A stretch of DNA of 64,000 nucleotides from Squalus acanthias (taxonomy: Eukaryota). Below, in pieces: positions 1 through 64,000 of the stretch (positions are counted from its first letter, which is position 1; each line of letters opens with the position of its first letter). The notes beneath the pieces are model-generated. The model was given only the letters and a program-made list of their open reading frames with translations, ran no database searches and had not been told where the DNA came from. The translations under genes were made by a program, and so were the position numbers. The DNA is taken from NCBI GenBank assembly GCA_030390025.1, contig CM059431.1, positions 135,968,001-136,032,000 on the forward strand, read 5' to 3'.

Positions 1-255
1 GGCCCGTGCCATTGTGTGTGTGTTCCATTGCTGACTGACATTACATGAGCTTCGCCAGCGCTCTGAGGTAGCGCCTCGCTCCTCGGCCTTTGCGCCTTAA
101 GACAGGTGTGAAGCGCCTGATTTAGCGCTCCAATCACCTCCAGTGTCGATAAAAGTCAAGTTTGCAGTCGGTGGCGATAATTAGTGCCAGGCGCTAATCT
201 TTGCGCCCGGGCCAATAATTGCACCCCAAATGGGGCAATACTGAATTTCTCCCCC
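1..255. mobile_element. Right end of a GC-rich Harbinger-like MITE, truncated by the window edge
   Basis: Ends in ccccaaatggggcaatactgaatttctccccc, closely matching the right terminus of the MITE at 16708-17480 (ccccaaatggggcgatactcaatttttccccc). Confidence 0.6.
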
Positions 256-256
256 T

Positions 257-3130
257 TTGTGTCTTAATTCGAGGAGCATTCGTAATAAGGTGGATGAATT
301 AGCTGCACAAATAGATGTAAACGGATATGATATAATTGGGATTACGGAGACATGGCTCCAGGGTGACCAAGGCTGCGAATTCAACATCCAGGGGTATTCA
401 ATATTCAGGAAGGACAGGCAAAAAGGAAAAGGAGGTGGGGTAGCATTGCTGGTTAAAGAGGAGTTTAACACAATAGTAAGGAAGGATATTAGCTCTGATG
501 ATGTGGGATCTGTATGGGTAGAGCTGAGAAATACCAAGGGGCAGAAAACGTTAGTGGGAGTTGTATACAGACCCCCAAACAGTAATGCTGAGGTTGGGGA
601 TGGCATTAAATGGGAAATTAGAGACACGTGCAATAAGGTTACAGCAGTTATCATGGGTTACTTTAATCTACATATAGATTGGGCTAACCAAATTAGTAAC
701 AATACTGTGGAGGAGGAATTCCTAGAGTGTATAAGGGATGGTGTCCTGACCAATATGTCGAGGAACCAACTAGAGATCATGCCATCTTAGACTGGGTATT
801 ATGTATTGAGAAAGGATTAATTAGCAATCTTGTTGTGCGAGGCCCCTTGGGGAGGAGCGATCATAATATGATAGAATTCTTCATTAAGATGGAGAGTGAA
901 GTAGTTGACTCAGAGACTAGGGTCCTGAATTTAAATAAAGGAAACTACGATGGTATGAGGCGCGAGTTGGCTAGGATGGATTGGGGAACGTTACTTAAAG
1001 GGTTGATGGTGGATAGGCAAAGGCAAACATTTAATGATCGCATGGATGAACTACAGAATTTGTTCATCCCTGTTTGGCATAAAAATAAAACAAAAAAGGA
1101 GACTCAACCGTGGCTAACAAGGGAAATTAAGGATAGCATAAGATCCAAGGAGAAGGCATATAAATTGGCCAGAAAAAGCAGCAAACCTGAGGCTTGGGAG
1201 CAGTTTAGGATTCAGCAAAGGAAGACAAAGGGATTAATTAAGAGTGGGAAAATAGAGTATGAGAGTAAGCTTTCAGGGAACATAAAAACTGACTGTAAAA
1301 GCTTCTATAGATATGTGAAGAGAAAAAGATTGGTGAAGTCAAGCGTAGGTCCCTTGCAGTCAGAATCAGGGGAATTTATAATGGGGAACAAAGAAATGGC
1401 AGACCAATAAAATACATATTTTGGTTCTGTCTTCACAAAGGAGGACACAAGTAACCTCCCAGAAATGTCAGGGAAAATAGGGTCTAATGAGAGGGAGGAA
1501 CTGAATGAAATCAGTATTTGAAGGGTAATGGTGTTAGGGAAATTGATGGGATTGAAGGCCGATAAATCCCCAGGGCCTGATAATCTACATCCTAGGGTAC
1601 TTAAGGAAGTGGCCCTAGAAATAGTAGATGCATTGCTGGTTATCTTCCAAAATTCTACAGTCTCTGGAACAGTTCCCATGGATTGAAGGGTAGTTAATGA
1701 AACCCCACTATTTTAAAAAGGTGGTCGAGAGAAAACGGGGAATTATAGACCGGTAAGCCTGACATCGGTACTGGGTAAAATGCTAGAGTCCATTATAAAA
1801 GATGTAATAGCAGAGCACTTGGAAAACAGTGACAAGATCGGAGAAAGTCAACATGGATTTACAAAAGGTAAATCATGCCTGACTAATCTACTGGAATTTT
1901 TGGAGGATGTAACTGGCAGAATAGCTAAGGGAGAACCAGTGGTATATTTGGACTTTCAGAAGGACTTCGATAAGGTCCCGCATAAGAGATTAGCATGCAA
2001 AGTTAAAGCACATGGGATTGGGGGTTAGGTACTGACTTGGATAAAGAACTGGTTGGCAGATAGGAAGCAAAGAGTTGGAATAAACGGGTCTTTTTCTGAG
2101 TGGTAGGCAGTGACTAGTGGGGTACCGCAGGGATCGGTGCTAGGACCCCAGCTATTCACAATATATATTAATGATCTAGACGAGGGAACTAGATGTAATA
2201 TCTCCAAGTTTGCAGACGACACAAAGCTAGGTGGGCGTGTGTGCTGTGAGGAGGATGCAGAGAAACTCCAGTATGATTTGGACAGGTTGGGTGATTGGGC
2301 AGATGCATGGCAGATGCAGTATAATGTGGATAAATATGAGGTTATCCACTTTGGTGGCAAAAACAGGAAGGCAGATTATTATCTGAACGGCAATAGATTG
2401 GGAAAAGGGGAAGTGCAACGAGACCTGGGTGTCCTTGTGCACCAGTCGCTGAAGGTAAGCATGCAGGTGCAGCAAGCAGTTAAGAAGGCAAATGGTATGT
2501 TGGCCTTTATAGCGAGAGGATTCGAGTACAGGAGCAAGGATGTCTTGCTGCAGTTGTACAGGGCCTTGGTGAGACCACACCTTGAGTATTGTGTGCAGTT
2601 TTGGTCACCTTATCTGAGGAAGGATGTTCTTGCCATGGAGGGAATGCAATGAAGATTCACCAGACTGATACCTGGGATGGCCGGAATGACGTACGAAGAG
2701 AGATTGGGTCGATTAGGCTTATATTCGCTAGAGTTTAGAAGAATGAGAGGGGATCTCATTGAAACTTATAAAATTCTAACAGGACTAGACAGACTAGATG
2801 CAGGAAGGATGTTCCCGATGGCGGGGGAGTCCAGAACCAGGGGTCACAGTCTAAGCCATTTAGGACTGAGATGAGGAGGAATTTCTTCACCCAGAGAGTG
2901 GTGAACCTGTGGAATTCTCTACCGCAGAAGGCAGTTGAGGCCAATTTATTAAATATATTCAAGAAGGAGTTAGATATATTTCTTAAGGCTGAAGGGATCA
3001 AGGGATATGGGGAGAAAGCAGGGACAGGGTACTGAATTTGGATGATCAGCCATGATCTCATTAAATGGCGGAACAGGCTCGAGGGGCCGAATGGCCTACT
3101 CCTACTCCTATCTTCTATGTTTCTATGTTT
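257..3130 (+). mobile_element. CR1 LINE, 5'-truncated, ORF2 (APE endonuclease + RT) broken by stops and frameshifts
   Basis: ORF pieces with LNSRS, ITETW, GGGVALL, YRPP, QHGF, GVPQGSVLGP, FADD, RPHLEYCVQFW; 3' tail (TTCTATGT)n at ~3112-3130. Confidence 0.93.
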
Positions 3131-4088
3131 TTTGTTGCATCTTCTTATCTATCTCCCTTGTCATCCAAGGAGCCCTTGCTTTGATTCCCTTACCCTTCCC
3201 TCTTGTTGGAATGTACCTAGCCTGTACTTGGAACATCTCCTCCTTAAAGATCACCCATTGTTCCGTTACAGTATTTCCTGTCAGTCTTTGTTTCCATTTT
3301 AGCCTGGCTAGATCCTTTCACATCCCATTCAAGTTAGCCCTATTCCAGTTTAGAAGTTCCACGCTAGATTGTTCCTTGCTCCTCTCCATTGCTACTCTAA
3401 ATCTTATGATACAATGATCACTCGTACCAAAGTGTTCTCCCACAGACACTTGGTAGACTTGGCCCACCTCATTCCCCAGCACCAGTTCCAGACATGCCTC
3501 CATCCTAGTTGGGCCAAGAACATACTGGCCAAGGAAATTCTTTTGAACACATTTCAGAAATTCCTCCCCCACATTTCCTTTTACCCTAGCATTATCCCAA
3601 TCGATATTTGGGTAATTAAAGTCCCCCAATATCACCACTCTATAGCTCTTGCATATCTCCGCGATTTCCCTGCAGATTTGCTCCTCTACCTCCCTCTCAC
3701 TATTTGGAGGCCTATAGAATACCCCCAATAGCGTGATCATACCCTTTTTGCTCCTCAACTCTAACCAAATGGATTCTGTCCTTGTCCCCTCAAGAATATC
3801 CTCCCTTTCCAACACTACAATGTCTTCCTTAATCAGCACTGCCACCCCACCTCCATTTTTTGCTTCCCTATCTTTTCTGAACACCTTGTACCCTTGAATA
3901 TTAAGTGCCCAGTCCTCACCGTTTTTAAGCCACGTTTCCGTTATTGCCACAACATCATATTGCCACACAGCTAATTGTGCTTGTAGCTCACCAACCTTAT
4001 TCACCACACTTTGTGCGTTTACGTACATGCATTCTAAACACATTTTTTAATTTTTCGTTGTCGTTCTTAGTCTGCTCCTATATAATAT

Positions 4089-4306
4089 GAGAAGTCGCAC
4101 AACACCAGGTTATAGTCCAACAGATTTATTTAAAATTACAAGCTTTCGGAGCTGTTGCCCCTTCGTCAGGTAGAGTTACAAAGTGACGAAGGGGCAACAG
4201 CTCGAAAGCTTGTAATTTTAAATAAATCTGTTGGACTATAACCTGGTGTTGTGCGACTTCTCATTTTTGTCCACTCCAGTCCAACACCGGCATCTCCGCA
4301 TCATGA
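4089..4306. mobile_element. Non-autonomous Penelope-derived mini-element made of two inverted pLTR ends
   Basis: ~80-bp inverted arms (~4087-4168 / 4184-4264) homologous to the ends of the Penelope element at 28501-31655; 12-bp TSD cctatataatat (4077-4088) / cctatctaatat (4307-4318). Confidence 0.85.
4137..4172 (-). ncRNA. Minimal type I hammerhead ribozyme motif
   Basis: Minus strand reads tac-CTGACGA-a-ggggc aaca gctcc-GAAA-gctt-gta (stem I tac/gta, stem II, palindromic AGCT helix III). Confidence 0.65.
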
Positions 4307-5397
4307 CCTATCTAATATGGTACTGCTTCCGCCTCTAGTACTACTTTCTTCTCTGGTACTATCCAACACACTCACTCTTTGATGCACCTTATTCCTTTTT
4401 TCTACTCCTATATGCTGGTGCCCATTCCCCTGCCAAGCTAGTTTAAACCCTCCCCAACAGCACCAGCAAACCTCCCTGCGAGAATATTGGTCCCGGCTCT
4501 GTTGAGGTGTAACCCGTCCTGCTTGTACAGGTCCCACCTTCCCCAGAAACGATCCCAATGCCTCAGGAATCTAAATCCCTCCCTCCTGCACCATCTCTCT
4601 AGCCATGCAGTCATCTGTTCTATCCTCCTATTCCTGTACTCACTAGCATGTGGTAACGGGAATAATCCAGAGATTACTACCTTTGAGGTCCTGCTTTTTC
4701 ATCTCTTTTCTAGCTCCCTATAGTCTGCCTGCAGGACCTCATCCCTCTTGCTGCCTATGTTGTTGGTACCGATATGGACAACGACCTCTGACTGTTCACC
4801 CTGCCCCCTCAGAGTGTCCTGCAGTTGCTCAGTGCCATTCTTGACCCTGGCACCAGGGAGGCAACATACCATCCTGGAGTCACGCCTGCGTCCACAGAAA
4901 CGCCTATCTGTTCCCCCAACTAATGAATCCCCTATCACTATTGCTCTTCCACTCTTCTTCCTCCCCCCCCTGTGCAGCATGGTGCCGTGGCCTTGGCTCT
5001 GGCTGCTCTCCCCAGAGGAACCATCACCCCCACCAGTTTCCAGAACTGTGAACCAGGTTAGCGAGCAAGATGCACTCTGGGGATTCCTGCCCTACCTGCC
5101 TCGTCCTCCTTCTCTGTCTGGTGGTTACCCATTCTCTCTCTGCCTGTACATTCTCAGGCTGCGAGATAACCACTTCTAGAAACGTGCTTTCCAAGTAGTT
5201 CTCAGCCTTGCGGATGCACTGTAGTGACTCCAGCTGCCGCTCACGCTCCGAAACCCAGAGCTCGAGTTGCTGCAGTTGGCGACTATATGATTCTACTCAA
5301 TTAATTCTTTTGCCATGTCCTCTGCCTCTACATGAAGATTTCCCTTTGGGTCCTTAATAGGACCAACTTTTTCCCTAGCTAATCTCTACACTTTATT

Positions 5398-7012
5398 GCC
5401 TCGAAATTCAATATCGCCGAAAATAGGCATTGAGATCATGATGCAACAGCAACCCGCAACTTCAGGGAGCACGTAAAATTCATACTGCTTGTTACTTTAC
5501 ATGATTGCAGTGTTCAGCCGAGCGTTGTTGCATGGCTGAATTCTCAGTGGGTAGCCCAAGTTTGTGCGAGGCTAGCTCCAATTAAAGCTAGCCTGCACTA
5601 CTTAAAGGCAGTCTGCACCTCATAAAGGGCAGGTGCCTTCTGCCTGCAACAGGTACTGCAACTGTTTGTGAAGGTAAGTTTTCTAAACAAAAAGACTGAG
5701 TATTTACTCAACAGGCCAGAGAAAGGGCTCCAAGGATATCGGATGCAGCACTGGAGGCCTTGGTCCAAGAGTTCAATTCCAGGAGAGAGGTCCTCTTTCC
5801 ACAGGGTCCAGGAGGCCCTCCAGGCAACAGGCAAGACTGCAGTGGGAGCAGATAGTCCATGTGGTCAATGCCAGCAGTATAGCCACGAGGACCTGGACTC
5901 AGTACAGGAAGAAGTTTAATGACCTCACATGAGTGGTCAAGGTCAGTGAATTCACCTTCAAATGCCATATCCCACCAACTGCACCACTAGCCTAAGCCAT
6001 TGCTCAATTCACCACACCCCCATCACTCACCTACCAACAATCTCTATCAATCATGACTCATACCTCAAATTCATAGCTTCACCTCACCCTCAAACACTGC
6101 TACAAGCCTCACACCCACATCTCACAGATTGTACACACTGCCAGCTATTCAACCATGACAGGCACATCACACAAACAAATTGCACCGCACTCACTGACAC
6201 ACTTCGCTCTCTCTTGCAGGACAAGTTGTCGCATAACTGAAGGCAGCAGGAGTTAACTGGAGGGGAAGAGGCATGACTGCATGTCCTTATACTGATGGAG
6301 GAGACGGTGGTCACCATCATTGGAGCGGTTATCACTGAGGCCAGTGGTGGGGCTGAAACCATCAAAGATGACAATATCTAATCCTCATTCTCACATTGCA
6401 CTTCCCCTTCATCCAACAATTTCTTCTGAGTTACAAGCTGCAGATGGTGTAAGCATGCATCTCTTGCTTTTCCCCCCTCCTCTCACCAAAACCCTACCCT
6501 TGTGCCTTTCTCCTTTCAGATACCCAAGAACTGCAACTTGGCTAGGCAGTAGTGGAAGAGAAAGTGGTGGAAGAGCAGAAAGACCGTGATGAAGAAGAAA
6601 CACCATCATTCGATTTCACACTCGCAGCCACCATCTCAGATATTGACACTGTGCGTAATTTAGAGGACAGCTTAGAGGCAGTATCGGCACGCGGTGAAAC
6701 ACCGGGCATGAGTGGTCTGCAGCTAGGGCAAGGGACAAGGGTAGCCCAGGTGCCAGCTTGCCGGAGGATGAGGTCACACAAGAGTGCTGCTGTAGAGGAC
6801 TCAGATTAGCACTTTGATGGTGCGGGCTAGAGAAGAAAGCTAATAGGTATGCACAATGAAATGTTTGGTGCATTGGCAGGCCTGCCAGAAAGCCTGTGTG
6901 CAATGTCAAGGAGCATGGAGGGGTCCAGCACCAACATGGCACAGAGCTTTGCGCACAGCTTGAAGCCCATCCTTTCCAGCATGGAAGTGGTGGCCAACTC
7001 CATTAGCACACT
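5398..7012 (+). mobile_element. PIF/Harbinger DNA transposon relic with an intron-containing Myb/SANT-like accessory gene (pseudogenised)
   Basis: Manual translation QARERAPRISDAALEALVQE...WEQIVHVVNASSIATRTWTQYRKKFNDLT*VVK (~5711-5941), then donor GTCAGT; acceptor ttgcag before DKLSHN*RQQELTGG (~6220); later MFGALAGLPESLCAMSRSMEGSS, homologous to 23336-23536. Confidence 0.75.
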
Positions 7013-7888
7013 TATAAGAACGTAAGAAATAGAAGCAGGAGTAGGCCATTCGGGCCCTCGAGCCTGCTCCGCCATTTAATAAGATCATGACTGATCTTCT
7101 ACCTCAACTCCACTTTCCTGCACTATCCCCATATCCCTTGATTCCCTTAATATCCAAAAATCTATCAATCTCTGTCTTGAATATACTCAACGACTGAGCC
7201 TCCACAGCCCTCTGGGGTAGAGAATTCCAAAGATTCACCACCCTCTGAGTGAAGAAATTTCTCATCTCAGTCCTAAATGGCCGACCCCTTATTCTGAGAC
7301 TGTGACCCCTGACTCCAGAGTCCCCAGCCAGGGGAAACATCCTCCCTGCATCTACCCTGTCAAACCCTGTAAGAATTTTGTATGTTTCAATGAGATCACC
7401 TCTCATTCTTCTAAACTCCAGAGATTATAGGCCTAGTCTACTCAATCTGTCCTCATAGGACAGTCCCCCCATCCCAGGAATCAGTCTGGTGAACCTTTGT
7501 TGCACTATCTCTATGGCAAGTATATCCTTCCTTAGGTAAGGAGACCAAAACAGTACACAATACTCCAGGTGTGGTCTCACCAGGGCCCTATATAATTGCA
7601 TTAAGACGTCTTTACTCTTATACTTAAATCCACTTGTAATAAAGGCGAACATACCATTTGCTTTCTTAATTGCTTGGTGTGCTGCACATTAACGTTCAGT
7701 GATTCGTGTACAAGGACACCCAGGTCCCTCTGAACACCAACATTTCCCAATCTCTCATCATTTAAAAAATACTCTGCTTTTCTATTTTTCCTACCAAAGT
7801 GGGTAACTTCACATTTCTCCACATTATATTCCATCTGCCACGTTCTTGCCCACTCGCTTAGCCTGTCTATATTCCTTTGGAGCCTATT
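7013..7888 (-). mobile_element. CR1 LINE 3' part (element A); its upstream continuation lies inverted at 9699-9982
   Basis: ORFs 7601-7834, 7425-7652 and 7104-7406 (RPHLEYCV, RGDLIE, FFTQRVV); CR1 3' UTR and tail at ~7014-7100. Confidence 0.9.
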
Positions 7889-9698
7889 AGAGTCATAGAG
7901 TTATACAGCACAGAAAGAGGCCCTTCGGCCCATCGTGTCCGCGCCGGCCATCAAGCCCTGTCTATTTTAATCCCATTTTCCAGCACTTCGGTCCGTAGCC
8001 TTGTATGCTATGGCATTTCAAGTGCTCATCTAAATGCTTCTTGAATGTTGTGAGGGTTCCTGCCTCTACCACCCTTTCAGGACAGTGAGTTCCAGATTCC
8101 AACCACCCTCTGGGTGAAACAGTTTTTCCTCAAATCCCCTCTAAACCTCCTGCCCCTTACCTTGAAACTATGCCCCCTGGACATTGACCCCTCTACTAAG
8201 GGGAAAAGTTCCTTTCTATCTACCCTATCTATACCCCTCATAATTTTGTACACCTCAATCAGGTCTCCCCTAAGCCTTCTCTGCTCTAAGGAAAACAACC
8301 CCAGCCTGTCCAGTCTCTCTTCATAGCTGAAGGGCTCCAGCCCAGGTAACATCCTGGTGAATCTCCTCTGCACCCTCTCCAATGCAATCACATCCTTCCT
8401 ATAGTGTGGCGACAAGAACTGCACACAGTATTCCAGCTGTGGTCTAACTAGCGTTTTGTACAGCTCCATCATAACCTCCCTGCTCTTATATTCTATACCT
8501 CGGCTAATGAAGGCAAGTATCCCATATGCCTTTTTAACCACCTTATCTACCTGTCCTGCTGCCTTCAGGGATCTATGTACATGTACACCAAGGTCCCCCT
8601 GATCCTCTGTCCTCCCTAGGATCCTACCATTCATTGTGTATTCCCTTGCCTTGTAAGTCCTCCCAAAATGCATCACCTCACACTTTTCAGGGTTAAATTC
8701 CATTTGCCACTGTTCTGTCCATCTGACCAACCCATCTATATCGTCCTGTAGCCTGAGGCTTCCCTCCTCGCTATTTACCACTCCACCAATTTTCGTGTCA
8801 TCTGCATACTTACTAATCATACCTCCTACATTCATATCTAAATCATTAATGTACACTACAAACAGCAAAGGACCCAGCACCGATCCCTGCGGTACACCAC
8901 TGGACACAGGCTTCCAGTCACAAAAACAACCTTCGACCATCACCCTCTGCCTCCTGCCACTAAGCCAATTTTGGATCCAATGTGCCAAATTGTCCTGGAT
9001 CCCATGGGCTTTTACCTTCTTGACCAGTCTCCCATGCGGGACTTTGTCAAAAGCCTTACTGAAGTCCATGTAGATTACATCAACTGCACTACCCTCATCC
9101 ACACACCTAGTCACCCCCTCGAAAAATTCAATCAAATTGGTCAGACATGATCTCCCCCTGACAAAGCCATGCTGACTATCCTTGATTAATCCTTGCCTCT
9201 CCAAGTGGAAACTAATTCTGTCCCTCAGAATGTTTTCCAATAATTTCCCTACCACTGATGTTAGGCTCACTGGCCTGTAATTCCCTGGTTTATCCCTATT
9301 ACCCTTCTTGAATAATGGTACTACGTTAGTTGTCCTCCACTCCTCTGGCACCTCCCCTGTGGCCAGAGGTGTGCTGAAAATTTGTGTCAGAGCCCCTGCA
9401 ATCTCCTCCTTGCCTCACACAGCAGCCTGGGATACATCTCGTCTGGGCCTGGGGATTTATCCACTTTTAAGCCCGCTAAAACCGCTAGTACCTCCTCCCT
9501 CTCAATACTAATTTGTTCAAGTATATCACAATCCCCCTACCTGATTTCTATGCATACATCGTCCTTCTCCATAGTGAACACAGATGCAAAATATTCATTT
9601 AAAACCTCACCCACATCTTCTGGCTCTACACACAGATTGCCACTTTGGTCCCTAATGGGCCCTACTCTTTCCCTGGTTATCCTCTTGCCCTTAATATA
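7889..9698 (-). mobile_element. CR1 LINE 3' half (family B), RT domain
   Basis: ORF 8077-9351 with full RT motifs (QHGF, DFSKAFD, PQGSVLGP, YADD); near-identical inverted partner of 14137-15893 plus 16670-16707. Confidence 0.93.
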
Positions 9699-9982
9699 CA
9701 AGAGGTTATTAAACAGAATTAGGGCTAATGGGATTGGGAGTAATACATTAGCATGGATTGAGGATTGGTTAACGGACAGAAAACAGAGAGTAGGAATAAA
9801 CGGGTCATTTTTGGGTTGGCAGGCTGTAACTAGTAGGGTACCACAAAGTTCAGTGCTTGGGCCTCAGCTATTTACAATCTATATCAATGTCTTAGCTGAG
9901 GGGACTGAGTGTAATGTATCCAAGTTTGCTGACGATACAAAGCTCGGTGGGAAAGTAAGCTGTGAGGAGGATGCAAATAGGC
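9699..9982 (+). mobile_element. CR1 RT fragment, the displaced upstream part of element A
   Basis: Encodes WIEDWLTDRKQRV...FADDTKLGGKVSCEEDANR, which reads directly on into the minus-strand NRLQRNIDRLSEW at 7888. Confidence 0.85.
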
Positions 9983-11450
9983 ATTCTGAAGGGGGAGGGC
10001 GAACAGTCAGAGGTCGTGGTTCACATTGGTACCAACGACATGGGTAGAAAGAGGGATGAGGTCCTGCAACAAGAATTTAGGGAGTTAGGTAGCAGATTAA
10101 AAAGCAGGACCTCAAAGGTTGTAATCTCTGGATTACTCCCGGTGCCACGTGCCAGTGAGTATAGGAATAGAAGGATAGAGCAGATGAATGCGTGGCTAAA
10201 GAGTTGGTGCAGGAGGGAGGGCTTCAGTTTCCTGGATCACTGGGTCTGCTTCTGGGGAAGGTGGGACCTGTACAAGTCGGACGGGTTGCACCTGAACCGG
10301 AACAGGACCAACATCCTTGCGGGGAGGTTTGCTAGTACTGTTGGGGGGGGGGGGGGGGGGGGGGGGGGTTTAAACTAACTTGGCAGGGGGATGGGATACG
10401 GAGTGGAGCTATCGTAGGAGGTGATGCACAGCCAAATATAGAGGAAAAAACAAGTCAGCCTGGAAGGCAGAGCAAATATGTAATGGCACAAAGGAGTATG
10501 ACAAGGCTGGATGGCATTTATTTTAATGCAAGGAGTCTTGCGAGTAAGGCAGATGAATTGAAGGTGTTGATGAACACATGGGAGTATGATATTGTTGCTA
10601 TCACAGAGACATGGTTGAGGGAGGGGCAGGACTGGCAGCTCAATATTCCGGGGTATAGAATCTTCAGGCGAGACAGAGGGGGGTGTAAAAGAGGAGGGGG
10701 TGTCGCAATATTAATCAAGGAGTCAATTACTGCTGTAAGGAGGGATGATATCTTAGCAGGTTCCTCTAATGAGGCCATATGGGTAGAACTTAAAATCAAA
10801 AAGGGGGCAAGCACTTTGCTGGGAGTGTACTATAGGCCCCCAAACAGTCAGAGGGAGATAGAGGAACAGATATGTAGGCAAATCTCAGAGAAGTGTAGAA
10901 ATAATAGGGTAATAATAGTAGGGGATTTCAACTTCCCAATATTAACTGGGATAGTCAGAGTGTGAAAGGATCAGAGAGTGCAGAATTCTTAAAGTGCATC
11001 CAGGAGAGCTTTTTGAGCCAGCATGTAGAAAGTCCTACAAGAGAGGGGGCAGGTACTGGACCTAATTCTAGGGAATGTAGCCAGGCAAGTGGTAGAAGTG
11101 TTAGTAGGAGAGCATTTTGGTGAGAGTGACCATAATTCGGTGAGATTTAAGGTAGATATGGAAAAGGACAAAAATGGACCGGAAATAAAGGTTCTAAATT
11201 GGGGGAAGGCCGATTTTAATATGATAAGGCAGGATCTGGCCAAAGTGGACTGGGATCAGCTACTTGTAGGAAAATTCAAATCAAAGTAGTGGGAGTCTTT
11301 CAGAAAGGAAATGGAGAGAGTACAACGCCAACATGTTCCCGTAAAGGTCAAGGGTGGGACCAACAAGCCCAGGTAACCCTGGATGTCAAGGGATATATGA
11401 GAATGGATTAGGAAAAAAGGGAGGCTTTTGGCAGATACAAAGGACTAAAA

Positions 11451-14009
11451 ACATAGACTAAACATGGAAGATAGCAGCAGGAGTAGGCCATTCGGCCCCT
11501 CGAGCCATTCGATGAGATCATGGCTGATCATCCAAACTCAGTACCTGCCTTCTCCCCATATCCCTTGATACCTTTAGCTTTAAGAAATATATCTAACTCA
11601 TTCTTGAATATATTCAATGACTTGGCCTCAACTACCTTCTGTGGTAGAGAATTCCACAGGCTCACCACTCTCTGGGTGAAGAAATTCTTCCTCATTTCTG
11701 TCCTAAATGGCTTACCCCTTATCCTTAGATTATGACCCCTGGTTCTGGACTCTCCGACCATCGGGAACATTCTTCCTGCATCTAGTTTGTCCAGACCTGT
11801 CAGAATTTTATATGTTTTGATGAGATCCCCTCGCATTCTTCTATACTCCAGCGAGTATAAGCCCAATCGACCCAATCTCTCCTCATATGTCATTCCTGCC
11901 ATCCCAGGTATCAGCCTTGTGAATCTTCGCTGAACTCCTTCCATGGCAAGAACATCCTTCCTCAGATAAGGCGACCAAAACTGCACACAGTACTCAAGGT
12001 GTGGTCTCACCAAGGCCCTGTACAACTGCGGCAGGACATCCCTGTTCCTATACTCAAACCCTTTCACTCTGAAGGCCAACATACCATTTCCCTTCTTCAC
12101 CGCCTGCTGCACCTGCATGCTTACCTTCAGCGACTGGTGCACAAGGACACCCAGGTCTCGTTGCACTTCCCCTTCTCCCAATCTATTGCCATTCAGATAA
12201 TAGTCTGCTTTTCTGTTTTTGACACCAAAGTGGATAACCTCACATTTATCCATGTTATATTGCATCTGCCACGCTTCTGCCCACTCACCCAACCTGTCCA
12301 AATCATCCTGGAGTTTCTCGGTATCCTTCTCACAGCACACACGCCCACCCAGCTTTGTGTCATCTGCAAACTTGGAGATATTATATTTAGTTCCCTTATC
12401 TAGATCATTAATGTATATTGTGAATAGCTGGGGTCCAAGGGCCGATCCCTGCGGTACCCCACTAGTCACTGCCTGCCACTCGGAAAAAGACCCATTAATT
12501 CCTACTCTCTGCTTTCTGTCCGCCAACCAGTTCTCTATCCAAGTCAATACCTTGCCCCCAATCTCTTATGCGGGACCTTATCGAAAGCCTTTTGAAAGTC
12601 CAAATACACCACATCTACTGGATCTCCCTTATCTATTTTCCCAGTTACATCCTCAAAAAATTCCAGTAGATTAGTCAAGCACGATTTACCTTTTCTAAAT
12701 CCATGTTGACTTTGTCCGATCCTGTCATTGTTTTTCAAGTGCTCAGCTATTACATCCTTTATAATGGACTCTGGCATTTTCCCCACTACCAATGTCAGGC
12801 TGTAATTCCCCGCTTTCTCTCTACCACCTTTTTTGAATAGTGGGGTAACATTAACTATACTCCAATCCATGGGTACAGTTCCAGATTCCATCGAATGATG
12901 GAAGATGATGAGCAATGCATCTACTATTTTAGGGCCACTTCCTTAAGAACCCTAGGATGTAGATTATCAGGCCCTGGGGATTTATTGACCTTCAATCCTG
13001 TCAATTTCCCTAACACCATTTCCCTGCAAATACTGATTTCTTTCAGTTCCTCCCTTTCATCAGAACTTATGTTCTCCAACATCTCTGGGAGGTTATTTGT
13101 GTCCTCCTTTGTGAAGACAGAACCAAAATATGCATTTAATTGATCTGCCATTTCTTTGTTCCCCATTATAACTTGCCCCGCTTCTGACTGCAAGGGACCT
13201 ACACTTGATTTCACTAATCTTTTTCTCTTCACATATCTATAAAAGCTCTTACAGTCAGTTTTTATGTTCCCAGCAAGCTTACTTTCATATTCTATTTTCC
13301 CCTTCTTAATTAATCCCTTTGTCCTCCTTTGTTGAATCCTAAACTGCTCCCAATCCTCAGGGTTACCGCTTTTTCTTGCCAATTTATATGCCCTCTCCTT
13401 GGATCTTATACTATCCCTAATTTCCCTTGTTAGCCACGGTTGAGTCACCCTTTTTGTTTTATTCTTATGCCACACTGGGATGAACAAATTCTGTAGTTCA
13501 TCCATGCAGTCTTTGAATGTTTGCCATTGCCTATCCACCGTCAACCCTTTGAGTGACATTCCCCAATCAATCCTACCCAATTCGCGCCTCATACCATCGT
13601 AGTTTCCTTTATTTAAATTCAGGACCCTAGTCTCTGATTCAACTACTTCACTCTCCATCCTAATGAAGAATTCTATCATATTATGATCACTCTGACCCAA
13701 GGGGCCTCGTACAACAAGATTACTCATTAATCCTTTCTCGTTACATAATACCCAGTCTAAGATGGCCTGATCTCTGGTTGGTTCCTCGACATATTGTTCC
13801 AGAAAACCATCCCGTAAACATTCTAGGAATTCCTCCTCCACAGTATTTTTACTAATTTGGTTAGTCCAATCTATATGTAAATTAAAGTCACCCATGAAGA
13901 TTGCTGTGCCCTTACTGCATGCTTCTCTAATTTCCCTTTTAATGCAGTCCCCAACCTCCATATTACTGTTTGGAGGTCTATATACCACTCCCACTAACAT
14001 TTTCTACCC
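11451..14009 (-). mobile_element. CR1 LINE (5'-truncated in the endonuclease) nested in family-B CR1
   Basis: ORFs 12924-14000, 12544-12915 and 11528-12547 with EN and RT motifs; small internal deletions; same subfamily as 37025-37675. Confidence 0.92.
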
Positions 14010-15893
14010 AAACAGTGGAAGCCCTAGAGTATAGAAAGTGCAGGGGGGTACTTAAAAATGAAATTAGAAGAGCGAAGAGGGGGCATGAAAAAACACTGGC
14101 GGGCAAAATAAAGGAAAATCCCACGGTGTTTTATAAGTATATTAAGGGCAAGAGGATAACCTGGGAAAGAGTAGGGCCCATTAGGGACAAAAGTGGCAAT
14201 CTGTGTGTTGAGCCAGGAGATGTAGGTGGGGTTTTAAATGAATATTTTGCATCTGTGTTCACTATGGAGAAGGACAATGTAGGCATAGAAATCAGGCAGG
14301 GGGATTGCGATATACTTGAACAAATTAGTATTGAGAGGGAGGAGGTACTAACGGTTTTAGCGGGCTTAAAAGTGGATAAATCCCCAGGCCCAGACGAGAT
14401 GTATCCCAGGCTGCTGTGTGAGGCAAGGGAGGAGATTGCAGTGGCTCTGACACAAATTTTCAGAACCTCTCTGGCCACAGGGGAGGTGCCAGAGGACTGG
14501 AGAACAGCTCACGTAGTACCATTATTCAAGAAGGGTAGTAGGGATAAACCAGGGAATTACAGGCCAGTGAGCCTAACATCAGTCGTAGGGAAATTATTGG
14601 AAAAAATTTTGAGGGACAGAATTAGTCTCCACTTGGAGAGGCAAGGATTAAATCAAGGATAGTCAGCATGGCTTTGTCAGGGGGTGATCATGTCAGACCA
14701 ATTTGATTGAATTTTTCGAGGGGGTGACTACGTGTGTGGATGAGGGTAGTGCAGTTGATGTAATCTACATGGACTTCAGTAAGGCTTTTGACAAAGTCCC
14801 GCATGGGAGACTGGTCAAGAAGGTAAAAGCCCATGGGATCCAGGGCAACTTGGCACATTGGATCCAAAATTGGCTTAGTGGCAGGAGGCAGAGGGTGATG
14901 GTCGAAGGTTGTTTTTGTGACTGGAAGCCTGTGTCCAGTGCTGTACCGCAGGGATCGCTGCTGGGTCCTTTGCTGTTTGTAGTGTACATTAATGGTTTAG
15001 ATATGAATGTAGGAGGTATGATCAGTAAGTTTGCAGATGACACTAAAATTGGTAGGATAGTAAATAGCGAGGAGGGAAGCCTCAGGCTACAGGACAATAT
15101 AGACGGGTTGGTTAGATGGGCAGAACAGTGGCAAATGGAATTTAACCCTGAAAAGTGTGAGGTGATGCATTTTGGGAGGACTAACAAGGCAAGGGAATAC
15201 ACAATGAATGGTAGGACCCTAGGAAGGACAGAGGTTTTAGAGGGACCTTGGTGTGCATGTACATAGATCCCTGAAGGCAGCAGGACAGGTAGATAAGGTG
15301 GTTAAAAAGGCATATGGGATACTTGCCTTCATTAGCCGAGGCATAGAATATAAGAGCAGGGTGGTTATGATGGAGCTGTACAAAATGCTAGTTAGGCCAC
15401 AGCTGGAATATTGTGTGCAGTTCTTGTCGCCACACTATAGGAAGGATGTGATTATATTGGAGAGGGTGCAGAGGAGATTCACCAGGATGTTACCTGGGCT
15501 GCAGCGCTTCAGCTATGAAGAGAGACTGGACAGGCTGGGGTTGTTTTCCTTAGAGCAGAGAAGGCTGAGGGGGGACCTGATTGAGGTGTAAAAATTTATG
15601 AGGGGCATAGATAGGGTAGATAGAAAGGAACTTTTCCCCTTAGTAGAGGGGTCAATAACCAGGGGGCATAGTTTCCAGGTAAGGGGCAGGAGGTTTAGAG
15701 GGGATTTGAGGAAAAACTTTTTCACCCAGAGGGTGGTTGGAATCTGGAACTCTCTGCCTGAAAGGATGGTAGAGGCAGGAACCCTCACAACATTCAAGAA
15801 GCATTTAGATGAGCACTTGAAACGCCATAGGCTACGGACGAAGTGCTGGAAAATGGGATAAAGATAGACAGGCCTTGATGGCCGGCGCGGACA

Positions 15894-16669
15894 CATAGAA
15901 ACATAGAAACATAGAAAATAGGTGCAGGAGTCGACCATTCGGTCCTTCGAGCCTGCACCGACCATTTAATGCGTTCATGACTGAACATGCTACCTCAGTA
16001 CCCCATTCCTACTTTCTTGCCATACCCCTTGATCCCCCTAGTTGTGAGTATTATATCTAACTCCCTTTTGAATATATTTAGCGAACTGGCCTCAACAACC
16101 TTCTGTGGTAGAGAATTCCACAGATTCACCACTCTCTGGGTGAAGAAGTTCCTCCTCATCTCAGTCTTAAATGGCTTCCCCTTTATCCTTAGACTGTGAC
16201 CCCTGGTTTTAGTTTTCCCTAACATTGGAAACATTCTGCCCGCATCTAATTTGTCTAAACCAGTCAGGATTTTAAACGTCTCTATAAGATCCCCCCTCAT
16301 TCTTCTGAACTCCAGAGGATACAAGTTCAGTTGATCCAGTCTTTCTTGATATGTCAGTCTGGCCATCCCAGGAATCAATCTAGTGAACCTTCGTTGCACT
16401 CCCTCAATAGCAAGAATGTCCTTCCGCAAGTTAGGAGACCAAAACTGCACGCAATACTCCAGGTGTGGCCTCACCAAGGCCCTGTACAACTGTAGCATCA
16501 CCTCCCTACTCCTGTACTCAAATCCCCTTGCTATGAAGGCCATCATGCCATTTGCTTTCTTGACTGCCTGCTGCACTTGCCTTCCCACCTTCAGTGACTG
16601 ATGTACCATGATGCCCAGGTCTCGTTGCACCTCCCCTTTCCCTAATCTGCCACCATTCAGGTAATAGTC
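15894..16669 (-). mobile_element. CR1 3' fragment nested in the 3' UTR of family-B CR1
   Basis: ORF 15995-16630 (RDLG, RPHLEYCVQFW, FFTQRVV); (CATAGAAA)n tail at ~15893-15917. Confidence 0.9.
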
Positions 16670-16707
16670 TGGGCCGAAGCGCCTCTTTCTGTGCTGTATA
16701 ACTCTAT

Positions 16708-17480
16708 GGGCTAAAAATTCAGCTGCTTGCGCCTCCCGTTAGCGCCTTAAGAGGGCGCTAACGGGGCGCAAAGCAGCTAACGCCCGGGTGCAGCGCCGCC
16801 CACGCCTCCCGCAAAATTCAGTGGGAGGTTAGCGGCGGCGCCAGCCGGTAGCGCCCTGTGGCGCTGCGCCGCCGGCGATGACGTCATCGCCGTGCGCAGC
16901 ACCCCGCTCGCGCTCCAGCCGCGATCTTCGGTAGCGCCCCCTGACTTACCGCCAGACACTATGTCCGACGGGTTCAGGGGGCGTACGTGCGGCCGGGGCG
17001 GCGATATTTAAAGGGGAGGTGGCAGGCGGCCATATTTGTTGCTGGCCGCCTGCCAGCACCTGCCCCCGTTGCTGTCCCCGGCCCCCGTGAAGCCCCCCCA
17101 CCGTGATGTGCCGGCTGCGCTCCAAGAGCCCGGCACTTCTCTTGAGTGCCGGGCTCTTTTGCCGGCACTCCCGATCCCTGGGGGCCCAGCTGGGCCCCGG
17201 TTCGCGCTGCGCAGGGTCCCCTCCCCTTTAAGAAGGGGAGGAAGGCCTGCAGTACCGCGGTGCGACGTGCCGCAGCGCCTGGCGCTGTGGCACGTAGCGC
17301 CAGGATATTCCCTCGCAGCGCCCCAAGAGGGATGCGGGGTGCTTCCAGTAGCGCCCCGCTTCCCTCTTGGGGCGCAACCACTCAAGTTCCGGCGCGGGGA
17401 TGCTAATTTTTTCGGGGCGCTAAATGTAGCGCCCCGGCGAGGTTAGCGCCCCAAATGGGGCGATACTCAATTTTTCCCCC
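16708..17480. mobile_element. GC-rich Harbinger-like MITE
   Basis: Imperfect TIRs gggctaaaaattcag / ctcaatttttccccc; many (ta)gcgcc motifs; inserted in a CR1 tail (actctat|...tatgattct). Confidence 0.7.
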
Positions 17481-17889
17481 GTATGATTCTTATTGGTTCT
17501 AATGCTCAAAATACCATTGTCACTCAGACTGAGGGTAGCATCTTGACTCCTCCTGGCTCAGTAATTTTCCAACAACTCTACCCTGTTTCATTGTTACGTT
17601 GTTTATAGTTCTTCACCCCATTGGAATTTACCTTATTTCTCTCATTCTGGCTTCCCTGGTACAAGCAGTACAAGGCCTCGTAAGCTGCATAGGCTGTGTG
17701 ACTGTCCGTTATCAGAACTAGTCTTGACTAGTCCTGGCTGTCTTTGCAGTTACATTTTGAGCATGCCGTAGCAATTTATGCACAAGTCATTACAGGTCAT
17801 ACAGAATATAGATATTTGACTAATGTGAAGTTCACTATTCTACACTCCCACGTTATTAATAAAAACATCCAAGTACCAGTCTTTCGTAC

Positions 17890-19980
17890 ACTTGCATTCT
17901 TCTTCCCCCCTTCTTTCCCCAGGTTATACTGGGTTTCTTCTCCTTCCTTCCTTTACTAGGTTATATTGAGATCATTCTCACTCCTTCCTTCCCCAGTTCG
18001 TACTCGGATTCTTCTCCCTCCTTCCTTCCTTAGTTATAGTGGGATTCTTCTCTATCCTTCCTTCTGCAGGTGCTACTTGCATTCTTTTCCATTCTTCCTT
18101 CACTAGGTTACATTGGGAATCTTTTCCCTCCTTCCTTTGCCAGGTTATAATAGGATTCTTCTTCATCCTCCTTCCCCAGTTTATACTGGGATTGTTCTCC
18201 TTCCTCCGTCCTCAGGTTATACTGGCAATCTTCTCCCTCCTCCCATCCCCAGATTATGTTCACATTCTTTGCCATCCTTTCCCCTCCTTTAATCCCTAGT
18301 TTGTTCCAGCATTCTCCATCATTCCTTTCCCAGGTAACACTGGCATTCTTCTCCACCCATCCTTCCCCAGGTTTTACTGGATCTTCTCCCTTCTAACTTC
18401 CTTAGGTTATACTGGGATCTTCACTATCCCTTTTTCCCAGGTTATACTGGGATTCTTCTCAATTCTTCCTTCCTCAGGTTATACTGGAATTCCGCTGCAT
18501 CCTTCCTTCCCAGTTTAGACTTGGATTCTTTTCCATCCTTCCTACCCCAGGTTATACTGGGATACTTCATTCTTCCTTCCCCAGTTTATACTGGGATTGT
18601 TCGCCTTCCTTCCGTCCTCAGGTAATTCTGGGATTTTGAAGCCTTCTCTCTTCCCCAGATTATACTGGGACATTGTCCCCTGCTTCCCCAGGTGATACTG
18701 GCATTACTCTCCATCCTGACTTCCCATGGTTCTACTGGCAATCTTCTATCTCCTTCCTTCACTTGGTTATATTGGGATTCTTCTCCATCCTTCTTCTCCT
18801 ATGTTATACTGGGATTATTCTCCCTGCTTCCTTGCCCAAGTTTACTGGGATTCTGGGTTATTCAGTTCTGTCGAAAGGTCAGCTTCTTGAAACATTATCT
18901 GTTTCTCTTTCCACAGATGCTGCCTGCCTTGCTGAGTATTTCCAGCATTACTAGGATTATTCCACTTGCCTTGCCCAGTTTATACTGGCATTCTTTTCCA
19001 TTTTCCTAGTTCATATTGTGATTCATCTTGCTCCTTCCTTCCCCAGGTTATACTGCCATTCCTCTCCTTCCTTCCTGCGCCAGGTTATGCTGGCATTTTT
19101 CTCCTTCCTACCTTCCCCAGGTTATATAGGAATTCTCCCTCATTCCTTCCCCAGGACATTCTGACATTTTCCATCTTTTCTTTCCAAGCATAAAATGCCA
19201 TTTTGTTTCATCCTTCCTTTTCCAGGTTATACTGGCCTTCTTCTCCATCATTCCTTCCCCAATATATGCTGGCATGCTCCTTCCTTCCTTCCCCAGGGTG
19301 TCACATTATTCTGCATCATTCCATCCCATTTTTAGAATAACATTCTATTCCATCCTTCTCCATGTTAAACTGGCATTCTTCTCCATCCCACGGTTCCACT
19401 GGCATTCGTTCCATCCTTCATTTAATAGGTTATACTGGGATTTATCTCCATCTTTCCTTCCCCAGGTATACTGACATTCTCCATCTTTCCTTCCCCAGCA
19501 TAAAATGGCATTTTGATTCATCCTTCATTCACCGGTTTATATTGGCATTCTTCTCCCTCCTTCCCCTGTCATTCTTGTGCATCCTTCCATTCCCTTTATA
19601 TACTGACATTCTACTCCATCCTTATTAAGGTTAATCAGGATTTCTTCTCCATCCTTCACTAGGTTACACTGGGATTCTTCTCCATCCTTTCTTTCAGCAG
19701 TTTCTATTGGGATTCCTCTCCCTCCTTCCTTCCCCAGATTATACTGGCATTCTTCTGCCTCATTCCATCCCCAGTTTGTACCAGCATTCTCCCTCCCTCC
19801 TTTCCCAGGTTATACTGGTATTCTTATCCTTCCTTCCCTAGGTTACACTGGCCTTCTCCCTCCCCAAGGGTGCACTGCCAATCTTCAGCAACATTGCACC
19901 CCCTTTTTATACTGACACTCTACTCCATCCTTCTACAGGTTAAAGTGTCATTGTTTTCCATCCATCCTTCACTAGGTTAT
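17890..19980. repeat. Degenerate 37-bp pyrimidine-rich minisatellite, roughly 50 copies
   Basis: Consensus ~ccatccttccttccccaggttatactgggattcttct; core recurs at a 37-bp period (near 17922, 17959, 17996, 18033). Confidence 0.9.
18861..18950 (+). mobile_element. Short Penelope pLTR fragment inside the minisatellite
   Basis: cagttctgtcgaaaggtc...gaaac...ccacagatgctgcctgccttgctgagtatttccagcatt, the reverse complement of the pLTR at ~20028-20083 and 20810-20840. Confidence 0.65.
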
Positions 19981-19982
19981 AT

Positions 19983-21950
19983 AAAAGCAAAATACCGTGG
20001 ATGCTGGAAATCTGAAATAAAAACAGAAAATGCTGGAAATATTCAGCAGGTCAGGCAGCATCTGTGGAGAGAGAAACAAAGTTGATGGCCCAAAATTTGT
20101 GATCGGAGACTTCCCGCGGGCGGATGCCTCCGACCTGTAAAAAATCTACACATTTACCTGGTGGCCCGGGAGGTACGGAGACTTGCGATCCTGGGCCTCT
20201 CCGGGTCCGCGCAGGCAGAGCCCCACGTTTCCAAGGGCTCATGCAGTTCGCGAGCGCCCCTGGGATCACGTGGGCCGGCCCAACCAATAAAAGAAGGGAA
20301 TCCCCATTCATACTTATGGGAGTTGCATACATACAGAACTCCCATAAGAATGAATGGGGATCACTTAAAAAAATACACGAACACTGAAATTAAAAAAAAT
20401 CACAATTTAAAATTAATTAAAATGCCATTTAATTAAATATTTTAAACGAAAATTTAATTTTTTGAAAAAATTTATATGTTTTAACAGGGCTAAAAATAAA
20501 CTTACCTTATTGGACAGGATTTTTAATGTATAAATGAGTGATAACATTTTATTTTTCTACTTTTTAAAACTCTTATGCTGGTAAAAGCAGGTCTTACTGC
20601 TTTTACCAGACATAAGAATTTCACAGGCATTCAGCGGATGGAAGTTGGTGAAATAGCGCAACTCTCCACCCGCAGAGGCCCATCTCCCGGGGATGCGGAG
20701 GATCTGTCAAGAAGATTCTTGACAGATCGCAAGCTCTGTGTTTTAGCGCATGCACTTCGCATACCTAAATCTGGAACTTCCGCGGTCCCTATGGGTGTGC
20801 AACCCAATATTTCAGGTCGATGACCGTTCATCAGAACTGGAAAAAGTTAGAGATGTAATAAGTTTTAAGCAGGTACAGAGGCAAAGAAAGGGGGGAGGGG
20901 TGAAGAAAGAATGAAAGGGAAGGTCTGTGATAGGGTGGAAGGCCGGAGAGATTAAATGACAAAAGGGCTTATGAAGCAAGGCAAAAGGGGATAGTAATAG
21001 GATAAGTAAAGCAGGAAAAGATGGGTCTAGAAGAGGTGTAAATGGCAATAGTAGAATCATTACCAACAGCTGCTGTCCAAAAAAAAGGGAGCAGTGATTA
21101 TGATCTGAAATTGTTGAACTTAATTTTGAGTCCAAAAGGCTGTAAAGTGCCTAATCGAAAGGTGAGGTGCTGTTCCTCGAGCTTCATTAGAACAGTGTAG
21201 GCGGCCAAGAACAGAGAGGTCAGAATGGGAGTGGAGCAGGGAATTAAAATGACCAGCGACCGGAAGCTCAGGGTCACACTTGCGGACTGAACGGAGATGT
21301 TCTGCAAAACGATCACCCAATCTGTGTTTGGTCTCTCCAATGTAGAGGAGGCTGCATCATGAGCAGCGAACACAGTATACTAAATTGAAAGAAGTACAAG
21401 TAAATCACTGTTTCACCTGGAGGGAGTGAGTGAGGCCCTGGACGATGGGAAGGGAGGAGGTAAAAGGGCAGGTGTTGCATCTCCTGCTCTTGCATGGAAA
21501 AGTATCATTGGAAGGAGAGGGGTTGTTGGGGGGTGACTGAAGAGTGGACCAGGGTGTCGCGGAGGGAACGGTCCCTTTGGAATGCTGAAAGAGGAGGGGA
21601 GGATAAGATATGTTTAGTGGTGGCATCATGCTGGAGGTGGCGGAAATAGCGGAGGATGATCCGTTGAATGTGGAGGCTGGTAGGGTGGAAGGTGAGGACA
21701 AGGGGAACCCTATCATGGTTCTGGGAGGGAGGGGAAGGGGTGAGAGCAGTGCGGGAAATGGGACGGACACGGTTGTCAACCACAGTGGAGGGGAATCCTT
21801 AGTTGAGGGAAAAGGATGACATATCGAAAGCACTGTTCTGGAAGGTGGCATCGTCAGAACAGATGTGAGAGATGGAGCTTGACCTGCTGAGTATTTTAAG
21901 CATTTTCTGTTTTTATTTCAGATTTCCAGCATCCGCAGTATTTTGATTTT
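19983..21950 (-). mobile_element. Degraded, 5'-truncated Penelope-like element (GIY-YIG end) with an inverted partial pLTR
   Basis: Minus-strand remnants RVPLVLTFHP...AFQRDRSLRDTLVHS, CKSRRCNTC and GDRFAEHLRSV...VAGHFN; 21881-21950 is the inverted copy of 19983-20052; hammerhead-like ctgatga-a-cggtc atc gacct-gaaa on minus at ~20810-20837. Confidence 0.8.
20087..20805. mobile_element. MITE-like insertion (Harbinger-like left end) splitting the Penelope pLTR
   Basis: Starts ggcccaaaattt, like the 25626 MITE; the pLTR resumes at atttcaggtcgatgacc; GC-rich ends with an AT-rich core; right end ambiguous. Confidence 0.5.
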
Positions 21951-21954
21951 GACC

Positions 21955-22650
21955 TTTTACCTTAAATCTATGTTCTTTGAAGGTCGATTCTTCTGCCACT
22001 GGAAACAGTTTTTCCTTGTTTACTCAATCAAAAACCTCTCCTGATTTTGAGCACCTCTATTAAATCTCCACTTAACCTGCTCTTCTCTAAGGAAAACAAC
22101 CCCAGCTATTCTACTCTCTCCACGTAACTGAACTCCCGCATCACTGGTACCATCCTAGTAAATCTCCTGTGCACACTCTCAAGCCTTGACATCTTTCCTA
22201 AAGTGTGGTGCCCAGAATTGGACACAATGCTCCAGCGGAGGCTGAACCAGTGATTTATAATGGTTTAACATAACTTCTTTGCTTTTGTACACTATTCCTC
22301 TGTTTATAAAGGCAAGGATCCCCTTTGCTTCTTTAACATCCTCCCCAACTTGTCCTGCCACCTTCAAAGATGTGTGTACGTACACCCCCGGGTCTTTCTG
22401 TTCCTGTACCTGCTTTAACGTTGTACCATTTAATTTGTATTGCCTCTCCTCATTTTCCCTACTAAAATGCATCACTTTACACTTCTCTGCATTAAGTTTC
22501 ATCTGCCATGTGTCTGCCCAGTTCATCAGTCTGTCTATGTCCTCCTGAAGTCTGTTACTATCCTCCACACTGTTTACCACATTTCAGAGTTCGTGTCATC
22601 TGCAAACTTTGAAATTATGCCCTGTATACTCAAGTCCAAGTCATTAATAT
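21955..22650 (-). mobile_element. Old CR1 RT/3' fragment
   Basis: ORF 22179-22580 (LQEDIDRL..WQMKLNAEKCKVMH..LEHCVQFW). Confidence 0.85.
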
Positions 22651-24478
22651 GACTTTACCGTGAAGGCCGTCACTGAGCTATGTCACCTGCTACAGCCACA
22701 ACTCCAGCCTTAAACCAATGCATGGACAACACTGCCTGTGGCTGTCAAGGTCACCGTCGCCGTCAACCTTTATGCTACAGGCTCCTTTCAGGTTGCAACA
22801 TCTCACAATTCGCAGTACACCAATGTATTAGGGAGGTCACCTAGGGTCTCTACACCTGGAGAAACACCTACATCTCCTCCCCTATTGACAGATTGAAGCA
22901 GGACAAGAGAGCACAAGGTTTTGCCCACATGGCAGGCTTCCCCATGGTATAGGGTGTCATTGATGACACGCACATTGAGCAGCTCTAGGACCCAGCTGCA
23001 GACTGCAGTATCTCGGCATAGGCTGCAGCAGTCTGGGGCGGCTAGCTGAGTGGCACTAGCAAGGTCACTGGCCGGGTATCTGGAGGGGGGCAGGCACGCT
23101 GTCATCCTGAGTCAGGACTGCAGATGCCTCTTCCATGGAGCCAAGGCAATGCTCCTGGGGCAGCATCTTAGCACTCCAAAGGCTCTGCATGAGAACAGAT
23201 AGCAGGAGTGATGTGATGCCCTGGAAGCTCCTTTCAACAGTGGCCCTCCAAAGCCAAGATGGCAGTCATTTGAGTTTCCATGCCAGCAGTGTAAACTGCC
23301 ATAGTAGCCCGATGTTTGCACCGCCATGGAAGCTGTCAGTTTTCATACAATGCTCCATCATGATGGATGTCACTACAGTGCTGATCGAACTGACCACTGT
23401 TGGACAGAATGGTCTCCATGCTCTGCGCAAAGCCTTCAGACAAGTTGGAGCTGGACTCCTCCATACTCTGCAACATTATGTGCAAGCTCTCTGGCAGACT
23501 GTCCAGTGCACCAAGCATTTCGTGATGTATGCCCATTAGCCTTTTTCGGTAGCCTGGGCCCTCAAAGTCTGCATCTGAGTCCTGTACAGTGCAATGTCAC
23601 CTTCCAGCAAACTGGCACCTGTGATATCGTATCTCCCTGCCTTGGCTCTTGTGTCCTTATACCTGGTGAGTCACCACATGGAGGTACATCCTCTAACTTA
23701 ACCTCTAAAATCCGCTTATGACAGTCAGATCAAGGGATGGTGCATCTTCAGGAATACTGCGCTCCTCTTCCTCCACTGTGTGAGGGGCATCGACATTCTC
23801 ATCAGCTGAAATGAAAGAAACGGATGAGGGTTAGCTTGTGGTGCGAGGGAGAGAGGTCGGTATTGAGAGCATCTGTACCTTGTCATGCACAGTGTGTGGT
23901 GTGAGGGAGAAGTCAGAAGAGATAAAGCAAATTAGGTATGAAGAAACCCTGCGTGACATCTCCTCCATCGGCCTCAGTCACCACAGCCTACACTCTGCCC
24001 TTTTGCATTATAGCCAGGACACACTTTTCAAGGTGAAGAGGGTGTGCAGGGGAGTTCTTCTTCCTCCGGTGGCAGTGTTACCTTGGATTGTGTGTAGTAG
24101 TGAGTGTGTGAGCATGAGGAGAAGGACGCTTAGTGAAGTTTGGTGCAGTAATTGCAGCACAATGTAGCGTAGTGGGGAGCCTCCAGTGCAGCATCACAGA
24201 ACCTCGGTGCCCGCTTGCTCCCTCCTTCAGCCAATCAAGTTGTTACAGTCTTTGCAGCCAGAATAAACCTCCCCATTAAAAGATGCTGGCTGCCTTTGAT
24301 TAGCACCTTGAACTCCCAATATTGCAAACCCCCACTAGTCATGCAGCCAATGAATAGCACAGGTAGCGCTGGCTGCAAGCACGAATCATTGTGATTGCCA
24401 GGCAGTGTGCTGCCTGCATTGATAGTAACTGGCAAGGCTAGACTGCCCGTTTTCAGGCACAATCCGATTTCTAGGCCC
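22651..24478. mobile_element. Harbinger relic: transposase fragment (+, ~22651-22980) converging on a Myb/SANT-like gene (-, ~23300-24230)
   Basis: + strand AVTELCHLLQPQLQP...LPVAVKVTVAVNLYATGSFQ and AGFPMV*GVIDDTHI (HARBI1-like); - strand RAPRFCDAALEA and MLGALDSLPESL...; TIR-like end atttctaggccc at ~24467-24478. Confidence 0.78.
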
Positions 24479-25625
24479 ATTTTATTTTAATAGGACCATA
24501 AAAATGCATGACGATAGAAACAATTAAAACCCCTAAAGGCGAGGCTATGAGATAGGATTGCTGCATTGCATTCATGTCTTTTCATTACTGCAGTCACTTT
24601 TTGCTTTTATTACTGAAGTAACCTATAGAATAAACAAATAGGAAGTAGCACCTCGAATTATCTACATTTTGGCTACAAGTATAAATAAGTTGGCATACTT
24701 TCCATAGTTGGGAAAAAATATTTTCCTTAGATACATAACATAAATAAAATTGAAAGTAATATAGAGGGGTAATGGTTCCTTTTTGATATTAACTTCGCCA
24801 GATTAAGACCATTAAACAAGACTAGATAATTCAATATCAAAGTAATCTCTACTTATACAGTCAGATGGCTATAGCAGTCCAATTGAAAGCAAGTGCTGGC
24901 ACAGGAAACACTGCTCACTACATTATTTCACAATGGCAATTGAAAACATAGCAAGACATGCAACATGTTTCTTTGAGTACTATATTTTGTTGACCTAATA
25001 GTAATTTTATTTACCATTAAACAGTATTTTCATAACTCATTTCTGCAATTTGGTGAAATACTTTGCATCAACTGGAAATATTCTTAATGTTAATTTTCTT
25101 ATAACCTATGAAAAGGAACACTTCACAATTATGACTTCATTTTAAAATATTTTTTGTTTATTTTCAGAGCAAGTCATTTAGTTTGCTTAATTTCTCTTGT
25201 AATGAAGTGACGTTTTAAGAAGTCAATTTTATTATAAAATCTGAATTAGTAATTAGTAATTATGCATTTTACAGTCTAAATTAAGATCAACATTTAAGCC
25301 TTAAAGTACTCTAAATGGGTACTTAAAAGTACATCAAAGTGTTCGCTAAGCCTGACCAGAACTGATATTGCACACTCATATGACTGAAAGTGCAATATTT
25401 GTGGTCACTTCTCCTCATTTATTAGTAATATTCACAATAATATTAATACAAACCACAGAGCCACTTTTGGACTGGTATATGTGTTGAAAGAGACCTGTCT
25501 GGGTCAGACAGGATTAGAACACCAAATGCTTAATAACATTCAGTGCTGCACTGAGAGAAAGCTACTGCATTTTGGGTTTAAAATGGAACAGTGTAACCTA
25601 CTGTAAACAACTAATGAAGTATAAT

Positions 25626-25943
25626 GGCCCGGATTTTGCATTGAGAATAATGGTGAGGCTAACAACGCTCACTGTTATTATGGACTGAATCGGACAGCAA
25701 CATGCGCAGTTAAACACGGAAATCCGTAGCTCAGTGAGGATTCTTCAATCTGATTGTTTGAAGAGCCTCGCTGTTGCTTTCCTGCTCACATACGCCACAG
25801 ATCCCCTGTAGAGGGTGCCACGCTGGATCAGATGCCTGATAACAGCAAGTCTACGCTCAAAAGCCCGCAAAATCTCACTGGGCAGTTGTCAGCGAGTGAA
25901 CGACAAGCGCCATTCCTTTGCCGCTGACCACAAAATTCAGGCC
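25626..25943. mobile_element. Harbinger-type MITE (318 bp)
   Basis: TIRs ggcccggatttt / aaaattcaggcc; 3-bp TSD AAT at 25623-25625 and 25944-25946. Confidence 0.75.
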
Positions 25944-25989
25944 AATGTAAAAAGTGAATATTACAAATTTTTTTCTTCTCGTTTTCTAG

Positions 25990-26698
25990 GAACTTCTATT
26001 ACATAACAATGCTGAGAGACCCAGTATCCCGTTTTTTGAGTGAATGGAGACATGTTCAGAGAGGGGCCACGTGGAAGGCTTCACTACACATGTGTGATGG
26101 CAGAACCCCGACGCAAGATGAGCTTCCGACCTGCTACATGGGTAATGATTGGTCAGGCTGCACTCTGCAGGAGTTCATGAATTGTCCTTACAATCTGGCC
26201 AACAACCGACAGGTCCGCATGCTAGCAGACCTCAGTCTCGTGGGATGCTACAATTTATCCATCATGACGGAAAACAAGAGAAATGAGATTCTTTTGCACA
26301 GTGCAAAAAATAACCTTAAAGACATGGCCTTTTTTGGACTCACAGAATTCCAGAGGAAGACTCAATATCTATTTGAAAGAACCTTTCATTTGAAGTTCAT
26401 CTCACCTTTCACCCAGTTCAATAGCACACGAGCTGCCAGTGTGGAGCTGGGCGAACAGACTAGGAAACACATTGAGGAATTGAATTTTTTAGATGTGCAG
26501 CTCTATGACTATGCAAAAGATCTTTTTCTGCAGCGCTTTCAGTACATGAGACAGAAGGAGCACCGGGCAGATAAGAGAAAGCGTCAAGAAGAACGAAGAC
26601 AGCATCATGAGAAACAGGCAACACACTACAGGTCACAAACAAAGGACACAGAGAGTGTGACCACAGACGATTACACAAGTCAAGTGGAAAGATGGTGA
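25990..26698 (+). CDS. HS6ST3: Heparan-sulfate 6-O-sulfotransferase 3, terminal coding exon (first exon lies upstream, outside the window)
   Basis: Polypyrimidine tract and AG at 25988-25989, then NFYYITMLRDPVSRFLSEWRHVQRGATWK...NLANNRQVRMLADLSLVGCYN...DYTSQVERW*; YITML, DELPTCY, SAKNNLK, FISPFTQFN, LNFLD and SQV-RW resemble HS6ST3 more than HS6ST1/2 (recalled comparison). Confidence 0.9.
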
Positions 26699-28500
26699 TT
26701 GTTTCTTTTCTGTTAGCTTTAATTCATACAGTTTGGACAATTAAGATTATTGAATTCCAACAACAAAAAAGTCACATTTAGGACTCATGGGATAGGACAG
26801 TATTTCACATGCAACATGTAAACCTGCCTTGAAATATCTTTTCATTTGGATCTTTAACCCCCTTCCAATGATGTGCATTTCTGCTATTCATCCTTGTTTT
26901 GTGTTTGCATTCTGGTAGATTTAAAGTCAAATAGAAAAGAAACATTAAGTTGCCTTAGGTATATCTTACTGAAATCAGTGAACCAAAAGGAACGCTGATA
27001 CGAATGCTCTCTGGTAAAATGTAGAGCTGTGAAAGAAACCTAGAGGCAATACCTTGCTTCTGTCAATCAGTGGAGTGTGTTTAGTAAGCTGTTATAGTAG
27101 CCCATTAGGGCATTTGACTATCATTTGCTTGTGAGCTTGTCACTGACTATAATCATGCTTCCAAAATCATGCTGAAGGGTTTTATAAAATAAAATAAAGA
27201 GCTCCCTTCAGGTTTTTATTTGATTTAAACTTGTCTAAACGCATCCAATCCATTGCCAGAACTAGGCAGTAATAAGTAATGTGTAAGTGATTTCATATAT
27301 GTATACAATTTACATACAAGACATACTGCAATCCCATTTCATTTAACTAACACTCAATAAACTTGAGATTTGATATAAATTTGCCTATCATTGGTTTTAA
27401 CTCAAAAGAAAACAGGTAGTAAAAAATATTATCAAGCTTGGTTTCCAAATTATGAAACAAATGTAGCTTTTTCCACTTAATAGGCTGAGATACTCTGTCA
27501 GACAGCCACATTGCAGGTCTTTAATGACACATGTAATATAGATATGCAGTAAAATATACCAATACATTATATCAAATCCGGCAGTAGCAGTAACATCACA
27601 GAATGATGTCACAGCACACTTAAACTCATTTTGAGCTTTTCCTCTCAGTACACTACGCACTGAATCAAAATTTTTGATCTAAAAACCTGATTAACTTTTG
27701 ATCTAAAAACCTGATTAATCAAAAGATTTTTCTAACTCAAAAACTGGTTAAGCTACATAGTAGTTTATTTGGAAACTTTAATATATAGACTCCATTTCTC
27801 TATTTTCAAACTAGATTACTTTTCTCAGTTTCTCTTGGACTTAAGCCTGTGCTTTGTTTGGGCCTGTTAGCTCATTTCGAGAGCTGGCTCACCCCACACT
27901 CCTAAAATCCCAGTCATACTTTAGAAGGTACAAAGATCATTCAACACTCCAAGAATTAAAAGATTACGTAATAATGGTCTAATTATAAACAGAATACTGG
28001 CCAAGTTCAGATAAGAATTATTTGACCATGTAAATCACCTTGGAAAGTTGACTCAATATTGTAATTTTCCATTGAGCAAAAACAAGTGCTATTTCATGGT
28101 ATTAGGCCATAATTTGCATCAATAAAACACACAAGATTAAATTATTAGCATAGCTGATTCCCCATTGATTGTTACAGCAGAATATTGGTCACAGTCGGTT
28201 TAGAACCAAAAAATGTGAATTCATTACTCTTCCTGCAACATGATAGAGATTGCAGGCCCTACAGCTTCTTCTGCTGACATTATGGTTTGAATAAAAATTG
28301 TGAATCTTACGCAAAAGGAAAAACTTAATAATGTACAGACAACTGAGTGAGATAGGTTGACTGCTAATATAAGGTTTGCAAAGGCTCTGCAAGAAGTCAT
28401 ACATGGTACAACACTTGTGCGCGTTTATATTTTTCAACTTGCAGAACAAAACTAGTTTTAAAACTTACTATCCGACTGAAGGTTTGTTTATTTCTATTCT
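26699..28500 (+). other. Probable HS6ST3 3' UTR (end not determined)
   Basis: AT-rich, TE-free sequence after the stop, with several AATAAA hexamers (~27193, ~27356, ~28120, ~28290). Confidence 0.55.
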
Positions 28501-28588
28501 TGATGTGGAGATGCCGGTGTTGGACTGGGGTGGACAAATGTGAGAAGTCGCACAACACCAGGTTATAGTCCAACAGCTTTATTTGAAA

Positions 28589-28625
28589 TCACAAGCTTTC
28601 GGAGCGCTGCTCCTTCGTCAGGTGA
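28589..28625 (-). ncRNA. Minimal type I hammerhead ribozyme motif in the Penelope 3' pLTR
   Basis: Minus strand: tcac-CTGACGA-a-ggagc agc gctcc-GAAA-gctt-gtga. Confidence 0.75.
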
Positions 28626-31568
28626 AGTGAAGAGATGCATATAGGCACAGCATATATAGTCAGAGAACACTGCCAGATGATTACAGTTAATCTTTCCAAC
28701 TGCCCTTTATCACACCTCGGCAGAGAGATAATCATGGCAATCAAAGGTGTGGATGGTGTCCAAACAGGTCAGTCAGGAAAACATTACACAAAAGACAATG
28801 TGGCAGATGCTGGGGTCCGTATGGAAAACAAAAAACTTTTTTTGCTGGAAATCACAGCAGGTCCGGCCGCATCTGTGTAGAGAGAACAAGCCAACGACGA
28901 CTCGAGTCTGGATGACTCTACGTCAGGTGGGGTTACATGTAGCGTGACATGAACCCAAGATCCCGGTTGAGGCCGTCCTCATGGGTGCGGAACTTGGCTA
29001 TCAGTTTCTGCTCGACGATTTTGCGTTGTCGTGTGTCTCGAAGGCCGCCTTGGAGAATGCTTACCCGAAGATCGGAGGCTGAATGTCCTTGACTGCTGAA
29101 GTGTTCCCCGACTGGGAGGGAACACTCCTGCCTGGCGATTGTTGCGCGGTGTCCGTTCATACGTTGTCGTGGTGTCTGCATGGTCTCACCGATGTACCAT
29201 GCTCCGGGGCATCCTTTCCTGCAACGTATGAGGTAGACAACGTTGGCCGAGTCACATGAGTATGTACCATGTACCTGGTGGGTGGTGTCCTCACGTGTGA
29301 TGATGGTATCTGTGTTGATGATCTGGCATGTCTTGCAGAGGTTGCCGTGGCAGGGTTGTGTGGTGTCGTGGTCACTGTTCTCCTGAAAGCTGGGTAATTT
29401 GCTGCAAACGATGGTCTGTTTGAGGGTAGGCTGCTGTTTGAAGGCGAGTAGTGGGGGCGTGGGGATGGCCTTAGCGAGGTGTTCATCGTCATCGATGACA
29501 TGTTGAAGGCTGCGAAGAACATGGCGTAGTTTCTCCGCTCCGGGGAAGTACTGGACGACGTAGGGTACTCTGTTGGTTGTGTCCCGTGTTTGTCTTCTGA
29601 GGAGGTCTATGCGATTTTTCGCTGTGGCCCGTCGGAACTGTCGATCGACGAGTCGAGCATCATATGCCGTTCTTACGAGGGCGTCGTTCAGCGTCTGTAG
29701 GTGTCCATCGCGTTCCTCCTCGTCTGAGCAGATCCTGTGTATTCGCAGGGCTTGTCCATAGGGGATGGCTTCTTTAACGTGGTTAGGGTGGAAGCTGGAG
29801 AAGTGGAGCATCGTGAGGTTGTCCGTGGGCTTACGGTAGAGTGAAGTGCTGAGGTGTCCGTCTTTGATGGAGATTCGTGTGTCCAAGAATGAAACCGATT
29901 CTGAGGAGTAGTGCATGGTGAGTTTGATGGTGGGATGGAACTTGTTGATGTTATCGTGTAGTCTTTTCAGTGATTCTTCGCCGTGGGTCCATAGGAAGAA
30001 AATGTTGTCGATGTATCTGGTATATAGCATTGGTTGGAGGTCCTGTGCAGCGAAGAAGTCTTGCTCGAACTTGTGCATGAAGATGTTGGCGTATTGGGGT
30101 GCGAATTTGGTCCCCATGGCTGTTCCGTGTGTTTGGGTAAAAAACTGGTTGTCGAAGGTGAAGACATTGTGGTCAAGGATGAAGTGGATGAGTTGTAGGA
30201 TGGCATCTGGAGATTGGCTGTTGTTGGTGTTGAGTACTGAGGCTGTCGCAGCGATGCCATCATCGTGGGGCATACTGGTGTAGAGTGCCGAGATGTCCAT
30301 CGTGGCGAGGAGTGTTCCTGGTTCAACTGGTCCGTGGGTGCTGAGTTTCTGTAAGAAGTCTGTAGTGTCGCGACAGAAGCTGGGGGTTCCCTGTATGATG
30401 GGTTTCAGGATGCCCTCGACGTATCCAGAGAGGTTCTCACACAGGGTTCCGTTGCCTGATACGATAGGACGTCCGGGTGTGTTGGCTTTGTGTATCTTTG
30501 GGAGGCAGAAGTCTCCCACGTGGGATGGGAGCGCGTAGGATGCTTTGAAGGTCTGGATCGAAGGTCTTGATCAGTCTATTGAGTTGGCGGGTGTGTTCTT
30601 TGGTCGGATCTGCGGGTAACTGTCTGTAGTGTTCCTGGTTGTCCAGTTGTCGGTATGCTTCTTTGCAATAGTCCATTCTGTTCTGTATGACGATGGCTCC
30701 TCCTTTGTCCGCTGGTTTGATGACGATGTTGCAGTTGGTCTTGAGAGCGTGGATGGCGTTGCGTTGTGCTTGGGTGACATTCTGGACTGTCTTGTGAGTG
30801 CGGCTGATGAATCTGGCGTTGATGCATCTCCTGACAGCTTGAGCATACATGTCAAGCTTAGGGCAGCGACCCTCCGGAGGGGTCCAATTTGACTCTTTCT
30901 TCTTCAGTTGCTGCACTGCAGGTCCCTCTGTCAGCTGTTCCGGATCATTGATTGTCTCATTGGATTCGCTGCTGACATCTTGGGATTCGTGGAAGAATTC
31001 CCGGAGCCTCATTCTCCTGATGAATTCCTCTGTGTCTGCCGCGAGACCGATGGGGTCCATTTTGGTGGTGGGGCAGAAAATGAGCCCTCGGCTGAGAACT
31101 TCGATTTCGTCTGGTTGAAGGGTATGGTCGGACAAGTTGACGATGGACTTCCCTGTGGTTGCAACCGAGGTACCGGGGGAGGCTTGGTTGCTGCTGGTGG
31201 TGATGCCGAGTTTCTCAAGCTTCCTGTTCTTGGTGTGCATGTAGGCAGCGTAGTTCCGTTGCCTCATCTGTTTGGCGGTCATCCAGACTCGAGTCGTCGT
31301 TGGCTTGTTCTCTCTACACAGATGCGGCCGGACCTGCTGTGATTTCCAGCAAAAAAAGTTTTTTGTTTTCCATACAGACCCCAGCATCTGCCACATTGTC
31401 TTTGATGTAATGTTTTCCTGACTGACCTGTTTGGACACAACCCACACCTTTGATTGCCGTGATTATCTCTCTGCTGAGGTGTGATAAAGGGCAGTTGGAA
31501 AGATTAACTGTAATCATCTGGCAGTGTTCTCTGACTATATATGCTGTGCCTATATGCATCTCTTCACT

Positions 31569-31605
31569 TCACCTGATGAAGGAGCAGTGCTCCGAAAGCT
31601 TGTGA
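31569..31605 (+). ncRNA. Minimal type I hammerhead ribozyme motif in the inverted pLTR copy
   Basis: tcac-CTGATGA-a-ggagc agt gctcc-GAAA-gctt-gtga; stem I tcac/gtga, stem II ggagc/gctcc. Confidence 0.75.
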
Positions 31606-32809
31606 TTTCAAATAAAGCTGTTGGACTATAACCTGGTGTTGTGCGACTTCTCACATATTTCTATTCTGAGTACTGTATTCTTTGATTGCATGCTTTGGAA
31701 AATCACTACCATGTGATTCTACATTTAACGTATCACCAATGTAATGGATGATTTTCTTAGTGCCCTGTCAAGCAAAAAAAACATTTAAAGAAAAAAAGAA
31801 AAAGGTCATATGATTGGGCAGAATCAACATGAATTTATGAAAGCAAAATCATTTTTGACAAATCTGTTGCCGTTTTTTGAGGTTGTGACATCATGGCATT
31901 GACGGAGACATGCTTGAGGGGTGATGACACCATTTGCCATAAGGAAGCTTCCCCACCTGGCTATACTTTCCACCATATTCCATGCCCAAACCACTGTGGT
32001 GGTGGTGTAGCCCTTATATCTAAAATCACACTTTGTCTGTCTCCCTACTCCTCTGGCAACTTCTCCTCCTTTGAGCATCTTACCTTGTGCCACCCCTCAC
32101 GTCTCTCTTTTAAAATCCTTATTCTGTACTGTCCACCCAAATACCACACCAATTTACTCAATGAGATATCTTCTCTGCTTTCCTCCCTCTGCCCCAAGTG
32201 ACTTCTCATCCTCGGTGATTTCAACCTCCATCTCAACTCATCTTACTCCCTATCCTCCAAGTTCACTGTTCTCTTTTCCTCCTTAATCTCTCCTTTCACG
32301 TCAACTCCCCCACCCATATACACGGCCACCCCCTCAATCTTATCATCTCACGTGGCCTCGCTAGCCCCTCTGTAACCATCATAAGGCAATCCCTGACCAT
32401 TTCCTTATATCACTCTCTACCCATATTCCCCTTCCCCCTCCTAAACCCACTCCTTTTCGTATCCACCCCTGGAAAAAAAATCTCCTTCAAGTCCCTTACC
32501 ACTGCACTTTCTAATTCACAACTACCTAGCCTTTGGCATACAATTCTCCATAACATCTCTGCAGCTACTGACTTACTAAATCTCTCCACCACCTTTGATG
32601 CCTCTGTCCCCACTAAAATCATTGCACTCTCTCCCAAGTCGTTCCCCCTGGTATACCCCTCATCTCCACTCCCTTAGTCCAAGGGAGGCAGACTTGAACG
32701 TCTTTGGCGGACAACTGGTCTAATCAGCCATCACCAGATTTCGCTAGATCATATAAAGCACTACCGGGTTCTGCTCTCCATCACAAAAAACGCTCATTAT
32801 TCTAAGATA

Positions 32810-33008
32810 AGAACATAAGAAATAGGAGCAGGAGTAGGCCATTCAGCCCTTCGAGCCTGCTCCGCCATTCAATGAGATCATGGCTAATCTTCTGCCTCAA
32901 CTCCATTCACCGGACCTATCGCCATATCCCTTGATGCCTTTACTAGTCAGAAATTTATCGACTTCTGTTTTGAATATACCCAATGACTGAGCCTCCACAG
33001 CCCTCTGG
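32810..33008 (-). mobile_element. CR1 3'-end fragment inserted in L2
   Basis: aagaacataagaaataggagcaggagtaggccattc... tail/UTR; encodes QRAVEAQSLGIFKTEVDKFL. Confidence 0.85.
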
Positions 33009-33274
33009 TGTAGAAGATCAACCAGGATGGCAAAAATAACTCCAGGCTTCTCTTCTCCACCACTAACCGTAATCTCAAACCAACCTCCCTTGCCTCCTCC
33101 TCCTCCATCATCTCCAACAATAAATGCGAGGAGCTCATGAACTTCTTTGTTAAAAAGACTGACAACATCCATTCAACTGCTTCTAATTTCAATTCCCTCC
33201 CTTCCCCTAGCCCACCGGATCTTTCTTCCTGTTCATTTTCCCCCTGCCCTAACCCTAAATTTGCATATTTCTCT

Positions 33275-36200
33275 CGGATGGTATGTTGCCTCCCGGGTGC
33301 CAGGGTCCGTGACGTCTCGGACCGTGTTTTCAGAATCCTCAAAGGGGAGGAGGAACAATCACAAGTCGTGGTACACATCGGTACCAACGACATAGGTAGG
33401 AGAAGGGACGGGGATTTAAAACAGGAATTTAGGGAGCTAGGTTGGAAGCTGAGAGCCAGTACAAACCATGTTGTAATTTCTGGTTTGTTGCCGGTGCCAC
33501 GTGCTAGCGAGTTGAGGAACAGGGAGAGAGTGCAGATAAACACGTGGCTGCAGGGATGGTGTAGCGGGGAGGGTTTCAGTTATGTGGATAATTGGAGCAC
33601 ATTCTGGGGAAGGTGGGACCTGTACAAACAGGACGGTTTGCACCTGAACCAGAGGGGCACCAATATCCTGGGAGGGAAATTTGCTACAGCTCTTCGGGGG
33701 GGTTTAAACTAATTTGTCAGGGGGATGGGAAAAAGGGCTGTAGTCCACGAGCCAGTGGTGAGTGTAGGGAGGTACTGAGGAGGGTATCAAGGTCGCAGGA
33801 ATGTACCGGCAGACAGGAAGATGGCTTGAAGTGTGTCTACTTCAATGCAAGGAGCATCCGGAATAAGGTAGGAGAACTTGGAGCGTGGATTGGTACTTGG
33901 GACTACGATGTGGTGGCCATTACGGAGACATGGTTAGAACAGGGACAGGAATGGTTGTTGGAAGTTCCGGGGTATAGATGTTTCAGTAAGAGTAGGGAAG
34001 TTGGTAAGAAAGGTGGAGGAGTAGCATTGTTAATCAAGGATAGTTTAACAGCGGCAGAAAGGCAGTTCGAGGGGGATCTGCCGTCTGAGGTAATATGGGC
34101 TGAAGTTAGAAATAGGAAAGGAGCGGTCACGTTGTTAGGAGTTTTCTACAGGCCCCCAAATAGTAATAGAGATGTGGAGGAAGAAATTGCAAAGCAGATT
34201 ATGAATAGGTGTGGAGGTCACAGAGTAGTTGTCATGGGTGACTTCAACTTTCCAAATATTGATTGGAACCTTTATAGGTCAAACAGTTCGGATGGGATAG
34301 TTTTTGCACAGTGTGTGCAGGAGGGTTTCCTGACACAATATGTGGATAGGCCGACAAGAGCTGGGGCCACGTTGGATTTGGTACTGGGTAATGAACCGGG
34401 CCAAGTGTTTGATTTGTATGTGGGAGAGCACTTTGGAGATAGTGACCACAATTCGGTAACTTTCACTATTGCAATGAAGAGGGATAGGGCCATACGGCAG
34501 GGCAGGGTTTATAATTGGGGGAGGGGTAATTATGATGCAATTAGGCAAGAATTAGGGAGTATAAGATGGGAACTGAAACTATCAGGGAAAGGCACAAACG
34601 AAAAGTGGAGCTTTTTCATGGAGCAATTACTGCGTGTCCTTGATAGGTATGTCCCTGTCAGGCAGGGAGGAAATGGCCGAGTGAGAGAACCATGGTTCAC
34701 AAAAGAGGTTGAATGTCTAGTCAAGAGGAAAAAGGAAGCGTATGTAAGGATGAGAAAACAAGGTTCAGTTGGGTCGATTGAGGGGTACAAGGTAGCAAGG
34801 AATGAGCTAAAAAAAGAGCTTAGGAGAGCTAGGAGGGGGCATGAGAAGTCCTTGGCGGGTCGGATCAAGAAAAACCCCAAGGCCTTTTACTCTTATGTGA
34901 GAAATAAAAGAATGACCAGGGTGAGGGTAGGGCCGGTCAAGGACAGTAGTGGGAACTTGTGCATGGAGTCAGAAGAGATAGGAGAGGTGATGAATGAATA
35001 CTTTTCGTCAGTGTTCACCGAGGAGAGGGGCCATGTTCTTGAGGATGAGAGTGTGATAAAGGTGGATAGGCTGGAGGTGGTAGATGTTCTGAGGGAAGAT
35101 GTTTTAGTAATTTTGAAGAACCTGAGGGTCGATAAGTCCCCTGGGCCAGATGGGATATATCCTAGGATTCTTTGGGAGGCAAGGGAGGAGATTGCAGAGC
35201 CTCTGGCTTTGATCTTTGGGTCCTCACTGTCCACGGGAATGGTGCCAGAGGACTGGAGAGTGGCGAATGTTGTTCCTCTCTTCAAGAAAGGAAATAGGAA
35301 TGACCCTGGTAATTATAGGCCGGTTAGTCTTACTTCGGTGGTTGGTAAGATAATGGAAAAGGTCCTGAGGGATAGGATTTATGACCATTTGGAAAGGGGC
35401 AACTTAATCAGGGATAGTCAACACGGATTCGTGAAGGGTAAGTCTTGCCTAACAAATTTGATTGAATTCTTTGAGGAGGTAACTAAGTGTGTGGATGAAG
35501 GTAGAGCGGTTGATGTCGTATACATGGATTTTAGTAAGGCGTTTGATAAGGTTCCCCATGGTCGGCTCATGAAGAAAGTAAGGAGTTGTGGGGTAGAGGG
35601 AAATTTGGCCGATTGGATAAGTAACTGGCTATCTCATAGAAGGCAGAGGGTGGTGGTGGATGGAACATTTTCGGACTGGAGACCAGTTACCAGCGGTGTG
35701 CCACAGGGGTCGGTGCTGGGTCCTCTGCTGTTTGTGATTTTTATCAATGACTTGGAGGAGGGGACTGAAGGGTGGATCAGTAAATTTGCTGATGACACCA
35801 AGATTGGTGGAGCAGTGGATGAGGTGGAGGGCTGTTGTAGGCTGCAAAGAGACATTGATAGGATGCAGAGCTGGGCCGAAAAATGGCAGATGGAATTTAA
35901 CCCTGATAAGTGCGAGGTGATTCATTTTGGTAGGGCAAATTTGAATAAGGATTACAGGGTCAACGGCAGGGTTCTGAGGAACGTGGAGGAACAGAGGGAT
36001 CTGGGGGTTCATATCCACAGATCTCTGAAGGTTGCCACTCAAGTGGATAGAGCAGTAAAGAAGGCCTATGGTGTGTTGGCGTTTATTAACAGAGGGTTTG
36101 AGTTTAAGAACCGTGAGGTTATGCTGCAACTGTACAGGACCTTGGTGAGACCACATTTGGAATATTGTGTGCAGTTCTGGTCACCTCACTATAGGAAGGA

Positions 36201-36694
36201 CGTGGAAGCATTGGAAAGAGTGCAAAGGAGATTTACCAGGATGCTGCCTGGTTTGGGGGGGAGGTCTTATGAGGAAAGATTGAGGGAGTTGGGGCTTTTC
36301 TCTTTAGAGCAGAGGAGGATGAGAGGCGACTTAATAGAGGTTTATAAGATGATGAGGGGGATAGATAGAGTGGATGTTCAGAGACTATTTCCTCGTGTGG
36401 AGGTAGCTGTTACAAGGGGGCATAACTATAAGGTGCATGGGGGGAGATATAGAAGGGATGTCCGAGGTAGATTCTTTACTCAGAGAGTGGTTGGGGTGTG
36501 GAATGGACTGCCTGCTGTGATAGTGGAGTCGGACACTTTAGGAACTTTCAAGCGGTTATTGGATAAGCACATGGAGCACACCAGAGTGATAGGGAGTGTG
36601 ATAGCTTGATCTTGGTCTCGGACAATGCTCGGCACAACATCGAGGGCCGAAGGGCCTGTACTGTGCTGTACTGTTCTATGTTCTATGTTCTATG
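33275..36694 (+). mobile_element. Young CR1 LINE: ORF1 C-terminal esterase (to 33712) plus intact ORF2
   Basis: Uninterrupted ORF2 to 36609; (TTCTATG)n tail; short TSD ttctct (33269-33274 / 36695-36700). Confidence 0.95.
33703..36609 (+). CDS. CR1 ORF2: APE endonuclease-reverse transcriptase, open; start mechanism unclear (no ATG until 34201)
   Basis: YFNARS, ITETW, GDFN, SDH, QHGF, DFSKAFD, PQGSVLGP and FADD in one frame with no stops. Confidence 0.85.
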   Translation, partial: FKLICQGDGKKGCSPRASGECREVLRRVSRSQECTGRQEDGLKCVYFNARSIRNKVGELGAWIGTWDYDVVAITETWLEQGQEWLLEVPGYRCFSKSREVGKKGGGVALLIKDSLTAAERQFEGDLPSEVIWAEVRNRKGAVTLLGVFYRPPNSNRDVEEEIAKQIMNRCGGHRVVVMGDFNFPNIDWNLYRSNSSDGIVFAQCVQEGFLTQYVDRPTRAGATLDLVLGNEPGQVFDLYVGEHFGDSDHNSVTFTIAMKRDRAIRQGRVYNWGRGNYDAIRQELGSIRWELKLSGKGTNEKWSFFMEQLLRVLDRYVPVRQGGNGRVREPWFTKEVECLVKRKKEAYVRMRKQGSVGSIEGYKVARNELKKELRRARRGHEKSLAGRIKKNPKAFYSYVRNKRMTRVRVGPVKDSSGNLCMESEEIGEVMNEYFSSVFTEERGHVLEDESVIKVDRLEVVDVLREDVLVILKNLRVDKSPGPDGIYPRILWEAREEIAEPLALIFGSSLSTGMVPEDWRVANVVPLFKKGNRNDPGNYRPVSLTSVVGKIMEKVLRDRIYDHLERGNLIRDSQHGFVKGKSCLTNLIEFFEEVTKCVDEGRAVDVVYMDFSKAFDKVPHGRLMKKVRSCGVEGNLADWISNWLSHRRQRVVVDGTFSDWRPVTSGVPQGSVLGPLLFVIFINDLEEGTEGWISKFADDTKIGGAVDEVEGCCRLQRDIDRMQSWAEKWQMEFNPDKCEVIHFGRANLNKDYRVNGRVLRNVEEQRDLGVHIHRSLKVATQVDRAVKKAYGVLAFINRGFEFKNREVMLQLYRTLVRPHLEYCVQFWSPHYRKDVEALERVQRRFTRMLPGLGGRSYEERLRELGLFSLEQRRMRGDLIEVYKMMRGIDRVDVQRLFPRVEVAVTRGHNYKVHGGRYRRDVRGRFFTQRVVGVWNGLPAVIVESDTLGTFKRLLDKHMEHTRVIGSVIA

Positions 36695-37024
36695 TTCTCT
36701 AATTTCTCTCTTGCCCTTTCAAAGCTCATCTTGTCAATGAGACCAACCTCCTGCTCTCTCGACCCTATTCCTACTAAATTACTGACAACCCAACTTTCCT
36801 TCCTGGCTCCCATGTTAGCAGATATTGTTAACGGTTCTCTCTCCTCCGGTATTGTCCCCCTTTCCTTCAAATCTGCAGTCATCACCCCTCTTCTCAAAAA
36901 AACAACCCTTGACCCCTCCATTCTTGCAAACTATCACCCCCATCTCCAACCTCCCTTTCCTCTCCAAAGTCCATGAACGTGTTATCACCTCCCAAATCCA
37001 TTCCCATCTTTCCCAGAACTCCTT

Positions 37025-37675
37025 GGTATGGTATGTTGGCCTTCATAGCGAAAGGGTTTGAGTACAGGAGCAGGATGTCCTGCTGCACTTGTACAGGGCC
37101 TTGGTGAGACCACACCTTGAGTACTGTGTGCAGTTTTGGTCGCCTTATCTGAGGAAGGATGTTCTTGCCATGGAAGGAGTTCAGCGAAGATTCACAAGGC
37201 TGATACCTGGGATGGCAGGAATGACATATGAGGAGAGATTGGGTCGATTGGGCTTATACTGACTGGAGTATAGAAGAATGAGAGGGGATCTCATCGAAAC
37301 AGATAGAATTCTGACAGGTCTGGACAAACTAGATGCAGGAAGAATGTTCCCGATGTTCGGAGAGTCCAGAACCAGGGGTCATAATCTAAGGATAACGGGT
37401 AAGCCATTTAGGACAGAAATGAGGAAGAATTTCTTCACCCAGAGAGTGGTGAACCTGTGGAATTCTCTACCACAGAAGGTAGTTGAGGTCAAGTCATTAA
37501 ATATATTCAAGAATGAGTTAGATATATTTCTTAAAGCTAAAGGTATCAAGGGATATGGGGAGAAGGCAGGTACAGGGTACTGAGTTTGGATGATCAGCCA
37601 TGATCCCATCGAATGGCGGAGCAGGCTCGAGGGGCCGAATGGCCTACTCCTGCTCCTATCTTCTATGTTTCTATG
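37025..37675 (+). mobile_element. CR1 3' fragment inserted in L2
   Basis: ORF 37278-37583; near-identical to the 3' end of 11451-14009; tail cttctatgtttctatg. Confidence 0.9.
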
Positions 37676-38073
37676 AATCCCTCCAATCAGGCTTCCGCCT
37701 CTTCCACAGTACTGAAACTGCTCTTACCAAGGTCACAAATTACATCCTAATTGACTGCAACAGAGGTAAACTATCCCTTCTCATCCTTCTGAACCTGTCT
37801 GCAGCCTTTGACACGGTTCACCATAAAATTCTGCTCCAACGCCTCTCCACCGTCGTCAAGCTGGCTGGGACTGCTCTCGGCTGGTTTCATTCCTATCTTT
37901 CCAGCCGTAATGATAGATTCACCTGCAATGGCTTCTCTTCCTGATCTTGCACTGTCACCTCTGGTGTCTCCCAAGGATCTATCCTTGACCCCCCTCCTAT
38001 TTCTCATCTACATGCTGCCCTCGGTGACATTATCCGACAACACAACGTGAGTTTTCACAAGTACGCTGATGAT

Positions 38074-39051
38074 AGGTTATGCTAGAACTGTATAAAACAC
38101 TAGTTCGGCCACAGCTAGAGTACTGTGCACAGTTCTGGTCACCTCATTACAGGAAAGATGTGATTGCACTAGAGAGGGTAGAGGGAAGATTTACGAGGAT
38201 GTTGCCAGATCTGGAGCATTTTAGCTATGAGGAAAGATTGGATAGGCTGGGGTTGTTTTCTTTGGAACAGAGGAGGCTGAGGGGAGACTTAATCGAGGAG
38301 TATTAAATTATGGAGGGGCCTAGAGTGGATAGGAAGCACCTATTTCCCTTAGCAGAGAGGTCAATAACCAGGGGGCATAGATTTAAAGTAATTGGTAGAA
38401 GGATTAGAAGGGAGTTAAGGAGAAAGTTTTTTCACCCAAAGGGCAGTGGGGGTCTGGAATGCACTGCCTGTAAGGGTGGTAGAGGCAGAAACACTCATCA
38501 CATTTTAGAAGTACAGGAAACTCTTTATTAACCGGCACCGACGGGACCGGCGTGGTGCCGGTTTATCGAAATTACCGGATAACGGAGAGTTATATCTACC
38601 GAGGCTATTTTTAACAAAGAAAAATAAATAAATCAAGAAATGTGCAGTATACAGTATTTGGGTACTTTTGAAAACTACCCCTACTGACTAAATCGGCGTT
38701 CGCGGACTCGGACTCGGACTCGGGATCGGCAACATTGCCGGTTATTTGAGAGGAGTTTTCGGAGTACTCGGCGTTCGCGGAGACTCGACTGCGACTCGGC
38801 AACATTGCCGGTTATTTGAGAGGAGTTTTCGGAGGATGATTTTTGCCGGTTAAGCGAGAATTCCGGATATTTGGGTGCCGGATAAACAAAAGTTTCCTGT
38901 ACTTGGATATGCACTTAAAGTGCCGTAACCTTGCAAGGCTATGGACCAAGAGCAGGAAAGTGGAATTAAGCTGGATAGTTCTTTTACAACTGGCGCAGAC
39001 ACGATGGGCTGAATGGCCTCCTTCTGTGCCGTAAATTTCTATGATTCTATG
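38074..39051 (+). mobile_element. CR1 3' fragment, interrupted by the MITE at 38514-38899
   Basis: MLELYKTLVRPQLEYCAQFW...; tail ttctatgattctatg at ~39037-39051. Confidence 0.85.
38514..38899. mobile_element. Tc1/mariner-superfamily (pogo/Tigger-like) MITE
   Basis: 26-bp imperfect TIRs caggaaactctttattaaccggcacc / ggtgccggataaacaaaagtttcctg; TA TSD at 38512-38513 and 38900-38901; host CR1 rejoins as gaagta|cttggatatgcac. Confidence 0.88.
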
Positions 39052-40348
39052 TCAAGATCTGGAGGATTGAAGAGAAGGGACTTCACTTCAATATACATTC
39101 CGGGCAAAGTCTGAAACATCCCATGCTACCACAATCAGGTTAGTCAGATATGATTTGCCTTTAACAAATCTGAGCTGGTTGTTCCTTATTAATCCATCTA
39201 AACCACAGGAGCAGATTTAACGTCTCATCCGAAAAACAAAGAGACTGGATATGGTTGGTGGAAGGAAAACACTTGATGAAGCAAATAACTTGTTCTGTTA
39301 AGTTTTCTTATTATTGCACCAGACATTAGCAATAACTTTGTTTCCAACATTTGTTGAGAGGTGGTGAGAAACTAAAGCTGGAGTTAACGTGCACTCTGTG
39401 CAAACATAAACCATATGAGACTCATGCCTCACACCTTTAGTACCCTCAATCATGTTTCATTGAAGTGCACTCAAAACCACCTTCCATTGGAGCAAAAACA
39501 CTTGTGGTACTGTGGCCTAAGAGTGCTTCCCTCCCCCTCCTGCCTTGGTACTGTTCAGCTTTAATCAAACACTCATTCACATCAACATTTACAGTTCAGG
39601 ACACATCCACGGCTCAGTTCTTGGGTTACACATCCACAGCTCAGCTTTACACTGCATGAATTGAAACATAAATAAAAGTTTGCCTGAAGAATGGTCCTGG
39701 TATAAAAACTTTTAACGGCCCAGATACAACCATTTAACAATAATGGCGCAAGTACAAACATTCACAAATGAACAGTCTGATTATTTAATGAACAGACTAC
39801 GTAAAAACAGTTAACAGATAGAGGTCTGGTATAACTAATTAATGGTCGAGCTAGAAAATAATTTTGAATTTGAAGCTTTTTTAAAAAAAAAGTTGTGCAT
39901 TGATTTTAGGTTAGTCTCGGTGTAAATTATCACACCAAGACAGTCCTGGCGTAAAATCAACCCGAGACATAATAATAACTCTGCAAATAGACTAGAATGA
40001 AGGAGATTAAAACATTCTTCTCTCATAGCTACAGCAGGTGGGCAATGAGAAACCTAAAAAAATGTTTTCCTCAAGAGTTTCACTGTCCAAAGATTGGGAT
40101 AATTTTTTTTCAAGTTAACCTAAAAATAAATATATTCCAACTCACCCAGAGATACCCCTTCACCCCCAATGTTCAAAGTAAACTAGTCGCAACAGCAGTG
40201 AACTGCAATACAAAATTCCCAAAGCAAGTGTTTTGCCACTGGCACACATCATTGAAATGTTAAGATGGAAAAATAACCCTTTTGAGTGCTGAATGTCTTT
40301 TGGAACTTGCACGTATTTTTAACTGCCAAAAATGATTTTTCTTTTAAA

Positions 40349-40570
40349 AGTCAGAACTGGAACCAGGGATACAATAGCGACTGGAATCAAGGTTATATTC
40401 GTTACAACAATGGCTATAGCAATCCAGGTTACAATGGATATGGAGGTTCTCATAACTACAACAACTGCGGATACGCTCCAGAATATGATACCTACAATAG
40501 TCAGCAGAGCAGCTATGGAAAGGCATCTAGAGGCGCAAGCAGTCATCAGAATAACTAGGAACAATACTAA
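40349..40570 (+). pseudogene. HNRNPDL: 5'-truncated processed pseudogene of an hnRNP D-like gene (Gly/Tyr-rich C-terminus with PY-NLS)
   Basis: SQNWNQGYNSDWNQGY...QQSSYGKASRGASSHQNN*EQY* matches the recalled HNRNPDL C-terminus [22 protein letters not shown]; premature stop, no RRMs, no intron. Confidence 0.75.
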
Positions 40571-41127
40571 AGAAAAACTGATATAGTTATTTCACCGGGC
40601 CCGCTAAGTGACGGGTGTCCCGGGTGGAGCTGTGCTAATATGGAGCTGCCACTGAGCCAGTGGCCTGGTGCCAGGCCTCCTCCTTAGTTGGGCTACTCCA
40701 CTCGCTCCCATGGTAACCGGACCTCCAGCTGCTGCGCTCCGGACTCTCAACTCCCACTGCAAGGCGTCACTTCTGGAAAATGAACCTCAATGGCGTCAAC
40801 CACCCGACAGAAAAGGCCCCTCAACCATCTTTGTGCTGGGTGCCAGAGCCGCTTTTGCTATCCAGACTGCAAGTGCCGTTGTATGTTTGCGCGGCGGGGG
40901 TCCTGCTCCTTTGTTCATTGAGGAACGCTGCCATCTTTTTCTATGGCACAGGTGGCGCCATTTTAGTGTGGGCGGGAGTTCTGCTTTACGCGGCACCTAG
41001 GAGCGGCAATCTTTGTCTCGGGCACTGGTGACTTTTTCCCGCGCGTTGGGTTGGGCCCTTCCCCCCGATTCAGCTTACAGATCAGTGCACACCTTACAGG
41101 GAACAGTGCTCGCATGTTAGAAATGTA

Positions 41128-41260
41128 GATCGGGTTCAGTAATGATATCCTCACAGTTGGGAAAGTTAGATTGTGTTCAGTTATGATATCCTCATTGTTA
41201 GGAAACATAGATTGGGATCAGTAATGATATTCTCACAGTTGTGCAAGTAGATTGGGTTGG
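41128..41260. repeat. ~41-bp tandem repeat, ~3 copies
   Basis: Unit ~gattgggttcagtaatgatatcctcacagttgggaaagtta. Confidence 0.75.
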
Positions 41261-41264
41261 GTAG

Positions 41265-41460
41265 AAAGCTGATCATCTGCCGATATATCCTGTGTTGGGG
41301 ATAACGTCTCCTGCAAGGCACACCCCTGTGCTCATCCCTTCTCTCTTGTGGAGCGGCAGGTCGGTGACGAGAAGGCTGCTGCTGCTGGTGTCGTTGGTAC
41401 TGGGGCTCATCTTGGTCCGAATCAGAGTCCAAGTGAAACAGCATAAGTGGCACGCATCCT
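41265..41460 (-). mobile_element. Probable Harbinger transposase N-terminal relic
   Basis: ...RGVPCRRRYPQHRIYRQMISFL resembles the Arg-rich RRxYPxxRVYR..SFL lead-in of Harbinger transposases (recalled pattern). Confidence 0.45.
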
Positions 41461-41465
41461 GATCT

Positions 41466-42030
41466 GATAGTCATAGTCATAGAGTCATAACGGCACAGAA
41501 GGAGGCCATTCGGCCCATCGAGTCCATGCCGGCTCTCTGCAGAGCAATCCAGTCAGTCCCATTCCCCCGCTCTATCCCCGTAGCCCTGCAAGTTTATTTC
41601 CCTCAAGTGCCTATCCCCTTGAAAACATTGAGTTCCAGGTCCTCACCACTCGCTACGTAATAAAGTTTTTCCTCACATCCCCCCGTATCTTTTGACCAAA
41701 ACCTTAAATCTGTGTCCCCTAGTCCTTGTACCATCAACCAGTGAGAACAGCCTTTCCCCGTCTAGCCTATCCAAACCCGTCATAATCTTGTACACCGCTA
41801 TCAAATCACCTCTCAACCTCCTTTGCTCTAATGAAAACAAATCCAGCTTCTCCAACCTGTCCTTGTAGCTAAGATCCCCCATCCCCGGAACCATTCTGGT
41901 AAATCTCCTCTGCACCCTCTCAAGCGCCTTCACATCCTTCCTAAAGTGTGGTGACCAGAACTGGACACAATATTCCAGTTGTGGCCTAACCAGCACTTTA
42001 TAAAGGTTCAGCATAACTTCTCTACTTTTG
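41466..42030 (-). mobile_element. CR1 3' fragment
   Basis: KSREVMLNLYKVLVRPQLEYCVQFW...; (AGTCAT)n-type tail at ~41468-41490. Confidence 0.88.
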
Positions 42031-42219
42031 CAGATGCAATCCTCCAATGCAATGAGAGTGACTTCCAATGTAGTGAGAGTAACTTCCAAATTTGTAGAAA
42101 TCACCTGCAAACTCCTGTAAGCCAGCTCTCGGCACAAATGGTGTCAGCAGCAGCTTTTCTTTTAAATTATCAGACTGCTTGTCCGACATCCAGTTCTGGA
42201 TGAGGAGAAATTTTCTCCA

Positions 42220-43012
42220 ATTAAATATTGGGAACTTCGTTCCCTAGCCACAAACTCCATCCTTCTCCTTAACATCTGTATGAGGCTGAATCACGCTGTT
42301 CGCAATTGGTGTCATATTTGACCCTGAAATGAGCTTCCGACCACATAGCCGCAGCATAACTAAGACCACCTATTTCCACCTCCGTAACATCGCCCGTCTC
42401 CGCCCTTGCCTCAGCACATCCACTGCTGAAACCCTCATTCATGCCTTTGTTACCTCTAGACTTGACTATTCCAACGCATTCCTGGCTGGCCTTCCACATT
42501 CTATTTAGGTAAACTTGAGGTCATCCAAAACTCGGCTGCCCGTGTCCTAACTCACACCAAGTCCCATTCACCCATCACCCCAGTGCTCGCTGACCTACAT
42601 TGTCTCCCAGTTAAGCCTCGATTTCAAAATTCACATCCTTGTTTTCAAATCCTTCCATGGCCTCGCCCCTCCCTATCTCTGTAATCTCCTTCAGCCCCAC
42701 AACCCCCAAGATATCTGCGCTCCTCTAATTCTGCCTTCTTGAGCATCCCTTATTATAATCGCTCCCGTGCCTTCTGTTGCCTAGGCCCTAAGCTCTGGAA
42801 TTCCCTCCCTAAACCTGTCCGCCTCGCTACCTCTCTTTCCTCCTTTAAGACGCTCCTTAAAACCTACCTCTTTAACCAAGCTTTTGGTCACCTGCCCTAA
42901 TTTCTCCTTATGTAGCTCAGTGTCAAATTTTTAGTCTTACTATACTCCTGTGAAGCGCCTTGGGACGTTTTACTACGTTAAAGGCGCTCTATAAATACAA
43001 GTTGTTGTTGTT
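42220..43012 (+). mobile_element. L2 LINE 3' end
   Basis: Encodes LIHAFVTSRLDYSNAFLAGL and PITPVLADLH; ends gtgaagcgccttgggacgttttactacgttaaaggcgctctataaatacaagttgttgttgtt. Confidence 0.88.
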
Positions 43013-43211
43013 AGGCAAGAAAGCAGGTGTGAGGTGTGAGTAGTTACGTGATTTTTTTTTTGCTATCAATTGTTCAACTGCCACACTGGCAAGGTTCAGC
43101 AAGGAAAAGCTTTAACATCAGGTTAAAAAGGCCCATAACGAGCTCTCAACTATTTAATTAGCTCACCCGCCTCTCCCGCTCGGGTCTCTGGTGCGTTCCC
43201 TAACAGCGATT

Positions 43212-43718
43212 GAAGTGATTCAGTCATTCATTCAGTGATTCTGTGATTAAGTTATTTATGGTTCAGTGATTCAGTCATACAAGTGATTCAGTGATTCAGA
43301 TTTTGATTCAGTCTGTGTTTCAATGATTCATTCATTCAGTGAATCATTCATTAATTCATTCTATGATTCATTCAGTGATTCAACTGTTCAGTGATTCAGT
43401 GAGTCTTTCATTCAGTCAGTGATGCACTAATTCAGTTAGTCAATGGTTCTGTGATTCAATGATTAATTAATTCATTAATTCAGTCAGTCATTCATTCAGT
43501 GATTCATTCAATCAGTGTTTCAATGATTCATCCGCTCAGTGACTCAATCATTCATACATTCAGTGATTCAGTATTTCAGTGATTCATTCAATCAGTGTTT
43601 CAGTGATTCATTCATTCAGTGATTCAATGGTTCAGTGAATCATACATTCATTCATTTATTCCGTGATTCATTCAGTGATGCAATGTTGCAGTAATTCAGT
43701 AAATCTTTCATTCATTCA
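43212..43718. repeat. Degenerate (ATTC)/(CAGTGATT) simple-sequence array
   Basis: Repeated tcagtgattcattca motifs. Confidence 0.85.
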
Positions 43719-46170
43719 TAGAATCATAGAATGGTTACTGCATAGAAGGAGGCCATTCGGCCTGTCGAGCCCGTGCCCGCTCTCTGCAAGAGCACTTCAG
43801 CTAGTCCCACTCCCCCGCCCTTTCCCCGTAGCCCGGCAATTTTTTTCCCTTCAAGTACTTATCCAATTCCCTTTTGAAAGCCACAATTGAATCTGCCTCC
43901 ACCACCCTTTCAGGCAGTGCATTCTAGATCCTAACCACTCGCTGCGTAAAAAAGTTTTTCCTCATGTCTCCTTTGGTTCTTTTGCCAATCACCTTAAGTC
44001 TGTGTCCTCTGGTTCTCGATACTTCCGCCAATGGGAACAGTTTCTTTCCATTTACTCTGTCTAGACCACTCATGATTTTGAACACCTCTATCAAATAGCC
44101 TCTCAATCTTCTCTGCTCTAAGGCAAACAACCCCAGTTTCTCTAGTCTATCCACGTAAATGAAGTCCCTCATCCCTGGAACCATTCTCGTAAATCTTTTC
44201 TGCACCCTCTCTAAGGCCTTCACATCCTTCCTAAAGTGCAGTGCCCCGAATTTGACGCAATACTTCAGTTGAGGCCGAAACAGCGTTTTATAAAGGTTCA
44301 ACATAACTTCCTTGCTTTTGTACTCTATGCCTCTATTTATGAAGCCCAGGATCCCGTATGCTTTTTAACTGTTTTCTCAACCTGTCCTGCCACCTTCAAC
44401 GATTTGTGCACATATACCCTCCAGGTCTCTCTCTTCATGCACCCCCTTTAGAATTGTACCCTTTAGTTTATATTTCCTCTCCTCATTCTTCTTACCAAAA
44501 TGTATCACTTCGCACTTTTCTGCATTAAATTTCATCTGCCACGTGTCCGCTCATTTCACCAGCCAGTCTATGTCTTCTTGAACTCTATCACTATCCTTCT
44601 CACTGTTCACTATACTTCCAAGTTTTGTGTCATCTGCAATATTGTGAAATTGTGCCCTGTACACCCAAGTCCAAGTCATTAATACATATCAAGAAAAGCA
44701 GTGGTCCTCGTCCCGACCCCTGGGGAACATCACTGTATACCTTCCTCCAGTCCGAAAAACAACCATTCACCACTACTCTCTGTTTGGTATCCATGCTGCC
44801 ACTATCCCTGATTATCGTTTCTAAATATTCTCCACTACCGAGGTTAAACTGACTGGCCTGTATTTGCTGGGTTTATCCTTACACCCTCTTTTGAACAAGG
44901 GTGTAACATTTGCAATTCTCCAGTCCTCTGGCATCACCCCTATATCTAACGAGGATTGGAAGATTATGGCCAGTACCTCCGCGATTTCCACCTTAAATTC
45001 CTTCAGCATCCTAGCATGCATCCCATCCAGTCCTAGTGACTTATCTACTTTAAGTACAGCCAACCTTTCTAGTACCTCCTCTTTATCAATTTTTATCCCA
45101 TCCAGTATCTCTACTAGCTCCTCTTTCAATATGACTTTGGCAGCATCTTCTTCCTTGGTGAAGACAGATGCAAAGTACTCATTTAGTACCTCAGCTATGC
45201 CCTCTGCCTCCATGTGTAGGTCTCCTTTTTGGTCCCTAATCAGCCCCACCCCTCCTCTTACTACCCGTTTACTATTTGTATACCTATAGAAGACTTTTGG
45301 ATTACTTTTATGTTAGCTGCCAATCTGTTCTCATACTCTCTCTTTGCCCCTCTTATTTTCTTTTTAACGTCCCGTCTGAACTTTCTATATTCAACCTGAT
45401 TCTCACTTGTATTCTCAACCTGACATCTGTCATACATACTTTTTTTCTGCTTCATCTTATCTCTTTTGTCATCCAGGGAGTTCTGACTTTGGTTGCCCTA
45501 CCTTTCCCCCTTGTGGGAATGTACGACTGTGCCCGAACCATCTCCTCTTTAAAGGCAGCCCATTGTTTGATTACAGTTTTGCCTGCCAATCTTTGATTCC
45601 AATTTACCCGGGCCAGATCCATTCTCAATCCACTGAAATTGGCCTTCCTCCAATTAAGTATTGTTAATCTAGGTTGCTCCCAGTCCTTTTCCATAGCTAA
45701 TCTAAACCGTATGATACTATGATCACTGTTCCCTAAATGTTCCCCTACTGACACTTGCTCCACTTGACCCACCTCATTTCCCAGAACCAGATCCAGCAAT
45801 GCCTGCTTCCTCATTGGGCTGGAAATGTACTGATCAAGAAAGTTCTCCTGAACACAATTCAGAAATTCTTCCCCCTCTCTGCCCTTTACTCTATTACTAT
45901 CCCAGTCTATATTAGTATGTGCACCATGTTTCTCCTTTCTAATGCTATATCCTGGTGCCCATCCCCCTGCCAAATTAGTTTAAACCCTTCCCAACAGCAC
46001 CAGCAAATACCCCCATGAGGATATTGGTCCTGGCTCTGTTGAGGTGCAACCTGTCTGTCCCAGGAATCTAAAGCCCTCCCTTCTGCACCATCTCTCCAGC
46101 CACGCATTCATCTGCTCTATCCTCCTATTTCTATACTCACTCGTGCGTGGCAATGGGAGTAATCCAGTCA
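43717..46170 (-). mobile_element. CR1 LINE with large internal deletions (ORF1 end to 3' tail)
   Basis: ORFs 45980-46171 (ORF1), 45452-45973, 44821-45249 and 43924-44304; tail catagaatcatagaa at 43717. Confidence 0.88.
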
Positions 46171-46447
46171 TAGAACCATAGAATCATAGAACGGTTACAG
46201 CCCGTGCTGGCTTTTTGCAAGAGCACTTCAGCTAGACCCACCCCTCTGGACTTTATCCGTAGCCCTGCAAATTTGTTTCCTTCAGGTACTTATCCAATTC
46301 CCGTTTGAAAGCCACGATTGAATCTGCCTCCACCACCCTCTCAGGCAGAGGAATCCAGATCCTAACCACTCACTGCATTAAATCTGTGTCCTCTGATTCT
46401 CGACCATTCCGCCAATGGGAACAGTTTCACTCTATCTACTCTGTCTA
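46168..46447 (-). mobile_element. CR1 3'-end fragment
   Basis: catagaaccatagaatcatagaa tail and UTR similar to 43717-44060. Confidence 0.8.
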
Positions 46448-46842
46448 GACTGAGTGTGACTGAGTAAGTGAATGTGACTGAGTGATAGTGATAGTGACTG
46501 AATGAGTGTAACTGAGTGAGTGAGAGTGACTGAGTGAGTGTGACTGGGTGAGTGAGTGATAGTGACTGAATGAGTGTAACTGAGTGAGTGAGTGAGAGTG
46601 ACTGAGTGAGTGTGACTGGGTGAGATGAGTGATAGTGACTGAATGAGTGTGACTGAGTGAGTGTAATGGAATGATTGTGACTAAGTGAGTGTGACCAAGT
46701 GAGTGAGACCGAGTGTCTGTGACTAAGTAAGTGTGACTGAGAGACTGTAACTGAGTGAGTAAGAGTGAGTGTGGATGAGTGAGTGAGTCTGACTGAGTGA
46801 GTGAGAGTGAGTGATCGTGTCTGAGTGAGTATGAATGAGTGA

Positions 46843-47537
46843 GAATCATAGAATCATAGAAAGTTACAGCACGGAAGGAGGCCATTTCGGCCCATCGTGT
46901 CCGCGCCAGCCAACAAAGAGCTATCCAGCCTAATCCCACTTCCCAGCTCTTGGTCCGTAGCCCTGCAGGTTGGAGCATCCCAAGTGCACATCCAAGTACT
47001 TTTTAAATGTGGTTAGAGTTCCTGCCTCTACCACCCTTTCAGGCAGTGAGTTCCAGACCCCCACAACCCTCTGGGTGAAGACATTTCCCCTCAAATCTCC
47101 TCTAAACCTTCCCCCAATTATTTTAAATCTGTGCCCCCTGGTTTTTGACCCCTCTGCGAAGGGAAGTAGGTCCTTTCTATCCACTTTATCTATGCCCCTC
47201 ATAATTTTATACACCTCAATAAGGTCTCCCCTCAGCCTCCTCTGTTCCAAGGAAAACAGACCCAGCCTATCCAGTCTTCCCTCATAGCTAAGATTCTCTG
47301 CTCCCGGCAACACCCTTGTAAATCTCCTCTGTACCCTCTCTAGTGCAATCACATCTTTCCTGTAATGTGGTGACCAGAACTGCACGCAGTACTCTAGCTG
47401 AGGCCTAACTAGTGTTTTATACAGTTGAAGCATAACCCCCCACTCTTGTATACTATGCCACGGCTAATAAAGGCAAGCATTCCGTATGCCTTCTTAACCA
47501 CCTTATCTACTTGGCCTGCTACCTTCAGGGATCTGTG
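46843..47537 (-). mobile_element. CR1 3' fragment in the satellite
   Basis: ORF 46930-47433 (RPQLEYCVQFW, RGDLIE, FTQRVV); tail agaatcatagaatcatagaa. Confidence 0.92.
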
Positions 47538-50500
47538 GAGTGTGACTGAGTGAGTGCAACTGAGTGTGTGACTGTGATTGAGTGTGTGACTGTGATTGAG
47601 TGAGTGAGTGTGACTGAGTGAGTGAGTGTGACTGAGTGAGTGAGTGAGTGTGACTGAGTGAGTGTGACAGAGTGACTGAGTGAATGAGACTGAATGATTA
47701 TGACTGAGTGAGCCATTGTGACTGAGTGAGCATGACTGAGTAATTGAGTGAATGAGTGAGAGTGAATGAGTGAATGTGACTGAATGAGCATCACTGAGTG
47801 CAACAGAATGAGTGAGTGAGTGTGACTGAGTTAATGTGACTGAGTTAGTGTGACTGAGTGAGTGTAACTGAGTGAGTGTGAGTGATTGAATGACTGTGAG
47901 TGAGTGTGACTGAAGACTGTGTGGCTGTGATTCTGCCTGAGTGCGAGTGACTGGGTGAGTGAGTGACTATGACTGAGTGAGCATGACAGAGTGAGTGAAT
48001 GACTGTGACTGAGTGACTGAGCGAGTGTGACAGATTGAGTGAGTGAAAGTGAGTGACTGAGTGAGCGTGACTGAGTGAGTGAAGGAATGAGAGTGACTGA
48101 GTGAGTGTAAGTGAGTGAGTGTGACTCAGTGAGTGAGACTGAATGATATTGACTGAGTGAGCCTTTGTGACTGAGTGAGCATGACTGAGTGAGTGAAGGA
48201 GTGAGAGTGACAGAGTGAGTGTAACTGAATGAGCAGCACTGAATATGACAGATTGAGTGAGTGAATTTTACTATGTGTGTGACTGAGTGAGTGGTACTGA
48301 GAGACTGTGACTGAGTGAGTGTGACTGATTGAGTGAGTGAGTGTGTGTGACTGATTGAGTGTGACTGAGTGAGTGTAAGTGAGTGCGAATGATTTTGGCT
48401 GAGTGAGCCATTGTGGCTGAGTGAGCATGACTGAGTGAGTGAGTGAATGAGTGAGTGTGACTGAATGAGCATCACTGAGTGTGACAGAGTGAGTGTGACT
48501 GAGTGAGTGTGACCGAGTGAATGTGATCGAGTGAGTGTGAGTGTGATTGAGTGAGTGTGATTTAGTGATCATGAGGCTGTGAGTCTGCCTGAGGGCGAGT
48601 GACTGAGTGAGTGAGTGACTATGACTGAGTGAGCATGACAGAGTGAGCGAGAGACTGTGACTGAGTGAGTGTGACTGAATGAGTGTGACTGAGCGAATGT
48701 GACTGGGTGAGTGACTGTGACTGAATGAGTGTGACTGAGTGAATGTGATGAGTGACTGAGTGAGTGAGTGTGACTGAGTGAGTGAGTGTGACTGAGTGAG
48801 TGTGACTGAGTGAGTGTGACTGAGTGAGTGAGTCTGATTGATTTTGACTGAGTGAGCCATTGTGACTGAGTGAGCATGACTGAGTGAGTGAGTGAATGAG
48901 TGAGCGTGAATGAGTGAGTGTGACTGAATGAGCATCTCTGAGTGTGACAGGGTGAGTGTGACTGAGTGACTGTGACCGAGTGAGTGTGAGTGTGATTGAG
49001 TGATCATAAGGCATGAGTCTGCCTGAGGGCGAGTGACTGAGTGAGCGAGAGACTGTGACTGAGTGAGTGTGACTGAGTGAGTGACTGTGTGAGTGTGACT
49101 CCATGATTGTGACTAAGTAAGTGATTGTCTGTGGCTGAGTGACTGTGATGGTGTGAGTGTGACTGAGTGAGTGAGAGTTACTGAGTGAGTGTGACTGAGT
49201 GAGTGTAACTGAGTGACTGAGTGAGTGTGACTGAGTGACTGAGTGAGTGTAAGTGAGTGAATGTGACTGAGTGAGTGAGATTGAATGATTTTGACTGAGT
49301 GAGCCATTGTGACTGAGTGAGTGAATGAGTGAGAATGAATGAGTGAGTGTGTCTGAATGAGCATCACTGAGTGTGACAGAGTGAGTGAGTGTTACTGGGT
49401 GTGCGACTGTGTGAGTGCAGCTGTGTGAGTGTGACTGAGTGAGTGTGACTAAGTGAGTGTGACTGAGTGAGTGACTGACTGAGTGAGTGTCATTGATTGA
49501 GTGAGTGAGTGTGACTGAGTAAGTGTGACTGAGTGAGTGAGTGATTGTCTGTGGCTGAGCGACTGTGATGGTGTGAGTGTGACTGAGTGAGTGAGTGTGA
49601 GTGAGTGAGTGTGACTGATTGAGTGTGACTGAGTGAGTGACCGAGTGAGTGTGACTGAGTGAGTGAGTGTAAGTGAGTGAGTGAGTGTGACTGATTGAGT
49701 GTGACTGAGTGAGTGACCGAGTGAGTGTGACTGAGTGAGTGACCGAGTGAGTGTGACTGAGTGAGTGAGTGTAAGTGAGTGAGTGAGACTGAATGATTGT
49801 GACTGAGTGAGCCATTGTGACTGAGTGAGCATGACTGAGTGAGTGAATGAATGAGAAAGTGAATGAGTGAGTGTGACTGAATGAGCATCACTGAGTGTGA
49901 CTGAGTGAGTGTGACCGAGTGAGTGTGATTGAGTGAGTGTGTTTGAGTGATCATGAGGCTGTGAGTCTGCCTCAGGGCGAGTGACTGAGTGAGTGAGTGA
50001 CTATGACAGAGTGAGCAAGAGACTGTGACTGAGTTAGTGTGACTGAATGAGTGTGACTGAGCGAGTGTGACTGAGTGACTGAGTGAGTGTGACTCCATGA
50101 GTGTGACTGAGTGAGTGATTGTCTGTGGCTGAGCGACTGTGACGGTGTGAGTGTGACTGAGTGAGTGAGTGAGAGTGAATGAGTGAGTGTGAATGAATGA
50201 GCATCACTGAGTGTGACAGAGTGAGTGAGTGTTACTGGGTGTGTGACTGTGTGAGTGTGACTGAGTAAGTGTGACTAAGTGACTGTATCAGAGTGAGAGA
50301 TTCTGAGTGAGTGTGGCTGATTGAGTGAGTGTGGCTGATTGTGTGATTGTGACTGAGTAATGAGTGAGTGTGACTGAGTGAGTGTGACAGAGTGAGTGTG
50401 ACAGAGTGAGTGTGACAGAGTGAGTGTGACAGAGTGAGTGTGACTGAGCGAGTGTGAGTGAGTGTGACTGTGAGGCTGTGAGTCTGCCTGAGTGTGAGTG

Positions 50501-53500
50501 ACTAAGTGAGTGAGTGAGTTTGACTGAGTTACTGTGACAGAGTGACTGTGAGTGAGTGTGACTGAGTGAGCATGACTGAGGGAGTGTGAATGAGTGAGTG
50601 TGACTGAGTGAGTGAGACTGAGTGAGTGAGACTGAGTGAGTGAGACTGAGTGACTGAGTTAGAGTGAGTATGATTGATTGAGTGTGACTGAGTAAAGTGT
50701 CACTGATTGAGTGAGTGAGTGTGACTCCATGAGTTTGACTTCATGAGTGTGAGTGAGTGATTGTCTGTGGCTGAGCAACTGTGATGGTGTGAGTGTGACT
50801 GAGTGAGAGTGACTGAGTGAGTAAGTGTGACTGAGTGAGTGACTGACTGAGTGAGTGTGACTAGGTGAGTGTTTCAGAGTGAGAGAGTCTGAGTGAGTGT
50901 GACTGATTGAGTGAGTGTGACTGAGTAAGTGAGTGAGTGCGACTGAGTGACTGAGTGAGTGTGACAGAGTGACTGAGTGAGTGTGACAGAGTGACTGAGT
51001 GAGTGTAAGTGAGTGAATGTGACTGAGTGAGTGAGACTGAATGATTTTGACTGAGTGAGCCATTGTGACTGAGTGAGTGAATGAGTAAGAGTAAATGAGT
51101 GAGAGTGAATGAGTGAGTGTGACTGAATGAGCATCACTGGGTGTGACCGTGAGTGTGACTGAGTGAGTGTGACAGAGTAAATGAGTGAGTGTAAGTGAGT
51201 GAGTGAGTGTGACTGATTGAGTGTGACTGATTGAGTGACTGAGTGAGTGTGACAGTGAGTGTGACTGAATGATTTTGACTGAGTGAGCCATTGTGACTCC
51301 GTGAGCATGACTGAGTGAGTGAATGAATGAGTGAGAGTGAATGAGTGAGTGTGATTGAATGAGCATCACTGAGTGTGACAGAGTGAGTGTGACAGAGTGA
51401 CTAACCGAGTGAGTGTGATTTAGTGATCATGAGGCTGTGAGGCTGCCTGAGGGCGAGTGACTGAGTGAGTGAGTGACTATGACTGAGTGAGCATGACAGA
51501 GTGAGCGAGAGACTGTGACTGAATGAGTATGACTGAGTGAATGTGACTGAGTGAGTGTGACTGAGTGAGTGTGTTAGAGTGAGTGTGACTGATTGAGTGA
51601 CTGTGACTGAGTGAGTGTGTTTGTGATTGAGCGACTGCAAGTGACTGTGACTGTGAGGCTGTGAGTCTGCCTGAGTGTGAGTGACTGAGTGAGTTTGACT
51701 GAGTGACTGTGACAGAGTGACTGAGAGTGAGTGTGACTGAGTGAACGTGACTGAGGGAGTGTGAGTGAGTGAGTGTGAATGAGTGCGTGAGTTAGAGTGA
51801 GTGTCATTGATTGAGTGAGTGTGACTGAGTGAGTGTCACTGATTGAGTGAGTGAGTGTGATTCCATGAGTTTGACTTCACGAGTGTGAGTGAGTGATTGT
51901 CTGTGGCTGAGCGACTGTGATGGTGTCAGTGTGACTGAGTGAGTGAGAGTGACTGAGTGAATGTGACTGAGTGAGTGTGACTGAGTGAGTGAGTGAATGT
52001 GAATGAGTGAGTGTGACTGAGTGAGTGTCACTGAGTGAGTGAGAGTGACTGAGTGAGTGAGAGTGACTGAGTGAGTGTGACTGAGTGAGTGTGACTGAGT
52101 GAGTGTCATTGATTGAGTGAGTGAGTGAGTGTGACTGAGTAAGTGTGACTGAGTGAGTGAGTGTGACTAAGTGAGTGTTTCAGAGTGAGAGTCTGAGTGA
52201 GTGTGACTGATTGACTGAGTGAGTGTGACTGAGTAAGTGAGTGAGTGTGGCTGAGTAAGTGTGACAGTGACTGAGTGAGTGTAAGTGAGTGAGTGAGTGT
52301 GACTGAGTGTGAGTGACTGAATGAGCATGACTGAGTGAGTGAGACTGAATGAGTGTAAGTGAGTGAGTGTGACTGAATGAGCATCACTGAGTGTGACAGA
52401 GTGAGTGTGACCGAGTGAGTGTGAGTGTAATTGAGTGATCATGAGGCTGTGTGTCTGCCTGAGGGCGAGTAACTGAGTGAGTGAGTGACTATGACTGAGT
52501 GAACATGAGTGAGTGAGTGTAAGTGAGTGAGTGTGACTGAATGAGCATCACTGAGTGTGACAGAGTGAATGTGACTGAGTGAGTGACTGTGACTGTAGAG
52601 TGTGACTGAGTGAGTGTCACTGAATGAGTGAGTGAGTGTGACTGAATGAGTGTAACTGAGCGAGTGTGACTGAGTGTGACTCCATGAGTGTGACTGAGTG
52701 AGTGAGTGATTGTCTGTAGCTGAGCGACTGTGATGGTGTGAGCGTGACTGAGTGAGTGAGAGTGACTGAGTGAGTGACTGAGTGAGTGTTACTAAGTGAG
52801 TGTGTCAGAGTGAGAGTTTGAGTGAGTGTGACTGATTGACTGAGTGAGTGTGACTGAGTGAGTGAGTGACTGAGTGAGTGTGACTCAGTAAGTGAGTGAG
52901 TGTGACTGAGTGAGTGTGACTGAGTGAGTGTGAGTGTGATTGAGTGACTGAGTGAGTGTGACTGTGAGGCTGTGAGTTTGCCTGAGTTACTGACTGAATG
53001 AGTGACTGTGACAGAGTGACTGTGAGTGAGTGAGAGTGAGTGATCGTGTCTGAGTGAGTGTAACTGAATGAGTGTGTGACAGTGATTGAGTGAGTGAATG
53101 AGTGAGTACGAGTGACTGAGGGAGTGTAACAGCATGTGTGTGCCTTAGTGAGTGCGACTGAGAGACTGTGACTGAGTAAGTGAGTGAGTGTGACTGAGTG
53201 AGTGAATGACAGTGACTGAATGAGTGTGACTGAGTGAGTGTATTGGAATGATTGTGACTCAGTGAGAGTGACCAGGTGACTGAGACCGAGTGAGTGTGAA
53301 TAAGTAAGTGTGACTGAGCAACTGTGACTGATTGACTGAGTGAGTGTGACTGGGTGAGTGAGTGTGACTGATTGAGTGAGAGTGAGTGATCGTGTCTGAG
53401 TGAGTGTAACTGAATGAGTGTGTGACAGTGATTGAGTGAGTGAATGAGTGAGTACGAGTGACTGAGGGAGTGTAACAGCATGTGTGTGCCTGATTGAGTG

Positions 53501-56500
53501 CGACTGAGTGAGTGCGACTGATTGAGTGAGTGAGTGTGACTGAGTGACTGAGTGAGTGTGACTGAGTGACTCACTGAGTGAATGGCTGTGACAGAGTGAC
53601 TGTGATTGAGTGAGCGTGACTGAGTGAGCGTGACTGAGGGAGTGTGAATGAGTGAGTGTGACTGTGTGTGTGACTGTAATTGAGTGAGTGAGTAAGTATG
53701 ACTGAGTGAATGACTGACTGAGTGAGTGTGACTAAATGAGTGTGTCAGAGTGAGAGAGTCTGAGTGAGCGTGACTGACTGAGTGAGTGTGATTGAGCAAC
53801 TGTGAGTGAGTGTGACTGTGAGGCTGTGAGTGTAATGGCATGTGTGTGCCTGATTGAGTGTGACTGAGTAAGTGAGTGAGTGTGACTCGGTGAGTGAGTG
53901 ACAGTGACTGGGTGAGTGTGACTGAGTGATTGTAATGGAATGAATGTAACTCAGTGAGTGTGACCAGGTGAGTGAGACCGAGTGAGTGTGACTAAGTAAG
54001 TGTGACTGAGCAACAGTGACTGATTGACTGAGTAAGTGTGACTGGGTGAGTGATTGTGACTCAATGACTGCGAGTGACTGAGTGAGTCTGACTGATTGAG
54101 TGAGAGTGAGTGATCGTGTCTGAGTGAGTGTGAATGATTGTGTGTGACTGAATGAGTGGGACTGAGTGTGTGACAGTGCTCGAGTGAGTAAGTGTGACTG
54201 AGGGTGTGTAACAGCATGTGTGTGCCTGATTGAGTGTGACTGAGTGAGTGAGTCTGACTGAGTGAGTGAAAGTGACGTGAGTGAGAGTGAGTCAGTGAGT
54301 CTGTCTGAGTGAGTGAAAGTGACGGAGTGAGTGCGGCTGAGTGAGTGTGAGTGAGTCTGACTGAGTGAGTGAGAGTGACGGAGTGAGTGCGGCTGAGTGA
54401 GTGAGAGTGAGTGAGTGAGTGAGTCTGACTGAGTGAGTGAGTGAGTGAGAGTGAGTCAGTGAGTCTGTCTGAGTGAGTGAAAGTGACGGAGTGAGTGCGG
54501 CTGAGTGAGTGTGAGTGAGTGAGTCAGTGAGTCTGACTGAGTGAGTGAGAGTGACGGAGTGAGTGCGGCTGAGTGAGTGTGAGTGAGTGAGTCAGTGAGT
54601 CTGACTGAGTGAGTGAGAGTGACGGAGTGAGTGCGGCTGAGTGAGTGTGAGTGAGTGAGTGAGTCTGACTGAGTGAGTGAGAGTGACGGAGTGAGTGCGG
54701 CTGAGTGAGTGTGAGTGAGTGAGTGAGTCTGACTGAGTGAGTGAGAGTGACGGAGTGAGTGCGGCTGAGTGAGTGTGAGTGAGTGAGTGAGTCTGACTGA
54801 GTGAGTGAGAGTGACGGAGTGAGTGCGGCTGTGTGAGTGAGTGTGAGTGAGAGTGAGTCTGACTGAGTGAGTGAGAGTGACGGAGTGAGTGCGGCTGAGT
54901 GAGTGTGAGTGAGTGAGAGTGAGTCAGTGAGTCTGTCTGAGTGAGTGAAAGTGATGGAGTGAGTGCAGCTGAGTGAGTGTGAGTGAGAGTGAGTCAGTGA
55001 GTCTGACTGAGTGAGTGAAAGTGACGGAGTGAGTGCGGCTGAGTGAGTGTGAGTGAGTGAGTGAGAGTGAGTCTGACTGAGTGAGTAAAAGTGACGGAGT
55101 GAGTGCGGCTGTGTGAGTGTGAGTGAGTGAGAGTGAGTCAGTGAGTCTGACTGAGTGAGTGAAAGTGACGGAGTGAGTGTGGCTGAGTGAGTGTGAGTGA
55201 GTGAGTGAGTGAGTCTGACTGAGTGAGTGAGAGTGAGTGTGTGAGTGTGACTGAGAGACTGACTGAGTTAGTGAGTGAGTGTGGCTGAGGGAGTGTAATG
55301 GCATGTGTGTGCCTGATTGAGTGTGACTGAGTGAGTGAGTGAGAGTGACTGAGTCTGACTGAGTGAGTGAGCGTAACTGAGAGACTGTTACTGAGCGAGG
55401 GAGAGAGTGTGACTGAGTGAGTGAATCTGACTGAGTTTTTGTGACTGAGTGAGTGACAGTGATTGAGTAAGTGTGACTGATTGAGTGAGTGAATGAGCGT
55501 GACTGTGTGAATGAGTGACTGAGCGAGTGTGACTGAGTGTAAGTGAGTGACTGAGTGAGTGTAACTGAGTGAGTGAATGAGTGATTGTGGCTGAGCGAAT
55601 GTGATGGTGAGTGTGACTGAGTGAGTGAGAGAGACTGAGTGAGTAAGTGTGACTGAGTGAGTCTGACTGAGTGAGAGTGAGTGTGAATGATTGTGTGTGA
55701 CTGAATAAGTGGAACTGAGTGTGTGACAGTGCTTGAGTGAGTGAGTGAGTAAGTGTGACTGAGGGAGTGTAACAGCATGTGTGTGCCTGATTTAGTGTGA
55801 CTGAGTGAGTGAGTCTGACTGAGTGAGTGCGTGCGACTGAGTGAGTGTGAGTGAGTGAGTCTGACTGAGTGAGTGAGAGTGAGTGTGTGAGTGTGACTGA
55901 GAGACTGACTGAGTTAGTGAGTGAGTGTGGCTGAGGGAGTGTAACGGCATGTGTGTGCCTGATTGAGTGTGACTGAGTGAGTGAGTGAGAGTGACTGAGG
56001 CTGACTGAGCGAGTGAGTGTGACTGAGAGACTGTGACTGAGCGAGGGAGAGAGTGTGACTGAGTGAGTGAGTCTGATTGAATGAGTGAGTGAGTGAATCT
56101 GACTGAGAGTTTGTGACTGAGTGAGTGACTGTGACTGAGTGAGTGTGACTGAATGAGTGTGACTGAGTGAGCGTGACTGTGTGAATGAGTGACTGAGCGA
56201 GTGTGACAGAGTGACTGTGTGTAAGTGAGTGACTGAGTGAGTGTAACTGAGTGAGTGAATGAGTGAGTGACTGAGTGAGTGTAACTGAATGAGCAGCACC
56301 GAATACGACAGATTGAGTGAGTGAGTGTGACTGAGTGACTGAGTGTGACTGAGTGAGTGTGACTGATTGAGTGACTGTGACTGAGTGAGTGTCACTGATT
56401 GAGTGAGTGAGTGTTACTCCATGAGTGTGACTCCATGAGAGTGACTGAGTGAGTGAGTGATTGTCGGTGGCTGAGCGAATGTGATGGTGTTAGTGTGAGT

Positions 56501-58752
56501 GAGTGAGAGAGACTGAGTGAGTAAGTGTGACTGAGTGAGTGACTGACTGAGTGAGTGTGACTAAGTGAGTGTGTCAGAGTGAGAGTCTGAGTGAGTGTGA
56601 CTGATTGACTGAGTGAGTGTGACTGAGTAAGTGAGTGAGTGGCTGAGTGAGTGACTGAGTGAGTGTAAGTGAGTGAGTGTGACTGAGTGAGTGACTGAGT
56701 GAGTGACTGAATGAGCGTGACTGAATGAGCGTGACTGAGTGAGTGAGTGAGTGTAATTGAGTGATCACGAGGCTGTGAGTCTGCCTGAGGGCGAGTGACT
56801 GAGTGAGTGAGTGACTATAACTGAGTGAGTGTGACTGAATGTGTATGACTGAGTGAATGTGACTGAGTGAGCGATTGTGACTGAGTGAGTGTGACTCCAT
56901 GAGTGTGACTGAGTGAGTGAGTGATTGTCTGTGGCTGAGCGGCTGTGACGGTGTGAGCGTGACTGAGTGCTTGAGTGAGAGTGACTGAGTGAGTAAGTGA
57001 CTGATTGAGTGAGTGACTGAGTGAGTGTGACTAAGTGAGTGTGTCAGAGTGAGAGAGTTCGAGTGAGTGTGACTGATTGACTGAGTGAGTGTGACTGAGT
57101 AAGTGAGTGAGTGTGACTCCATGAGTGTGACTGAGTAAGTGAGTGAGTGTGACAGAGTGAGTGTGGCAGAGTGAGTGAGTGACTGAATGAGTGTAACTGA
57201 ATGAGCAGCACCGAATACGACAGATTGAGTGAGTGAGTGTGACTGAGTGACTGTGAGTGAGTGTGACTGTGAGGCTGTGAGTTTGCCTGAGGGTGAGTGA
57301 GTGAGTGAGTTTGACTGAGTTACTGACTGAGTGAGTGACTGTGACAGAGTGACTGTGAGTGAGTGTGACTGCGTGAGTGTGACTGAGGGAGTGTGAATGA
57401 GTGAGTGTGACTGAGTGAGTGACTGAGTGTGTGACTGAGTGAGTGAGTGTGTCTGAGAGAGTGTAACGGCATGTGTGTGCCTTAGTGAGTGCGACTGAAT
57501 GAGTGTGACTGAGAGACTGTGACTGAGTAAGTGAGTGAGTGTGACTGGGTGAGTGAGTGACAGTGACTGAAAGAGTGTTACTGAGTGAGTGTATTGGAAT
57601 GATTGTGACTCAGTGAGAGTGACCAGGTGACTAAGACCGAGTGAGTGTGAATAAGTAAGTGTGACTGAGCAACTGTGACTGAGTGAGGGTGACTGGGTGA
57701 GTGAGTGTGACTGATTGCGAGAGTGAGTGATCGTGTCTGAGTGAGTGTGACTCAATAAATGTGTGACAGTGATTGAGTGAGTGAATGAGTGAGTAAGTGT
57801 GACTGAGGGAGTGTAACAGCATGTGTGTGCCTGATTGAGTGCGACTGAGTGAGTGAGTCAGTGTGACTGAGAGACTGTGACTGAGTGATGGAGTGAGTGC
57901 AACAGAGTGAGTGAGTGAGAGTGACTGAGTGAGAGTGACTGAGTGAGAGTGACTGAGTGAGTGACTGTGACTGAGTAAGTGAGTGAGTGAGAGTGACTGA
58001 GTGAGTGTGACTGATTGAGTAAGTGAGTGTGACTGAATGAGTGTGACTGAGTGAATGGCTGTGACAGTGACTGTGAGTGAGTGTGACTGAGTGAGCGTGA
58101 CTGAGGGAGTGTGAATGAGTGAGTGACTGAGCATGTGACTGAGTGAGTGAGTGTGTCTGAGAGAGTGTAACGGCATGTGAGTGCGACTGAGTGAGTGTGA
58201 CTGAGAGACTGACTGAGTAAGTGAGTGAGTGTGACTGGGTGAGTGAGTGACAGTGACTGAATGAATGTGACTGAGTGAGTGTATTGGAATGATTGTGACT
58301 CAGTGAGAGTGACCAAGTGAGTGACAGCTAGTGTGTGCGACTAAGTAAATGTGACTGTGAGACTGTGACTGAGTGACTCAGTGAGTGTGACTGGGTGAGT
58401 GAGTGTGAGTGAGCGTGACTGAGTGAGTGTGACTGAATGAGTGTGGCTGAGTGTGTGACTGTGATTGAGTGAGTGATTGAATGTGACTGAGGGAGTGTAA
58501 TGGCGTGCGTGTGCCTGATTGAGTGTGACTGAGTGAGTGAGTGAGAGTGACTGAGTGGGTCTGACTGAGTGAGTGAGTGTGACAGAGTGACTGAGTGAGT
58601 GTAAGTGAGTGAGTGTGACTGAGTGAGTGAGACTGAGTGAGCCATTGTGACTGAGTGAGCATAACTGATTGAGTGAGTGAATGAGTGAGAGTAAATGAGT
58701 GAATGTGACTGAATGAGCATCACTGAGGGTGACAGAGTGAGTGAGTGTTAAT

Positions 58753-61625
58753 ATGGCTTGAAGTGTGTCTACTTCAATGCAAGGAGCATCCGGAATAAGG
58801 TAGGAGAACTTGGAGCGTGGATTGGTACTTGGGACTACGATGTGGTGGCCATTACGGAGACATGGTTAGAACAGGGACAGGAATGGTTGTTGGAAGTTCC
58901 GGGGTATAGATGTTTCAGTAAGAGTAGGGAAGTTGGTAAGAAAGGTGGGGGAGTAGCATTGTTAATCAAGAATAGTTTAACAGCGGCAGAAAGGCAGTTC
59001 GAGGGGGATCTGCCGTCTGAGGTAATATGGGCTGAAGTTAGAAATAGGAAAGGAGCGGTCACGTTGTTAGGAGTTTTCTACAGGCCCCCAAATAGTAATA
59101 AAGATGTGGAGGAAGAAATTGCAAAGCAGATTATGAATAGGTGTGGAGGTCACAGAGTAGTTGTCATGGGTGACTTCAACTTTCCAAATATTGATTGGAA
59201 CCTTTATAGGTCAAACAGTTCGGATGGGATAGTTTTTGCACAGTGTGTGCAGGAGGGTTTCCTGACACAATACGTGGATAGGCCGACAAGAGGTGGGGCC
59301 ACGTTGGATTTGGTACTGGGTAATGAACCGGGCCAAGTGTTTGATTTGCATGTGGGAGAGCACTTTGGAGATAGTGACCACAATTCGGTAACTTTCACTA
59401 TTGCAATGGAGAGGGATAGGGCCATACGGCAGGGCAGGGTTTATAATTGGGGGAGGGGTAATTATGATGCGATTAGGCAAGAATTAGGGAGTATAAGATG
59501 GGAACAGAAACTATCAGGGAAAGGCACAAACGAAAAGTGGAGCTTTTTCATGGAGCAATTACTGCGTGTCCTTGATAGGTATGTCCCTGTCAGGCAGGGA
59601 GGAAATGGCCGAGTGAGAGAACCATGGTTCACAAAAGAGGTTGAATGTCTAGTCAAGAGGAAAAAGGAAGCGTATGTAAGGATGAGAAAACAAGGTTCAG
59701 TTGGGTCGATTGAGGGGTACAAGGTAGCAAGGAATGAGCTAAAAAAAGAGCTTAGGAGAGCTAGGAGGGGGCATGAGAAGTCCTTGGCGGGTCGGATCAA
59801 GAAAAACCCCAAGGCTTTTTACTCTTATGTGAGAAATAAAAGAATGACCAGGGTGAGGGTAGGGCCGGTCAAGGACAGTAGTGGGAACTTGTGCATGGAG
59901 TCAGAAGAGATAGGAGAGGTGATGAATGAATACTTTTCGTCAGTGTTCACCGAGGAGAGGGGCCATGTTCTTGAGGATGAGAGTGTGATAAAGGTGGATA
60001 GGCTGGAGATGGTAGATGTTCTGAGGGAAGATGTTTTAGCAATTTTGAAGAACCTGAGGGTCGATAAGTCCCCTGGGCCAGATGGGATATATCCTAGGAT
60101 TCTTTGGGAGGCAAGGGAGGAGATTGCAGAGCCTCTGGCTTTGATCTTTGGGTCCTCACTGTCCACGGGGATGGTGCCAGAGGACTGGAGAGTGGCGAAT
60201 GTTGTTCCTCTCTTCAAGAAAGGAAATAGGAATGACCCTGGTAATTATAGGCCGGTTAGTCTTACTTCGGTGGTTGGTAAGATAATGGAAAAGGTCCTGA
60301 GGGATAGGATTTATGACCATTTGGAAAGGGGCAACTTAATCAGGGATAGTCAACACGGATTCGTGAAGGGTAAGTCTTGCCTAACAAATTTGATTGAATT
60401 CTTTGAGGAGGTAACTAAGTGTGTAGATGAAGGTAGAGCAGTTGATGTCGTATACATGGATTTTAGTAAGGCGTTTGATAAGGTTCCACATGGTCGTCTC
60501 ATGAAGAAAGTAAGGAGTTGTGGGATAGAGGGAAATTTGGCCGATTGGATAAGTAACTGGCTAACTCATAGAAGGCAGAGGGTGGTGGTGGATGGAACAT
60601 TTTCGGACTGGAGACCAGTTACCAGCGGTGTGCCACAGGGGTCGGTGCTGGGTCCTCTGCTGTTTGTGATTTTTATCAATGACTTGGAGGAGGGGACTGA
60701 AGGGTGGATCAGTAAATTTGCTGATGACACCAAGATTGGTGGAGTAGTGGATGAGGTGGAGGGCAGTTGTAGGCTGCAAAGAGACATTGATAGGATGCAG
60801 AGCTGGGCCGAAAAATGGCAGATGGAATTTAACCCTGATAAGTGCGAGGTGATTCATTTTGGTAGGGAAAATTTGAATAAGGATTACAGGGTCAATGGCA
60901 GGGTTCTGAGGAACGTGGAGGAGCAGAGGGATCTGGGGGTTCATATCCACAGATCTCTGCAGGTTGCCACTCAAGTGGACAGAGCAGTAAAGAAGGCCTA
61001 TGGTGTGTTAGCGTTTATTAACAGAGGGTTTGAGTTTAAGAACCGTGAGGTTATGCTGCAACTGTACAGGACCTTGGTGAGACCACATTTGGAATATTGT
61101 GTGCAGTTCTGGTCACCTCACTATAGGAAGGACGTAGAAGCATTGGAAAGAGTGCAAAGGAGATTTACCAGGATGCTGCCTGGTTTGGGGGGGAGGTCTT
61201 ATGAGGAAAGATTGAGGGAGTTGGGGCTTTCTCTTTAGAGCGGAGGAGGATGAGAGGCGACTTAATAGAGGTTTATAAGATGATGAGGGGGATAGATAGA
61301 GTGGATGTTCAGAGACTATTTCCTCGGGTAGAGGCAGCTGTTACAAGGGGGCATAACTATAAGGTGCATGGGGGGAGATATAGAAGGGATGTCCGAGGTA
61401 GATTCTTTACTCAGAGAGTGGTTGGGGTGTGGAATGGACTGCCTGCTGTGATAGTGGAGTCGGACACTTTAGGAACTTTCAAGCGGTTATTGGATAAGCA
61501 CATGGAGCACACCAGAGTGATAGGGAGTGTGATAGCTTGATCTTGGTCTCGGACAATGCTCGGCACAACATCGAGGGCCGAAGGGCCTGTACTGTGCTGT
61601 ACTGTTCTATGTTCTATGTTCTATG
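58753..61625 (+). mobile_element. Young CR1 LINE, near-identical twin of 33275-36694, 5'-truncated at the ORF2 start, with one frameshift
   Basis: ORFs 58758-61238 and 61250-61540 nearly identical to 33592-36609; ggggctttctct versus ggggcttttctct (1-nt loss at ~61230). Confidence 0.95.
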
Positions 61626-62531
61626 TGTGTGACTGCGTGAGTGGGTGTGATTGTGTGACCGTGAGGCTGTGAGTGAGTGACTATGACTGAGTGAGCATGA
61701 CAGAGTGAGCGAGAGACTGCGATTGAGTGAGTGTGACTGAATGAGTATGACTGAGTGAGTGACTGAGTGACTGTGAGTGAAAGTGACTGAGTGAGTGAGT
61801 GCGAATGAGTGTGACTGAGTGAGTGTAAAGGCATGTGTGTGCCTGATTGTGTGCGACTGAGAGACTGAAAGAGTGAGTGTGACTTAGTGATGCGGCTGTG
61901 TGACTGAGTGTGACTGAGTGAGTGTGACTGATTGAGTGAGTGAGTGCGGCTGAGTGACTAAGTGAGTGTGACTGAGTGAGTGTGTTAGAGTGAGTGAGTC
62001 TGAGTGAGTGTGACTGATTGACTGAGTGCTTTTGACTGAGTAAGTGAGTGATTGTGACTGACTGAGTGAGTGAGAGTTAGTGTCTGTGACTGAGTGTTTG
62101 TGACTGAGTGACTGTGACTGAATGAGTGTAACTGAGTGAGTGACTGTGACTGAGTGAGTGTGACTGATTGAGTGACTGTGACTGAGTGAGTGTGACTCCA
62201 TGAGTGTGACTGAGTGATTGTCTGTGGCTGAATGACTGTGATGGTGTGAGTGTGCCTGAGTGAGTGAGTGTGACTGAGTGAGTGTGTCAGAGTGAGTGAG
62301 TCTGAATGAGTGTGACTGAGTGAGTGAATGTGACTGGCTGAGTGAGTGAGAGTAAGTGAGTGTGACTGAATGAGTGTTTGTGACTGAGTGACTGTGACTA
62401 AATGAGTGTGACTGAGTGAGTGAGTGTGACTGAATGAGTGTGACAGAGTGACTGAGTGAGTGTAAGTGAGTGAGTGTGACTGAGTGAATGTGACTCCATG
62501 ATTGTAACTGAGTGAGTGAGAGTGACTGAGT

Positions 62532-62754
62532 AGAATCATAGAATCCTAGAAAGTTACAGCACGGAAGGAAGCCATTTCAGCCCATCGTGTCCACGCCGGC
62601 CAACAAAGAGCTATCCAGCCTAATCCCACTTCCCAGCTCTTGGTCCATAGCCCTGCAGGTTAGAGCATCCCAAGTGCACATCCAAGTACTTTTTAAATGT
62701 GGTTAGGGTTCCTGCCTCTACCACCCTTTCAGGCAGTGCGTTCCAGACCCCCAC
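62532..62754 (-). mobile_element. CR1 3'-end fragment, same subfamily as 46843-47537
   Basis: Near-identical to 46843-47065. Confidence 0.9.
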
Positions 62755-63974
62755 TGTAAAGGAATGAGCCATATTTCAAAAAAATACACCATCCTATGAA
62801 CAGAATTCTAGCTTTATTAAAATATGACAAACTAGGGTTTATAAATCTAAAAGCCTCAACAACACAGGCTGCAAACAGAACACAGGCTTCTGAGATAAGA
62901 TCAGTTGTTAACAAAAGTTGTAAACACCATACAAGCTTTGAAATGGGAATTGATTGTAAATACTGAGACAATGGCCTCATTGAAACAGAGGGTTGTAGGT
63001 TCCAAGGAGTCTGCAGTTTGGAACCAACACATTAGCAATGCCCAAGTAAAGTGTTAAAAAATAACACTTCGAACAGGAACACAGAATATTAAAAAACCAT
63101 GTGCCTTTGATAAAAGTAACGTCAAATGAAACAGGATACACGATTATATATATAACCAACTAAGATGGCTAGGAAAACAAACACCCTGGTTGAAGTGGTT
63201 TTGATATACATATTGTAAAAGGTACACAACAGAACACTTTGAAAATATTACATCAATAGATGACACCAAGCAATCACATTGTGTTTGTATAGAAAATGGA
63301 ATAGTTAGGAGACACGACGTCTGCTAATAACCAGTTAAGCCAATATTAAGAATTGAATGGAAGACCTTCGATAAGAATGGCATCAAAGAGATAAATCTGT
63401 TGTAGCCATTTTATGATAGGTTTTGAAACACCTAAAGGTAGAGTCAGAAGTCTGAAAGTTAACAGCTAAATTGACAGTAAGAATAGAAAAACGTCAACAG
63501 AAAGGATGACCAGAGATAATTAGCTTACATCAGCAGAAAACTTCAAAGAATATACCACTAAAAAAAGGTATAAAAATAGAGCTTTTCAGATAGAAAGTCA
63601 GAAGTCGCTAGAAGGGCAAGCGATTCTCAACTTCAGAGGCAGGCTCTGTAAGTTTTTAACTCTTTGAGTCTCGGGGATCAAAAGGTACTTTTATTGGATT
63701 TTGGTGGATATTCTGGATTAAGAATAAGTAGAAGTGTGGAAATGTAACGAAGTTAAGATTTGAGAATAAGGATCTCTGATAAGAAATGTAAGCTATTTGT
63801 ATTTTGAACTGTTAAAGTTGCGATTGAATCAACAACTGTTAGCTGAATGTCGGTTCTGTAATAAATCTATATATTTTTTAGAATTGTCACAGAGTATTTC
63901 TGTATCAATCTCGTGAACTCAATCTCTGTACACTCTTTTGTGAGGAGTTGCAGAATTCTGGGGGGGGGTTTACG
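62755..63974 (+). mobile_element. Possible solo LTR or LTR-like insertion
   Basis: Begins TGTAAA exactly where the CR1 fragment stops; ends TTTACG (near TTTACA); AATAAA at ~63860; no TSD confirmed. Confidence 0.3.
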
Positions 63975-64000
63975 GACCCTCTTAATATCCAGAAGGTTGC

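Follow-up and report, generated by a model that had tools for sequence, protein, structure and literature searches.

Sharks and reptiles carry CR1 retrotransposons as a very common repeat, and several copies lie within the 64,000-nucleotide stretch of the Squalus acanthias genome analysed here (the window), where they raise the question of how the enzyme encoded by the second open reading frame (ORF2) is translated. According to PMC13343379, CR1 is the retrotransposon that dominates in most vertebrate species, L1 and SART1 provide the worked cases of LINE ORF2 translation (PMC2881922), and the mode of translation of LINE ORF2 has been called an open question (PMC3894237).

Four junctions between ORF1 and ORF2, all in esterase-type CR1 LINEs, lie in the window, and in each the heptamer TTTAAAC is followed by TAA or TAG (4441–4447 (−), 10369–10375 (+), 33703–33709 (+) and 45978–45984 (−)). 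These sites are all four of the esterase-ORF1 ends recovered by tblastn in the window, and in 4/4 the heptamer has the X XXY YYZ form in the 0 frame and directly adjoins the ORF1 stop. The exact word TTTAAACTAR is found in the window at these four places only, and allowing up to one mismatch gives 12 matches compared to 6.4 expected. The assignment to CR1 is suggested by the likeness of the junctions to rows labelled CR1, together with an esterase tree (a quick tree). Of the junction word described in the initial annotation, the heptamer, stop and G-rich box stand at all four sites, but the pattern was one base too long; it is corrected here to TAR YTTGK CAG GGG RAT GGG after the heptamer, with five bases between the stop and CAG, so that CAG GGG RAT GGG falls in the −1 frame. 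A fifth match to GGGGRATGGG, at 41567, was rejected as a junction. The four divergent subfamilies claimed earlier must also be reduced to three lineages, as 4441 and 45978 belong to one subfamily (85% identity over 66 nt of ORF1 and 78% over 40 nt past the box, compared to 25–38% for the other five pairs). Three copies use identical codons at 31 of the 61 degenerate residues they share, so a run of three such codons would be expected by chance about once in eight; the window copies by themselves are weak evidence for codon constraint, and the case rests on outside sequences.

The strongest evidence comes from the element at 33703, which has an intact ORF2 and had been left unused in the initial annotation. 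Its features, and a second copy of the family, are:

33275–33712, + strand: 3′ part of a CR1 ORF1 (SGNH esterase; PF13472, E 2e-12) in a 5′-truncated element, ending Gly-Leu-Asn-stop
33703–33709, + strand: slippery heptamer T TTA AAC, with the ORF1 stop TAA next (33710–33712)
33718–33729, + strand: G-rich box CAG GGG GAT GGG, Gln-Gly-Asp-Gly in the −1 frame
33703–36609, + strand: ORF2 in the −1 frame, 968 aa open from the heptamer (linker, APE endonuclease and RT)
36673–36698, + strand: CR1-type 3′ tail of GTTCTAT repeats without poly(A)
58750–61626, + strand: second copy of the family (98.8% identity), whose truncation falls 3′ of the junction

CR1 LINEs are recognised by a 3′ tail of short tandem repeats without poly(A) plus 5′ truncation, and this element starts inside ORF1. 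The family profile matches the ZfL2-1 esterase 4C1B (E 4e-40), and ORF2 matches PF03372, PF14529 and PF00078 as well as L1 endonuclease structures (E 9e-6), with the motif YFNARS at residue 46 and residues 76 and 149 aligned to the L1 endonuclease QETH and YAP motifs. The first Met is residue 167, past the three endonuclease catalytic residues (48, 76 and 149); the ORF2 of this family has no AUG before them, and the ATG inside the box is in the ORF1 frame, not that of ORF2. It should be noted that translation of mammalian L1 ORF2 does not need its AUG (PMC5009743), so a missing AUG alone is no proof of frameshifting. In-frame CTG and TTG codons are found upstream of the endonuclease, and within ORF2 TTA accounts for 12 of the 77 Leu codons and AAC for 15 of the 40 Asn codons. 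Assembled contigs from four runs, compared over 33270–34150, carried no variant in 33696–33747 and many in 33629–33695; differences between the window copies were also missing there, and this result was therefore not counted.

The remaining junctions are less complete:

10369–10395, + strand: junction 2, with heptamer, stop TAA and box; its −1 frame leads without a stop into the endonuclease (ORF to 10965)
4421–4447, − strand: junction 3, with heptamer, stop TAG and GAAT-variant box; ORF1 remnant upstream to about 5280
4090–4319, no strand assigned: palindromic Penelope-derived insertion of 230 nt in the junction 3 ORF2 linker, flanked by a near-direct duplication
3318–4046, − strand: junction 3 endonuclease ORF, which shares the register of the −1 frame apart from a single linker stop
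45958–45984, − strand: junction 4, with heptamer, stop TAA and box; subfamily of junction 3

ORF2 is in the −1 frame in both copies that can be read directly (33703 and 10369), and in both the variable linker is stop-free in this frame only, which 5–7% of shuffles reach in each case. The earlier observation that the −1 frame at 10369 is open into the endonuclease was confirmed, and arithmetic bears out the claim that the −1 frame at 4441 is in register with the endonuclease ORF of this junction, with one stop, once the insertion (an 89–92% match to the ends of a Penelope-like element at 28.5–31.7 kb) is removed, because the 128 + 43 nt around it are divisible by three. At 45978 the start of the endonuclease is deleted, and so the ORF2 frame is not readable there. 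In-frame ATGs precede the endonuclease at 10369 (10483 and 10498) and also at 4441, and the 10369 heptamer is preceded by an expanded in-frame G run (10342–10367) which is copy-specific.

Conservation was assessed in the consensus rows of the PMC13343379 supplement, in which 19 of 44 matches to TTTAAACT sit at a CR1-type ORF1 end, and none of the 31 matches to 12 alternative spellings do. The stop adjoins the heptamer in 18 of these 19 rows (TAG in 11, TAA in six, TGA in one and unclear in one). Motif-free anchoring on the upstream G-L-H-L codons recovered TTTAAAC in 9/9 visible ends though the anchor codons vary, and the rows that keep it come from sharks, chimaera, bowfin, coelacanth, frog, lizard and crocodilians, with variation in the stop and nearby codons. 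On the evidence of these rows, the heptamer is fixed at the nucleotide level across jawed vertebrates. The G-rich box is exact in six of the 19 rows and absent in four, and by eye is kept in crocodilian rows which have no upstream ATCCT word. Consensus rows drop bases and show 400 nt, and reading frames are therefore not readable in them; no junction sequence was found in the supplements of PMC7140322, PMC2734521 and PMC4120745. The nucleotide-level conservation of TTA AAC proposed in the initial annotation is well supported by these outside rows, and neither observation it had named as fatal was made: the Leu-Asn codons do not vary synonymously in the published rows, and ORF2 is in neither the 0 nor the +1 frame in the two directly readable copies.

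ORF1 proteins end in LN in 44 of 56 homologues, and three annotated run-on forms read FKL at the LN position (SFKL in the turtle protein, P0086). In a more distant set, examined as protein only, 106 of 150 representatives had a readable C-terminus, ending in LN (47), GN (11) or KN (1). The residue before LN has a codon that can end in T (pyrimidine-only in 16, purine-only in one) and that before GN a codon that can end in G (pyrimidine-only in none, purine-only in 10), a contrast with a Fisher p of 2e-4 on distinct ends, where the GN group is largely one clade and p-values thus overstate independence. These x-L-N, Q-G-N and A-K-N ends would match U UUA AAC, G GGA AAC and A AAA AAC, a covariation read back from protein, and all three heptamers are listed among the most shift-prone in PMC5009743. 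In the LN/GN/KN clade 17 of 74 rows end otherwise, and a 30-row esterase clade including teleost ZfL2-1-like proteins has no such end, indicating that the esterase fold does not need it. Vertebrate or GN-type junction DNA was absent from the viral and prokaryote contigs and plasmids searched, as was GN/KN-group DNA from the collections searched, and a weak search found no fused GN-type proteins. A metagenome scan, used for contrast only, gave 60 distant esterase loci (22–39% identity), none with an LN end or slippery site. In distant esterase LINEs, ORF2 is in frame 0 behind one stop, with a Met within the first three codons in 4/8.

We consider it likely, from these comparisons, that programmed −1 frameshifting occurs at the CR1 ORF1/ORF2 junction and gives an ORF1–ORF2 fusion; no earlier report of this site was found in the literature searched, a set to which the founding CR1 papers do not belong. 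Most ribosomes would terminate here and set free an ORF1p that measures about 300 aa in full-length relatives, while a small share would slip back one base, with tRNA-Leu and tRNA-Asn re-pairing on UUU AAA, to make an ORF1p–endonuclease–RT fusion of roughly 1,270 aa. The slip would set a low enzyme-to-ORF1p ratio and tie the enzyme to ORF1p multimers, as in Gag-Pol. The weakest step is the pause, which is probably due to slow decoding of the adjacent stop. The G-rich box may aid the pause in many families as a protein-binding site or two-tier G-quadruplex rather than as a classical stem-loop or pseudoknot; alternatively, it may only encode a Gly-rich linker.

Downstream folds had z values of −1.4 to +1.7 (12 folds) with no shared structure, no Rfam frameshift element matched at the junctions, and no 3′ stem-loop or pseudoknot 5–9 nt downstream was found by folding, which addresses pseudoknots only indirectly, or by Rfam. 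A search for long-range partners covered one 5′-truncated element (33275–36750), in which the box has no complement. A two-tier G-quadruplex is predicted in 2/4 copies, a motif common in the element, with 68 possible starts in 3476 nt; as of 2016 no G-quadruplex stimulator was known from nature (PMC5009743), which makes the box worth study in its own right. The box could form five pairs with the upstream ATCCT in 4/4 copies, and one of these pairs shows a two-sided change. However, folding predicts a helix of this kind in one copy only, it spans the slippery site, and by eye the word is missing from crocodilian rows. The stimulator suggested in the initial annotation is unsupported as proposed, and its ATCCT pairing is rejected. 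We also rejected transcriptional slippage, as there is no long homopolymer at the site and the G run before the 10369 heptamer is peculiar to that copy. One candidate lies upstream:

4451–4507, − strand (also about 45988–46044): candidate hairpin just 5′ of the heptamer in the junction 3/4 subfamily

Of its 20 consensus pairs three have a two-sided change, and z values were −2.5 and −3.2 in one subfamily and −0.06 and +1.0 in the others; 4–16% of windows reach z −2. This hairpin is predicted to be strong in the junction 3/4 subfamily only, and is a lead only.

ORF2 might instead be restarted at a near-cognate codon or nearby AUG, with TTTAAAC-stop acting as a termination or coupling signal. 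Reinitiation is a documented route in L1 and SART1 (PMC2881922, PMC3894237, PMC5009743), and the in-frame CTG and TTG at 33703, the in-frame ATGs at 10369 and 4441, and the distant esterase LINEs with frame-0 ORF2 and early Met would all suit it. However, the AUG that comes first after the stop is not in the ORF2 frame (a restart at the ATG within the box was rejected for the same reason). Reinitiation also leaves three features unaccounted for: a stop that varies next to seven fixed bases, an ORF2 frame without stops from the heptamer onwards, and a switch among LN, GN and KN that is matched by a change in the preceding residue. We regard it as unlikely.

More doubtful still is that ORF1p needs a C-terminal Leu-Asn and that its codons were simply inherited. 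Half of the shared degenerate codons in the window are identical anyway, as counted above, and many members have a hydrophobic residue at the end of the C-terminal helix, but the mixed Leu and Asn codon usage of ORF2 contrasts with the single spelling at ORF1 ends, no other spelling was seen there across lineages split about 462 Ma, ZfL2-1-type esterases do without LN, Gly for Leu is not conservative, and the ORF2 of the 33703 family would be left without a start. A splice signal (an AACTAAC-like branch word, then CAG/G) or other RNA or DNA cis-element, with ORF2 made from spliced RNA, appears hardly credible: the 10369 sequence does resemble a branch word then CAG, and donor-like words can be seen by eye in shark CR1 5′UTR rows, but only some 9 nt separate the branch word from the AG and there is no pyrimidine tract, CAG is missing from crocodilian rows, and contigs of the four runs, which cannot show absence, had one low-depth joint elsewhere and none at the CAG.

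If frameshifting is correct, the active CR1 enzyme would carry ORF1p's zinc-finger, coiled-coil and esterase parts, annotations that begin ORF2 at its first Met would be too short (by 166 aa in the 33703 element), and the junction should count when CR1 copies are scored as 'intact'; a defined seven-base site also makes the question of ORF2 translation testable. A wider reading, for and against which we find the balance about even, is that canonical CR1 and the wider esterase-ORF1 clade have fused ORF1p and ORF2p by −1 frameshifting for >450 million years, switching between U UUA AAC, G GGA AAC and A AAA AAC. The stimulator would be neither stem-loop nor pseudoknot but the adjacent stop together with the G-rich box, which might act as a natural G-quadruplex or bind a protein; the whole would be an unreported, Gag-Pol-like strategy in a non-LTR element, with sister esterase LINEs using in-frame stop readthrough or reinitiation.

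The window elements share the esterase ORF1, APE-RT ORF2, microsatellite tail and 5′ truncation of the esterase-ORF1 CR1 LINEs (subgroup 7, ORF1 type IVB, PMC4120745; Canonical-CR1, PMC13343379), and their junction context matches CR1-labelled rows from catshark, sawfish and chimaera. Published CR1 accounts, in the sections consulted, mention no frameshift or slippery site and treat ORF2 as a separately started protein. Zebrafish ZfL2-1 (PDB 4C1B) has a homologous ORF1 esterase, as the profile match indicates, but is L2-type with an ORF1 end other than LN, GN or KN. L1 (unconventional reinitiation) and SART1 (UAAUG stop-start) resemble CR1 in having a bicistronic LINE RNA and, presumably, in the dependence of ORF2 on ORF1 translation and in low ORF2 output; they differ in making a separate ORF2p and having no slippery heptamer, whereas in CR1 the −1-frame ORF2 shares sequence with the end of ORF1 and the closest AUG lies in another frame. 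The sole non-LTR element with frameshifting listed in PMC5009743 is Drosophila HeT-A gag, in which the shift is inside the gag-like gene of an RT-less element and does not join ORF1 to ORF2. Compared to coronaviruses (U UUA AAC) and retroviral or LTR gag-pol, CR1 has a 0-frame stop at once, a non-LTR host and no 3′ pseudoknot or stem-loop that we could find, but is like them in heptamer class, in the −1 position of the downstream enzyme ORF, and in placing an RNP-forming protein upstream and a polymerase downstream.

The window is vertebrate DNA rich in repeats, and a protein search placed the nearest named homologues of its proteins in sharks and rays. Four esterase ORF1 ends were found in it by tblastn and PF13472, all of which carry the junction sequence GGT TTA AAC TAR YTTGK CAG GGG RAT GGG (heptamers at 4441 (-), 10369 (+), 33703 (+) and 45978 (-)), and exact TTTAAACTAR occurs in the window at these junctions only. 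The initial annotation had recognised this motif at each site with one base too many between stop and CAG, and had assigned the four junctions to four divergent subfamilies where we count three lineages, 4441 and 45978 being one subfamily. Third positions are 51–72% identical among the lineages (120 codons) and identical codons are used at 31 of 61 shared degenerate residues in the window copies; third positions are thus not saturated, and the window alone therefore cannot show nucleotide-level constraint. A G run directly before one heptamer (10342–10367) has expanded in frame by 18 extra bases, with ORF1 staying open as a Gly tract. The window also holds a host exon, apparently the terminal exon of a heparan-sulfate 6-O-sulfotransferase, and a very long low-complexity ACTC/AGTC-type satellite (about 46400–46850, 47500–58750 and 61700–62600) into which a young CR1 copy (58750–61626) has inserted.

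25958-26698, + strand: host sulfotransferase exon (PF03567, domain match)

In Supplementary Table 2 of PMC13343379, where about 400 nt of each vertebrate CR1-group consensus row was searched and matches were judged by eye, TTTAAACT gave 44 matches, with 19 at a CR1-type ORF1 end and the others in CR1 5'UTRs (2), CR1 ORF2 (1) and other families (22). The 19 rows, with host names taken from row-name abbreviations, span sharks, rays, chimaera, bowfin, a teleost, coelacanth, bullfrog, bearded dragon, alligator and crocodile (rays and teleosts split ~462 Ma; PMC13343379), and the stop after the heptamer is TAG in 11, TAA in six, TGA in one and unclear in one; these rows drop bases and therefore frames cannot be read from them. 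Twelve alternative spellings, covering part of the possible Leu/Asn codons and first bases, gave 31 matches in the searched portions, all of them away from ORF1 ends. With the upstream G-L-H-L codons as anchor there were 15 matches, 10 in CR1 rows and nine with the end visible, and TTTAAAC was fixed in all nine though the anchor codons vary, which bears out the nucleotide-level conservation proposed earlier. TTA accounts for 12 of the 77 Leu codons in window ORF2. We note that GGTTTAAACTAR also lies upstream of ORF1, near splice-like words, in the 5'UTR of the dogfish rows SquAca_CR1-3 and SquAca_CR1-18 in the searched part of the same table.

Among 56 longer ORF1 homologues, 44 end in LN and one in IN, and three annotated run-on forms have FKL at this position, matching TTT AAA CTR read in the -1 frame. 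FKL likewise replaces the ORF1 end in a painted-turtle protein (P0086), and a fused sea-turtle model (P0221) has no Met from the ORF1 end to the endonuclease. Of the 150 best-matching 50%-cluster representatives, we kept the 106 in which the catalytic D-x-x-H motif lies 18–45 residues from the C-terminus and set aside the other 44; the 106 end in LN (47), GN (11), KN (1) or otherwise (47). An X XXA AAC heptamer requires X as the last base of the preceding codon, and the residue before LN has pyrimidine-only codons in 16 cases and purine-only codons in one, against 7:12 and 2:13 at positions -4 and -5; before GN the ratio is 0:10, nearly all Gln. For distinct five-residue ends across all 150, the ratios are 11:2 before LN (one of the two purine-only residues comes from a truncated protein) and 0:9 before GN (Fisher p 2e-4), with p 7e-4 for position -3 versus -4/-5, both p-values being upper claims because kin share ends. 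A quick esterase tree (104 rows, last four residues excluded) placed all LN, GN and KN ends within one 74-row group, where 17 rows end otherwise, and none in a 30-row group which includes two named teleost proteins with ends like that of the ZfL2-1 esterase. LN ends occur in named proteins from, among others, a frog, turtles, an anole and an eel, and the GN group is known here from protein sequences alone. A shark-type CR1 ORF1 filed under a bacterial name (P0006; 4-kb contig, 76% identical to the window's) is likely contamination, and host gene models from rays, turtles and frog containing or ending in a CR1 esterase ORF1 (P0021, P0032, P0220, P0222, P0223 and P0103) are either annotation artefact or exonisation.

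The reading frame is best seen in the element carrying the 33703 junction:

33275-36698, + strand: CR1 element, 5'-truncated, with unbroken ORF2 and CR1-type tail

Read in the -1 frame from the heptamer's first T, its ORF2 runs for 968 aa through FKLICQGDG, linker, endonuclease (from residue 43) and RT. The first Met is residue 167, and an AUG start would therefore lose YFNARS (46), ITETWL (73) and FYRPP (148), the latter two corresponding in alignment to QETH and YAP of the L1 endonuclease; all three linker ATGs, that of the box among them, are out of frame. This family is young: another copy in the window shares 98.8% identity, and in each of two other runs one contig spans the stretch, with 5 differences over 880 nt. 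At 10369 the -1 frame is stop-free into the endonuclease, as first suggested, and both other frames have stops (5–7% of shuffled linkers are stop-free). The proposed phase at 4441 also holds, with flanks in register across a 230-nt Penelope-derived palindrome in the linker, and one stop. In-frame ATGs are present shortly 5' of the endonuclease in the 10369 and 4441 copies. The palindromic insertion (4090–4319) derives from the ends of a Penelope-like element at 28498–31656 (RT ORF 28933–30570, upstream ORF to 31462).

Taken at sequence level, the heptamer, the frame, the lack of an early AUG in one intact family and the conservation, all directly observed, make it probable that tandem -1 slippage at U UUA AAC, adjoining the ORF1 stop, yields a minor ORF1p-endonuclease-RT fusion; we infer the slippage itself, its rate, the fusion protein and what causes the pause. 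The main alternative, reinitiation of ORF2 as in L1 and SART1, would draw on PMC5009743, where L1 ORF2 does not need its AUG, and on distant esterase LINEs at eight metagenome loci with a frame-0 ORF2 behind a single stop, four of which have a Met within three codons. However, it accounts for neither the fixed heptamer nor the LN/GN/KN switch, and we regard it as unlikely. The ORF1 stops of the eight loci are:

L005, 1827
L007, 894
L012, 1589
L016, 2165
L020, 1112
L029, 426
L038, 743
L045, 415

TGA CTA, a leaky context for readthrough, stands at the ORF1 stop of L016, L038 and L045; in L012, L016 and L020 the first 25–41 codons lack Met, and in others one lies within three codons. These loci are possibly readthrough or reinitiation lineages.

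The G-rich box may contribute to the pause on which -1 slippage would depend. GGGGGATGGG is exact in six of the 19 ORF1-end rows within the searched portions of PMC13343379, its spacing being unchanged in alligator, chimaera, sawfish and one catshark row, and the remainder have a nearby run of at least four G (8), are cut off (1) or lack it (4). Local folding gave no support for the stem or pseudoknot envisaged by the initial annotation: 12 folds gave no shared local structure at the box (z -1.4 to +1.7), and Rfam gave no match at the junction. Of the G-quadruplex likewise envisaged, a two-tier form is predicted in two of four copies, a motif common in this G-rich strand. Pairing of the box with the upstream ATCCT(T)G is not favoured, and the truncated 33275–36698 element contains no complement of the box. 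Candidate hairpins at 4451–4507 (-) and 45988–46044 (-) lie with their 3' ends close to the heptamer, a few bases short of it (z -2.5 and -3.2). Some of their pairs show two-sided changes between copies, and they are strong in one subfamily only and weak in the other two copies. Elsewhere, a 62-nt window of ORF1 (about 33335–33420) and a different one in the 4441 copy each fold at z about -6 (30 shuffles).

Full-text literature searches gave no CR1-junction frameshifting among the matches listed, and it is not mentioned in the searched passages of PMC5009743 (which lists HeT-A, TART and L1, with 'CR1' absent from the searched portion), PMC11835228, PMC3894237, PMC2881922, PMC7140322, PMC4120745, PMC13343379, PMC11303007, PMC3905857, PMC4255032 and PMC2734521, nor matched by a term search of bioRxiv 2024.04.25.591049. 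Novelty is in doubt mainly because a -1 overlap or this heptamer may already be noted in the 1997 papers on chicken and turtle CR1 or in Repbase Reports. The junction is a real, well-conserved feature of known elements and, in an element class for which the searched literature held no such report, most likely represents a known kind of recoding.

Follow-up and report, generated by a model that had tools for sequence, protein, structure and literature searches.

It has long been an open question how LINEs with a bicistronic RNA translate ORF2. In excerpts of two reviews the routes given are reinitiation, IRES-like entry and 2A peptides, and frameshifting is not named (PMC3894237, PMC3708506). 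In the silkworm LINE SART1 the expression of ORF2 is coupled to the end of ORF1 and needs an AUG overlapping the ORF1 stop codon; the sequence just past the stop matters as well, according to excerpts of PMC3894237 and PMC10275272. In mammalian L1 both proteins are also made from one RNA, ORF2p being far scarcer than ORF1p, but a spacer lies between the two non-overlapping ORFs, each of which gives its own protein, and the AUG of ORF2 is dispensable (excerpts of PMC5009743 and PMC1965478).

A different arrangement is used for the retroviral and LTR-type Gag-Pol proteins and by PEG10. Here the upstream ORF, coding for a structural or RNA-binding protein, ends in a slippery heptamer of the X XXY YYZ type, the polymerase is encoded in the −1 frame, and the fusion is made at a set ratio. 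The shift site of PEG10 is GGGAAAC and that of coronaviruses is UUUAAAC, while arteriviruses and cardioviruses are examples of −1 frameshifting stimulated by trans-acting factors. According to excerpts of PMC5009743, pol is in the −1 frame in 28 of 51 surveyed animal LTR retroelements, PEG10 uses frameshifting, and a minority of 3' stimulators begin 12–15 nt downstream and act with trans-acting factors; the non-LTR elements named in these excerpts are HeT-A, TART and L1, not CR1.

The CR1 element described here has the heptamer and the −1 polymerase frame of the Gag-Pol systems. In contrast to them it is a non-LTR element whose ORF1p is no Gag protein, its heptamer is followed directly by the 0-frame stop, and no pseudoknot or stem-loop was found, only a G-rich block ~10 nt downstream. 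With SART1 it shares the bicistronic RNA and the coupling of ORF2 to the end of ORF1 (one shark subfamily even has TAATG), but it keeps the heptamer in phase and often lacks an AUG in the linker. The scarcity of ORF2p known from L1 is proposed for CR1 too, whereas the CR1 layout predicts a covalent ORF1p-ORF2p fusion. As in the sites served by trans-acting factors, a conserved and apparently unstructured motif lies farther out than a classical pseudoknot would; in CR1 this motif is G-rich and is a putative stimulator. Probably the copying enzyme of CR1 is produced as a frameshift fusion, because the in-phase heptamer is kept from sharks to birds; from these comparisons we put the probability of a clade-wide programmed −1 frameshift giving an ORF1p-ORF2p fusion at about 0.7.

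The CR1 copy and its ORF1/ORF2 junction

The window is a stretch of 64,000 nt of the Squalus acanthias genome (contig CM059431.1, positions 135,968,001 to 136,032,000 of the forward strand). At 33272..36699 of its plus strand it contains a 5'-truncated copy of a young CR1-type LINE, formed by an ORF1 remnant (esterase), ORF2 and the 3' UTR. In an ungapped comparison with a full-length copy the identity falls from 95–100% to background upstream of ~33272, and downstream of the heptamer it is 99.4% over 1698 nt. At least 40 copies are 99–100% identical across the ORF1/ORF2 junction. The element is a very young, abundant CR1 LINE of a cartilaginous fish.

The ORF1 remnant (33272..33712, +) comprises the C-terminal ~145 codons, including the stop, of an SGNH/GDSL esterase ORF1 (PF13472, E 3.7e-12); the ATG of the annotated ORF 33137..33712, at 33137, belongs to upstream DNA unrelated to the element. 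In 10 of 30 other copies ORF1 is complete, with 308 aa from Met that include a CxxC...CxxC motif, a coiled coil and the esterase, and its homologues in birds, turtles and frogs bear the name SGNH esterase. The esterase type is the sole identifiable ORF1 type in CR1 and L2, as stated in an excerpt of PMC13343379. ORF2 carries an AP-type endonuclease domain (YFNARS...ITETW...) at 33838..34449 (+; Pfam PF03372 Exo_endo_phos, E 8.6e-22, residues 83–286) and a reverse transcriptase domain at 35290..36009 (+; PF00078 RVT_1, E 5.3e-37, residues 567–806), the residues being numbered in the frame counted from 33592, and its stop codon is at 36607..36609 (+). Short TGTTCTA-like tandem repeats, read directly, form the 3' tail of the copy near 36670–36699. 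Such a tail instead of poly(A) is a defining mark of CR1. With an AP endonuclease and reverse transcriptase, an SGNH esterase, a repeat tail and 5' truncation, the element is a CR1-clade LINE with an esterase-type ORF1.

ORF1 ends with GGT TTA AAC TAA (33701–33712), in which the slippery heptamer T TTA AAC (33703..33709, +) stands in the X XXY YYZ phase of ORF1 and the stop codon TAA (33710..33712, +) follows directly. The ORF2 frame (33592..36609) is −1 relative to ORF1 and reads TTT AAA CTA ATT..., that is FKLICQGDG. Its start at 33592 is a TTG, a further in-frame TTG is found at 33826, and the earliest ATG, at 34201–34203, is already downstream of YFNARS, ITETW and GGGV. All this had been noticed in a preliminary description of the locus and is borne out: the frame of ORF 33137..33712 confirms the phase of the heptamer and the abutting TAA, ORF2 is open in the −1 frame to 36609, and the positions of the TTG and of the first ATG are as described. 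The description also proposed that this CR1 may make a fusion by −1 frameshifting. That proposal is supported for the family by comparison of sequences across families, but it does not extend to this copy, which, being 5'-truncated near 33272, is unable to make a complete fusion. The site, regarded there as a feature of one element, is real but appears to be clade-wide, from sharks to birds.

A linker of 45 codons in the −1 frame (FKLICQGDGKK...GLKCV; 33703..33837, +), without stops and without Met, leads from the shift site to the endonuclease domain; over the same stretch of this copy frame 0 has 3 stops and frame +1 has 4. Counting both strands, the window contains TTTAAAC 12 times (5.98 expected). 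These occurrences represent 8 distinct places, 4 of which are CR1 ORF1 ends (33703 +, 4441 −, 10369 +, 45978 −), and the heptamer is therefore regarded as a feature of the family and not as a chance occurrence.

Conservation of the heptamer

Junction strings of 74 nt were taken from this genome and from metagenome contigs, and 40 distinct ones were compared. In 35 of them TTTAAAC is followed by TAA or TAG, and by TGA in none of these; the remaining five are one GGGAAAC with TAG, one decayed TTTAAAT, two strings with indels in a G-run and one false match. The diverged CR1 families sampled in this genome, which were drawn with ORF1 queries from frog, sawshark and penguin, all have NNT TTA AAC followed by TAA or TAG, and their ORF2 lies in the −1 frame. 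Matches reach the ORF1 end in 14 contigs: eight have the heptamer, one (L081) has GGGAAAC, three are decayed and two run off the contig. In these eight bird/reptile-type metagenome contigs (L079, L080, L083, L091, L092, L093, L098 and L108) ORF1 ends with TCT, GCT or ACT and then TTA AAC and TAG or TAA, and the −1-frame endonuclease is visible in L079, L080 and L091. Although the ORF1 proteins of the compared lineages are merely 30–60% identical, the heptamer is kept in phase, synonymous positions included. The codon preceding Leu takes 8 forms (GGT, GAT, AAT, AGT, TGT, GCT, TCT and ACT), all of them ending in T.

The same end is found at the protein level. The 185 ORF1 homologues include 99 with a natural C-terminus (esterase block V 12–32 residues from the end), and 92 of these 99 end in Leu-Asn, a dipeptide with a background of 0.49%. 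In 91 of the 92 an NNU codon could specify the residue that precedes LN; K, E, Q, M and W make up 19.8% of residues. The named sources are sharks, rays, frogs, turtles, an eel and many birds, and the single chimaera ORF1 protein, ending in LNY, is among the 7 exceptions.

The distant lineage L081 has CAG GGA AAC TAG at the end of ORF1, with ORF2 in the −1 frame. Among 148 relatives of its ORF1 there are 118 representatives with a natural C-terminus, of which 29 end in GN, 8 in LN and 3 in KN (background 0.3–0.4% per dipeptide). The preceding residue can be encoded by NNG in all 29 GN proteins and by NNA in all 3 KN proteins. The change to G GGA AAC in L081 is one that would keep slipperiness; for the distant lineages the GN, KN and LN types are read from protein ends, with DNA for L081 only. 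A search of genome contigs for DNA of GN-type lineages gave only bacterial SGNH hydrolases at 21–38% identity (49 loci), a search of viral contigs gave no match, and in this genome no relative of the L081 ORF1 is closer than 41% (116 matches). A word-index search with the distant ORF1s named only a record from Armadillidium vulgare, flagged as an unverified contaminant, with 90% identity over half of the query, and Pseudorasbora parva with 32% identity.

Conservation of this kind could in principle come from the protein. The C-terminal motif, given its frequency among the homologues, could matter for ORF1p, and the heptamer would then be a by-product of selection for Leu-Asn, or a trace of ancestry without function. 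However, such selection fixes neither TTA for Leu nor AAC for Asn (12% and 50% of the respective codons in 11 ORF1s), nor does it fix T at the preceding third position (22% in the same ORF1s), where the residue itself varies between G, D, N, S, C, A and T. Ends in GN or KN, each preceded by a base of the class that fits, are found in other lineages. Moreover, the argument is drawn from the diverged families, the young identical copies being uninformative in this respect. We consider this explanation hardly credible. The site is conserved beyond the requirements of the protein, as shown by the eight T-ending codons, Leu always encoded by TTA, the LN ends and the alternative GGGAAAC.

Linker, start codons and downstream sequence

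Among 44 distinct junctions the endonuclease motif is found in the −1 frame in 32 and in the +1 frame in 1, and was not found in 11. The linker has no −1 stop in 29 of the 32, and over these 32 junctions the mean number of stops is 0.12 in the −1 frame, 5.09 in frame 0 and 4.12 in frame +1. Met is absent before the endonuclease in 11 of the 29 open linkers, including those of the window family and of the L031 family (55 codons), and across the families compared there is no conserved AUG in the −1 linker.

These data bear on the possibility that ORF2p is a separate protein, made by termination-reinitiation or by another unconventional start, AUG or non-AUG, near the ORF1 stop, the heptamer being kept for another reason. 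Precedents are the UAAUG of SART1 (PMC3894237, in excerpt) and the AUG-independent ORF2 of L1 (PMC5009743, likewise). In the L051 subfamily the ATG of a TAATG overlaps the ORF1 stop; an ATG lies 4–7 nt past the stop in L079, L080, L098 and L108, and 18 nt before it in L081. Because an AUG in the ORF2 frame adjoins the stop there, termination-reinitiation is possible in some lineages. But these codons are not conserved: close relatives of L051 with intact ORFs have ACG, AAA or ATA instead, and an AUG overlapping or abutting the stop, as in SART1-type UAAUG coupling, is not present in the window family and is found in the L051 subfamily only. Restarting would also leave unexplained why the heptamer is held in phase at synonymous sites, why the preceding third-position T persists in eight different codons, and why UUUAAAC is replaced by another canonical site, GGGAAAC. 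That ORF2p is produced in this way seems rather unlikely to us, even though the lack of a predicted stable frameshift stimulator (see below) speaks in its favor. A TURBS-like UGGGA upstream of the stop was considered too; it is present in the window family and absent from other families, and the idea was dropped.

The G-run before the heptamer suggests another route, in which RNA polymerase II or the reverse transcriptase of the element would slip on it and yield some RNAs with ORF1 and ORF2 in one frame. The run is indeed unstable: the window family has G7, the L071-type family has G8, G9, G12 or G13, and at position 10369 of the window the run exceeds 25 G. In five G9 copies (L119–L121, L173 and L174) ORF1 continues in frame into ORF2 (...VGGGFKLTWQGDG...), and at least 9 of 117 matches of one ORF1-query search have open frames of 426–857 aa. 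The five may be a subfamily that has itself transposed, or else independent slips: between them and eight G8 copies there are no diagnostic substitutions over ~300 nt, the sample being biased as it was picked by open-frame length. In most families, however, the heptamer is not preceded by a long G-run (GGGGAGGG, GGGGAGGA; GAGAGGGC for the bird/reptile type), and yet it is kept in all of them. Over the junction, contigs from sequencing runs contain no indels, but rare variants are lost in contigs, and for two of the runs the label as RNA is a guess. Two such contigs, X17 (33352–34300) and X3 (33352–33786), bridge the junction without gaps (four runs) and are uninformative on expression or slippage. 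Slippage of a polymerase is a very improbable source of the fusion.

The frameshift reading also draws on the sequence after the stop. A 7-nt spacer (33713..33719, +), variable between families (the commonest base is held by 8–16 of 21 representatives), is followed by a conserved G-rich block GGGGGATGGGAA 10 nt after the heptamer (33720..33731, +), with G in 18–19 of the 21 representatives at its first four positions. The same block is present in bird/reptile-type CR1 as GGGGGAAGGGGA. Between shark families the nucleotide identity is 0.69–0.82 for ~30 nt past the heptamer and 0.13–0.5 thereafter. The block begins 8–12 nt after the heptamer across families, which is beyond the usual spacer, the canonical pseudoknot or stem-loop standing 5–9 nt downstream, and in some shark families it is predicted to lie within a two-tetrad G-quadruplex. 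It is a candidate 3' stimulator, or else the codons of a conserved G-[DE]-G peptide; its displacement by about one codon in L081 counts towards the peptide.

A fold of the downstream sequence, suggested as a check in the preliminary description, did not yield a stimulator: the 121 nt downstream in the window form no significant hairpin (z = −0.80), pseudoknots and protein-dependent stimulators being invisible to the programs used. Among the folds of 16 junctions (14 loci), with z between −1.86 and +1.67, no hairpin was significant or common to the junctions, pseudoknots being again invisible, and a search of Rfam with 33600–33950 gave no match at E up to 1. A 12-bp helix that encloses the shift site (33683..33744, +; 33683–33694 paired with 33733–33744) appears in the fold of 33640–33800, the whole stretch having z = +0.43. 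Its arms are specific to the window family and are not conserved in other families; it is probably outside the shared mechanism.

Proposed translation of CR1 and its implications

The heptamer, its phase, the −1 layout, the stop-free and often AUG-less linker and the deep conservation of synonymous sites are features of these elements as observed. On this basis the following course of translation can be proposed. In full-length copies ribosomes would translate the 308-aa ORF1 with its zinc-knuckle-like motif, coiled coil and SGNH esterase, and the majority would terminate at the UAA or UAG after U UUA AAC. A minority would slip back by one base, tRNA-Leu re-pairing with UUU instead of UUA and tRNA-Asn with AAA instead of AAC, and would continue in the −1 frame from CUA..., giving an ORF1p-linker-endonuclease-RT fusion of ~1,275 aa with the predicted junction ...GGLN-LICQGDG. 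We infer that ribosomes shift at the heptamer at some frequency and that the G-rich block GGGGGWWGGGRA ~10 nt downstream may help. The slip rate would set the ORF1p:ORF2p ratio, like that of retroviral Gag to Gag-Pol, and the fusion would be a physical link between ORF2p and the ORF1p multimer on the RNA from which both are made.

It is possible, though we hold it only tentatively and would rather doubt it, that the scheme applies to all esterase-ORF1 CR1-group LINEs from invertebrates to birds. The canonical heptamers directly preceding the stop of ORF1 would be lineage-specific, with U UUA AAC used in vertebrates and G GGA AAC or A AAA AAC in other groups. ORF2p would then be made only as a transframe fusion by a −1 shift on these heptamers, and the shift would be under the control of the G-rich block in place of a pseudoknot, the block acting as a G-quadruplex or as a site for a host protein or for ORF1p. 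If ORF1p binds this block, the ORF1p:ORF2p ratio would be self-regulating. Transposition of zebrafish ZfL2-1 (L2 clade) depends little on the ORF1 esterase, according to an excerpt of PMC13343379 citing Kajikawa et al. 2012, and this counts against the fusion proposed above.

A check of the literature on the translation of CR1 ORF2, also suggested in the preliminary description, was carried out; no prior report of CR1 ORF1-ORF2 frameshifting was found in open-access full texts. CR1 probably uses this frameshift route and not the restart routes known for other LINEs, and the conserved slippery site gives the open question of ORF2 translation a concrete mechanism that can be tested by a reporter. 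CR1-group elements are the dominant retrotransposons in most vertebrates (PMC13343379, in excerpt). An in-phase heptamer with its stop would be a simple mark for judging whether a CR1 copy could be competent for coding. If the frameshift is real, a large family of examples from animal genomes would be added to the few known non-viral −1 frameshift sites, and a covalent fusion would affect cis-preference and RNP stoichiometry. Should the wide scheme hold as well, CR1 would provide the first established case of programmed −1 frameshifting among non-LTR retrotransposons, and a strategy like that of Gag-Pol would have arisen outside the world of retroviruses and LTR elements.

ORF1/ORF2 junction of the CR1 element and its copies

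The ORF 33137..33712 ends in GGT TTA AAC TAA (33701-33712), and since this is the reading frame of ORF1 itself, the heptamer T TTA AAC (33703-33709) lies in X XXY YYZ phase, with the stop codon directly 3' of it. The ORF2 frame (33592..36609, 1005 codons) is -1 relative to ORF1 and reads FKLICQGDG over the heptamer. Direct reading of 33701-33712 and of the frames confirms the heptamer, its phase, the adjoining stop and the -1 position of ORF2, from which a programmed -1 frameshift had been proposed in the preliminary description. The ORF2 frame has no ATG before 34201, a position within the endonuclease domain, in agreement with the same description. According to Pfam, ORF1 carries a GDSL/SGNH esterase domain, and ORF2 carries an AP-type endonuclease and RT.

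The element is a young CR1-type LINE, present in the window as a 5'-truncated copy with an intact ORF2. It aligns to the other copies only downstream of ~33272, is 99.4% identical to them across the 1698 nt compared and ends near 36699 in a tail of TGTTCTA-like short repeats. The 3.7-Gb genome contains at least 40 copies of the 341-nt junction with 99-100% identity, a lower bound because 40 of 1185 candidates were scored. The heptamer is identical in all 30 junction copies retrieved, ten of which have an intact ORF1 (308 aa from Met) with CxxC...CxxC, a coiled coil and the esterase. Such near-identical copies are uninformative on selection, and therefore diverged relatives were sought.

The neighbourhood of the element is crowded with fragments of other retroelements (30437-31447 (-), 32897-33172 (-) and 37278-37583 (+)), whose frames carry CR1-like C-terminal motifs, e.g. 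KGIKGYG...; the copy studied is thus nested among older insertions. The window, both strands counted, contains TTTAAAC 12 times vs 5.98 expected. These occurrences correspond to 8 distinct places, 4 of which are CR1 ORF1 ends, namely 33703 (+) and the ends of three further CR1 families at 4441-4447 (-), 10369-10375 (+) and 45978-45984 (-). At each of these three, TTTAAAC is followed by TAA/TAG and then by a G-rich block.

ORF1 ends in diverged CR1 lineages

Frog, sawshark and penguin ORF1 proteins served as queries in the shark genome and recruited families with ORF1 30-80% identical to them. ORF1 ends were located by the esterase motif with no heptamer required; the 77 ends obtained represent 40 distinct 74-nt strings, and TTTAAAC followed by TAA/TAG is present in 35 of these. 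The others are GGGAAAC+TAG (metagenome contig L081), TTTAAAT in a copy disrupted downstream, two strings with G-run indels and one false match of the esterase motif. The codon preceding Leu across the set is GGT, GAT, AAT, AGT, TGT or GCT, while background codon use (11 ORF1s) is 12% TTA for Leu, 50% AAC for Asn and 22% T at third positions. ORF2 of the shark families (IYFNARS...ITETW) is in the -1 frame, and most of them have a -1-frame TAG 22 nt before the ORF1 stop, leaving an overlap of just five codons between ORF1 and ORF2 ahead of the heptamer.

An alignment of ORF1s from frog, bird, eel and chimaera was used to scan metagenome contigs, and in 14 of the 40 loci found the match reaches the ORF1 end. 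Eight of the 14 (L079, L080, L083, L091, L092, L093, L098 and L108), with ORF1 tails resembling bird proteins, contain TCT/GCT/ACT followed by TTA AAC TA[GA]. The remaining ones are decayed (L085, L087, L094), run off the contig end (L088, L090) or, in L081, read CAG GGA AAC TAG, which is another canonical heptamer in the equivalent place. In L079, L080, L091 and L081 the junction is followed by the endonuclease in the -1 frame. Shark families and metagenome contigs combined have 8 different pre-Leu codons, every one of them T-ending. ORF1 is terminated after the heptamer by TAA or TAG and never by TGA (35/35 strings and 8/8 bird/reptile-type contigs).

One CR1 family (window 10330-10375 (+); L071, L072, L074, L119-L121, L173-L175, L178-L182 and L184) has a hypervariable G-run ahead of the heptamer, with G8, G9, G12 and G13 variants and a run of >25 G at window 10369. 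In the G9 copies L119-L121, L173 and L174, ORF1 and ORF2 are in a single frame (...VGGGFKLTWQGDG...), and in at least 9 of the 117 matches of one diverged-family search an open frame of 426-857 aa crosses the junction. These observations raise polymerase slippage on the G-run as an alternative source of the frame change, although most families have no comparable G-run.

Two protein searches identified 185 ORF1 homologues, of which 99 were kept as having a natural C-terminus (last esterase block 12-32 residues from the protein end) and 86 were left out as truncated, fused or mispredicted. Named sources comprise sharks, rays, frogs, turtles, an eel and many birds. LN forms the C-terminal end in 92 of them vs 0.49% background frequency of this dipeptide. 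The preceding residue (A35, G24, Y9, T8, C4, D3, S2, H2, I2, L1, F1, E1) can be encoded by NNU in 91 of the 92; K/E/Q/M/W make up 19.8% of residues. The seven exceptions include IN, LK and LNY ends, the latter in the sole chimaera protein. Gene models P0039, P0165 and P0117 run from esterase into endonuclease (425, 462 aa) or past ...ALN; they may be artefacts of annotation or additional in-frame copies. Homologue P0006, 74% identical to the shark ORF1, is deposited as Pseudomonas aeruginosa on a 4159-nt contig and is most likely animal DNA contaminating a bacterial assembly.

When 1.84 billion representatives were searched with the L081 ORF1 (phmmer), 2245 matches had E <=0.001; among the best 150 of these, 148 were new, and 118 of the new ones had a natural C-terminus. 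Forty-eight of these 118 end in N, with GN in 29, LN in 8 and KN in 3, against a background of 0.3-0.4% per dipeptide. The residue before GN (Q19, S5, A2, P2, L1) is always NNG-encodable, that before KN (S2, A1) NNA-encodable and that before LN NNU-encodable (8/8). Such ends would be the expected outcome of G GGA AAC, A AAA AAC and U UUA AAC, respectively. Within the same 118, GF or FF is found in the last six residues of 21 proteins. GF-x/FF-x ends (FR 6, FC 4, FQ 3, FH 2; P0208, P0217, P0220, P0224, P0241 and others) might reflect U-rich heptamers one codon ahead of the stop. The sole close named relative is an Armadillidium vulgare record flagged as an unverified contaminant.

Sequence downstream of the heptamer

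A G-rich block is conserved, as GGGGGATGGGAA in sharks and as GGGGGAAGGGGA in the bird/reptile type; it usually starts 10 nt past the heptamer (range 8-12), after a spacer of variable sequence. G occupies the first four positions of the block in 18-19 of 21 representatives, which include 2 chance matches and 1 with an insertion at the stop, and the commonest base of the spacer is found in 8-16 of 21. Shark families have an identity of 0.69-0.82 to one another as far as about +30 nt and of 0.13-0.5 beyond. The block may serve as a peptide motif, as an RNA signal or in both ways, since its -1-frame product is G-[DE]-G and its place in L081 differs by about one codon.

No downstream fold stands out: z = -0.80 for the 121 nt of the window, and -1.86 to +1.67 for 16 junctions from 14 loci. 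Rfam gave no match at the window junction. Folding with G-quadruplex energies predicts a two-tetrad quadruplex for five of the shark junctions and none for the window family or for the bird type. A 12-bp helix around the shift site (33683-33694 / 33733-33744) is present in the window family only and is not kept elsewhere; the common A/G variant at 33688 preserves its pair (A-U or G-U).

Linker and possible modes of ORF2 translation

Of the distinct junctions, 44 have 330 nt or more of downstream sequence; 32 of these carry the endonuclease motif in the -1 frame, one decayed copy carries it in the +1 frame, and 11 yielded no such motif. The -1 linker between the shift site and the endonuclease is stop-free in 29 of the 32, with on average 0.12 stops in the -1 frame, 5.09 in frame 0 and 4.12 in the +1 frame. 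Linkers are 37-70 codons long and widely divergent in sequence. No Met is present in 11 of the 29 stop-free linkers, which belong to the window family, to the 55-codon L031 family and to locus L042.

The main rival of frameshifting is reinitiation near the ORF1 stop, for which several lineages offer an AUG. TAATG is present in one subfamily, ATG 4-7 nt past the stop is frequent, not constant, in bird/reptile-type contigs, and L081 has ATG 18 nt upstream of the stop. In close relatives of the TAATG subfamily with intact ORFs, the same codon is ACG, AAA or ATA. AUG near the stop is thus recurrent but not conserved, unlike the heptamer, and we consider reinitiation unlikely as the general mode.

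Drosophila jockey-like elements have long been known to carry ORF2 in the -1 frame, and the general idea is therefore not new. Searches of open-access full text found neither a proposal of CR1 frameshifting nor a LINE slippery site, nor a conserved canonical site across CR1. HeT-A, TART and L1 are named in the non-LTR passages of a frameshifting review (PMC5009743). The available parts of a review of non-LTR protein synthesis (PMC3894237) do not mention frameshifting, and a 2026 CR1 survey (PMC13343379) contains neither "frameshift" nor "overlap". The word "frameshift" is also absent from PMC4120745, PMC3905857, PMC4316615 and PMC3708506, and PMC6179348 describes overlapping ORFs in Helena (Jockey superfamily) with no mechanism named.

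The proposal of -1 frameshifting is supported by comparative sequence evidence that other models leave unexplained. In lineages having AUG near the stop, reinitiation may coexist with frameshifting. Probably (at roughly 70%), CR1 elements use a clade-wide programmed -1 frameshift, which would yield an ORF1p-ORF2p fusion protein.
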